Below are positions 1 to 64,000 of a stretch of DNA of 64,000 nucleotides, piece by piece. Within the stretch, counting starts at the first letter, position 1. The number at the start of each line of letters is the position of its first letter. Below the pieces are notes generated by a model. The model made no database searches, was not told the origin of the DNA, and saw only the letters and a program-made list of their open reading frames with translations. Source of the stretch: Trichoplax adhaerens (Eukaryota; Animalia; Placozoa); the NCBI RefSeq assembly GCF_000150275.1, contig NW_002060943.1, positions 1,028,731 through 1,092,730 on the forward strand, written 5' to 3'. Made by a program: the position numbers and the translations under genes.

Positions 1-210
1 GGCTAGAAATCAATGATTATATACACTTTTGAAAGATATGTGATGGAATAGATTCGAGTGATTTCTATCTTGCGGGTCGACTATTATGATTACTGAACTA
101 TTTACGACAGCAATTGGGCTAGTCATTGTCGATATTTCAAACGCAACTAGGCTTTAGAGAAAATTAATGATATGCCTAGATTGTATTGATGAAAATCATG
201 ATAAACAGAT

Positions 211-3200
211 TTAGTCGTCCGAATGACGTAAGAAACGTTTAAAGGATTCCTCTTCGAGCGGCCTTTCATTATCTGTAATTATAAATTTGATTTGATAATA
301 ATTATTGAACTTCGGTAGGATATTATACTTCGTATTGATTACGGGTACATGAAAATAAATAAACTGGATATAACCTTCGTCGGTTGACATGGTGTTATCT
401 TCTGCGTCGTCTGGATCAGCAAACGTTACATGAGGCCGTTTTCTCATTGTTGGTTCTGTATAATACAGATAAATATTTTTTTGAGTATAACATAGATGTT
501 AACTAAGTTTACAAAACCGTAAGTTAATCTGTTGATTCCAGTAAACAAATCTTAGAATTTCTCACCACAGACGTCATCAGTAGTGACAGGCTTAGCTTTC
601 ATAGGTACTACATCAGCATCTTTTAAGTCATCTTTTAGTTTTCGTAACTGTTCTTGTTGCTCCTCACTCTTTAATTGATTCTATAAGGCGTCAGATAGTA
701 AGCATATAAATTGAAATCTTGTCAGGATTGTATTTACTACCACTGCACAATGATTTTCAAAATAGGATAAAAATTATGTTAATCAGATATCATAAACCGG
801 TGGTAAATTTATGTGAAATACCTTTTTCTCGACAAGTCTGTCGTATTCTGGCTTGTATTGACTGATAAATTAAACATAATTTCATTTCAAGAATAGGTGT
901 TAATTCCAAATAAGATCTGTCAATATATAGTCATCTTACGTTAGATATTCTTCTCTTGCACTATCAACAGCGGTAAAAAATTCATCTAAGCCTTCACCAG
1001 TAACAGCAGAAACCCCAACAGTCTATAGAGGAAGGTTGTTAATAATGTGCTAATCAACTAGTAAAAAGTTGTAACATACGTATTGTGAATACCTTCAGAT
1101 TATTATAGAATTCATCTAGAACAAGATTCATAGAACTAGTCAAATTAGCCATATAAGAGCCTTCCTGCAAGGAAAAATATTGGGGCCGTAACGTTAATAA
1201 CTGCATATCAGCTACTTAAGTTAAAATCTTTGATGACATGCTTTGCAAAATTACTTCATCAACCGCTTGCTGAAATGACTCAAAATCAGTCATCCACTCG
1301 ATAGCAAAATCGTGGCTCACTATATCAATCTGAAGAGATTAAGGTTAAAAGTTAATGTCATATACTAGTACACAAGTATTGATATGTTTAAGCACCGTAT
1401 AATTAGTAAGGTGGAACATTATACGCGTTACTTATTTCTTACTTTATTCATAACTAAGACAAATGGAAGTCTTGATTTGTATAATATACTGAAATAGCAA
1501 AATACGAAAATATTTATTGTCAAATTGATGAATAAATGCTAAAGATAACAGTAATCTATCCATTCTGTTATTCACCTGCAAGCATAAAGCATATTGGACA
1601 TAAAAGTAATGGGGCTTACACATCTAGAGGTGTCCATAACATAAACAATGACAGTGGGACAGGTTGATGCCTGAAGTATAGAAAAAAGTTAAGTTAAATT
1701 GAATTGCTGTCAATAGCAGTATGTAATGTTTGCAACTTGCTATTTCTTTCTTAATCAAAACGTAAATTAAGCATTTAGCATTCACCAGCGAATCAGTGAT
1801 GATTGAACCAGATGCTGACCAAGTAAAAACTTCAATTTGACCAGGAGTATCAAATAGTACGTATCTAATAAAATTAATGATGACTATTTCAGATAATGTA
1901 TTCACTTCATATTGCATAATTTAAATTCCTTACTTATAGTCGTGTTGCTTTTTTTCTATAAATTTAATTGCCTACCCAAGAAATGAAGTTTAAATAATGA
2001 GTATCATGACTATTATCGCAAATTAAATAATCGTTACGTGTTTCATTTTAATTGCAATTATATAATCGTTACGTGTTTCATTTTAATTGCAATTCATAGG
2101 GGCTAGATTTTAAAAAGCTAGCTAAAGAAGTAAATTATAATTTAACATTATAGTATCATTTTTACCTGATCAAATCGCGTCGCAAATAAATTAAGTGATG
2201 TTACGATTCCTCCATTGGGCCCTAGTCCGTACCTAGGAGATATTACAGCTAAGGCAAATAGAAATTTACGTGCTTATTGAATTTGAAGTATTGATAAGAC
2301 GAGGTAGTATCGCTACCTTGGCATAAAAATTAGGAGGACAAAAAGTAGTAATCAAGTATAACTATAGTATTTGCAAACAGAGAAGCATGTTAAGATACTG
2401 TTTCATAACTTCTTTGTATTTAACAGTGTCCCGGATATCTGCATATGTCAACAGACAGAGACAGTTAATATTATACTTTGCTATATCTCGTCTAGCTTAG
2501 CTAACCTATATTAGCTGGAAAAGGGACTTCATGTACAGCAGGATCCAGATTGACAATATATGGCGGAGTTTGACGGCTATGTAAGTACGCATTAACTCTC
2601 TAATATATCACAAAATAATGCAATCAGAATGATACAGACAATGGACAGAAATTAATGCAGGTTATCCATACAGATAGATAACCTATATCATAATTTAGCA
2701 ATAACTAAAATGGAGAATAATACCGATTGCATCAATCTTAGATACGTTACGGTAGTCCATGTGTTATTCAAAAATAGTCATTGAAAGTGTTTTATAGTCT
2801 CATTATACAGTGCATGTAAAGTAGTATACAGCTTGGAAGCAAAATACAAACATAGATGGAATTAGTTACCATTTACTACTGACGCTGCATATGTACGTAC
2901 CGGTTGCGTTTTTTATCTAACTTAATTGAATAGCATCTTTAAAATTAATTTATTTAACAAGAGATGGTGAACACAGTGATTATTTTATCCAGAATGAATT
3001 GCTTGTAGTTTACTAATGACAAGCGGAAGGGACAATAGACGAATGATACTGTATATCACTTCAAGTTTCTATCAAGATGCAATTGCAATTAATATGATGC
3101 GAGTACTGGCTGAGGCTATCAGCGAAATGTTTCGAATGTCAATGGTTTACGAATGACTAACAAGTTGACAAGAGACAAACATTACCGGTGAATGTCGATC

Positions 3201-3840
3201 TGTTGAGGTTTGTATCAAGATGCAACTGTAATGAATAGGATGCGAGTTCTCATTGAGAAGATCAGCGAACTATTTAGAATAGAAATGGTTTACTAATGAC
3301 AAACAAAATGACAACAGACGAACGCTACCGCTGAATGTAGATCTGTTGAGGGTTGCATCAAAATGCAACTGCAAGTTAATATGATTGGAGCACTCGCTGA
3401 GAGTACCAGCGAAATCTAGAGGAACTACTTGGCTTGGCAGTCTCCTTTTGTAGATAATACAATGTACTTTTCTACGGCATGTAGAGCAATTGGAATCCTT
3501 TACGTGCTTACTTCTATCCTATCGATCTATGCATTCCATTCTCATTTGCGTACAACCTGCTCTACAAATTATCCATTGATATTATGTCGATAATATCCCT
3601 AACACTGGCATTCTCATGGCATTAACAGCTAGCAAAAGGAGTCTAGAGCGATGGACATTGCTGCTATTGCAGCCCTACCTGGACAAAAGTTGTTTTACCA
3701 GATCCAGCCATTCCAAGGCAAATTAAGCAAGTTGCCATGCCTTCTTGAGCAGATGCTCCAGCAGTTTCTTGGCTATGTAACTGGTGATGATCTGACTTGA
3801 AATGTTCTTCATCAGAATTCAAGTTGTGTTGCTGAGCCAT
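211..3840 (-). CDS. GPN1: GPN-loop GTPase 1 (XAB1/Npa3), 15 exons, 382 aa
   Basis: Hand-spliced with all GT-AG introns and consistent phases. Exons: 3679-3840, 2506-2599, 2399-2438, 2166-2232, 1934-1971, 1786-1864, 1576-1670, 1443-1488, 1255-1329, 1093-1164, 940-1022, 822-861, 566-680, 375-455, 211-272 (1149 nt including TAA). Translation shows GMAGSGKTT (P-loop), [27 protein letters not shown] (GPN loop), [33 protein letters not shown] and VGVSAVTG, all typical of GPN1. Confidence 0.96.
2027..2094. repeat. Direct duplication (~35-bp period, 2 copies) in GPN1 intron 4
   Basis: ataatcgttacgtgtttcattttaattgcaatt occurs twice in tandem. Confidence 0.85.
3007..3418. repeat. Diverged tandem repeat, ~142-bp unit x3, in GPN1 intron 1
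   Basis: Anchor atcaagatgcaa-like at ~3071, 3214 and 3357; gtttac at ~3008, 3146 and 3288; cagcgaa recurs in each unit. Confidence 0.8.
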
Positions 3841-4046
3841 TTTGGATGGGGAATAGAGTCATGCTAGTTTGACGACTCTCCTTACTATGACGGCATTGAC
3901 ACGGTATTGTATAGCCAGTTGACTACACGGTACTGTACACTCACTTCACCAGTACTGATTGGTGGACTGCTCACAAGGTAAACGTATAGTACAGACGCTA
4001 CACCTCAGCTCAGGTACGTGACAGTACAGCGCAGTAGCAGAAGCTG

Positions 4047-4185
4047 CAGCAGTTTCTTGGCGGTGTAATAGGATGATCTGACTTTCAATTCTTCTTCATC
4101 ACAACTGGAGTTCTGTTGCTGAGCCATTTTGATGGGTAATATAGTCATCCTATTTGATGGCTATATTACTATGACGGCATTTACC
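4047..4185 (-). pseudogene. Degenerate duplicate of the 5' half of GPN1 exon 1 plus its upstream sequence
   Basis: cagcagtttcttggc...gatgatctgactt...ttcttcatca...tgttgctgagccatttt.gatggg parallels 3759-3900. The ATG at 4127 gives MAQQQNSSCDEEEL (true exon: [14 protein letters not shown]), then shifts frame and stops. Confidence 0.7.
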
Positions 4186-5222
4186 GGCTGCCCTGGAAAG
4201 CCCTGGTAATATAGTCATCATAGATTGATGACTTTATTCTAGACCTCATTGATTGATGATTATAATACTACGACAGCATTTACCGGCTGCCCTGGTAATA
4301 TAGTCATCCAACTATGATGACTATATATATTTGGTAATATAGTCATCCAACTATGATGACTATATATATTTGGTAATATAGTCATCAAACTATGATGACT
4401 ATGTATATTTGGTAATATAGTCATCCAACTACGATGACTATATATATTTGGTAATATAGTCATCCAACTACGATGACTATATATATTTGGTAGTATAGTC
4501 ATCAAACTATGATGGCTATATATATTTGGTAATATAGTCATCAAACTACGATGACTATATATATATGGTAATATAGTCATCAAACTACGATGACTATATA
4601 TATTTGGTAATATAGTCATCCAACTGCGATGACTATATATAAATTTGGCAATATAGCCATCAAACTATGATGACTATATATATTTGGTAATATAGTCATC
4701 CAACTACGATGACTATATATATTTGGTAATATAGTCATCCAACTACGATGACTATATATATTTGGTAATATAGTCATCAAACTACGATGACTATATATAT
4801 TTGGTAATATAGTCATCATAGTTTGATAACTATATTATAGTCATCATAGATTGATGACTATAATACTATGACGGCATTTACCGGCTGCCCTGGTAATATA
4901 GTCATCAAACTTTGATGACTATATTACTATGACGGCATTTACCGGCTGCCCTAGAAAGCCCTAGTAATAAAGTCATCATAGTTGGATGGCTATATTATTA
5001 TGACGGCATTTACCGGCTGCCCTGGTAATCTAGTCATCATAGATTGATGACTAGATTGATGACTCTATTACTAATCTATGATGACTGCATTACTATGACG
5101 GCATTTACCGGCTGCCCTGGTAATCTAGTCATCATAGATTGATGACTAGATTGATGACTATATTACTAATCTATGATGACTACATTACTATGACGGCATT
5201 TACCGGCTGCCTTGGAAAGCCC
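4128..5222. repeat. Complex palindromic minisatellite: 13 x 39-bp core units (4293-4801) flanked by 60-95-bp units
   Basis: Core unit tggtaatatagtcatc(c/a)aacta(t/c)gatgactatatatatt starts at 4293 with 39-bp period (one 41-bp unit). Each unit holds the inverted repeat atatagtcatc-N7-gatgactatat. Flanking units add actatgacggcatttaccggctgccct; 95-bp direct copies lie at 5001-5095 and 5096-5190. Confidence 0.95.
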
Positions 5223-5605
5223 TTGCTACAATACTGTCCCTTGAATATGTTACAGTAGCACTACTGATAATTGTACTGCACTGTGCACTCTACTGGTTCT
5301 TGCAGCGAACCACGTGACTTACCCAAGCCTGAAAAGCAAATGAAAGCGGTCAAGTGGAGTGGAATACGGTAACTGCAGAGCACAAAGTAGTCGCTATTAT
5401 AATGGTACTGAAGTATACCTAAACTACTGTACATTAGACCACACTCATTTTTCCAATGATCGCTTCTATCATTGATAACGCCTAGTGTATGGCACGTAGT
5501 ATTTGCATTAGCAGTTCAACGCCATCGCGCATACTCGTTGATAGGAAGCACGGACGTACGGATGACTGTAGTCAGAAGTCCGTTCGCACTCTCAACCTAT
5601 CCAAC

Positions 5606-7384
5606 ATGGCGGTCGGTCGAAATGCATTGGAGGAAGAAATGTCCAGGTTAATCAACTTTGATGGTTGTACATTGAATAGTGATATTATAGAATGAATGAT
5701 TGATATCCAATGGGGGGGGTAAGGCAATAGTATCGTTTCCATCAGTAGTATACAATACGACATGGAGATAGTGATTGCCCATGATAGTAATAGAAATATT
5801 ACTGTACAGTACAAGTTATTCGAAATTGAAGCATCCACGTAACGGCCAATCACCAACATCTAGGTATTTATTCTTAACCTACAGCAATTATCCATTGAAT
5901 GCTTTCTATTTGAGCACACTAAAAAAGTAGGTTGGATACTTAGCTTAAGAGTACGGTAAGCATAATAAGGATATTTGTTAGTTATAAAATTGCGAAATGG
6001 CAAAAGCCTCCTGAAACGTGAATGAGAAGGTCTAAATGAAGTCTTTCATACAAAAACTACTCACTTTAAATACAGCCTAATTTAGTAAATGCTGTATTAC
6101 TTCTTCGAGTAATTGCATCACCCGCCCTTTCATAGATCAGATATTTAATATCAATGATGTATAAGAGATGGTAAAGAAACAGTTGGTGGGTATTTTTTAG
6201 TATAAAGTATCCAACCACACTTTCCAACAAGATTCAACATAATTTATACTCTTTACATTGAAATGCTGATAGGAATACTAATGTATGAGTAAAGTACTAT
6301 AGTCAATGTAATATTAATTTACTGTCTGTACGTTATTGCTAGTCTCGATTTAGGATTGTAATCCTACCTGATTCTAAAGGGTATACAGTAATTATTCCAT
6401 CGATAATATTCTCACTATTGTTTATTATTGTCACAGATTTGAACGAGAACTCAAACAAGAGACAAGGGGTAATCCTTACCCACAAGGGTACGGATTTCGT
6501 CCACAAAACCCTAATTATGCACAATATCAAGCTTTTCCAATGGTGCCACCTCGTAATATAGCAAATAGTAGTAATGTAGCAGTGCCTCCGCCAATGCCTC
6601 CAACAGTACCTCCACCTGTAAAACAATCAAGTGCTTCCATTGTTACTCCTGAGCAACAACGCCAATGGGAGTCACAATATCAAGTAGGAAATTCGAAACC
6701 GGTAATTCCTGCTGCCTTAGCCTCTAGTTCATCTGCTTCCACAGGACGACAGGAAAATCCTACTAATGATACAAAAGGAGCTAAAAGTAAAGATAAAAAA
6801 ATTTTACGAATGGCCGGAGGACAAGTTTGGGAGGACACTACATTATCTACCTGGGATACAAGTAAGTAACTGTATTCATAGTTAACAACTTCTTTCCAAT
6901 GAATGATAACCACTTATTTAAATGAGCACTTCAACGTAAGACATTCAAGAAAAATTGACTATTATTTTGAATCTAGACGACTTTAGGTTATTCTGTGGAG
7001 ATCTTGGTAACGAGGTAACCGAGGAACTATTAACTCGGATTTTCTCTAGATACTCCAGTCTACAAAATGTTAAGGTTGTTCGCGATAAAAGAAGTAATAA
7101 GAGCAAAGGATACGGATTTCTTAGCTTTAAAGATTCAAAGGATTACCTGCGTGCAATGAAAGAAATGAATGGTATGAAAACTATCATCTTATTTGACCAG
7201 ACTGAGTTAGCCTTCTATCCAACTGTGAATAAGTAGTTACTCAGACGGAATAATTCTATTCCTTTCTTTAGGGAAATATGTTGGAAACCGTCCTATAAAA
7301 TTGAGAAAGAGTACATGGAAAGATCGCAACATAGAAAATGTAAAGAGGAAAGAACGTGAAAAAAAGCGTTTAGGATTTCGATAG
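5606..7384 (+). CDS. RBM42: RNA-binding protein 42 (RRM, tri-snRNP-associated), 4 exons, 257 aa
   Basis: Exons 5606-5646, 6437-6861, 6977-7171, 7272-7384 (774 nt, GT-AG, phases consistent). N-terminal LEEEMSRFERE, a Pro-rich linker, then RMAGGQVWEDTTL-W, DFRLFCGDLGNEV, KSKGYGFLSF and MKEMNGKYVGNRPIKLRKSTWKDR, characteristic of RBM42. Confidence 0.95.
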
Positions 7385-10286
7385 AAATTTATAGACTATG
7401 CCAGCTTTTTCCAGCTCCTTTCCATATGCCTAGGACCAATGAGAAATAGTTGAATAATTATTCGGTTGTACTGCTATCAATATAATCTGAATTAATCCAC
7501 TTTTATGTTATCCTTCTTCATGTCGTATTGTATCATAACTTACTTATTACCTTGCAATATCGCACTTTTGAATTATTACACGTGTTGAAATCTACCTAAA
7601 AGCATGCAGTTTCAGGATACATGATGTATCTTTTACGTAAGTAGCTGTAATAGTCAAGTGACTGTAGTTTACCGCAGTGATTGATATTATTGCTAAATTA
7701 AGAAGTGACGTTATTAATAATGTATAAATAAATGCGGTTTTGTCTACCCTACATGGCATATGAACATTTATGACCGAAACTGGGGTCTGGAAAACTAAAG
7801 TGTTTTGACTAGTATGTTGTATGTAGATTTTGATATTAGGTTAATAAAGATTGTTACAATTTAACTTGATGACTATTAACGCTTTATGTGCAATGGATCA
7901 GAAGGAAGCATGTAAGAGTAAAGTATGCGTATTTGTCCGATCATGGCAGATTTGAGATTATTCAATTTCTTCTGGATTATAATTTAAAGAAGTATCAAAG
8001 CTATAATGCTTTACCGGAGTAAATTGGCACATATACATGAGCCCTATGATGTAAAAGCTGAGTTGTAATAGCAAATTGTCAATGACTTATCAATTTAAGT
8101 CTTGTAATTACGTTCTAAAGTGACATGATTAGCAATGGTTGATAGTTTCTGCTGACAAGCAACACTATAGTATCGAAAGAGTGAGTTAGCATGATCTGCA
8201 CGCGATAGTGAAGTAAGAATGTTCTTATCTCAAATGACTAAATAGATCGTCCTGTATCGATATGTGAATATTTCCTTGTCTAGGAGAGATTTGGACACAA
8301 AACTAGTCATTTATAGTGTGCTTTTTAAAAACTGTTTTGAACTGCTTCTATTCTCAACAGCGTTTATTAATAGCTCATCGCTGTCATTAGAGAAATCTTA
8401 AAATGACCAACTAATGTTATTGGCGGTAATTGCTAGAAGTACTACAGTATTTCAAACGTTTGATATAACATTTGTAATATCGTTATAGATGTAAGCACAG
8501 TCGTAAAATATCTAGTCAATGGTATTGAGCTGAGCGCCTAGTACAAAAAGAAAATAAGCTTTTGACGTAAATTATCGAATAGATGCTTTATTTACTTTGT
8601 AAGTACAATATCACCTTGATTACAGTAAGCAAACCCAGTGAAAATGCAACCTAACGTACGAGCCATTTTATAACACAAATTATTTTATAATAAAGCTCAA
8701 ATTAGTATCACAGTCACCTATTTCGTGATTGTATCACATCTATGCGCAAATGGTCAAGGAATAGATGTTAAAATTTACCAATTACTATAGCCAAGATCAC
8801 CCTGAACTTGATCCATTCACCCTAAATTAAAAATTCTCAACATTTACTACTGTAGAAGTCGATTTTACGTAATAACAGAGGATAATATTTTTTCTATAAA
8901 TAGCATAGCGATGTTAACAGTGCCCATTTCTACTGCATTTATAAATACATCACTAAATCGAAGCTTTGATATCGATAGAAAAAATTTAGATTTTGCAAAT
9001 ATTTTGTAGTTAGCTAGCTTGCCATCGCAATATGCTATAAGGCTGTAATAACGTAACAAACATTACGACAAGAAACCTGGCCAAAGATACTTATTCCGAA
9101 ATATTTAGAATATCTTCATCAATACAATATAGTTAAATAAATCAATTAATTAATAATAGTGATCATTCGTCAGTCGGGTTGTAGCAAATCGACGAGGGAT
9201 TGACGCTAACAGCAGCTCTCATCCCTTCGTATCCATTACCACAAGGAGAAAAAATATCGTAATCGAAAATACTGTAATAAAGTGCCAAAACTTTTACGGT
9301 ATCAGATACGTATGTAAGAGTTTTATATAGCGGATGCTAGCATAATATTCATCTACTTATGTATTACAAATAATTTAGCCAATATCTTCAGCAAGAGGCA
9401 GGGCGATGCAATTTCCTATTCTCATTCCGATAGGTATCTGCCTATTGCTAAATCTATTTTCAGTTAACGTATGATGTCATCGCCAAGTATTTTATTATGG
9501 CGTTGCACACTTGTACAGTAGAACACCAGTAGTCGAGGAGTTGAACAGCCATGGAACATATGGTTTTCATTGTTGCGATCAGGCCACGGTTGATATTCTG
9601 CTAGCTACAAGCCGTGCACAAATCGATCTATTGCATCATCGTATGGGTAGTAACAAATTGTAAAATGACGTATTATCTACGTGGGGTTAATCCAAGCAAT
9701 AATAAAGCAATACCATTAAATTATCCTAGAGGTTTGGTTCTGATAGCTACGCAACTAAAGTTAACTTGTAAAAGCCGTATTCTTACTCACTGGAAAGATT
9801 ACCAGTGAATGTGTACGTTGAATCTTTGGATGATTCAATGTTATGTCGTAACGCACTAACTGAATTGCACAGGAGGAAGCAGTCGGCATAGCTGAGAGGT
9901 ACACAGTAATAAAAGTAAAATTATGTTTGTTGCTATGCCAGTGACGATAGTTCAACCTACAGTTACACTCACGGGTGTATTTCCATTTATGTTGAGTGGA
10001 TAAGAAGATACGGCAGTTGTTGACAAAGTTCAAGAATACTCAATGCAAAATCAACTGTGGTCCTAATGTCATTCTAATTGATTTGATTATTAATTTAAGA
10101 GGTAATGGATAATATGAAGATATATATAATGTAAAAAAGCCACCAGGAGAATGTAGTGATAAATAAGATTAATTCGCTTATGAAAGCAAAGGTTACTCAT
10201 GATAGTCCAAAAGGCAACTTTGCTTTACATTGCTCGATTCTTTTATCGTTGACACTTTTATTATTGGGTTCTGATTCATAGCGCCT

Positions 10287-11126
10287 TTACTGGGATTTAT
10301 CGCGTTTGTCCAGTAGGCGCTTCACTTCATCTAGTGGAGCCTTGCCATCGAATGAACTAGGATGGCGATAAGATTTACCAAGTTTATCCCACAAGGTGAA
10401 AAATTGACCATAATTATAATCAAAGTAAACGTGATGATCAGTATGATGGGCAGAGCCATTGACGACCGATCGAAGTAATGCCGGTACACGACAATGGCCA
10501 TCGTGGATAGAGACGGTCCAAATATTGACGAAAACAAAGAGACCTAAGTAGGTCAACTTATGCAAAGGGAAAAGAAAGGGATAAATGTGATAGGGTAAAC
10601 TTTGCATGAAACCATCGATCGGATGGAAAGCATGGCTAGCAAATGGCGAGGCAATCTTCCATTTATGATGTGGTTTATGGATATACTTATAAACATAACG
10701 TGTATGCAAGAAACGATGAATCCAATAAATGCCCATATCAGTAAATAAGAGAAAGGATACCATGCTAAAGATTGCAAAACCAATTCCTCCATACAAATTG
10801 ATATCGTCATACAATTGTGAATAACCGCGTACTTCCAATAAGAAAGCGACTACTGTTAAAAACGACATGATCGGTATCGCTTCCAGTGAAGTTTTAATCT
10901 CTAAGCGCACTTGATCTTTCAAGAAATGAGGATGCTTTTCAAGATCATGATCGAAGACCATCCAGTAATTCAAGGTGGCGGTGAGATAATACAAAAGGCC
11001 ACCGCCAATGGTGGTGATAAGGTATAGCGAGATTGCTTGACGAACAATCCAATCTTCAGACCAATGGCTAGGGTAGATATACGGTGTTAGAAAGTATTGA
11101 TCACAAAAATCCAATACCAAATCCAT
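10287..11126 (-). CDS. SC5D: Lathosterol oxidase / sterol C5-desaturase (ERG3 family), single-exon CDS, 279 aa
   Basis: N-terminus MDLVLDFCDQYFLTPYIYP; His boxes YWIHRFLH, HKPHHKW and HHTDHH; PFASHAFHPIDGFMQSLPYH; YNYGQFFTLWD; several hydrophobic segments. Confidence 0.96.
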   Translation of the reverse strand: MDLVLDFCDQYFLTPYIYPSHWSEDWIVRQAISLYLITTIGGGLLYYLTATLNYWMVFDHDLEKHPHFLKDQVRLEIKTSLEAIPIMSFLTVVAFLLEVRGYSQLYDDINLYGGIGFAIFSMVSFLLFTDMGIYWIHRFLHTRYVYKYIHKPHHKWKIASPFASHAFHPIDGFMQSLPYHIYPFLFPLHKLTYLGLFVFVNIWTVSIHDGHCRVPALLRSVVNGSAHHTDHHVYFDYNYGQFFTLWDKLGKSYRHPSSFDGKAPLDEVKRLLDKRDKSQ

Positions 11127-11770
11127 GTTGCTACAAGATTTGACTGCAATGGATGGAAATAATTTTTCACTTTCTCTTTACTCCGTTGCAAGAGGAACGA
11201 TGCGAAGTGATCTGTTAAATGAAGGCTGACCGTCACGCTGCCGCGATAAATGGACTGAGCGGTAGTACAATTTCACTATACTGTACTGATCTGCCCATAT
11301 GGTTCAACATGGGGTCATACTGTAGCACTTCTGGCATTTCACCCTGTCCTACAGTGTATGTACTGTAGGCGTGAGAACGGTGCAGTACAGTACAGTATAC
11401 TGAGTAGTCACTAGTCAGAGTGACGAGTGCAGTAGGTGTCAGTGTACACTAAACACGTACCAGAGCACGCGACTAGAGCGCCTGTGCAGTACTAAAGTAA
11501 TCTAAGACTGACAGGTTTCAAGGTTATGAGGGACTACCCCCATCTTGTCACACCATACACAGAATGGTACTTGATTCACGTGTGATGGCTCCAACTTCCA
11601 GTATCATCATGATACTGTGTGGACCTTTACCCAATAAAAGTTACCTATTTTTAAAGGAGACCTTTCAATGATATTGGATTGAACTGTTGATCGATTGTCA
11701 TGATGTGCAGTCGAGAGTAGAGACTTTGAAGGGTCTCTAAAAAATGGGCAGCAGTCAGTGGCTGTGCAAC

Positions 11771-11790
11771 TCTGGTACCATGGTACCAGA
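11771..11790. other. Perfect 20-bp palindrome
   Basis: tctggtaccatggtaccaga is its own reverse complement. Confidence 0.9.
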
Positions 11791-12006
11791 CTACCACCTG
11801 TATTTATTAATTCTTCATTTTCTTTTCGACCTTACCAAGTGTGTGGAAATGTTGAGGCACGTGATAGAAGAAGAATGGATTGAAATAGTAGCATGATTTT
11901 ATCTACCAATCAAATAGAGCTTTGATAACGTTACAAGATCGAATGGGCTGCTAGTGTGGGGATCCCGGGGGTGCGCAAACGGGTCAAGTCCTGTACTGTA
12001 CACGGC

Positions 12007-12039
12007 GTACACTGTACTGTAATCTACAGTACAGTGTAC
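12007..12039. other. Perfect 15-bp inverted repeat with 3-nt loop
   Basis: gtacactgtactgta-atc-tacagtacagtgtac. Confidence 0.9.
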
Positions 12040-12580
12040 TGTAAACCACGGTCAGCCTTTGTGCCGTGACCTTTCCTGCGAGGTTAAATTGATAGTTCAA
12101 AATTTAAATTAAAATGTGTTGAAGTTTTCTACCTTTAGTACAGTACACTGTATGCCCTGAAGTAACTGAACTGAACAGTATGACGATGGAAAATGGGATG
12201 GCCCGAAAACGGCGGTCCACGCTTTGGTTATAAAAGAATTGATGCAAAAAGAACAGAAGAGAATCCGAACTTTGACTTTACTCTTGACCACCAACGGCTG
12301 GCTACAACTGACTGACTCAAAGTCACTTCTTTTTATTTATTTTCAAATACACAGGACAGTAATAAACTTTTTCAGTTTATAGGTTCGACTGATAGCAGAT
12401 ATTTGACAAGCTTACCGCTACGATGATGAGAAAAGAAAGAAAAGCAATGAATTAATTAAGGTTAAAACTGATCAATTCGTTTTGTATCCTAGGGTCTACG
12501 AGCGGATCAACTAATAAAGTACTAAACAAGACAAATGAACATTTCTGTTTGTGCTAGGAGTTTCGTCCTGTCTCTTGCCT

Positions 12581-12697
12581 AGTACTGTACAGTGTACAGT
12601 ACAATACAGTACAGTACATACCCTACAGTCAATCATCAGTACAGTACGGTACTGTACTGTACTGTACAGTACAATACAGTACATAATGTACTGTACC
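12581..12697. repeat. (ACAGT/ACTGT)n pentamer-rich tract that switches orientation
   Basis: tacagtacagtac...cagtacagtac-g-gtactgtactgtactgtacagtac, including 11-bp inverted arms at 12637-12659. Confidence 0.8.
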
Positions 12698-13120
12698 ACT
12701 CATTATTAGATTACTGTAGATTAAGTTAATAAGAAATAAAATATTCACAAAACCGCAACACATGTACTAGTATTGTAATTGCGAGCGTCCATGGAGACAT
12801 GATGTAGTTTTACAAAGTGCCAATGAAATTTGTTGAGTTCAGTTTGATCCCAGGACGGTGCTCACGAAGCCCTGTCGTAAACTAGTCTGTCGATCTGCGG
12901 AAGAATGTAAATTATCAACCTAATTAAGAGGTGGTCAGTTTATTTAAAGTGAAGGTAATAACGAAGCAAATGGCATTTAATCTACTCGTATTCTACTAGT
13001 GAACGACAATTCATGTTGCAATTTGGACCCATAATGATTGAGACTGATTGCGATACTCCACGATAGCTGCCGAACAAGCTATGCTAACTTTATTAACTGC
13101 TCTCTACTGCCGGGGACATG

Positions 13121-13777
13121 TACCTCTTTATTAAGTAATTAAATAATTAAAAAGTGCTAAGCACGGCATCTTAAAAACGGGAGGGTAAAGAATTTGTTGA
13201 GTATGCGGTGCAAGGGAGAGAGGCAAATACTGTTAAGAAGTCCCTGCTACTGAGCGGCTAATGATCTCAATATTATGCGACAGGTAAAATTGTGGCAATT
13301 TGCTCGTATTTGCCATCGTATTTTGCAGAAAATTTGCAAGCTTTTATACCTCTTTATTAATTAAATAATTAAAAAGTACTAAGCACAGTATCTTAAAGAT
13401 GGGAGGGTAAAGAATTTGTTGAGTATTACGGTGAAAGGGAGATAAATACTGTTAATAATACTGTTACTGAACGGCTAATGATCTCAAAAATTATGCGACA
13501 GGTAAAATTGTGGCAATTTTCTCATATTCACATTTTGCAGAAAATTTGCAAGCTTTTATACTTCTTTAATAATTCAATAATTAAAAAGTACTAAGCACAG
13601 CATGTTAAAGACGGGGAGGGTAAAGAATTTGTTGAGTATTGCGGTGCAAGGGTGAGAGATAAATACTGTTAAGAAGTCCCTGCTACTGAACGGCTAATGA
13701 TCTCAAAATTATGCGACAGGTAAAATTGTGGCAATTTGCTCGTATTCACCATCGCATTTTGCAGAAAATTTGCAAGC
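13121..13777. repeat. Tandem repeat, ~215-220-bp unit x3, high identity
   Basis: Anchor taattaaaaagt at 13144, 13366 and 13578. Shared blocks gggagggtaaagaatttgttgagtat, cggctaatgatctcaa, ttatgcgacaggtaaaattgtggcaattt and ttttgcagaaaatttgcaagc. Confidence 0.92.
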
Positions 13778-15729
13778 CAAAATGATCAATAAACTCATTG
13801 CTCTAGATTCTCTGGTATCGCTCATCTCCCCATACTGTATAACAGCCACTGCAGTTCATAGTCGCTATGTTACGGCCAAAGCCGGTAATGCAGCCCTTAC
13901 CGGTATTGGCTGGCCAGTTTTATACTATTTCCTTTAAATAAAATTTAAATTAAGTTCATAATTTTGTGGTCATGCAAGGCTTTTACAACGCTGCATTCAG
14001 TATGGCAATTATACATGCTCTATTGCCAGAAATAAATTATCCAAGTAGGCAGAAGTAGCCTTTGCAAAAAGATCTTGTTTTTCTAGACTTTTTCAGCCAT
14101 TTTAAAAATTTCTCATATAAAAACATACTGTACATCTATTAAATGTACAGGAATTAGGATGAAATTGGCGCTATACTGTATATAGCAGAAGAACCAGCTT
14201 GTGTGCTTATATTATTAGACTTTTAGACTTTGATAAAATACAAAGTCATACGAGTTTAATATCAGGGCTACAATTCTTTTGAAGCCTATCTAAATTGCGG
14301 TCTATAGTACTTGAAAGGGTATTAATCGTTTAAAAATTACCCTAAGAAATTGGAGTTAATGTGGTATGAGATCATATCTTCCCACAGTAAAGTTGTTATA
14401 TTGCGTATTGGAATAGGAGTATTGCAGTACCTTTCACTGCTAAACGTATGTATCTTGCAAGATTAGTTGAAACCAGAAAGCAATGCAACAATCGAATTAT
14501 TATGCTTTGATGATAATTTTATTAAATATGGGGGATTAGATGAGGCTAACTTGAAAAAAAAATACCTGCGTTATAGCATTTGCCAGCGAATAGGCATCGT
14601 AGGTATAAATATAGATGCGACCTGTACAGTATATTAATTGACATGAGGGAATTTGATAGTGTACGCAAATGGCGTATTGGATAGTAGGAGTATTTATGGA
14701 AGATTCCTCGCAAAGGTGTGCGTGTTCGTAATTTCTCTTCTTACTGAGGAGCTATTCGACTTCTAAAGATCATTTTCATTCACTTCAAGGAAGACTAAAA
14801 CTTGCTATAAACTCTGAGTAGAACGTGCGCGCTTCCACAGGAATTTAATTGAGTTACAACACTATTTATTCTCTTATTAGTTTGTTATTGTGTCGATAGG
14901 ATAAGATATTAATGGAAATACGTTTTTGATCGGCCAGTCCTCTAGTCGAATACTATGTTGCCTTGATATTATCAATACAAATGATAGCCATTACATAACA
15001 ATTTTGATAATAAATTCACTAGTAATATACTGTACAATGGTGTACTTGCTCCTGACGTGATGTCTAATCAGAATGAACATGGTGCAGAAAATAACAAAAA
15101 ATCTCTTTTCATTTGTCAATAAGATGGTTTAGTACTACAGTATCAAGCTACTACAATTACTCATTTAACGACTCAGCAGCCACTAGCTCGCATCATAAGC
15201 ACAATATACCACAAATTATGCCGGTGTATTATAATTATCGATGTCGAGACTCCTATACTACAGTATAATCATTTTTACCATGCTTCCACTAGAAATGTGG
15301 TTAAAATATTAGTCCATTAATAATTCGTTCTTTCGCTTGAGCCTAGATAGATGTATTGAATGAATTGGTTGAGCTCAACAGTAGCTCAATCTTAAAAAGC
15401 TTCTGGAGCGCATACTTTCAAAATGTTCACGAGATGTTCATTCTATTACATTGGGTTGAAACAGGACATAAGTTAGCAAAACGAAAATTGATCCTATGGT
15501 CCTTGACCTTATTCTTTTTAACGATGTCAGTGCATTTTCAACGAATATTGCCTAGATCATCCTATGCATTTGCTAATCTTCTCGAAACATGTTCGAATTG
15601 ACGTTATTTTGTCAAAATGCGTTAGCATGATGAAGACACGGATCCATTTTATTGCACGCGCAGGCGAAAAGTATCAATGTAGAGTAAGGATAGAAACTAT
15701 GTTGAACGCTGAATATCACGTTAAAGTGC

Positions 15730-15975
15730 CGTTATCGACAACTTTTACCTATTGCAATGTCGTCTACTTTGAATAGGCTATTACCCTCCATGTACTGTAC
15801 ACTGAAGCATGATTCAGTAAGCTTTAAATTGACTGTTGTATGGAGTTTAAAGATAGCGTTTAAGAATCGTTATTGACAACTTTTGCCTTTTGCTAGGTCA
15901 TGTACTCTGAATAGGCTAATATATCTACACTAATGAGTGATTAATTAAGCTTTAAATTGACTTTTGTATAGAGTC
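15730..15975. repeat. Diverged tandem duplication, ~138-bp period x2
   Basis: acaactttt at 15738 and 15876; gaataggcta and taagctttaaattgact both occur twice. Confidence 0.7.
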
Positions 15976-16699
15976 TACTTAATCATAGTACTACATTGCA
16001 ATTATTTACCCTTCCTTTATTCGTGATTACTGTACTGATTGTTTATTTGTTCAGTATGGATCGGACCTATCGATACTGGCGATTCTACTGTACTCTCTAC
16101 TGGTTAGCATCAAATATCTTCCTTTAACCCTATCACCACAACACTGATCGGCGTACTGCGGCTATTAGTTAATAATTTACGGCTAGTATGGCGCAACATA
16201 ACGGGCAGACTTACCAAAACTCGCCCGCACAGAATGCAACGCTTGCAATTTTATCTTCTTATTACTCGTATATATCAGTTTTTATATTCCTGTATTAGCC
16301 AGTAAAAAAATGAACAGAAATCATAACCGTCTATCTGTAATCATTTCATTACTCTCAAACTCGCTGAAGACATATTAATTTATACCAGAAAAAAAAAATA
16401 ACTACAAGATTATTCACTCTATCTTGTAATTCACTGATATTATTATTTGTCCTAATAGAAAACACCATTATGAATTATATTCAAGATGGTGTCAATGCAG
16501 AACAAGTAGTGTGTAATATTCATAAATTCCAACTATAACAATTACCTTGATCAAACTAATGTAAGGATGATGACATCACTAGCCTCTATTAACATTAATT
16601 CCGTATTGAATATGCAACCTGTTTACAGCTTTCACTCAATGTTCAATTTTTTCTCTGCATTGTTACAAGTCCTCTATTACCCTGCGGACTTTTACCTAC

Positions 16700-16740
16700 A
16701 TCCAATCATGGCAATTAACGTCACGGTTACCATGGCGAAC
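16700..16740 (+). promoter_or_regulatory. Candidate proximal promoter of the giant receptor gene: CCAAT box and RFX X-box-like motif
   Basis: ccaatca at 16702-16708, aacgtcac at 16717-16724 and GTTACCATGGCGAA at 16726-16739 (close to the X-box consensus GTTNCCATGGNAAC). It lies ~540 bp upstream of the ATG. Possible 5'UTR intron donors follow at ~16815 and ~16849. Confidence 0.45.
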
Positions 16741-17275
16741 AAGTCATTTGCATATAGGCGGCCGGATGACTGCGTGCTTTTTCTATCCAACATAAAAAAA
16801 TAAGCTATTAGACTGTAAGTAAAAAAGATATCGTCCAATTTTTACAAGGTAAGACTAACAGGATATAATTATAATTTAAGAAATCATTCTATTACTCCAC
16901 TTGAGCGTATAATCGATATTTCAAACTGATTAATAGACCATGGTCTTGTAAGCGATTAGATATTTTCTGATAATAAATCTAATAACTCTCCAACTAAACT
17001 ATTCTAGGATAGAAGAAAAACTAAAAGTTCAAAATCGACTTAGAAAAAAACTTGTCCTACGACAAGTGGCTATCTTTATTATTCAAGAATAGAATTGAAA
17101 GCTTACTCAGTCAAATTAATCAAGAAAAATCACTCTTTTTTATTCGGTTATTATCCATCTTGGATATTCAGTATCGACCACTGAACACACTGTCGTGGTA
17201 TCAGGCAGTTTTCAGTATTTTTAAACCTGACAAGTGCTATAAGCACGCATAATTAACCATTATACGATGTTAATA

Positions 17276-20200
17276 ATGGAAACGAAGAAATCCTTACTTG
17301 GTTTTTTCCTTTTACTTATTTTTCTACCCAATTTGACAAAAGGTAAGCGTATAACTAGAGTGTAGAAGAAATGGATTATTGCTGTTACGATATTACGATG
17401 ACCTATTTTTTAATAGCGATGCTATTTTGCGTTCAATTTTACTGCAGTGAATAGGAATGCTGCATTATCAGTGCTTGATGATACGTTTCCTCATACAATA
17501 CGTTAAACTTGTTCTTTTAATCAGTGATCTATTTAACTTACTTATCTAACTAGTTGGTCCATCTAGTCATGCGTTTTATAGAACTTTCCAGCATTAACGG
17601 AGTTATTTCCTCTTACAATTCTTAGAATACTCGTACTTTCGACAGTGCAATCTTTTTTCAAGCCTCTGCTATTTAGTGTAATAATCAGATTATCTACCTA
17701 CTTGTCAATTCGTTATAGAAAATTTTACGTAACGAATAGATATTATCCGCTAAGAAATAATTTATCAAACTTAAACGCCTATTGTAATTTGAAATTATTT
17801 GCTACCGTACAAATGCAAGTTATCCATTTCCATTCATTATAATCTTGAATAATCTTACATTTTTTTACTTGTACTGGCTGAAGAGATGTATTTTTTACCT
17901 TTCTAAGTTGTAATATGAACGCTACTAATTTTATTTTTATAGCCGCTTGTGTTTGCGATGTTGATTGTAATGGGCCAGGAAATGCTACTACATGTGGCAT
18001 TGGTCACTTCATGACACCGGCAGGATCATGTTATGAATGCAACCCCGGTTACTAGTAAGTAGTAATGAAGATTCTAGTTTGGTTAGAATATTAATTGACA
18101 AATATTTATGGTCAAAGGAGACAACTTGAAAGTTCTATTAACAACTCAAATAAATAAAACATAATCTACTAAGTTTTATAATGTTATAGAACAGTTAAAA
18201 AATTAATACCACCATGTGATTTTCTTTCCTTTCATGCAGTTGTACTGGAGGAACTGCTGCTCCACAATTGTGCTCATCAGGAACATATAATAACAAGACA
18301 AAACAAGACAGTTCAAGCTCATGCTTGGTAAGTAAAAGCTAACTTGTAAGCATATCTCTTATTCTTTTACGGTGAAACATACATTAATAAATATATACTA
18401 CACATTTTAATATATCAATATTTACACGACTTACGTTGACCATATCACTTCTTGATCATTAATACCATCTTGCATCATTTTTTCAGCTATGTCCTACTGG
18501 ATATAAATGCCCTAATGTTGACCGAAACCCTGAGTTGTGTACTGCAGGTACATATAATAATAAAACCGGTCAAATTAGTTGCACGACATGTCCACCCGGC
18601 TATAAATGTACCGATCCTGCCGATGCTCCTGTTGCTTGCGGAACGGGCTACTACAGTGAAGGTAACACAGCTTACTGTACACCGTGTCCAAGTGGAAAAT
18701 CATGCTCTATCCAAACAACATCCACTCCAAGTCAATGCTTAGCTGGTACATACGCTGCCAATGGCAGTGCATCATGTAGCGCTTGCACAAAAGGTCATGA
18801 ATGTCCTAACAACGAAATGTCACAACCAACTGCTTGTCAAGATGGCAATTATCAACCATCGACCGGTCAATCAGCTTGCATACCTTGCCCTGCTGGTTAT
18901 CACTGTACCGATAAAACTGTAGCAATGGCTTGCACAGCTGGACAATACAGTACCAATGGCAATATGACTTGTTTTACATGTCCAACTGGAACCTATAGTA
19001 CATCAGCCGCTGGTTCTTGCACTGCATGTCCAGCCGGTAAAGAGTGCTCTAATCCAGCTTTACCCCAAAATTGCGCATCAGGAACATACTCCCTTGGAGG
19101 TGCAACATCATGTACAACATGTCCAAATGGTCAGATCGCATTTAATAATCACACTGGTTGCCTAAATTGTGCACCTGGCTACGAATGTCCAACGCCGGGA
19201 GGAATTCAACAACCATGTCCATCAGGAACATATTCAAATGGCGGTGCTGTTAGCTGTACGATTTGTCCGGCTGGTCAATTCTGTTTTGATCCTAAAATTT
19301 CACCGCAAGGTTGTGCTGCAGGAACTTATTCGACGTCTGGTTCCACTAACTGTACAAAATGTCCAGCTGGTGCTACTTGTAGTAACACCGGTATATCAGG
19401 ATATTGTAATTCTGGTGAATACAGTTTAGAAAGTGCAAGTAGTTGTCAAACTTGTCCTGCAGGTTCTTATTGTCCAACTAAAACAGATGCACCTATCCCA
19501 TGCCCAGCTAAAACTTATTCGACAGCAGGTAAAACGTCATGTACTTCCCTTAATGCTAATGAGTATTTGCTAGGTGGTAGTCCAACTGCAACACCATCAT
19601 TGTGTCAATCGGGCTCAGTAGTATCGGATGATGCTACTAGTTGTCTACCGTGTTCATTGGGTTTTATGTGTCCTAATCCAAGTCAGAAACCTATTCCATG
19701 CCCACCGGGTTATTACCAAAATCAAGTCAATCAAACAAGCTGTATTGTCTGTCCTGCGGCGAAAGCATGTCCTGATAGAAGCACAATACCTCAAGATTGT
19801 CCAGACGGTACATATAGCGAAGGAGGAAGCACAATATGCCATGTTTGTCCACCTGGTAGAGTTTGTGTTGATAAAGGAAACTTTAGCAAAGCTATAATAT
19901 GTACACCAGGAACTTACGCACTTGCTCAAGCGACTGGTGCTTCTTGCACGGCTTGTAGTGCCGGTTCATACTGTCCTAGAACTACCGACAACACTGAACT
20001 TGCGTGTCCTCCAGGTACTTATTCATTAGGTAACCAAGCAAATTGTACTGTATGCCCTGCAGGTAAAGCTTGTCCTAACCCAGATGGCTCAGGAATTGTC
20101 GATTGTCAAGCAGGAGAGTACAGTGAAGATGGAGCATCAGCTTGTACGCAATGTCCTGCTGGTACCATGTGCTTATCCATTAATGGTACTAATAACTTTG

Positions 20201-23200
20201 CATGTCCAAGTGGATTTTATGCATTAGCTGGAGCAACAAGCTGTATACCATGTCCACCAGGATATTACTGCCCATATACTGATCAAGATCAAGTACTTCC
20301 ATGTACACCTGGTCATTACTCACACGGCAATGCAACTGAATGTACGTTATGTCCATCTGGTTATGCATGTCCAGACACAGCTGTTTCCGTTACAAATAAC
20401 ACAATTTTCAAATGTCCTGAAGGACAATATTCACTCGGCGGTCAAACAGAATGTAGCCTATGTCCAGCAGGTAGTAAATGTCCATCTATTTATAGCGGAA
20501 TCGAAACATGTCCACCTGGATTCTTTAGTCTTGGAAATTCAGTCAATTGCACAGCTTGCTATGCTGGCTGGCAATGTAACAATCCCGCAATACCTGTAGG
20601 TTGTCCACCCGGTACGTATTCTACCGGACAATCAACTGCTTGTTTACAGTGCGATCGAGGCTTTATATGCCCAGAAAAATCCAGTTCTCCAAGACCAGAA
20701 GGAACGGAATGCCCTACAGGTGGCTACTGTGACGGTCTTCGATTTTATCCTTGTCCAGCTGGTACATATCAACCATACAATCAGACGGAATCGATAAAAG
20801 AATGCGTTACTTGTCCTGAAGGTTATTATTGCGAAGGCCCTGGTGATAGTAGTTACAGTACAGTCTGTCCAATTGGTTACTTCTGTCCTCCTGGTACAAC
20901 ATTTGCCCACCGATTTCCGTGCCCAGGTGGCAAGTTTGGAAATGAAACACAACAAACCACTGAAACTGCAGCATGCCATGCATGTCCTGAAGGATATTTC
21001 TGTCCTGAAGGTGCTACTGGAGGTACGATATGTCCAGCAGGCTACTACTGTCCAGGTGGTAGTTTTGTCGGAACTCAATATGCTTGTCCAGTAGGAACGT
21101 ATAGCAATACAACTGGATTAAGCGATCCATCAGTATGTATTACTTGTCCAACTGGTCATTATTGTCCCGGTGGAGTGAATAGCAAACCATCAACAGCACC
21201 AGTTGCATGCCCACCAGGAACATTTAATCCAGATAATGGCACAGGACATCTTATCAATTGCTTGCCTTGCCCGCCAGGATATGCTTGTATTAATTCAGGT
21301 CAAACAACCTATTATTTAACTTGCATTGAAGGCCATTATTGTCCAAATGGTACAATTGCACAAAATCAATATCCTTGCATGCCTGGTACTTACTCCGGAA
21401 AGACCAATTTAACGGCAGCTTCAGAATGCGATATCTGTCCTGAAAGGTATTTCTGTGGATGGGGAACAACGGGTACAATAGGAAGTGCAACAGGTCCAAA
21501 ACCATGTCGAGCTGGCTATTACTGTCCATTAGGAACTCCGTTGCCTGATTCATTCCCATGCAATGAAGGAACTTACAATCCGTATTATAACTTATCCACT
21601 GCAAATGAATGCTTACAATGTCCAGAAGGCAGTTACTGTATTGGTGGACAAGCAAGTCCAACTGGGTTATGTTCACCTGGATTCTATTGCCCTAACGGTA
21701 CCAAATATGTCGAGCAGTATGCCTGTCCAAATGGTACCTACAACGGTGACTACGGAGCAAAATCAGTCGCTGATTGTAACGATTGTACTCAAGGTCACTA
21801 TTGTGAAAGAGCTGCTATTAAGCCAGAAGAGTGTTGGGAAGGATACTATATGCCTTATGGTGTTAATGCAACAGGTTACTTAATTGGTACAGCAGCAAAA
21901 GGATCCTCCGATTGTATACCATGTCCAAGTGGTTATCGATGCCCAAATGCTACTATCGATCCAATCTCTTGCGGAATATCGTATTATTCAGAAAATGGAA
22001 CTTCCATCTGCTTAGCATGTAAGCGAGGCCATTATTGTGATGATACTCAAACAACCGAATCTAATATGTTAACGAATAAAAAGTGTCCAGCTGGTAAACT
22101 ATGCGGTATTGGATTAAGCTCTGTTTCACAAGCAACCAATTGTAGCATAGGTTATTATTGTCCAGAAGCAACATTAGAAGAAATCCCATGTCCGGTAGGA
22201 ACTTATAATCCCGACAAAGGAGGAAGTAGTCTTGCTAGTTGTTTACCTTGTCCGGCAGGATATTATTGCTTAGCAGCCTCCTCAACAACAACTGGTCTTT
22301 GCGATCCTGGATATTTTTGCCCTACAAATATATCGAATACTCATCTCGGTATCCTTATTGGTTCTTATGGTCCCAAGCAAGAACCATGCCCTCCAAGGAC
22401 ACATTCACTTACATACGGTGGAAAAACTGCAGATGATTGTCCAGGCTGTCCAGGTGGATATTATTGTGAACCTGGTACTAATAACCCAGTAGAATGTCCA
22501 AAAGGTTATTATTGCAAACCAGGGTCAGATAAGCCAGATCCATGTCCTCTGGGAAGTTATGGTAATACCACCCTTCTTGTTTATTCTGAAAATTGTACAC
22601 GCTGCGACCCAGGTTGGTTCTGCGATACCCGTGGATTAATGACACCTACAGGCAAATGTGATGCTGGTTATGTTTGTTACCGTGGAGCTACTACATCAAC
22701 ACCCACTGATGGAGTAACAGGAGAAATATGTCCAACTGGTGGCTACTGTATCACAGGTACTGGAAGTCCATTGCCTTGTCCACCTGGTACCTTCAGCAAT
22801 GTCTCTGGAGCTGTCGATCAATCTGGTTGTACTGCATGCACACCTGGATATTATTGCTCACAAACAAGTCGACCAGAGCCAACTGGACCATGCGATGGTG
22901 GATTCTACTGTAATGGAAGCGCTGTTGTTTCAAAACAACACATAACAGATCCTGGACATTACGCACCAGCTGGATCTGCTGGACAATATCAGTGTCCAGC
23001 AGGTACCTACATGCCACTGCATAATGCATCTATTTGTTGGAGTTGTAAAGCTGGATACTTTTGTCCGGTGGTCGGAATGACAGAACCTATCACTTGTCCA
23101 GCAGGTGCATATTGCCCAACAGGAACTTTTGAACCCAAAGATTGTCCAGCTGGTACATTTTCAAACACTACTCATCTAACCAGTCAGTCAGAATGTATTA

Positions 23201-26200
23201 CCTGCTTCAGAGGTCAGTATTGTCATACAGGTGGTTTGACTGAGCCAAGTGGATACTGTGATGCAGGTTATGTTTGCAATGCCGGAGCTCGTTCACCAGA
23301 TCCCGCCTATGTTAGTGGACAAGTTGAATATGGTGATTTATGTCCTGCAGGTCATTATTGTGAGTCGGGTGCATTATATGCTGTGCCTTGTCCACTCGGT
23401 ACTTACCTTGAAATACGCGGTAAAGGCTCTAAATCCGATTGTAGATCGTGCCCACCAGGTTATTACTGCGCCCCAGAAGGACAAGTAAATGCAACTGGCC
23501 TTTGCAATGAAGGTTATTACTGTATAGCCAATGCTACCTCTGCTACACCTACTGACAAAGTAACTGGAGATATCTGTCCTATTGGACATTACTGCATTGC
23601 TGGATCCACAACCTTTAAAGTATGCGAGGCTGGAACTTATGCGAATAGTACAGGACAAGCAATTTGCGATGACTGCCCGATAGGTTATAAATGTCCTTAT
23701 GGAACAGCTCAACCTGAAATATGTCCAAAAGGATTCGCTTGCGCTGCAAAAACTGGTAGTACACCAGATGAATGCAACTTCGGAACGTTTAGCAATGTCA
23801 CAGGATTATCCTCTATTACCCAATGTCAATCATGTCCAGCTGGATACTATTGTGCAACGAAAGGATTAGCTGCACCAACTGGTAAATGTACTGCCGGCTT
23901 TTATTGTCTACCAGGTTCGAGAACAGCACAACCAAAAGATATCAGCGAAGGGACAGGTGGACCCTGTCCTAAAGGAAATTACTGTCCAGAAGGTAGCGCA
24001 GCTCCCGTACCATGCCCACCAGGACGTTATAGTGGAGCTGATCACTTGACAGCAGAAACCGATTGTTTTGTATGCCCTGCAGGATCCTACTGTGATGGAA
24101 GTGATCCTACCAAAGTTACTGGAGCATGTAGTGATGGCTATTATTGCAATGCTGGATCAGGCAGTACAACACCCAATAGAACTGATTGGGGCGCAATATG
24201 TCCGACTGGTTCTAAATGTACTAATGGATTCAGACAAGATTGTCCTTCTGGTACTTATCAAAACACGACTGGAAAGACAACTTGTGTTGACTGTCCAGCA
24301 GGATTTTATTGCCTCCAAGGTAGTAATGAACCTGTAACATGCCCTGCTGGTTATTGGTGTGGTCTTAAAACTACGACAGTGAATGAAAATCCATGTCCTA
24401 TTGGCACTTATAATAATATTACTGGAACAATATCAGTAGCAGCTTGTCTTGCTTGCACTCCTGGCTACTATTGTGATCTTCCAGGACAAACCTATCCAAA
24501 AGATCAATGCGATGGCGGATGGTATTGTAGTAGTGGTGCAACGGTTGCTAGACCAACTGTAGCATCAGAAGGTGGTCAATGTAGATCGGGTTATTACTGT
24601 CCAAAAGGAAGCACAGCAGAAATACCTTGTACAGCTGGCATGTATTGTAGTAGTGTTGGATTAGTAGCTCCTGAAGGCAACTGTTCAGCAGGTTATTATT
24701 GTACATTACAGGCTAACACACCAGCGCCAAGTAGTGTTGTCCAAGGTGGCAATATCTGTCCAATGGGTAAATATTGCCCACTTGGTAGTGTTGCTGGGTT
24801 AGATTGTCCAATAGGTCGATTTGGCAATACAACCGGCAATACAGCTATAACCGACTGCCATCTTTGTTCACATGGACATTATTGTGCAACACCTGGCTTA
24901 ACAAAACCAAGCGGCTCATGTAATCCTGGCTATTATTGCCCTCCAAGTCAAACATCACCATCACCTTCAAGTTACATTTGCCCGGCAGGTAGTTATTGTA
25001 TCTCTGGAAGTACTGAACCAGTTAATTGTCCTTCTGGCTATTATCAAGATGAAATAGGCCAAGGAAGTTGTAAAGTCTGCTGGGAAGGGTATTTCTGCGA
25101 TAACTCTCACGTTATCGGTAAATTTGTATATGGAAATAGTTCATGCCCTGCTGGTCATTATTGCCCTAATGGTACCAAATTCGCTGTACAATATCCTTGT
25201 CCAGTTGGTACTTATAGTGATAAAGAAAACTTAATTGAAGTCAGTCAATGTCAACCTTGCCCAGCTGGATATTACTGTCCTGTACCCGGTGCTACTAATT
25301 ATACCCTGAAGTGTAGTGGTGGTTACTTTTGTAAATCTGGAGCCAAAACTGCAACACCAACACAAGGCTCAGATGCTGATGTCTGTCCTGCAGGATTTTA
25401 CTGTCCTGAAGGCGCAATGCAACCAAAACAATGTCCACTTGGTACCTATAGCCCAACCACTGGAATCACTGCGGAAAGCGATTGCCTCAATTGTACAATA
25501 GGCAATTATTGTGGTGAATTAAATCTCACAAGTCCTAGCGGTAAATGTCAGGCCGGCTACTATTGCCCGTGGAAGTCAGATAGATTTGATATGCAAGCAT
25601 GTCCTGTTGGACATTATTGCCCTGAAGGGACATTGGAACCGGTAAAATGTCCATCCGGAACTTTCTCCAATACTACTATACTGAAAACAAGTAATGATTG
25701 TACAGTATGTACACCTGGTTACTATTGTGGCTCGACTGGACTTACACAGCCAACCGGTAAATGCAATGCTGGCTATTACTGCCCTGCTGGATCTAATACT
25801 TCACAACCTTCCGCCTACACTTGCCCAATTGGTGCTTTCTGTCTTGAAGGCAGCGCTAATCCAACATATTGTGCCAACTCAACATGGCAAAATACTACCA
25901 AATCATCTAGTTGTAATACCTGTGAAGCTGGATATTACTGCATAGAAAGTCATCAACCTCGCTCTTGCCCTGAAGGCTACTATTGTCCCGCTGGTACAGG
26001 AAACGACTGGAAATCATGTCCACGTGGTACTTATAGTTCTATTTCGGGATTGCATGATATCTCTCAATGTAAGCCGTGCGATGCAGGCAAATATTGCAAT
26101 CAGGAGCATGCAACAGCACCTACAGGCGATTGTTATGCCGGTTATTACTGTTCATCCGGCTCAGATAGGCCAAATCCAAGTGGTGACAACATAACAACAA

Positions 26201-29200
26201 TCATAGGCAATGATACATGTCCTTACTTCCAAGGAAAACAAACTGGTGATGGAGCTCCTTGTCCAGCCGGTCATTACTGTCCACAAGGAAGTGATATGCC
26301 GATGCAATGCCCCGTTGGTACTTATGGACCTACAGCAGGTGCATCAAATTGTACTGCTTGTCCGCCAGGATATACTTGCGAAACTGCTGGTATAGCTACT
26401 CTAAGTCAAGCTTGTCCTAAAGGATATTATTGTTTAGCTGGATCGACAAACAAATATGCGACACCTTGCCCAGCTGGTACTTATAACGATGTAGATGGTA
26501 TAACACACGAATCAGCTTGTAAGAACTGCACACCTGGTATGTACTGCTCCGGTAGTGGACTAACTCAGCCATCTGCTTATTGCTACGGTGGTTACTACTG
26601 TGCTAGTGGATCAAAGACACCAACACCATCCGGTGAAGGAGGTAATAAATGTGTTGCAGGTGAAATTTGCATCGAAGGATCTACTGGACCTCAAAAATGC
26701 CCAGGTGGTTATTATTGCGCAACTGAGAGACTCAATGCTACTACTGGTCAATGCGATCCCGGCTACTTCTGTAGTCTTGGAGCAACCTTATCCAATCCAA
26801 CCGATGCAACTGGAGGCCAGTGTCCAGTTGGACATTACTGTGAAGCTGGCAGTACCAGCCCCAAATCTTGTCCACCAGGAACTTTCTCGTCAGAGGTCGG
26901 CAACACCAACATATCAGCTTGCTATCAATGTCCAGCTACGAAATATTGTGCAGGATCAGCTAATGCCAATTATACTGGACTATGTGGTGCAGGATACTTC
27001 TGTACCGGCGGAGAAACAGAAATGCAGCCAATTAGTAATATTTGCTGGCAAGGCCATTATTGTCCTACTGGCAGTTATCAACCATCAAAATGTCCACCAG
27101 GTACTTACCAAGACGAATTAGGAAAATCATCATGCAAAGATTGTCCTGCAGGATATTTCTGTGACAGTTCTGGTTCAGCTGTTGTTAGTTTTAATAATTC
27201 CGCTTGTCCATCAGGATATTACTGTCCATCTAAAACACAAACAGCAAATCAATTTCCATGCCCAGCTGGAACTTATAATAATATAACGGGAAGATCAAGT
27301 CAATCAGGTTGTGCTTCATGTCCTAGTGGTTATTATTGTAGCTCAGAACATCTTAGCGAGCCGACAGGATTGTGCGATGCAGGCTATTATTGCTCCGGTG
27401 CATCAAACACTTCGAAGCCTACTGGTGGTAGCGAAGGCGATGTATGTCCGCCAGGACATTATTGCGAACAAGGTAGCACGCAACCTACTGCTTGTCCAGC
27501 GGGAACATTTAACCCTTCAAATCAAGCGACTAGTGTAAACGATTGCTTAAACTGTACTGGAGGTTACTATTGTGATACTAAAGGATCAGTAAGTGGTACA
27601 GCGAAGCCATGTCAACAAGGATATTATTGCGATAGTGGTGCTACATCAGCAACATTCAAAAACTGTCCGGCTGGCTCTTATTGTCCAGCCAATACTCAAA
27701 CACCTGTGCCATGTCCGACAGGAACTTGGTCAGATGTAACCAATCTTGCATCAGCTTCCGCTTGTAAAAACTGTACAGCAGGATATTACTGTCCAGCTAG
27801 TGGCCAAACTAGTGCAACATTAGAATGCTTTGGTGGGTATTATTGCCCAGCTGGAAGTAACGTTCCACAACCAGCAGGCTATAAATGTCCAACAGGTATG
27901 TACTGTCCAAATGGTAGCTCCGTACCACAATCATGCAAAGCAGGCTATTACACCGATTTCCCTGGTGCTTCAGAGTGCCTCATGTGTCCTGCCGGTTCAT
28001 ATTGCTTACCAGTTACATCACCAGATAATATCACATTGTCTAAAGTAAATTGTCCGGAAGGATATTACTGCCCTGCAGGAACTGGATATAATATCCGCTC
28101 TTGTCCATCTGGTACTTATAGTAATCAATTCAACTTAACTGATCATACGGGGTGTATAGCTTGTCCGGGTGGTAGTTACTGTTTAAATCCCGCACAAACA
28201 ACAACAACTGGCTTATGTAGCGCAGGATATTATTGCCAGTCTGGAGTTAATCGGCCCGATCCTAGCTACAACAGTTCGATCATGATTGCAACTGTCACCC
28301 CAAATCTATCGGTCAATGTAAGCTTTACTTGCCCTCAACAGAGCTTAGGAACTGGAATTGGAGGTATTTGTCCTATTGGACATTATTGCCAACAAGGTTC
28401 AGTTAATCCGACGCCTTGCCCTGCTGGAACATATAACAATAAAGTAGGCCAATCATCATGCTTTACATGTCCCAGTGGTTATTATTGTCCTGATAATGCT
28501 ACAGTCCACTATGTAGACAAACCCTGCCCAACAGGTCATTGGTGTGGCAACGGTACAATCAATCAATATGAAAATCCTTGTCCTCTTGGCACATATAACG
28601 ATCAAAATGGAAAATCAGTAATAACTGATTGTTTGCAATGCCCACCAGGAAAATATTGTGGATCAACTGGTCTTAGTACATGGTCAGGAATATGTGCAGC
28701 AGGATGGTATTGTGAACTTAGTGCGATCACAAATATGACAACAACTCGTGGAGGCCAATGTCAAGCTGGATATTACTGCCCAGCTGGGTCATCTGCTCCA
28801 ATTGCTTGTCTCTCAGGAATGTATTGTCCAACAAATGGACTTGACAGCCCATATGCACAATGTCAAGCAGGTTTCTATTGTATAAATGCTTCAACTACTG
28901 CAGCTCCAACCGATGGTATCACGGGTAATCGTTGTCCAACCGGTCATTATTGTCCTAAAGGAAGTTCATGGCCTATTAAATGTCCTGCTAGTAGTTACAA
29001 TCCAACCGTTGAAAATTATAATCAGTCTGCATGTCTAAGATGTTTACCGGGTAGAGCTTGTACTCAATCAGGTTTATCGGCTCCTGACAAAAATTGTAGC
29101 GCTGGATTCTACTGTCCTGGAAATCAGAGTACTGCAACACCTTTCGATTATGTTTGTCCGAAAGGTAACTACTGTCCAGAAGGTGCTTATGGTCCAATTC

Positions 29201-32200
29201 GATGTAAAGCAGGAGAATATCAAGATACAACAGGATCTGCAACCTGCAAAAGCTGCCCTAAAGGATACTTCTGTAATAGTTCTAGTGAAATTACAGTGCT
29301 TACTGATGCTTTGCTCTGTCCGGCAGGTTATTACTGCCCAGAAGGAACGACACGCGAAAATGAATATCCATGTCCTATTGGAACATTCAGTGACAAATCT
29401 GGAGTGATAAATAGTAGTAGTTGCAATCCTTGTACACCTGGCTATTATTGTGCTGAACTAGCACGTACTTTACCCAATGGACTATGTGATGCTGGATATT
29501 TCTGTAAGCAAAACGCAAAATCAGCTACGCCTATCCAAGGAAGTGATGCTAATGTCTGTCCTGTAGGAAAATATTGTCCAACTGGATCTGCTGAGCCAAT
29601 TAATTGCCCATTAGGAACATTTAACGCTCTTACTGGATTAACAAGCGACTCAGAATGTAGCTTATGTACCAATGGTTCTTACTGCTCTGTACCTGGGCTA
29701 ACTGGACCAAACGGCCAGTGCTCACCAGGATATTACTGCGATGCAGGTTCCAATAGTAGTACTGCTAATATTTGTCCAAAAGGATACTATTGTCCATTGG
29801 CTACAGTCAATCCAATCCCATGCCCAGTGGGTTATTTCTCTAATGTCGAAGGATTAAAACATTCGGGCGAATGCACTGTTTGTACTGCTGGTATGTACTG
29901 CGCTACTTTAGGAGCAACTGAACCAACAGGTTATTGCGATCCGGGATATTATTGTCCACCAAATACACCTAACAGTAATAGTCAACCAGCCGCTTATAAA
30001 TGCCCAGCAGCTAATTATTGTCCAGCTAATAGCTCTCAACCTATAATGTGTAAACCAGGAACATACACGAACGTAAGCCAAGCTAGTGTTTGTACAAACT
30101 GTCCAAGTGGATACTACTGTCTAAATGGTGCCATAGTCGGAGCCTGTCCTGAAGGCTTTTATTGTCCAGAAGGAACTAGTTCAGAATTTAAGTCATGCCC
30201 ACGCGGAACGTATAGTGAAGTAAAAGGCCTTACAAGTATCAATGAATGCAAGCAATGCAGCAAAGGCATGTACTGTAGTGAATTGAACGCTACAGCAGTA
30301 ACTGGTCCATGTAGTACTGGCTATTATTGCGTAAGTGGAGCCGATCGTCCAAATCCAGTCAATTCTACAGGTTCCTGCAATGGATCGCAAGTAGGAGTTG
30401 GAGATGCTTGCCCTTTGGGCTATTACTGTCCAAGCGGAAGTGATTTCCCCATTGCATGTGGCGCAGGTACATTTGCAAATGTCTCCGGGTTAGGTAGCTG
30501 TTATACTTGTCCGGCTGGATACTACTGTGAAGTAGCCTCTAGAACTTACACCAATTCAAGATGTCCACCAGGTTATGCCTGTCCGGCTGGAACTAAATCT
30601 GCATATGAAAATGCGTGTCCACCCGGCAAACTTAATAATGTATCTGGAGCACTATCATTAACTGATTGTCAACCTTGTCCTAGCGGTAAATACTGTGGAT
30701 GGAGTGGTCTATCAGCTCCAACTGGCGACTGTAGTCGTGGCTGGACTTGTACAGGTGGTAGTGCAACACCAAAACCAAATACTACCAGTGAAGGAGGCTA
30801 TGTCTGTCCGATGGGCTATTTCTGCTTAGAAGGTGGCACAACACCACAGGCATGCACTGCTGGCAAATATTGTAATAGTCAAGGTATATTTGAACCCACT
30901 GGAAATTGTACTGCAGGCTATTATTGTCCTCAAGGTGCAACTAGCCCTACTCAAATCCAATGTCCAGCAGGATATTACTGTCTTGAGGGTAGCGCAACAC
31001 CAAATGAATGTCCTGAAGGTACTTATAGGAATTCAGCTCGAGGAGTATCAATAAATGATTGCTTTCCTTGTACTCCTGGCGATTATTGTAACGGTACAGC
31101 TAGAACAGTTACTGCTGGTAAGTGTGATCAAGGTTATTACTGCCCAAGCGGCCAATCTATACCAAATCCATCTCAGTATCAATGTCCGGAGGGATACTAT
31201 TGCTCTATTGGTACTGCAACACCACAAAATTGTCCTAGAGGTCAATATCAACCACAGAAAGGTCAATCTGCTTGTGTAACATGTCCAGCCGGTTATACTT
31301 GCGATACTAGTTTAGCTCCAATTGATAACTTAGCTAACGCCTCATGTATCACCGGATATTACTGTCCAATGGGAACAAAATTTGCAACGGAATATCCTTG
31401 CCCAATTGGCACCTTCAATAACCGTACTGGTATAACTTCAATTAATAATTGTTCTACTTGCTTAGCTGGATATTACTGTGGTAGCAGTGGATTATCAGTA
31501 CCGACGGGCAAATGCAATCCAGGATATATCTGTCCAACAGGAATGCAATCCCCATCACCAGCTGGAACTGAATGTCCACTAGGAAAGTATTGTGTTGCTG
31601 GATCAACTATAGGTTCTGATTGTCCTGACGGTACTTATACACCTCACAATGGTAGTAAATCCATAACTGATTGTGAATCATGCCCAGCTGGAAAGTATTG
31701 CAAGAGTGCAATAACTGCTAATGGTGGAGCTGAAGATTGTGATGAAGGTTATGTTTGTATTAGCCGTGCTACAATACCAAATCCAAGAGATAATACAACT
31801 GGTTACGTTTGCCCAGTTGGCAATTACTGTCCGAAAGGATCTAAAGTAGAACTTCCTTGCAACGCCGGAACTTACGCACCAATAGCCGGTCAGGCAACTT
31901 GCTGGGCATGTCCTGCAAGTCAAACTTGCTCTAAAAAAGGAATGTTCATCCCAGAGGCTTGTCCAGCAGGTTCTTATTGTCCAAATGGAACAAGCAATGC
32001 CACCGGTGTATTCTGCCCTCCAGGAACTTATTCTAGTGGTGTAAATCTAACAAGTGAATCAGAATGTTTGAGTTGTCCAATAGGTAAATATTGCAATCTA
32101 GCCGGACAAGTTAATTATACAGGAGATTGTGCAGCTGGCTATTTATGTGGAGGCGGCGCAGTTTCACCAACCCCAACGATGACATCAGGAACTAACCGAT

Positions 32201-35200
32201 TATGCCCAATTGGTAAATATTGCTTACAAGGAAGTATCGCGCCAATTGATTGCCCACCAGGATCCATTCGCCCTGTAGTAGGTGCATCAAGTACGGCCGA
32301 TTGTTGGCCTTGTCCTGCTGGTCGTTACTGTGCCAGTGCAGGTGCCATAGCTGCAACTGGAACTTGCTCAGAAGGCTACTACTGCCCTGCAGAAGCTGTC
32401 ATTCAAGTACCAACACCTAGTGCTTATATTTGTCCACGCGGATTCTACTGCGGTAATGGTACTATTACGCCAGCTGGGTGCGCACCAGGTACATATCAGC
32501 CTCTGCAAGGTAAAACAAGTTGCGATCCATGCCCTATCGGAAATTATTGTCCCTCAAATTCATCATCGCCTATCTCTTGTGCAGCCCATTCATATTGTCC
32601 GGTAGGCTCAGGTCAGCCGACATTCTGTCCAAATGGAACTTATACAACGTCAGATGTTCGAGGATTAACAAACCCCTCTCAATGTATACCATGTATTAAT
32701 GGATCTTTCTGTCAATTTGGAAAGATAATTGGCTTCTGTAATCCAGGTTATTGGTGTAAGACTGGCTCGCCAACACCTACACCCGATAGTAGCTATCCAG
32801 TTACCATTGGACAGAAATGCCCAGTTGGTAGTTATTGTCCAGCAGGAACTACACTTCCAATCAAGTGTAACGACGGTTTAGTAATCGATAAAGAAGGAGC
32901 AGTCAGTGCGGAAGATTGTACAACATGTCCAGCTGGTTATGAGTGTGACGATAAAGGAAACTTATTCTTATGCACACCTGGTTATTATTGCCCATATAAT
33001 ATAACAAAACAGCCGTGCCCAATTAGGACATTTTCACCTGATGCTGGAGCTAAAAGCATGACGACTTGCAGATCTTGTGATCCTGGATATCTTTGTACGG
33101 ATCTGGCCATGACCAACAGTACAATTTATCCATGTCCTCTCGGTCATTTTTGCATCGAAGGTTCCAATAAACCTGAACCATGTCCACCTGGCAGTTACCA
33201 AGACACTGGCTATGGTAAAAGTAAAGCTGATTGTCAACTATGTGATTCTGGCTACTATTGCCCATATGTAAATGGAACAGTATCAGGCATACGATGTTTG
33301 AATGGTACTCTTTGTCCTCGTGGTAGCTCTGGCCCAATTGTTTGTCCAGCAGGTTTCTATTGCCCGTTGGCTGAAGGTCAAATCCCATGTCCACCCGGAT
33401 TTTATTGTCCTACTGGTTCACCAGATCCCATTCCATGTCCACCTGGCTATTGGTGTGGTAATGGAACAATAGAATATGACAATAAAACTGTAAATGTTGG
33501 ATCTATCGTACCAATATTATGTCCATTAGGTTATAAGGATTCAGGTTTAACACCAAGAGATGCATTTAATAGAACTTGCTCTATTTGTCCAGCTGGAAGT
33601 TATGGTAATCCAAATCGTCTAACATGTGAAGATTGTCCAGCAGGTGTCGTTTGTTTAAAAGGCGCAACTTCAGGTAACCCTGGCGCTTTAGTAACACGCA
33701 CAGTTACTACCACTAATTCATATATATGTCCAAGAGGTCATTATTGCCCAATAAGAAGTTCAACACCTCTAGTATGCAAAGCAGGTTCTTATAATAACCA
33801 GACTGCAATGAAAAATGAAGCAGATTGTATCCCATGTGCAGTTGATCACTTCCAGAGCAATCCTGGACAAACTGCCTGCTTCCCATGTGGCACAGTTGCT
33901 AGGCAACCAACTACGGGTATGCCAACGTGTACTTGTAGCGGAGCAAATAAGGAATTTCAAGCTAGCGATAGGAGTTGTATATGTCAAGAAGGCTACACCG
34001 AATTACAAGGCTCCTGTGTTCGAAACGTATATGATTTCTGTGAGCCAGCAGTACAGTATCGGTCCGAAGATGGTGTTTGTCGCAATATGGATGAATGGAT
34101 TGCATTCTGCACACAAAAATGTGGTGTTACCGAATATAAAGGCGTTGTCCAATCGATGGGAACTTGTCAATGTCAGGTAGAAGATCTGGAGCAACTATGT
34201 GATACAACATGCCGAACATCGAGTAAAGCTAGTCTTCAATACGCTTGTACCAATCCTCCAACTTTACAAGTAGGTAGTGGTACATCCGGATCTCAAGAGA
34301 CAGTTAATACCAACTCTTTACCTAACGTTATCAACAGCAATGAATGGAATAATAATTGTCAAGCCAAGGATGGAACAGAAGTAAAACCAGTTTATACTGT
34401 TCAGATGCAATTAAGTGGATTTACTGGAGTCTATCAGCCAAATACTGCCGCAATTTCAAACTTACTCAATGCATCTGTCGCTCAATCTTCTACTGCTAGG
34501 AGATTGTTAGCTGTCAGCGCTAATGTGATTGCAGGTAGCTCTAGAACGATTAGAAATCCTATAGTTTGTTTACAACTTGGCGAATCACTATTATTTATTG
34601 TCTCCAATGAGTCGTATCCAGAATATGATCGCACCAATTTATTGAATAGTAACGCTGCATTCGATTATGGTGGATTCCGCGATTTAAGAGACAAAAAATT
34701 ACTGACAACAACCAATTCATCACTCTTTGCTTATCAATTTAATACTCCAGGAAGATATGTTTTCAAAGCAAGCAACAACGCTGAGCGTAAAATGTATGTT
34801 AGTGTTATGGACCAAGGTGCTGAATGTAGCGATGTTGGACCATTCTTCCCTAATACAGAGAGAATATTAGTGCAGAACGGATTCTCAATATCATCGGGAC
34901 TTTTACTACGTCCTGATTGGATTATGATTTTCACAATGTTAGGTGTTACACTTGGATTAATGTTTTTGTTGGCTGTTTTATTACTGGTCTTCAGAAAGCA
35001 CGGTTGGGCAAAACAAATGTTTGACCATCCACGATATCGAGCTATTACTCTGAAGTATAACTTTGATGATTACTCATCTAAAGGATCAACTGTTCATCCT
35101 GTTAAAAAGTATCACCGTAATCTAGAAGCTTCAGAATTGGAAGGTGCTATCCCTGAAGAAGAAATACCACCAGCTCCAGTAGTTATGGAGGAAGACGATA

Positions 35201-38200
35201 TTGTTGCAGAAGTTAAAGGAGACGAATTCTGGGATTACGATAAACAAGTTGATCTGGAAGGATTCAGCACTAATACATTGTACGAGTATTTATCTCGTCA
35301 ATCACGTGAATTGACAGCTGCAATTGGAAAACAAAAAGATGAAGCTAAATCGTTATACCAAAAAGTTCGAGCTCAAGCTGAATCATTGAAAGGTTTATGG
35401 GTAGCTAAATTGAATCTAAAAGGTAAATCTGCTTTAGCAACTGAAGATGATATGCGCAAGTATGACGCGAAAAAGAATGAACTTGAGGATGAACTAGAAC
35501 GTCGTCGAGAGCTAGGTATACGATTTAAAGGTGTTTTGGAACGACAGAATGAATTATTTGAAGACGATTTAAGAGAACGCGAGCAGCATGAAATCTCATT
35601 TGAAGCATCTTTCAGAGAAATTAATCGTTTACTCAATGATCTAATCGATAACAGAACTAGTGGATCAGATGATAATCAATACGATGAACAGCTGCAACAC
35701 AAAGTAGGAAGTCGCGTTGAGGAAATCTATGCACGATTGAAAAATGTTCATGAGAAAGAATGTGAACGCCGAGGTGTATGGTCATTAATAGATCAAGGAA
35801 CTGGAGCACTTCTTGTTTCACCAGAAACTAACGAAACACTTCCGCGTGATTACTTATTTGGTGTAGATGGAACTGTACGTGCACCAGATTTAATCATGCA
35901 GGATCCGACTACTGGCTTAATTATGGCAAACGAGGGAACACAAATGCAATTATTTGATGGTGGAATTGTACCAGTACCAAAGAACTTCTTCATACATCCA
36001 CAAACTGGTCGTGCTCTACCAATTGAAGGAAATGTTGCTTACGATCCGATATCATCTCGTCTAATCTATACAGCAGATAATTCCTCGGGTGATGCGTCGG
36101 CACTGACGGAACAATTAATTCCATATGTCCCATATCCAATTGATCCATCAACTAATGAACCAGTCGATACTAAATTGCATACACTCGAACGTAGAAGTGA
36201 TATGGTGTATCGGCTCTATGCCTGATCCAAATACTGGACTGCCAGTACCAATTGTTGGTATTACTATTCATCCGACAACAGAAACAGTCTATCCAGTTGC
36301 TGGATCGCAAATTGATCCAGTTACAAGATTACCTATTCCAATCGAGATTGGTTCTATGATGATTGATAATTCATCGAAGAAACCGGTAGCAATATTAGGT
36401 CTTCGAATTGATGATATAACTGGAGAAGTGAAACCATTAGGAGGAACTATACCCGGAGCAAGTGAAGATATTCCATTAGTACCAGGCGACAAATACATCG
36501 AACCATTATCAGGTCTAACGGTCAAAGTAACCGGTGCTAAATTATCACAGCAGACAGGAAGTGTATTGCCAAGTGGCGGTGGCTATCAATCATTACTAGA
36601 TTCAAGTGAGTTAGCATGCGAACGAAAGTTGTTAGATTGTTTGCAAAGCCTTAAAGAAGTCCTTTTAGTCAAACCCTCCGATACAGATAGTGATATACCA
36701 AATGGACACCACGAAAGGAGTATGCTAGAGACAGCCGTAAAAGAACTTCATCGTATCACTGAAAAGAATAATGGCCATTTACTACGCGCTGGTCATGATT
36801 TAACAAGACGATTAGAAAGATCAACTGCCTTAGCTCAGAATGGAGGTAGCCCTGGACATTATGAACACACAACCACCGGACAATTATTGCCCTTGCTTGT
36901 CGGTACAACTATGGTGTTGCTAGACGCAGTTTCTGGAGACGCCAACGTCAAAAGGAAAATGATATTACAGCTACAGAATTTCTGTTATGCTCGCAATTAA
37001 TTGATTCAAAAGCGAATATCGGAATTAGTAAAGTCGAGGATACGCTAGAAGATATACAAACAGCAGTAGAATCATTAACTGATGCTGCAAAACGAGAGGT
37101 ACAAAGACGCGGAGATGCGGCTCAGGATTGGACTTATCTGCCACCAGAAGTTGTTGCTATCTTAACGCAAGAAGATAGTATTGAACGTGATAGAGAAGAA
37201 TATCATCACAATTCACATGACAAATTTGCTGATACCGTGAACCGATTCTTTAAGAAAATGCAAGAAGAAGAGAGCAAATATAAAGAAAGAATGGCAGAAT
37301 TAAAAGGTGCTATGAATCCGGACGCCGAAGCGACTGTCACTCAACGCTTTAAACAAGTACAGTATAGATTACAGATTGAACTACAAGAGCAGCTATTAAT
37401 GAGATCACACCAATTGGATGAAAATATAGCTGCATTGGAATATACTCGTGCAAAGGCTGATTTATGCGCCGCCGAAGCGAAAACTTTACTGTCAGGAGCA
37501 TGCATTTTAGCTGGTGATTATGACGCAAGCATCTCGGGTGCATATGGCGACAACGTTAGCTCACCATCGTCTAACAGAGAAATAATACCGTTACTTGAAC
37601 ATCTCATTAAATTAATTGAAGAGAATGGAATTAAGCAGTATGTAACAACTAATAATATTGTCTCTGATGGTATGCAACAAATACCGCAGTCACAAGGTGG
37701 AACACTAACTATACAAAATATGCATGCTGCATCACCAATAACAGGATTCTCTCCAGCTGGCCAGAACGTCACATTAAATACTACCCTATTACCGATAATA
37801 GGACAACCAACAGGCCAACAGCAAGTAGGCACTATATCAACTGTTCCTGCTTATAATCAACAGACAAATGTCGCGGCAGTTTCTCACAGCGGTGCTGCAA
37901 TTGGTGCTACAGTAGTTAAAGGCAATGGAGTTGTAGGCTTAAGTAGTATCTCAGCAGTCAGTCAAGCTGCACCTAGTAATTTAAATAAGAAAGAAACGAA
38001 GCAAAAACTACACGAGAAACATCTTCAAGAAAGCGCTGAGCTTGAAGAAAATTTACGTGCTAATGAAATATTCGTTATTAATCAAGTTCTTAGCGAATGT
38101 AACAAGAAGAAAGAGGAAGCTATCGCTAAAATTAAGGAAGAATTGCGTGATGCACTTAAGAGTGCTTCAACAGATGAAGAGCGTCAACAGATCATTGAGG

Positions 38201-41200
38201 AACATGCTAAAAAGATTGAAAAGATCAATAATGCACATGAAAAAGAAAAGCAAGAACGACTCAAGAAAATACGTAAAGAACTTAGCGATATAAGAATACG
38301 CCGTAAGAAGGAACTACAACAGCGTCATCGCAACGAAGCTATAATAGCAGGCGTCGATGGCATTGAAACCGAAATACCAAGTGAGTCAGAAGCTGATCAT
38401 GATTTACTCTCGTTAGCTAAACAACAAGAAGAATTACTTGCCGAATTAAGACGAGCATATGCTGAAGAATTAGCTGCAGACATGGAAGCAAATAGTGCAG
38501 AGAATAGGAGAAAATTAGATGAAGAAATGGAAGCACGTATGAGAGCATTAAATGGTTCACGCAGTGGTGATATTGATGGAGCATTAAAGAATGCTACCGA
38601 TTATACAATAGCTGCCAATAATCGTAACAAGAATATGCGAGATCGCATGCAAAATCGCAAAGATAGAAGGAAAAATCGACAAAAGGGAACTATTGACATA
38701 GATGATGAAAAATTATTAGAGGGTAATAATGAAGAAGTAGAAAAAATAAAACAAATTTCCAACTTGCAAGAAGACGCTGATCGTCTTTATGAAGAAGCGG
38801 CATTAATGCAAGTTGTAGCTGAAGTTGAATACGAAGGTCAAACTGAAAATTACGAAAAAGTAGCTCAGCAAGTACTACAAGATCCAAGCTTCAATGATGT
38901 TGTAGATGATGACAAAGCTTTGATTGTCGAAGATATTATGTCAGAATTAGCAACAAAGAAACAGCAACAAGTTGACGAAGCAAATGGACACATGGAATTG
39001 ATTGAGGCCAAGAATGAATCGATCAAGAAACAGAAAGAATGTGAATTGACCGCCGAAGCAGTTAAGAAGCAGACTGAGCTATCAACTCGAGCAATGATTG
39101 AGCTTAATAATGTTGAAACTGCAACAGCTGTCAAGAAAATTACTGCTGTTAAACCTGATAAGAAAGTTATAGAAATTGAGGCAGAATTGAAAGAAAAGCA
39201 TTTAGAAGATCAAATTAAATTGCGATTGGAACACCGAGAAGAAATGGCTGAAATTGAACGTCAAGCGCAAGAGGAACAAAATAAGGCATTAGAAGAAATT
39301 GTAGAAGGAATGGCAGCTAAATTAGAAGAAGAAGATGTCGAATTCCAGAAGAAAGCAGCCGAAGCTAAGGAGAAATTAAGCGCAGAAGAATTCCAAAAAA
39401 TGCTTGATGACCATGAGAAAGAATTGGAAAGTATGCAACAAAATCAAGAGATAGAAATTGCTAAACATCGTGATCAATTGAATAGCAAATTGGAAGAACG
39501 CCGTCGACGTAAACAACAACAACTTGCAAGGAAACAGGAAATTGAAATGCAAAAGAAACTACTACAACAGCAAGCTGAAGCTGACCGATTAAATGCCGAA
39601 CGAGAAGCGAAAAAGGAGGATGCAGCATTGGCTGAGACAATTAAAGAACTTAAAAATAGCGATAACGAGAATGAAAGTAAGCGTGCTGAAAACTTAATCT
39701 ATCATGTTATGCAACAGCGTCATGCTAAAGAAACATTACAACATGAAGAACAACTCAAGAAAGAACTAGCGACTGCTTTAGCAGAAGCTCAGAATAACGT
39801 TGCGACTAAATGTCAAGATAATCGTGACAAATTAGTTGAACAACATGAACATCAATTAGCAGAATTATTGGCTCACTCAGATGGAATAAGTCCACTAGAG
39901 TTGAAATCACGTCAACGTGCTCTAGAAGGGAAGCAACAGACTCAGTTAGCTGAGTTCGATAAGGATGCTGCGACTAAAATGCAAGAGGCAGCCAAAGATG
40001 TAATGTTTAACTTGCAAATTCAACATGCTAATGCTAGATTGGCCTTGAAAACGAAGCAACTAGCTGAATTATCGAGTTCGATGCAAGAATTAGCTGGCCA
40101 GCGAGAATTAATTGCCGAGTATACTGATAGGACCAATGAAGCTACTCGTACTGCGCAACAGGATCGAGAAAAAATTATGAAAGAAATGGAAGCAAAATTA
40201 GAGAAGATTAAGGCTGAAAAAAGGAAAGCACAAGAGAAACAGCGAGCTGAATTGGCTCAACAATTGGAAGCACTACAAGATGAATTGCAACTTGAACAAA
40301 GCAAAGATGAACAATATCTAGAAGAGCAGATAGCGGAGAGAGAGAAGGTTCATGAAGAGCAACGTAAAAAGAAAGATGAACTAATGAAATCGAAGATAGA
40401 AAAGGAGGACTTGAATGAAGATGAAAAACAGAAACTCATCGAACAGCATCAGAGAGATCTTGCAGAATTGGAAATTGCACAGCAACGCGAAAGAGAAAAG
40501 AGCCGAGGTGCCTTGAAAAGAAAATTGGAAGAGCGTCGTAAGAAAAAGTATCAAGCAGCCGTTAATCAATTGGAAAAAATCACCGAAGATGATGAGGAAG
40601 CAACTGAAGAAGAGGAACGAGCACAAATTCGAGCAATACAACAAGACAATATTCAGAAACTAGAAACCACTGCTAGCAAACTTGAAACTCCCAATGCTCC
40701 AATTCATGAACCACAAACTGTTGACTTAGCTGAAGTTGTCCAGCCGGATGGCATCGTTACTGCCGATAGTCATGTACCAACAGCAGCAGCTGCTGGATTA
40801 ATTAGACCTAACGATGTTTACAACTATACTGAAAGGGACTGGATGGCTTTACTGACGGCATCCCCAGTCTTCCAACAGATCTGCCAAATTGAGAATATGC
40901 TAAGCAATGGTGGTACTTTCGGACCAGATAACAAAATATTGGGTGCAGGCTCAAGTGGTAGTTATATCGATTCTAAAGATGCTCAATGGATTTGTAAAGG
41001 AGATTTAATCCCGGTTGATATCAATCACTTAAGTCCAAGCCACTTTGTTATTTATCGATTTGGCTTGTTCGTAGTTAAAATGTTGAGACAATGCGCTAAA
41101 TTCCCTGAAGTTACTATGTTGGTTGCGTCCAACTTACCTTCGCACAAATATGATCGTAACGCCTTCCGTAATTCTTACCATTACGATAGGAAGCGCAACA

Positions 41201-42538
41201 TCTTATTTATAAGGAATGAGAGATTGGAATCAGTCGGCGATTTTATCGTTGTTATCATGCATGCTTTAGCTCATGTCAAAGTTGGAGATTTAGCTAATGA
41301 CGGCAATCCAGATTTCTTACGAGAATTTTATAAGGTTAGAAAAGTAGAAAGATCATTGATGGCATTACTGTCAATAGAATGATTAACTGTTATTTTTCTA
41401 TCGATTCTTATTAATAAAGTCGTTGATTGAGCTAGATAATTTATTACAGGAAGGCTACAAAATTTACGATAGAGCAATAATACGCGTTAGTCAACTTGTA
41501 CTATGAAAATAATTCCTTGCGTTTATTATTAAATAGGCTATGAAGGTTTGTTGTCAAGATTTCTTCTTTTCAAGATCAAAGAAGAGCGATATCTCAAGCA
41601 AATTAGTGAAATCAACTGATACCGAACCATTGCAAGCTATCTTTAGACATGCCAAGACCAATAAGCAACAGATTAATATTTTTGAAGAATTAGTTGAGAC
41701 TAAAGTAGCTGGACCGAACGAACTTGATCTCAATGAAGTAAGTATTGCTATACATTCACATATGTCGAAAATACTGTATAAAAATACTCCTCTATCTTAG
41801 TTATTAAAATGATGAATAAATGATATTACATTAATAACAGTCGATCTATACTCGTACAGACATCATTTACTGATTATAATTAAGTAAGAATATAATTCTA
41901 AAACTTTCTGAAACTCTTAACAGGGACTTGAACGACATATGGCTCGATTCCAAAAGTATATGGATACCGTAGAATTGCGTAACTATTTGTTAGCACAAAA
42001 AGCCCAGAAAGAAAGCAAATACGATCAAGAGGATACTATCGAAACTAAATTGGCCACCTTACGAGGAGAAAAGAAAGCATCCCTTCAGCCAACGTAAGTT
42101 TATTGTCGAAAAGTTTTCTTAGCATCATTTCATTTTTAGCAAATGTTTATTAAAGCGTTAGTTAAAAAAGTAATAAATCATTTTTAATCTTATTGTTACT
42201 TACATATAATGTTTAGGCCTAAAGTGCAAGCTGGTATACTTCGCGGTGGATATAAAAGCGTGAAAGATATCATGAATTCGCAAATAACTCATTTACGGGG
42301 AAAATCTGATCAATACAATGCCGAATTAGTCCAATTACTGAAAGCTGAATCAGAGTTAGCTGCAGCAATTAAGAACTTAGAGCAGAGCAGCGATGAAGAT
42401 GATTCTAGCAATAACTTACAACGAGCCAAACAGCAATACAGCACTGTGAGCATGCAAAAGCGAGAGGTATTGAATAATTTGACACAATGTGAGCAAGATA
42501 TCAGGAAGAAACAAAAGCAATGCGAGCAAGCATCCTAA
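17276..42538 (+). CDS. Giant Cys-rich (GCC2/GCC3, ephrin-receptor-like repeat) type-I membrane protein with coiled-coil cytoplasmic tail, ~7,900 aa, two frameshifts in this sequence
   Basis: Exons: 17276-17342 (signal peptide METKKSLLGFFLLLIFLPNLTK; alternative in-frame ATG at 17267), 17943-18054, 18240-18327, 18487-41334, 41537-41737, 41924-42093, 42217-42538. All junctions are GT-AG and phase-compatible. Exon 4 contains ORFs 18535-36225, 36125-37000 and the frame of 37237-41382 (open from ~36900), joined by frameshifts at ~36210 and ~36915. Hundreds of CPxGxYC motifs and one TM helix. Confidence 0.85.
18487..34250 (+). other. Cys-rich repeat ectodomain (CPxGxY/F/HC, GCC2/GCC3-type) of the giant protein
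   Basis: Continuous C-P-x-G-x-[YFH]-C / C-x-x-C-x-x-G repeats over ~5,250 codons, with many N-x-S/T sequons. Confidence 0.92.
34918..34992 (+). other. Single transmembrane helix of the giant protein
   Basis: WIMIFTMLGVTLGLMFLLAVLLLVF followed by basic RKH (stop-transfer). Confidence 0.9.
37980..40690 (+). other. Long E/K/Q/R-rich coiled-coil region of the cytoplasmic tail
   Basis: About 900 aa of charged, helix-forming, almost Pro-free sequence, e.g. KLEERRRRKQQQLARKQEIEMQKKLLQQQAEADRL. Confidence 0.85.
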
Positions 42539-44163
42539 AAATTCTATCGCCGCATCAAATTTAAATTTTTGATTAATGTAGTTTAGCCTATTTTAGTAGT
42601 AATTAATTATGCTATCGATGTGATATGCAGTATTATTAGGAAAAAGTAGATTAGCCAATGCAAGTAGGTACGATTGAAGTTTAGATAAAACGGATAGCCT
42701 TTAATTCTTTTAAAAGATCTGATTTTGTACTCCTAGTGAAAAAGTTGATATGGTATCAAGTAGGTTAGCCTAATTTTTGAAAACTTACTAGAAATTGACA
42801 CTGCTATGCATGTTGCATAGGAAAAGACGAATAATAAATCATTTTAGTATCTTTTTTTTACGACGCATTCCTGTCACTTTTTTTATCCATAATTACTGAT
42901 ATGAAAGGCAACGAACAAGTTGCCATTAGGCGGCTTGTAATCATTTGTAGGCATTTTTTGTGATGCCCTTATTGATGCTATTCTATTTTCCCAAAAAAAT
43001 ATATTATAGACGATTAGCAAAACATGTATTTTTGTTTGGAACTTTGTTCATTTTTTTGTTGTGAAGCACCAACGTTTATTCTACTAATGGTAAAACAGTC
43101 GCCCTGTTTTTACAAACGAAGGTTTCCAAGAAACTGAAGTAGGAAATTTATTGTTTGAAAATTATTTCACAGCTTAGTTAATACTTTTTATCTGGGTTTC
43201 CAACTTATTGAGTATGGCCAAGTCCATATCAGTAGATTTTACATATTCTTACTTATTTGATATCCTATGTAAGTGCTTTATTCATTAGAGCAACATGCAC
43301 ATTTTGACCAATTGTGGCAATCTGTCACATTTCTGTATAGAATTAGCTGGTAAAAGTATTGAGGTTAAAATTAAAGTTACTGGAAATTCTAATATCAATA
43401 AAATAAATTTTCAACATATTCAGTAAAGTGTATCTATCCATCTATCTATTTATCTCTTGATCCTACTATTGATTATTGGTTTCCATGCAATACGCTACAA
43501 TATACTGTAGATGATTTAGGACGATAATTAAACTGTTGTCAGTAGGAAAGGCTTTCGAGTTTACAGTTAGAAAAGAAATACTTGTATTTTACGTACCAGT
43601 ATAGGAAAGATTGAGATTGAGTAGACCATAGAACAGGTGTCTACGGAAATTACTCATCTACTGTACTCACTACTTTACTAGTATACTCAAATAGTCTAAA
43701 TGAGCAAGTACCTATAAACTAAGCAAATTATAATCAATTTCTATTTTTTTCCGTTCTAATTCTACATTATAATAGACTGCTAAGTAAAGTTAATAGCCAG
43801 AGAACGAATCCGATATAGTCGATTAAGCACATCACCGCTGAGATATACTGATTACAGCGGTTCATATTTAGAGTAGTTTATTCAGTTCATTGCCGCTAGT
43901 AATTTATAAAGAACATAGGTATAACAATGATGCTTTCGCATTGGCTACTGCTAAATTTATTCGGCTATCGCTGAAATTTACTAGGTAGTTAGATCTAATG
44001 ATATCCAGGATTACTCAATACTTTTAGAATCCATGATTATTTCAGTTCTCTTCTATTTTTCTTTGTTCATTTGTTCCAGTAAATAGAAATAATGTAGTAT
44101 TCTGCGGTAAGAGACATTTTTATAGATATTGTGCTATAATTAAAATAGATCTAAAGGCTGCCT

Positions 44164-44995
44164 CATGCTCAATGCTCTCCGCAGCATCCGAGAGTCTAGC
44201 AACAGCAATCAATAATCCAGGATCTGCAGCATGTATCTACTTATAAATGAGTTGGATAATGTATACATGTACAATATATTAATTGAACATACTTCGCAAG
44301 CATATTCTGATCATTTCTAAGAATATATTCATGGTCAATGTTCTCCATGGTATCCTATATATATATAATTATATAATTTATTATTAATATCTACAGCACG
44401 TATCTATTTATCAATGAGATCGATAATATATACCGGTACATTAGCTGATCATACATACATGTTCTAGCCATTGCTATGAACGGATTCATGCTCAATGCTC
44501 TCCATGGTATCCTATGAGTATATATAATTAATTCAATATCTACAATCTACAGTATGTGTTTACCTATCAATGAGATCGATAATATACACATGTACAGTAT
44601 ATTAATTGAACTAGCATGCATGTTCTGGTCATTCCTAAAAACCGATTCATACACAATGCTCTCTACGGTATCCTATACCCGTACATGCAATTACATAATT
44701 TATAATTAAATTAATATCTACAGCATGTATCAACATCTCTACTTATAAATGAGATCGATAATATATGTACGTATATATTAGTTGAACATATGTATATGTT
44801 CTGGTCATTCCTAAGGAGTTTCATGCACAAGACTCTCTACGGTATCCTATAACCATCTATACAATTATGTAATATGTAATTATTTCAATCTCAGTAGCAT
44901 ATACGTATCACTTATCAAAAGAATTATTTAATAATGTACACTTATATTGTGAACTTTCGTATATGCATGATCTAGCCATTCTTAAGTACGAATTC
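44164..44995. repeat. Diverged tandem repeat, ~165-180-bp unit x5
   Basis: Recurring caatgctctc(c/t)a(t/c)ggtatcctat, atatctacagca, atcaatgagatcgataat and tgttct(a/g)g(c/t)catt blocks; anchors near 44234, 44401, 44556, 44736 and 44906. Confidence 0.8.
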
Positions 44996-47249
44996 AGCCT
45001 AAAGATACTATTAAAACACCTATAGAATTAGAATAGTACTCAGTACCAATACTGGCAGCATATAGATATAGAAAGAGTACTGTTCCAAGTTGAGAAATCT
45101 TAATGGGCAAATTGATAACTAGAGTTACAAATTCTACCGATATGTGTATTTCTTCACAAGCTAAAATTAGTTCTACGCCATGCAACTGTTAACGCTGGCA
45201 AATGTACGATTGCATCGGAAGAAAATATACTACTTATGACAATATTGCCAAATGCAAAAGTAGTTGATGCCTACTGGCAAGTACAAGATATGCTAGATTA
45301 TTGAGTGAAATAGTAATATCTTAAAACTATTCTATCTTATCTTCAATCTAATTCTCACCAAATCATTGTCTCAGTTGAGATAGAATGAAAAAAAGGCTTT
45401 TCTAGAAAGCATTGACTACTTTGACACTGCTAGGCCTATCTGGCGGAATGGTGCCCCCACTTACTACAGTATTTATCATCAGGAATCTCCACATTTACTA
45501 TTGAACCTCTTTCCCTATACTTTACAGCTTTACACGACAGAGGAATATAACGCGGAGAATTTAACCACATCGTCTAGCAAATAGACTATCGACGGATAAT
45601 ACCACGGTACAAATATAAATCAATCCTTTGTCAGGCATCAAATGAATAGGGAGGATATTATGATCATAGCATCCATCCAACAAGACTTCAATATAAATAG
45701 TATTTGTCTCAGAAGTCCCTAGTATCCATGTACAAATAGAAATAAGCTTTCGTCTGTAACTAATAGCAATTCATGATATCGAGTTCCGCATATCCATTGG
45801 CGGAAAACTCGGATAAGGTTTTATTAACTGTCTTGGTCCATTCATGCTAAGACCGATCTTTTTTACTTTGACAAAACAATAGTTAAAAATCTGGAAGAAG
45901 AAAAAAGTGCGGCAGTCTTTTGTTGTTGTTACTATAGACTCCGAAAAGACCGCAGTTGTACAGTAGTGGCATTAGTTGTAGACAACGTTTATTTGATCCA
46001 AAGTTTGTTTATTTGTTTAAAGCTACAATGGTAGCAGATTGAATTGACAGCGTTTTTCTACGCGGAAAATTCATACTGTACTACGTTCTACTATACTGTA
46101 AAGTGATGTGATCTCTCCATTACTCGTATGAAATTTTTAATTTTCTACGCTAGCTAAAATGAGAGGACAACAACACTTGGGTTTGTCACTTTCTTTGTTG
46201 GCGTGCTGCTGAAGAATAATCATTTCCTAAGTATTTCGTTCATTTCGACAGGACATAAAAGCCATTTTTAGCGTTGTTCTTACTCTGTCCTTTCCTTATA
46301 AAAATGAGACAATAGGGTCATGATTGGTTACAAAGCAGAAATCTTTATTAGTAATTTTTTTCAATTTTGACAAGCATCAAGGCGGTATAAAATGCACCAA
46401 TAAAAAAGGTAGTACAGCAAATTAAGCTGCCAATATGTACACTGATACTTTTCTCTCGTTGTAATCAACAAAGAAAAAAGCAATTTATACAGTATATCAA
46501 CATAGTAGAGCCATGGACTTCTAGAAATATACTACGGGGTATATTTCGAATAGTCCATGATAGAGTCATTAGACACGAATACCGCCAAAATTTCATCATT
46601 CTTGATCAGAGGCCATTACAACTTCAACGGCTGAAATGGTAAATGTCTAGACGTCTGCGAATACATGCATACATACGAGATCTACCTAGTGTGCCAGAGA
46701 CTTTCAATAACTTTTCTTGGAAGTTCCTAAATGCGAACTATCCTACAGTACTGTATAACAGTTGGTAGCAAACGTCAAAGTGGGCCAATATCTGAAATAT
46801 TATTACTTTAAATCTTACCAATTTGATGGCTTTGGTTTATGTCATCACATGCAAGATGTGAACCATAAACTAGACACTAGAGTTTGCAATGCTTGTATGC
46901 CGCTTATTAAGCGAGTAGTCATAACAGATTAATCGGCAAGTGAATAAAAATTTTAACAAGAATACTGAATTTAGACTCTATTAAAGTAACACATATTCAC
47001 GGCTTATGCGACTTCCGATTTCAAGTACAGTGTTATCCTCTTTATCCTATAGTTGTTTCCGCTGATGATTTAAAAATGTGTACTCGTATGATGGAGATAG
47101 TAAAGTCTTTATTACAAGTCTCTTTATAGATACGATAATGGAAATATCGCGTGGGAAATCAAAAGATCTGCGGCTTCCTAGCTCGATATCCACTGGAGTT
47201 GAGATTATAAGCAATTTATTATAACATAGGCTACATAGGTATCTATCTA

Positions 47250-47890
47250 TTTTCGGCATGCAAAATACAAGAATAACATCATAACATGACACTTGGCCAT
47301 TGCTCTCGCTTAGAAATATATATAAATATGCATACGAGAAGTCAAAGATGAGCTTCCAAGCTAATGTACTTTGCAAGGAAATAGGCATTGTAGATTCTCT
47401 TCATAGAGACTAATGTGATATCAAATGATCCCGAAATGATTTATACCATAAACTAGGATTACCTTTCCATATATAAATTACAAGAATAGTATCATAAAAT
47501 GATACTTGACCATTATTCTCGCTTAAAAATATGTAGAAATGCATACGATAAGTCAAGATGAGCATCCATGGTTATCGAGCTAATATACTTTATAAGGAAA
47601 TAGCCATTGTAGATCCTCTTTTTCGAGACTAATACGGTGTCCAATGATCGGGAAATAATTTACACCATAGACTAGGAAAACCTTTCGACACACAAAATAC
47701 AAGAATAACATCATAAAATGACACTTAGTCATTACTCTCGCTTAGAAGCATGTACTGTATAACTGCATACGATAAGTCGAAGATGAGCATCCATTGTTAA
47801 CTAGTTAATGTACACTTACTAAATACTTTACTAGGAAATAACCTTTGTAGATCCTTTTTACAGTGAATAATACAATATCAAATGATGCCG
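47250..47890. repeat. Diverged tandem repeat, ~215-bp unit x3
   Basis: caagaata..atcataa at 47268, 47481 and 47700; shared ctctcgctta, gcatacga.aagtc and aggaaata...ttgtagat. Confidence 0.85.
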
Positions 47891-48734
47891 AAGCGATAGC
47901 AGAATAAATCAATGGAGATTTATTGTCAAAAGATGGAATACTACTGCACGTCCATGCATAAATAGGATCATCTATAAGAGCAGAACTCATTATTCACCAT
48001 AGTCAATATACCACATGAATTAGCCAAGCTATTCATTGCAGCATGCAGCTGTATACTCTATTTGCTGAATGGAAAGATCACGCGGAAATCTAGGAACAAA
48101 GTCGGCGAAATGTTTGCTGGTTAATTAAAATTTTGTTTATTTATTTATCTGATCTAGAAGCATACAAATGCATATCACAAATGAAATATATAGTTCACGG
48201 TCTACAAATCAGTCTATTCTAAAACCAGAGACATGATAAGATATCATTCCATACTTTAACGTGCCATGATGTAAATTCATCTGCTATGTCGATACTAATT
48301 CATCCTGTAAATTAAAAACAACCGGCTAGTGGCCCTTCGATCTTTATACAAATAATCTTAGCCCTAAGACTTTCTATACTTTATTCGATAGTATAAAATT
48401 GTAGAAAGTTTCTGATGATACCTATGAGAAGAATATAATTCTATGTTATTCGATAGATTAGATTAACTGTCAAGTGTTCCTTGCTTTAGCAAGCATACAT
48501 TGAATTTATAAATAATGAATACATAATTAATCAGAGAAATCTATATTTTCTTTTATCATTGATTTCATCCACGGAAGTACGATAGATACGTATGGGCTAC
48601 TTATAAATTCAATCGCTGTCTACTGACCTTTTCAACTGCAGAAACCAATTTTCTATGCCTTTTTTTAATTAAATCGTTAATAGAGATGCAGCGATATTGG
48701 CAGCTATAGTGACTAGAAATACGAGTAGGGATTT

Positions 48735-49570
48735 TCTTTATCTCTTTTGCCCGTCGATGCCGCTAATCTTATTGAATGATCGATATACTCTGGCAATCCA
48801 GACATTATCAACCTTTATCTAGAAGCTAAGTTACAACTAGTTCTTTGCTCTATCACACATGCATACCAATCCTCGCCAGTGGTCAGAATACTTTAGTAAC
48901 CGAGACTTAATCTACATCGAGTTATAATGTAAACTTATCCTTGCCCTTTCTCACATATAAATCGATGCAGGTAATCCTCATCAACGATCACGATGCTCTA
49001 ACAATCCAGATTTAATCAACCACTGGCTATAATCTAAAATTACTACTAGTTCTATGTCTTATTTCTCATGCATACTAGTCTTCGCTAGTGATTAACCGAC
49101 TCTAGCAATTCAGACATTATCTATGCATATCTAGTTATAATCTAAAGCTATCCTTGCCTATCGATGCCACTAATCTTCATCAACGATTGGTATACTCTAG
49201 TAATCCAAACCTTATCAACCTCTTGCTATAATCTAAAATGATAACTAGTTTATGTGTTCCCATTACTTATACACACCAATCTTTACCAGTGATCAGTCTA
49301 CTCTGGCAATGCAAAATTGATCAACCTTGTACCATAAAGTAAAATTAAAACTATCTCTTTGCCTTTATGACTCCTGCATACCAATCTCCACCAGTAATGA
49401 GTCTATTCTAGCAATCTCGACTTTATCTATCTGGAGTTATAATATAAAACTATCATTGCCCTATTTCTCTTTGCCTATCGATGGCGTTCATCTTCATCAA
49501 CGCTCAGATACCCTAGCAATACAGACTTTATTAATTTCTTGCTATAATCTAAAATTACAACTGACGCTTT
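48735..49570. repeat. Diverged tandem repeat, ~200-bp unit x~4
   Basis: tcgatg anchors at 48754, 48962, 49161 and 49478; recurring ctct(a/g)gcaat, tataatctaaaat and gcataccaatc. Confidence 0.7.
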
Positions 49571-50873
49571 GAACTATTTCTCCTGCCTATCCATACCGCT
49601 AGTATCAATCTTTAACACGACTTACGCTAAATCCGCCGAGAAATCCTATGGCGCATCTTGATTATTGATCAATGAATTATAGGCATCAAGTTACGGCTAA
49701 TGTTCATCGTTGATATCAATCCATAAACGGCCACATGTGTATAATTCTCAATGAATCAGTAACCTAGTATCAAAGTATTGTTCTATCATTGAATAAGCCA
49801 ATTTCTCAATCTAGCCATGAAATGGCATGGTATCATTGAATAGCGACATATTTTTATTTAGCCCACGACGCGCTTATAGATCAATTGTCCGATCAAAGCG
49901 GACACAACAAAATTGGCCTAGAAGAGAATATATGCCATTACTACTACGACTACTGCTGGCCTATAGAAAAGAAAATGCTTTATTTTATCCTCCTATTGTA
50001 CTGTCCATTTCTCTATTAAAGTAAATTCAAATGAATATGTCGAAAATATAAAGTATTGTTTCAACTTTGTGCCATGAGGACAAACTAGAATTTACTCCTC
50101 CTCTCCTTTGTCGGATTGTTACTGGTCAATGGATAGTGACCATATGAATATTATTTGCTTAGAATGCGGTAACCATGTTGAGTCATTTCCCTTCTAATTT
50201 TCCCATGGCTTAAGTGTCATCGGCATTCCATAGTCGAAAAATTAAGGTCGGTATTTATTTTGAAGTCTTTACTCTCTTGAACTTGATTGATAGTATCTAT
50301 TCTACAGCGCTGATCAGTCAAAAGGTTTGTCTTTTCATACAATCAATTAGCTTGATTAAATCAACTTTAACTCTTCTTGCAATGGATGCGTTGACCACTA
50401 AATTTGCCTGCTATCTTATTTCATCTGTAAATGATTGGATCTAAATTAATTTTACCTTCGACAATAATATCATCGCGTGGCGTCCATTGACCTTTGAAGC
50501 TACTTATCCATCGAGAAATTATTGCTAACTCTTACTCCAATTCATAACAAAGCCTTGAGTAAGATATTACGCGATCTTGATTCAAGGTATTGGCAGTAAT
50601 TTAAAGCTATTTATCGGATAAAATTAAATTCCATCATTTCTTTCTTTCTTTGCTCTATAGTAGACTAGCGGAGAATAGTGGTAGAGAAATTTGAAATTAA
50701 AGCATTATCCATAGAACCTATTTCAATAGTAGGAAAAATTCTTGACTTCTTCAACGTAGATCTCCACACACTACTTCAACGACATTGGAATAGAAAAAGA
50801 TTTGAATACGATTGGACTTGTTTAGTTTAGTCTCCTATGGGTATTACAGTAAAATGATATAAGCAAGAAAAAT

Positions 50874-53800
50874 ATGGCTGGAAATTGTCATTATTCGCTT
50901 TGCATTTCAATCTTGGTTTTTGTTACCCTTGGTAAGTTGGATATGAAATATTAAAAACCAAATCGTTATCCATAATAAGTGATGTCGTGATTCTTTTCCA
51001 ATCTAATGCCACCATTTATTCGACGTTGTTCCATTAGCAGAGACTGCTATTAACTTTTTTTAATTTGATTATGATAAATTGACCACAGTTGAGTCTAATT
51101 AAAGTCAATAGGTGAAGAAGAAATGATTCAATCCTGTTATACCATTGGAATTGAATCTTTTTCACCAGGCATCAGCATTCATTTTGCTAAAATAGACGAA
51201 ATCAAAAACTCCTAAAATGAAATCCATTTCAACCATGTGATGACATTGCCCGTATGATATAATCAATCGATTGAAAGCAGGCATAGATCCAAAGAGTTTA
51301 GCGCTTGAACATTTTTAAACTATTTATGAGGCAAATGATCCTTTCTTTTGACAACTTTTCCCATTTTATCCTCTTGCACGATATTAATTCTATGTCAAAT
51401 TGTTTGCTTAATACAATAATAATGAAAGAATAATTTCAATTTCCTCTATGCTGCTTTCTATCGCCATGACGAAAATTGTAGAATTTTCATCGTTTCCGTT
51501 ACATTCACTATTGATTGCCCCTTCCATTTTTGTTTTTACTGGAGTCATTTTTATTCTGGTTTAATGATGAACTCTGTCAAACTGTCAAGGCCATCCCTTA
51601 CAGGGGGGGGGGGGAAGATTGAACATGAAGGTTTAAAATGAGTATCTAATGGACTTTCTCTACCTCCACAACGTTTTGCTCAAATCTATTAGGATAGAAT
51701 GGAATAAACTGGAGGAAGGTTTAAAATGAGTATCTAATGGACTTTCTCTACCTCCACAATGCTTTACTTTGATCCATTGGGGTAGAATGGAATAAAATGG
51801 AGTACAATTTCATCTTGTTAGGCAAAACCTCTCAAGCTCAAAATGATCCTAATTCAAAATGTATCTCTCTATCCCCAATCTCCTATTTTAATCCATTCTG
51901 AGTAATAAATTACGTTTCTATAGTCGAACAACTCATCATTTTGGTTAGAACTTGTTTATTTCAAAGTCATCTTGTAATAGACCATTTTCTTGCTTCAATC
52001 TTTCAAGTTAATCCACTTTATAAAGGAAATTGAACAGGCATACGAATATGTTTCAAAATGGCATAGATCGAAACAGTTTAGTCTAAAACTATCCTTGTCT
52101 TCTCCTTCTTCCAATTCTCTAACCTACTCTACTTTGCGGAGTCCTTGAAACTGGCATACTGATGGAATCAGATGGTTCAATTAGGAGTATCTCTAACTTA
52201 GACAACCATGGATATCTGGCCTATTTCACTTTTTAAGCCTAAATTTATCATGGATTACCCTTTTGCCGTTTCTAATTTTCTAACCGAAGGCAATTGACGG
52301 AGTTGATTGAACTAGTAGACGGATCATAATTATAGGTACAAATTGAGAGTATTCTTGCTTTAGACGATCCTTGGTTGGCCTATTCCACTTTTAATCCTTT
52401 AACCTAGTTCATTTTAACCGGTAAACTGAAGTCTTATTGCAATGAAATCATCTAGACTGAAGTTTATTTAGTTTCTATGTCTCTAATACTCCTGGATAAT
52501 CGATTTTATAAAGTAAGCCCAAGTAGTAATAACAAGATCGCCAAGGCCGGAACTTGTTTGTTATTGGTTCGATAGGATTATCTATTCGATCCGTTTTGTC
52601 ACTAATCTCCTATCTTAATCCATTCCACATAGTAAATTGAACTTGATAGGTAATAAGATCGCCCTGGCAAGAACGAGCGGAACTGCTAGCCTTTTAAATC
52701 ATTACTGTATACTCAGAGCTCTTCTGCAATCAATCCCTAAGCTAATGTATTCCGTAGAGTAAGGATGACATGGCATGCAACGATCTTGACTCAACTTTAT
52801 TTAATTGAAATGATCCTAAAATAAATCAAAACTATCTTCCATCCCTTATCCTAAACTATTTGCTTGAGCTCATTCAACTGCATAGCATAGAGTAAAGTCT
52901 TCAAGATAAAATAAGCTTGTACATCCGCAGAATTGATGACGAATTTATTCTCTTTGCGTTCTTTCAGAATTATGCCATTTCTCCCTTCTTTCACCGTCTA
53001 TTTCCATTAATTAAAATGGCGTCTAGTAGGATGGTAGCAGTTCGTTCTATACTAAGCTAGATAGCTTAAAAGTATCACAAATTTAATCTGTTTTACCTTC
53101 CATTGCCTACTCTAGTCTATTTTGTTCAATTAACTGATCTGATAAAAAGTAAATCCCCTACATAAACCCGCTGTAGACTTACACTCTTTCAATTCATTCC
53201 TATCCATCCAAGACCAGCTGAAATTACAAACCCAATTCTTGATAAGTCAAATTTAGCCATCATTCTGGCTTCCAAATTATAACTTGGATCAAAATTGCTC
53301 GCTTTTAAAGCTATCCAACCCAATACAAAAATTGATTGGAAATAAATCATTAAGTTGAATCATTTTAAAGCAGACATATTGTTATTCCTTCTTTACATCT
53401 TTGACTTGCTAATGGCGAGAGAAAAATTGATCCTTCCCTATCGAAACGCTACATTCATTTTGGATTGTATGCTCTATTTTAACATCTAGAACTTTCGGAA
53501 TAGTTGAAATGATAGACAGATCAATCTATGTCTTCCTAATGTAGAATAAGACAGGTAAAATTTCGGACATGAATACAGATTGCACCTGTACCCAATTTGT
53601 AGACATGAGTGAAGAAAGGGAATGTGTTGATTATAGTTGCTGGGCAAATATAGAGATCAATCTAGTGATATGGGTTAAACTGTGAGCTATCCATTTATAT
53701 CCAATCTAGAGATTGAAATAAGAGACAGAGTAATATCCTCTTTTACAAAGAAGAGCAACTTTGAAAAGAACAACTGAAAAAAAAATACAGCCTAATCATT

Positions 53801-56800
53801 TCTAAATAGGTGCATGGATCTAATATTCTACAAGCTCAAATGGCGGAGATTTACCGTTTATTGACACTTCGGGCAGAGGATATCAAACACATACTCTATC
53901 GTAGTGATGGAATAGATGTTCAGAAGAATAATTAAAACGGAAAGAAAAGTATAAAAAAAGGATTTTGACTGATTAAACAAATATGACTCATAGATATCAA
54001 GATGAACGATAACATAAATTAACGTCCAATGGACTCGGTTTCAATTCGATCATCTAATCCAGCAATATGGTGGTGTAGTGACATTGCAAGATGTAGAATA
54101 AGATTTATTGACACATCAGGTTGCCATGATGCTAGTTTATTTGTAAACAGTTGCTCTTAGAATAACATTTAGCGTCCTACAAGCTTTTTACCGTTAATAG
54201 AAGGAGGCGATATTAGAAATAGATCACAGAAAGATAGTTAATGTTGCAATTATATTGCACCATGGTAATCAGCCATTTGATATATTACACTTTTTCCCCC
54301 TTTATTACTTTCAAAGTACTCCATAAAATCAATGCAGTTTACTGTATTATGATGGCAAGAGAATCGATTTGGATTTCAATACCTCTTAATTTGAATTTAA
54401 TTTCATTATATATTGTTTATAGCCAGGCAGCTGTGACTAAGCTCCTGATGTTTGCAGTTCTTTGATCGCAACTTAATCCTTGATTTTGACCTAATTAGAG
54501 GATATATATCCTCGGTCAGGGTATTGATTAATTGGCACTAAGCCATTTCTTCTCGACAAACTTGCTAACTCTAAATCAACTGTCTCTTGTTTATATTTCT
54601 TTCCAATATTTTTCAAATCGATTGAAAATAGTTTTACAAAGTATCCTTGAAAGATGGCCATGTCAGACATGAAGACCACTTTTTCTTGCTAAAAGCCAAT
54701 ATCTCACGCAACATTTTGCAAAGCATTTTCCTCTTATAAACGTATGGGTATTTTTAGAGTGGATAGTATAATGCATAGAGTATTCTAAAAAGAAAGCCAT
54801 ATCAGAAATGGACATTACTTTTTATGGCTTAAAGCCTTTACCTAAGATATCATTTTGCGATGCACTTTCCTCGTACACACATACCAATACTTCCGGATTG
54901 GATAGTATAGTGCATAGAGTATTCCTGAAAGAGAGCCATGTCAGAAATCAACATTGCTTTTTATTGCTTAAAGCTAATAGTTTGTATACCATTTTGATAT
55001 ATAATTCCCTCTACTATGCATACGAAATATTTCCACATCGGGTGAGGTAGTGCATGGCGTATTTTTGAAAGATAGCCATCTTGGAAATGAAGATTACCTT
55101 CTATCGCTTTAAGCCAATATCTCCTGTATCATTTTGCTACGCAATTTTTCTCTTATAATTATACGAGTACCTCTAATTAATGGATCTGATAGGATGAGAA
55201 AAGACTTACGATATCCTATTCGATGATGATAGAAAAATGACTACCTACGTTAATTTAATCAATACTCAATATCAAGATAGATTTTAATATGTTCTCATAG
55301 CAGTATTCTATTCCTTGACTTGTCGATATTGAGAGTAGAGGGAAGAACGATACAGGCCTGCAATGAGACCTTATACAATAACGATAAAAGAGAAAATCAA
55401 CATTACTTTTATTATTGAAATCCGTTAATCATAGCAGACTTTTATTCGTTTGAAAGCAGCCATTTCCCCTCATACTCGACAATTTAATATCGTATTCTAT
55501 ATATATTATGGCAGCCTTTGATCTTTTTATTGCCCAATATCTTGCCTAAAACTCGAATAGTTCAATAATTAAGATAGTAAAAAGGAGCTTTACCACCTAC
55601 AACTTGCAATCCATAATTATCAAAACAATCAAGATAATAGTTGATTAAAATCATCATCCATCATGCTAGAAATGGAATCGTTTAATAACGCTTTTACGTA
55701 GTCTACTCTAACATATTAGTATTATTAACCTATCGAAGTAAGTACAAAAGCTTTACAATATATTCTCCAAATAGTACTTTTAAAAGGAAATATAGAAAAA
55801 TTTTCTTGACAGAAGAAAGAGGAAATGTCATGATGGCTTTTATCGCCTGTCTTTGACCAGAAGGTAAACAGTTTTAAACAAGGCCGATTCCTTCATAAAT
55901 TGATATAGAACAATGTATACTGTTCGTAATTGCTGATAAACTAAATGATCCTAACTTTTTTTTCACTGCAAGGCACCTTTATTGCTACAGTACCTTATAA
56001 ATTGCTGTATACTATGACAGGATTATTTTTATTACTAGTACTTTAGCTAAAAGCTATTTATAAATAAATAGCAGATACCAATAACATCTCATCTCATAGT
56101 TATTTGAGCGATTATTGATAGATCAATATTTAGTAAAAAAATAACTATAGAGAAAAATATCGCGATCGAGATAGTATTACTTTCATTACTGCTACTTTAA
56201 CTAAAAGAACTATATATAAATGAATAGCTTTATCCGATCTCATCTTACAGTTATATGCGCTCTTAAACTATATTATGAAGAAACGTATAGACAGCGAGGC
56301 AGAGTTACTTTTATTGCCAATACTATAGCTAAAATTATTTGTAACTAAGTAACAGATACCAATAACTTTATCCTACCTCATCTTATAGTTATTTGTGCGA
56401 TTATTGATAAATCAATCTTTAGTAAAAATAAACTATAGAGAAAAGCATCACGATCGAGACAGAATTACTTTAGGTACTAGCACTTTAGCTAAAGAACGAC
56501 TTATAAACGAATAACTTTATCCCGTCTCATCTTATACTTATTGGCTCTATAACAACGGATAGATTAATTTTATAGCGTTCGGTAATAATAAACTACGTGT
56601 ATATAGAAAATCATAGAGAGCGAGACAGGATTACTTTTATTACCAATACTTTAGCTAAAAGCTATTTATAAATGAATAACTTGATCTTGTCACATCTTAT
56701 ACCGGTAGCTATTTGCGCCATGATTAATAGATCAATTTTATAATGTTTAGTAAAATAAACTTTGGAGAAAGCATCAACATCGAGACAGGAATTCTTTTAT

Positions 56801-59800
56801 TATTATTACATTAGCTAAAAACTAAATACAAGAGAATAACTTTATCCTATCTCATCTCATAGTTATTTGCCTCATTATTGATGGATCAATTTTATATAGT
56901 TTGGTAAAATAACGATCGAAATCTAAGTAATAATATATCTAAATAAAGATTAAAGATTGCTCAAAGAAATAATATTTACTGATGGAATTAGTAGTACAAA
57001 AGAAAAATTTTGAACCGCATATTTACTCAAATAATTAAAAAAAATTATTTTTGGACTATATTACTGACAATTGACTATAAATCCTTATGAAAAAAGCACG
57101 TTTTAAATCACTTTTAATTCGATCAGCAATTCTTAGCGAAAGCCAATGTTCACATTTGCTAGTGAAACTCTTATTACTATGAAGAGTAAGAGTGTGGTTT
57201 TATTTTTTCCATGAACAAAGTCAAAAGTATTTCGATTATAGAGTGTTATTCTATTCAAGCTATTGTGACGAAATTTTCATCAATTTAAAGCATACATTTA
57301 AGAATTATTCCTATAGCTAATATGAGAAGGCATTTGCATGCCATACAAGAAAGGCTTCCAATGCAATTTATTCGCTCAACTAAAGCCAAAAGTCTTTTCA
57401 TGATGAATTTAGAATTCAGTTTAATTTCTATAAAAAAAATACTTTACGCTTTCGATATTGCAAATAGAACACAATACTTCAACAATATTTCGATTTGATT
57501 CTTTTTTCACCTCTTCTGGGAAAAATATATGAACAACAATTGACAACATTGCTTTACCTTTTAGATTTTAATTTGAGGATTCAAATAAAAGAAAGTGATC
57601 ACAATGCTACTTATGATTGATTATATATATATATAAAAACAGCTGATTGGAATGACAAAATGAATAATATTGGCCAAGATCATATCTATAAGGGCTTTAT
57701 AATGTCATTTATAGCTATAGCGTCTTTCATTTTACCATCACTAATTATTATCGATTTTATAAAACTGGACGGAAATTTAGCCACATACGAGTAGAATGTT
57801 GACTATATTTCCTTAATTATAGGGCCATAAATTAGCTCGTAATAAATTTTATACAATAAATGTCAACTGAAGCTTCTTCTTTCCTTGGATATTTCCATAC
57901 CGTTACTACAGTATTCCTGTTATGATTCATAAATACAAAAATTACCTCATTACTTTCATATCGTTTATCAGCGCTTTATATTAGGTACTTCCAGCTTATT
58001 TTGATATTGAAATCTCTAATTTATTATCGCAAGGATCACTAAACAGGACATCTAAGTTGACTAACGTTATCTAACTAGGAAATTAGGGCAGTATATTGAT
58101 CTAGAACAGACAAACTATCTGTATTACAGGATTCCGATTTTATCCCATACCTAGATAGAATTGAATTTCAATCTTGAATTATGCTACACTGTATGAACAA
58201 ACGAATACTAGCAGTACAATGATCTAGGGTAGATAAATCATCTATGGTTGCAAGAGTATAATCTTATTCCACGCCTAAGCGGAATATAATTTCTATCTCA
58301 ACTCATATTATAAGAACAAGGAATAGCTCGATTTAATTCCAAGCCTGGGTAGAATTGAATTTATCCCTTGATTTATATTTTGTATGAAAAAGGAAATAGC
58401 AGCAGCATACTGATCTAGGACAAACAAATCGTCTATATTACAGGAATATGATTTTTATTCCATACCTGGGTTGAATCGAATTTCTACCTTGACTAATATT
58501 ATATAAGTGATAAAATGATGGAAGTAGATTGATCAAGGACAGATAAACTACCTGTAATCATAGATAAAGTCGAATTTCTACCTTAATAAATATTATACGT
58601 ACAAGGAAACAATCGCTGTATTTAAATCAAGAACACGCAAAATATATATGCATTATGGGGCTGAAATCTTATTCTAAGTCTAGATAGAATCTAATTTTTG
58701 TCGTGACAAACATCTTTTTAACGTATTTGATGTACGGTAGTTGAGTTAATCTTGATAATATTATCGTCATTAGATTTGTAATGAATATTGTATATAAGAG
58801 TATAAAATGTCAGAAATAGATTATAATTAAGCATTATTCACTCTATTCTTTAATAGCTATCCAATGCTGGCTAGTTCCTGTTCATGGCCTAACTAAAATA
58901 TCCAAAAGAGCTACGGATAAGGTAGCTTTTGTTGAAGCTCCTGTTAATACAAGCACTACTCTAACTTGCCACCCTCGTACAATTGAGCCTCCATATTTAA
59001 TATCATGGAGAAAAGAAAACAGTATCAATGCTGAATTTTATATCATCGTCAACTCCAATAATAATGCTAATTCACCATATGTAGCAATCGACTATCAAGG
59101 CAGAGTTATTCTAGCAGACTATGCTTCATTAACTATTAAACGGTTAAAGCGAGAAGATACAGGTCTATGGGAATGTTTAACTGCTCCTATTCGCAACGGT
59201 GTAGCCATTAATTCGCAGCAAGTCATTATCCGTGTTCAACTTCAAGTTGACGGTAAGTTACTGAATTAATATTTATTTACCAGCGATTTATCTACTGTTT
59301 ACTGCAACGCATCTTAATCAGTCATTTCTTTCGATACAAAATGTTAAATTTAACAGTTTAACGTATTGTTATTGGATATAAAATGGCAGGGATTTAATTA
59401 TAAATATACCGAAACGTTCTTGCATGCACCTTCCAAGTGATATTGATTTCACTAATTGCAGTAGTCGTAAGTTTTGGAATGATCGATTCTTAAGGACCAG
59501 CGTCAAATATGGCGATTTCTTGATAGTAACCAACTCCTCTTATCGGATGGAATCCCTACATGACTATATGTTATAACACTTTTGAACTACTGGCTGTCAA
59601 GCAGAAAAACAAAATTTTGCTAGTGCAATTGATTGTAGTTCATAGTTATCCATATAGCATCTAGTTAGGATAGTCTGCGAACAGATATCTTATTCATTTT
59701 TACTTTGCTATATCCATAGACCCTTTTCATAGGTGTTGCATTAGATCTCATATGTACTTTTGACAGCATCACAAGTTTTTAAAACTATACAAATATCATT

Positions 59801-62800
59801 GATCATTAAAGGCTTCAAACCATTTAAAACATAAGATGAACTGCACGCAGAATTGTTTTATAGTCCATAGCCATTCGTATAGCTTCACAACCTAATCGGT
59901 GAACTAATGTAAAATAATATTTTTGTTCCATAACATAGTACCTCCAACGGTATCTGTCGGTCAAGCAATTATTTATAGTAGTCTATCTACGACCATAACT
60001 TTAAAATGTTTTATTGATGGCGTACCTGATCCAAACACTGCTTGGTGGAAGAAGAATGATCAGTTGCCTTCTGGACGCTATAGCATCGATTCTGGACAGA
60101 TGCAAGTTTTCAATTTAATTCAACAAGATTATGGAATCTATGTCTGTTCTGCAAATAATTTACTAGGAACTGCATCAGGAGAAATACTGGTATTGCCACC
60201 AGGTAAACTCAATTTAAAATACATAATAAATACTAGTGCGCAGACCTATGATAATTCTAATAATGAAATACCCTTTTAGCCGAAATAAAATTTAAAAACT
60301 TGATTGTAATAAACTGGTTCATTTGATATATGCTATCAATATAATATTCAGTTTGAGTTTCCTAATAACCATAGTGAAGGAATAATTATAGTGAATGCTA
60401 TAAATATTCAGAGAGTAGGCTACTTAGTTTTAATTGACTCTGAATTGCTATTATTTATCAAGGTAATCATACAGTGGTAGAAAATCACTTTACAGCGGTA
60501 GAAGGCGGCTGGGTTACTATAAATTGCCCGATTAGTGTCCAAAAAATAACCGAAAATATAATTTGGACATTTCAACAGTCTAATTTCGATATAACAACTT
60601 TTAATCGCTTCGAAAAATTAACAAATGGCAGCTTATTGATCAAAGGAATATTGCAGAAAGATTCTGGAATGTTTAGCTGCAGTATTCGCCTGTCAGATAC
60701 TTTTCAGACTCGATTTCTGCCTCAAGTGAAAGCTACAGTTAACGTGATGTGTAAGTTATTGATGTATTTAGCTAACCATAAGCTCTTTGGTGATCTAAAA
60801 TACCAAAGTTGATTTGTAACGAAAACTAAATATAAAAGTAAACACGCATCTACGATATAAAAATCAATAATGAATTGATATACGATAGAGAAACGTCTTG
60901 ATGATTTTTTGCTATGAGACTTAATGATGTGTTGGTAATATGCGATTGCTACAAATTAATAAAATATCAAAGATGTCTATGGTAAAGTTTACATCTGTGA
61001 TGAAAAGCTTTGGCTTCAAATCTTATTAGTGACCAAATCAATACAAGAATCCATAATCAAGATATAGAATAAATTCAGAATTAACTTTCAAGTTCAGAAT
61101 CAAGATTTAATAAGCGTATTATTATCGTACTCAAACCTTCTGTTTCTTATTTTTTAGTCCCACCTAGAATTATCAATGCTCCTTCAACTGTATTAGCTTC
61201 CATTGGATATAGCAAAATCTTACCCTGTCAAGTGGAAGCTAATCCAAATATTACTTCATTAAAGTGGTCTCAAAATGGTGTTGAAATATCATCTTCTTCA
61301 AGATATACACTTCTTGCCAATGGAAATTTAAGAATTGATGCGGTACAACCTCAAGACGCTAATAGCTTTAGTTGTAAAGCAGAAAATGCTATTGATGTAA
61401 CAACACATACTATGCGATTACGTCTAGTTGGTAAGTTCTAATCGTCATCTATGTTATCGACTTCTACAAATTAGTTATTTCTATCTAAGGCCATTAAACT
61501 CTATCTAAAAGATCTGTCACAATGTTATTCTTCTAAAAGCCATATTTCCTATATCATCTAACCTACTAGATCCACCACAGTTTTTACAAGTACCTCCACC
61601 ATCTATTCGAAGCGATCTTGGAAAAAGAGTTATTCTGAGATGTACAGTTAAAAGTCAAAGTGCAGTAGTTATCAATTGGAAAAAGGCTAGCCTTGGCATT
61701 GTTAGCAATAGCAACAGAACTATCGTTGTTGATGGTATCCTGACCATCTTCACTGTTGATCAACGTGATAGTGGCAGCTATACTTGCACTGCTAACAATG
61801 GTGCTGTTACTATTACTACCTCAACCCAGCTAGAAATATTATGTAAGTCCTAAAATTAATAATTACTACCTAAGGGGCGAAACAACTCCAATGCCTTATA
61901 GTTGCCATTGCATTTATGATCACTCCAAGTAGAATTAACAATTGTTACTACTGTATATCTTGTATGTGCCACTGCCCTATATCTAAGCAATAGCAATCTG
62001 GATATTACAATATCTTTCTGATCGATATCGAATGTGCAGAATTATTATTTTCGATATCAAAAATATGACTGCTGGAAATTAGCTTCATACCAGTCAACGA
62101 GCGGATTAAAAAATGTTCTTATACTTACATACAGTATAACATACTATGAAGTTTTGGCTACTTTAGAATTCGGTATCTGTTGCTTATGAGCATGTATTAT
62201 CTCGCCATGATCCAGTTGTGGTTAAGATTAAAATACGTTCTCAAGCGCATATTTGCATACAGCATAATATACCATGAAGTTCTGGCTACTTTAAAATTAA
62301 TCTAGTACCTGCTGCTTATATAATGTACATGTATCATCTCGCAATGATCTTGTCATGGTGGAGGTTATAATATATTCTTACGTGTATACTAACATGCAGT
62401 ATAATATACAATGAAGTTCTATCTATATTAGAATTAACCCAGTACCTACTACCTGCAACACTGCTTATGAATGTAACGTCTCGCAATGATCTTGGAACGA
62501 TGGAGATTAATATATGTTCTCAGGCGAATACTTACATGTAGCATAATTTACTATGAAGTTTTAGCTACATTAGAATTTAATCCAGTACCTACAGCTTGTG
62601 AATTTATCATCTCGCAATGATCTTGTCATTCATTACAGAAATATAATAAACGCTAAATTCAGCTGATTGATTATCGCTTTAGTATTGGTTTTTAGGATGT
62701 GACCTTTAACTGAATAATCTACGCGTAATTTTATTCTCTTGCAGCTACTTTACGGCAAAATTGATACAGTAGACATAAAATATTGTTGAAAATATTAGCA

Positions 62801-63738
62801 TTACCAGATGTTAAAAGCTCATGATTTAGCTTAATCTCACATTCCTGGCTGTATTAACTTTTAGCTCCTCCGTCATCACCAACGAATGTCACCATTGCAA
62901 TGGTTGCTTTTACTTCCTTAACTTTAACGTGGTCGGTAGGACATAATGGTGGATATACACAATTGATCCAGTTGTGGTATAAAAAGGTCGAATGGTTAGA
63001 TAGCAATTGGTTATTGGTTGCCCAATTGAATAGCAGTGTCAATACGTATACATATGATCAATTAACACCTAGCCTGAGGTATCAATTTCGTCTAAGGGGA
63101 CAAAATCGATTAGGTACAAGTCCATGGAGTTCATTAGTATGGACGAAAATGCAGGGATATCTCAATAATACTGGTATGTAAGCGTTAATGGTATCTCCTA
63201 ATAAATTCAATCTAGGACTAGCTTTCAACAGTCGATAGTACTTGATATTAATACTACTAATAATATTCAATTTGATAAAAATGATCTGATACTTAAGTAA
63301 GTATAATTTATAGATGAATATTTTCCCATTTTCATTGTACTCGTATCTATCTTCAGCCATACCCATTCGATTATTTCTATATTTAAACAGAAACGCATAC
63401 AGACCATTCTACTTGCAACTAAACATATTTTTAATTCCTTTTAGATGAGCCCAATCCACCTACAGGAGTCCACGCAGTAAATGGTGCTAACTATATTAGA
63501 GTTATTTGGCAACCAGCTACTTCTCAATCAGTAACTCTATCCCATTACGCTATCCAGATGAGAAGCAATGGGACACTGGAGTGGTATACTGTCAATATTA
63601 CTTCTCACAGCACGGAAACGCAGACTCAATTAACCAATTTAGCGGCCTTTAAAGTTTATACTATCCGAGTTGTAGCTTATGGACAAAACACTGTCCCTAG
63701 TCGACCAAGTGCTAATACCCAGATCTTATATGTTCCAG
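50874..63738 (+). CDS. IGSF9: Turtle/IGSF9(Dasm1)-like cell-adhesion protein, 5 Ig + 2 FN3, 3'-partial (continues beyond window)
   Basis: Exons: 50874-50931 (signal start MAGNCHYSLCISILVFVTL), 58857-59252 (V-type Ig1: PPYLISWRK...DYQGRVILADYASLTIKRLKREDTGLWEC), 59939-60202, 60463-60750 (alternative acceptor 60475), 61158-61430 (CQVEANP), 61570-61842 (DPPQF), 62865-63173 (FN3: WSVGHNGGYTQ...YQFRLRGQNRLGTSPWS), 63445-63738 (FN3). All introns are phase 1. Domain count and motifs match the turtle/IGSF9 family. The first exon is the least certain. Confidence 0.8.
51627..51802. repeat. Tandem duplication, 88-bp period x2, next to a G12 run (51603-51614)
   Basis: gaaggtttaaaatgagtatctaatggactttctctacctccacaa is identical at 51627 and 51715. 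Confidence 0.85.
54640..55170. repeat. Diverged tandem repeat, ~139-bp unit x4 (intronic)
   Basis: gtat..tgaaaga.agccat.tcaga-like anchors at 54640, 54779, 54918 and 55058. Confidence 0.8.
56013..56912. repeat. Diverged tandem repeat, ~130-165-bp unit x6 (intronic)
   Basis: gagacaggattacttt-like anchors at ~56015, 56168, 56296, 56456, 56623 and 56782; shared ctttagctaaa and ctcatct(c/t)atagttattt. Confidence 0.82.
58085..58700. repeat. Diverged tandem repeat, ~120-bp unit x~5 (intronic)
   Basis: tgatctag anchors at ~58097, 58220, 58411 and 58529; recurring ttatt/cccatacct.g.tagaattgaattt. Confidence 0.7.
62110..62630. repeat. Diverged tandem repeat, ~135-bp unit x4 (intronic)
   Basis: atgaagtt anchors at 62146, 62273, 62410 and 62553; shared tctcgcaatgatctt and cagtacct. 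Confidence 0.8.
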
Positions 63739-64000
63739 GTAAATTGATTTATTATAGACATCCAGGTTTTGCGACCAGGAATACAAAATTTATTTCAACT
63801 ACATTTCCATAGCTTGAATAAAGTATTATCATTATTTTTTATCAGTCTTTAATTAATCAGTACTTCATTTAAACAATCTACACTAACTAGATCAAAGCCA
63901 AGTTCCATCATCGGAAAATCACAGTAGAAATCTGGTTCTTGCTTTTCTAGTCGTTGGCTTAACTTTAATTGTTTTGGCCATCATATTCTTTATACATCGA

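What the first reader, a model, noticed from the sequence alone, without database searches (positions are those of the whole stretch)
17276..42538. Uncharacterised ~7,900-aa receptor-like giant: Cys-repeat rod, TM, DPxTG repeats, coiled coil and dead zincin; candidate ciliary or surface sensor
Seen in sequence: the separate ORFs join into one gene with a spliced signal peptide, ~5,300 aa of GCC2/GCC3-type repeats, a non-repeat juxtamembrane module, one TM helix and a ~2,350-aa cytoplasmic tail. Established: GCC2/GCC3 (ephrin-receptor-like) repeat membrane proteins are best studied in protists, such as the apicomplexan and ciliate cysteine repeat modular proteins (CRMPs) that trigger secretory-organelle discharge. 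I know of no functional characterisation of an animal protein with this whole architecture. Inference: a very long extracellular filament coupled to an intracellular coiled-coil scaffold could act as a mechanosensor, contact sensor or ciliary appendage. The upstream X-box-like motif fits a ciliary role.
Basis: partly seen in the sequence, partly recalled or inferred. Interest (0 to 1): 0.85.

Follow-up and report, generated by a model that had tools for sequence, protein, structure and literature searches.

The report
Giant ancient orphan surface receptor gene
This placozoan gene really does encode one roughly 8,000-residue membrane protein, with a long cysteine-knotted outer rod and a long inner tail ending in a protease-like domain that lacks its catalytic residue. 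It belongs to an unnamed, unstudied family that runs from flagellate protists to mice.

Summary
Window 17276-42538 (+) is one seven-exon gene, Trichoplax adhaerens TRIADDRAFT_51343. The two internal frame changes are not introns. All four sequencing runs carry 2 extra bases after 36210 and 289 extra bases at 36915|36916. The true central exon is therefore one open ~23.1-kb frame and the protein has ~8,032 residues, so the public 7,662-residue model is wrong.

- **Architecture:** signal peptide, ~5,300 residues of Ephrin_rec_like (GCC2/GCC3) repeats, a cupredoxin-like juxtamembrane domain without copper ligands, one membrane helix and a ~2,440-residue tail. The tail holds DPxTG hairpin repeats, a ~900-residue charged helical stretch and a zincin-fold domain with H-[C/A]-L-A-H in place of HExxH.
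- **Family:** the juxtamembrane domain, tail and C-terminal domain are collinear in kinetoplastids, diplonemids, heteroloboseans, ancyromonads, Diphylleia, ichthyosporeans, invertebrates and vertebrates (mouse-lineage "predicted gene 32742", fish si:dkey-103g5.4). The non-repeat parts match no Pfam family or solved structure, and no functional paper was found.
- **Function:** most likely a non-enzymatic transmembrane tether or contact sensor.
- **Ciliary role:** unproven. The X-box-like site has one mismatch, and only 2 of 13 genuine Trichoplax ciliary genes have such a site within 600 bases.

It is not a CRMP.

The parts
16726..16739 (.). X-box-like site (minus strand TTCGCCATGGTAAC), about 550 bases upstream of the ATG
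   Evidence: One mismatch to GTNRCCNNRGYAAC. 3.06 such sites are expected per window by chance. The real-sequence background is 0.037 per kb, and only 2 of 13 ciliary genes have a site within 600 bases. Whether it belongs to the gene is unproven.
17276..17342 (+). Exon 1: start codon and signal peptide (METKKSLLGFFLLLIFLPNLTK)
   Evidence: Matches the N-terminus of the public model P0001. The donor is AAG|gtaagc.
17943..18054 (+). Exon 2: first Cys-rich module
   Evidence: tblastn of P0001 residues 20-59, with ag|..|gtaagt borders.
18240..18327 (+). Exon 3: Cys-rich module
   Evidence: In frame with exons 2 and 4, with ag|..|gtaagt borders.
18487..41334 (+). Exon 4: giant coding exon. It is 22,848 bases as assembled and about 23,139 in the reads.
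   Evidence: There are no stops in any of the three frame pieces. RNA contigs run through both frame breaks.
18487..34272 (+). Extracellular rod of Ephrin_rec_like (GCC2/GCC3) Cys repeats
   Evidence: Pfam PF07699 scores above its cut-off. Cys is 10.5%, with 567 Cys and 222 CxxGx[YFW] motifs. There are 113 N-x-S/T sequons, 300-residue chunks are only 35-52% identical, and there is no DNA tandem repeat.
34273..34911 (+). Juxtamembrane extracellular module with a cupredoxin-like fold and no copper ligands
   Evidence: AlphaFold model pLDDT 81.5. Best matches are pseudoazurin 1pmy (Z 8.8, rmsd 2.6 A, 96 aligned) and plastocyanin (Z 8.2); nearly all of the top 45 rows are cupredoxins. It is conserved in 33 family members.
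34918..34992 (+). Single transmembrane helix (WIMIFTMLGVTLGLMFLLAVLLLVF), followed by RKHGW
   Evidence: It is the only segment with a 19-residue Kyte-Doolittle mean above 1.5 (maximum 2.77).
34993..35880 (+). Conserved membrane-proximal cytoplasmic segment and first short coiled coil
   Evidence: The family consensus holds FR..GW...P.YR...Y.SKGS.V and E.WDY..QVDLE.F. Identity to the Owenia and Lingula proteins is 47-48%.
35890..36915 (+). DPxTG-type short hairpin repeats (continuing into the 289 bases missing from the assembly), followed from about 36660 by a non-repeat helical stretch
   Evidence: Eight [DHNE]P.[TSN][GNRES] motifs, and ten in the Owenia protein. No Pfam or PDB match.
36210..36211 (+). 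Assembly defect 1: two bases (GG) missing
   Evidence: All four runs put GG behind 36210. With them the protein reads SDMVYGGSMPDPNTGL, the same length as in the Owenia and Lingula proteins.
36915..36916 (+). Assembly defect 2: 289 bases missing
   Evidence: All four runs have 289 letters between these two bases. The Owenia protein has about 91 conserved residues exactly here.
37975..40690 (+). Long charged helical (coiled-coil or single-helix) region, about 900 residues
   Evidence: Composition is E 17.5, K 11.5, R 6.6, Q 9.2, P 0.8 and G 1.5%, with proline- and glycine-free runs of up to 191 residues.
40987..41334 (+). Zincin-fold C-terminal domain. HALAH lies at 41260-41274 and the conserved Asp at 41299-41301.
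   Evidence: Model pLDDT 87.6. Best matches are abylysin 4jiu (Z 8.0, rmsd 1.9 A, 80 aligned), Wss1 (7.5), selecase, SPRTN, YbeY and aminopeptidase N. None of 40 sequences has Glu after the first His. There are 564 representative clusters in the protein library.
41537..41737 (+). Exon 5
   Evidence: The GT..AG joint 41334/41537 is seen in RNA contigs of X12, X4 and X6. The exon aligns with the Owenia and Lingula proteins.
41924..42093 (+). Exon 6
   Evidence: The GT..AG joint 41737/41924 is seen in three runs.
42217..42538 (+). Exon 7: terminal coiled coil and TAA stop. An AATAAA signal lies at 42833.
   Evidence: The loose ends behind 42094 read CCTAAAGTGCAAGC..., which equals 42218 onward. 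The exon aligns with the C-termini of the Owenia and Lingula proteins.

Best explanation
This is a single expressed gene for a ~8,032-residue type I membrane protein. It belongs to an old, unnamed eukaryotic family.

The family's fixed core is a cupredoxin-like domain sitting on the membrane, one membrane helix, a conserved tail with DPxTG hairpin repeats and long coiled coil, and a zincin-fold domain near the C-terminus. That domain keeps two His and an Asp but never has the catalytic Glu. The cysteine-knotted repeat rod outside the cell varies greatly in length, from about 450 residues in mammals to about 5,560 here.

I read the protein as a non-enzymatic transmembrane tether or contact sensor. 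A stiff, glycosylated rod (by my own scaling from TNFR-type and furin-type modules, about a quarter of a micrometre) reaches out from the cell surface. Force or contact at the rod is passed through the single helix to a ~130-nm helical tail. The Glu-less zincin domain at the end of the tail docks, as a peptide-binding or metal-binding module, onto a conserved cortical or cytoskeletal partner.

Shown here: the gene structure, transcription, topology signals, folds and family range. Inferred: rod stiffness and length, the docking role of the zincin domain, and the mechanical function. Whether the protein sits on cilia or on the general cell surface is open.
For: One gene and expression:
- RNA contigs of up to 12.3 kb and 19.7 kb tile the region. 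They cross both frame breaks and show three GT..AG joints.
- 2 + 289 = 291 bases restores a single frame.

Topology:
- There is a signal peptide and a single hydrophobic helix. All Cys and 113 sequons lie before it, and the charged Cys-poor tail lies after it.

Folds:
- Cupredoxin-like, Z 8.8 and 8.2.
- Zincin, Z 8.0 to 7.0, with an almost pure list of zincins.

No catalysis expected:
- The position after the first His is C in 24, A in 10 and never E in 40 sequences. H157 is present in 39 of 40, H161 in 40 of 40 and D170 in 39 of 40.

Family:
- The juxtamembrane module and C-terminal domain co-occur and are collinear from Fabomonas, Diplonema, Cryptobia, Percolomonas, Diphylleia and Chromosphaera to fish, frog, reptiles and mammals.
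- The domain tree follows the species groups.
- Ectodomain length ranges from ~450 to ~5,560 residues while the tail is conserved.
Against: - There is no localisation, partner or phenotype for any family member.
- The rod length and stiffness are my scaling, not a model of this protein.
- The DPxTG region and the coiled coil were not folded.
- A metal site with H, H and D, plus Cys in most members, could still support some chemistry.
- Structural Z scores near 8 are at the level where the tool warns that a match may be only a common arrangement. The case rests on the consistency of the match lists and on the HxxxH helix.
- No human entry appeared among the 71 listed relatives of the warthog protein. 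If that reflects a true loss, it argues against an indispensable role.
Confidence: 0.5

Rival explanations
1. It is specifically a ciliary or flagellar membrane protein. In this reading it is a long appendage or adhesin of the ciliary membrane, tied by its tail to the axoneme or to intraflagellar transport, and used for gliding, substrate walking or ciliary mechanosensation.
For: - An X-box-like site lies 550 bases upstream of the ATG. The chance of one within 600 bases is about 2%, and two ciliary genes (BBS2 and a CFAP20-like gene) carry one at -490 and -511.
- All named hosts are flagellated or ciliated at some stage, and several are surface-gliding flagellates (the biology is from my own knowledge).
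- Orthologues of the paralogue TriadG55968 are expressed in Hydra neuron and nematocyte trajectories (PMC10580291, Table S3D).
Against: - The site has one mismatch.
- The mouse-lineage orthologue matches no chain by sequence in the PDB sequence set searched.
- I did not find a human orthologue.
- The paralogue is listed as a marker of peptidergic progenitors, not of the ciliated epithelium.
- Absence from non-ciliated lineages was not testable here.
Confidence: 0.25
2. It is mainly a protective or spacing surface coat. In this reading the cysteine-knotted, heavily glycosylated rod is the functional part, forming a protease-resistant glycocalyx pillar like protist surface antigens. The tail serves only anchoring, sorting or turnover.
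For: - The ectodomain has 5,475 residues in the giant exon with 113 sequons and 567 Cys.
- Rod length varies widely between lineages.
- Transcript contigs are deep in whole-animal RNA runs.
Against: - The most conserved parts are the juxtamembrane domain and the 2,400-residue tail, not the rod.
- Vertebrate members keep the tail with only ~450 residues outside the cell.
- A coat protein has no need for a ~900-residue coiled coil and a conserved globular end.
Confidence: 0.12
3. It is a CRMP-like trigger of regulated secretion. In this reading the repeat rod senses a target and the protein licenses discharge of a secretory organelle, as apicomplexan and ciliate CRMPs do.
For: - It shares the Ephrin_rec_like / GCC2-GCC3 repeat type.
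- CRMPs trigger rhoptry discharge (bioRxiv 10.1101/2022.02.24.481622).
- The paralogue is a marker of the peptidergic (secretory) lineage.
Against: - The CRMP core is two EGF-like domains plus nine membrane helices. This protein has one helix and an unrelated tail.
- Nothing in the non-repeat parts points to CRMPs.
Confidence: 0.06
4. The C-terminal domain is an active, non-canonical metallo- or thiol-dependent hydrolase, and the protein signals by cleaving itself or a substrate in the cytoplasm.
For: - It has a zincin fold with invariant or near-invariant His, His and Asp, and Cys next to the first His in 24 of 40 sequences.
- NAFRNS and other cleft-like motifs are strongly conserved.
Against: - The general-base Glu of HExxH is absent in all 40 sequences.
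- There is no match to any Pfam peptidase family in 40 members.
- No peptidase chemistry is known to me for an H-C/A-x-x-H zincin.
Confidence: 0.08
5. The frame breaks are real, so this is a broken gene or several separate genes.
For: The assembled window has three frame pieces, and the public model needed two extra introns and stops early.
Against: - All four runs, from four studies and under two organism labels, carry the missing 2 and 289 bases.
- Homologues align straight through both sites.
- Contigs bridge the sites.
Confidence: 0.02

Closest known systems
Uncharacterised orthologues: mouse-lineage 'predicted gene 32742', rat RGD1562811, fish si:dkey-103g5.4, Owenia and Lingula predicted proteins, Trichoplax TRIADDRAFT_55968
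   Same: The same collinear core is present: juxtamembrane module, one membrane helix, conserved proximal tail, DPxTG region and C-terminal zincin-like domain.
   Different: - Their ectodomains are much shorter (~450 residues in mammals, ~1,800 in Owenia and Lingula).
- None has a known function.
- The window gene groups with amphioxus, Lingula and Owenia, while the paralogue groups with a crinoid protein.
Apicomplexan and ciliate cysteine repeat modular proteins (CRMPA/B, CRMP1-4)
   Same: Both are giant surface proteins with ephrin-receptor-like (GCC2/GCC3) cysteine repeats.
   Different: CRMPs have a core of two EGF-like domains and nine membrane helices and act in rhoptry discharge. This protein has one helix, a cupredoxin-like module and a 2,440-residue tail.
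Minimal zincins and relatives (abylysin, jannalysin and selecase minigluzincins; Wss1/SPRTN; YbeY)
   Same: The predicted C-terminal domain has the same fold: sheet, HxxxH helix and following helix (Z 8.0-7.0).
   Different: - No Glu follows the first His in any of 40 family sequences.
- There is no sequence-level match to any peptidase family.
- The domain sits at the end of a membrane-anchored coiled coil.
Cupredoxins (pseudoazurin, plastocyanin) and the ephrin ectodomain
   Same: The juxtamembrane module has the same Greek-key sandwich fold (Z 8.8 for pseudoazurin, 4.5 for ephrin-A1).
   Different: There is no conserved His, Cys, His, Met copper set. The two conserved Cys (positions 99 and 185) look like a disulfide. 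There is no sequence similarity.
Giant single-pass adhesion or sensor proteins with cytoskeleton-linked tails (Chlamydomonas FMG-1B, usherin, ADGRV1; from my own knowledge)
   Same: The general design is shared: a very long extracellular filament, one or a few membrane passes and an inside link to a scaffold. Several of them act on cilia or stereocilia.
   Different: The domains are unrelated, and those proteins have short tails. This is an analogy only and was not tested here.

Membership tests
Ephrin_rec_like / GCC2_GCC3 repeat proteins (Pfam PF07699) | Pfam model match above the gathering score | tested here: met
   30.8 and 26.9 bits against a cut-off of 23.1, with 7 and 3 stretches in the two halves.
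Ephrin_rec_like / GCC2_GCC3 repeat proteins (Pfam PF07699) | Regular Cys pattern (CxxGxY ... CxxCPxG) held throughout the array | tested here: met
   567 Cys and 222 CxxGx[YFW] motifs, with modal spacings of 16-20 residues.
Cysteine repeat modular proteins (CRMP) | Conserved core of two EGF-like domains plus a multi-pass (nine-helix) membrane region | tested here: not met
   There is one hydrophobic helix only. The core definition is from bioRxiv 10.1101/2022.02.24.481622.
Zincin metallopeptidases | Zincin fold (mixed sheet, active-site helix, following helix) | tested here: met
   VIA-align gives Z 8.0 (4jiu), 7.5 (5xbn), 7.3 (4jix, 4qhf) and 7.0 (5ln5, 6mdx). Foldseek's top rows are the same families.
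Zincin metallopeptidases | HExxH with the catalytic glutamate | tested here: not met
   The window has HALAH at 41260-41274. The position is C, A, I, T, S or G, and never E, in 40 sequences.
Zincin metallopeptidases | Third metal ligand on or after the active-site helix | tested here: inconclusive
   D170 is conserved in 39 of 40 sequences, nine residues after the second His.
Cupredoxins | Cupredoxin Greek-key fold | tested here: met
   1pmy scores Z 8.8 and 7zqe_M scores Z 8.2. Foldseek probabilities are 0.99-1.00 for plastocyanins and pseudoazurins.
Cupredoxins | Type 1 copper ligands (His, Cys, His, Met) | tested here: not met
   The near-invariant positions of the module are P96, C99, P116, Y118, N125, F130, D131, L138, G160, C185 and G203. 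No His or Met is among them.
RFX / X-box ciliary regulon | X-box close to the promoter, above background | tested here: inconclusive
   There is a one-mismatch site at -550. The background is 0.037 per kb, so about 2% for 600 bases. Only 2 of 13 Trichoplax ciliary genes have one within 600 bases.
Unnamed family (predicted gene 32742 / si:dkey-103g5.4 / TRIADDRAFT_51343) | Collinear juxtamembrane module, single membrane helix, DPxTG region and C-terminal H-x-x-x-H domain | tested here: met
   - blastp of the module hits 33 members just before their membrane helix.
- tblastn of mouse-lineage, bat, fish, Fabomonas and Diplonema proteins is collinear on the window.
- The domain HMM hits all 24 chosen members.

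The most novel reading that the evidence does not exclude
The family would be an ancestral eukaryotic mechanical linker of the flagellar or ciliary membrane. A variable-length extracellular rod would grip or sense the substrate. A catalytically silent, metal-binding zincin domain at the end of a ~130-nm coiled coil would dock it to the axoneme or to transport machinery. This would explain its presence in gliding flagellates and in an animal that walks on its cilia.
Probability: 0.2. Interest if true: 0.85.

Novelty: new variant of a known kind. Interest (0 to 1): 0.62.

Why it matters
A receptor-like protein family that seems to go back to early eukaryotes, is kept in rodents and fish, and has neither a name, a Pfam entry for its core, a structure nor a phenotype is a clear gap in cell biology. 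The work here defines its fixed core (cupredoxin-like module, one helix, DPxTG tail, Glu-less zincin domain) and so gives handles for testing it in mouse, zebrafish and Trichoplax.

It also corrects a reference gene model. Two omissions in the Trichoplax assembly (2 and 289 bases) hide a single ~23-kb coding exon and about 370 residues of the protein.

Tried and rejected
- **Pfam on the non-repeat pieces:** at E up to 10 only noise came back.
- **PDB sequence searches:** the C-terminal domain (single sequence and profile), both DPxTG pieces and the mouse-lineage orthologue gave nothing.
- **ESM Atlas:** the C-terminal domain's nearest clusters are unnamed 'hypothetical' sets partly labelled viral. 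The DPxTG piece gave no usable hit.
- **Literature:** there were no hits for the gene identifiers. Gm32742 and RGD1562811 appear only in expression tables. The GCC2/GCC3 literature is about CRMPs, Eph receptors and others, not this architecture. One broad search was uninformative.
- **Single-cell data:** the Najle et al. supplement holds the paralogue but not this gene in the stored, truncated text. The 2018 atlas paper is not held.
- **Tandem repeat search:** none found at DNA level.
- **Flanking open frames:** no Pfam domains within ~6 kb on either side.
- **Rejected readings:** pseudogene or several genes; CRMP membership; copper protein.
- **Not run:** Complex prediction, because I make no binding claim.
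- **Not done by rule:** Every search used single exons or frame pieces by reference. Joining was done only inside scripts, to check frame and length and to read the C-terminal end. The 289 missing letters were not shown to me and are left out.

Full report
**Origin of the window.** The window is contig C1414:1028731-1092730 of a 105.6-Mb, 1,414-contig assembly. The region encodes Trichoplax adhaerens TRIADDRAFT_51343, a 7,662-residue predicted protein (P0001).

**Checking the observation.**
- Stop-to-stop frames on the plus strand are 18463-36222 (5,920 codons), 36119-36997, 36865-41379, 41537-41797 and 42188-42535. Minus-strand ORFs inside the region are all shorter than 150 residues.
- Cys stays at about 21 per 200 residues for ~5,300 residues, then falls to near zero.
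- There are 567 Cys and 222 CxxGx[YFW] motifs with spacings of 16-20 residues.
- Pfam finds only Ephrin_rec_like (PF07699), above its cut-off in both halves.
- One hydrophobic helix lies at 34918-34992 and nowhere else.
- The start codon at 17276 opens a typical signal peptide. Exons 1-3 (17276-17342, 17943-18054, 18240-18327) join exon 4 at 18487 with GT..AG borders and in frame.

**The frame breaks are assembly defects.** I laid contigs of four public runs on 36150-42149. X12 is RNA by its record. X4 and X6 show spliced forms. X1 keeps the introns and is probably DNA.
- All four runs carry GG after 36210 and 289 extra letters between 36915 and 36916. The sum, 291 bases, keeps one frame from 18487 to 41334.
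- With GG the protein reads SDMVYGGSMPDPNTGL, matching the length of the Owenia and Lingula proteins at that point.
- At the second site the Owenia protein has about 91 conserved residues, with further DPxTG units, between GTTMV and VARRSYW.
- The public model bridges both sites with invented introns that remove conserved residues. It also reads into the intron after 41334 and so stops at 41379.
- Three real introns (41335-41536, 41738-41923, 42094-42216) are spliced in X12, X4 and X6. The last three exons align with the C-termini of the Owenia and Lingula proteins.
- As assembled, the seven exons hold 7,935 codons. With the 97 missing codons the protein has ~8,032 residues, and exon 4 is a ~23.1-kb coding exon.
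- Contigs break only at single variant bases, and pieces of 12.3 kb and 19.7 kb exist.
- I did not see the 289 letters, so I infer that they are open from their length and from homology.
All searches were by exon or frame piece. Joining was done only inside scripts, for frame and length checks.

**Anatomy.**
- Extracellular part (about 5,566 residues): repeat chunks are only 35-52% identical and there is no DNA tandem repeat, so the array is old. It carries 113 N-x-S/T sequons.
- Juxtamembrane module (34273-34911): it folds with pLDDT 81.5 into a cupredoxin-like sandwich. Best matches are pseudoazurin (Z 8.8, rmsd 2.6 A, 96 aligned) and plastocyanin (Z 8.2), and nearly all of the top 45 rows are cupredoxins. 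Its conserved residues include two Cys but no copper ligand set.
- Tail (about 2,441 residues), in order:
  - a conserved proximal segment;
  - a short coiled coil;
  - DPxTG-type hairpin repeats with no Pfam or PDB match;
  - a Q/T/G-rich stretch;
  - about 900 residues of E/K/R/Q-rich, nearly proline-free helix;
  - a globular domain;
  - a final coiled coil.
- Globular domain: it folds with pLDDT 87.6. It matches minimal zincins, Wss1/SPRTN, YbeY and aminopeptidase catalytic subdomains (Z 8.0-5.0). Its helix carries HALAH (41260-41274).
- In 40 family sequences the motif is H-[C/A]-L-A-H...D. Both His and the Asp are essentially invariant, and Glu never appears. No member matches a Pfam peptidase family.
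Z near 8 is a moderate score, and a metal site may persist.

**Family.**
- A full HMMER scan with the C-terminal domain found 564 representative clusters, 51 of them below 1e-30.
- The long hits share the whole plan: N-terminal hydrophobic signal in the complete ones, Cys-rich first part, one helix, Cys-poor tail and the domain near the end.
- The juxtamembrane module lies just before the helix in 33 of them.
- Named members come from these groups:
  - Discoba: Cryptobia, Diplonema and Percolomonas.
  - Other protists: Fabomonas, Diphylleia and Chromosphaera.
  - Invertebrates: Owenia, Lingula, a crinoid, a sea cucumber and amphioxus.
  - Non-mammalian vertebrates: teleosts (si:dkey-103g5.4), lungfish, frog, turtle and lizard.
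  - Mammals: many species (predicted gene 32742, RGD1562811).
- A tree of the domain separates Discoba (90/91). It gives three animal clades: the window gene with amphioxus, Lingula and Owenia (96/95); the Trichoplax paralogue with the crinoid (100/99); and vertebrates (100/99). Inheritance looks vertical.
- The genome holds two members. The other has a 6,128-codon open frame.
- Ectodomain length runs from ~450 residues (bat, with signal peptide) to ~5,560 residues here.

**Function.** Nothing is published. Three things are conserved: the membrane-adjacent module, the tail and the Glu-less zincin domain. The rod, by contrast, varies freely in length. The most economical reading is therefore a non-enzymatic transmembrane tether or contact sensor. 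Its rod acts as a spacer or antenna, and the end of its tail docks on a conserved intracellular partner. The rod length (~0.25 micrometre) and tail reach (~130 nm) are my own scaling, not measurements.

**The ciliary idea.**
- The X-box-like site (16726-16739) has one mismatch, and 3.06 such sites are expected per window by chance.
- To calibrate the motif I located 13 Trichoplax ciliary genes and scanned 2.5-3 kb upstream of their first detectable exon. These were IFT57, IFT20, IFT81, BBS5, BBS2, three B9 genes, CFAP20, a CFAP20-like gene, PACRG, CLUAP1 and BBS1.
- Those regions hold four sites in 36.7 kb (0.11 per kb). The background is 8 sites in 177 kb of arbitrary genome, or 0.037 per kb when pooled with the window.
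- Only BBS2 (-490) and the CFAP20-like gene (-511) have a site within 600 bases.
- A site at -550 is therefore unlikely by chance (about 2%), but the motif marks few ciliary genes here. For five of the 13 genes the first exon was not found.
- The paralogue, not this gene, is listed as a peptidergic-progenitor marker, with Hydra orthologues in neuron and nematocyte trajectories (PMC10580291).
- I put the cilium-specific reading at about 0.25.

**Comparison with known systems.**
- The protein meets the Ephrin_rec_like repeat definition.
- It fails CRMP membership, which needs a nine-helix core.
- It has the zincin and cupredoxin folds without their catalytic or copper residues.
- It is a clear member of an unnamed family.

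I rate it as a new variant of a known kind, namely giant single-pass surface proteins, with interest 0.62.

Noticed in passing
window 36210/36211 and 36915/36916: The reference assembly lacks 2 and 289 bases that all four runs carry. The public model TRIADDRAFT_51343 compensates with two invented introns (about 36088-36193 and 36902-36969) and ends early at 41379, so it misses three exons.
   Followed up: yes
window 38131, 38269, 40266, 40280, 40454: At these positions all four runs read another base than the window (A>G, A>G, G>A, A>G, G>A). These are either private alleles of the sequenced clone or base errors in the assembly.
   Followed up: no
G000:C1411 around 6795122 (L002): The only paralogue in the genome (TRIADDRAFT_55968) has a 6,128-codon open frame. 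It groups with a crinoid protein rather than with the window gene, so the duplication predates the split of placozoans and bilaterians.
   Followed up: partly
window 18487-34272: The best internal matches of 300-residue rod chunks are offset by about five chunks (chunk 5 with 14, 6 with 11, 7 with 12, 8 with 13). This hints at an old duplication of a ~1,500-residue block.
   Followed up: no
window 40792-41334: In the ESM Atlas the nearest clusters to the C-terminal domain (scores 0.96-0.97) are unnamed sets whose few taxon records are mostly 'Viruses, Uroviricota'. They are probably short eukaryotic fragments filed wrongly in metagenomes.
   Followed up: no
window 10287-11126 (-), 1624-1917 (-), 59923-60812 (+): The neighbouring coding pieces are a fatty acid hydroxylase ORF (279 residues, E 6e-25), an ATP_bind_1 (GPN-type) exon, and two immunoglobulin-domain exons downstream. 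None has an evident link to the giant gene.
   Followed up: partly
L012 (G000:C1413:6515009-6518009): A CFAP20-like gene has a near-perfect palindromic X-box (TTTACCATGGTAAC) 511 bases upstream of its first detected exon. Its right half is the same as in the site upstream of the giant gene.
   Followed up: partly
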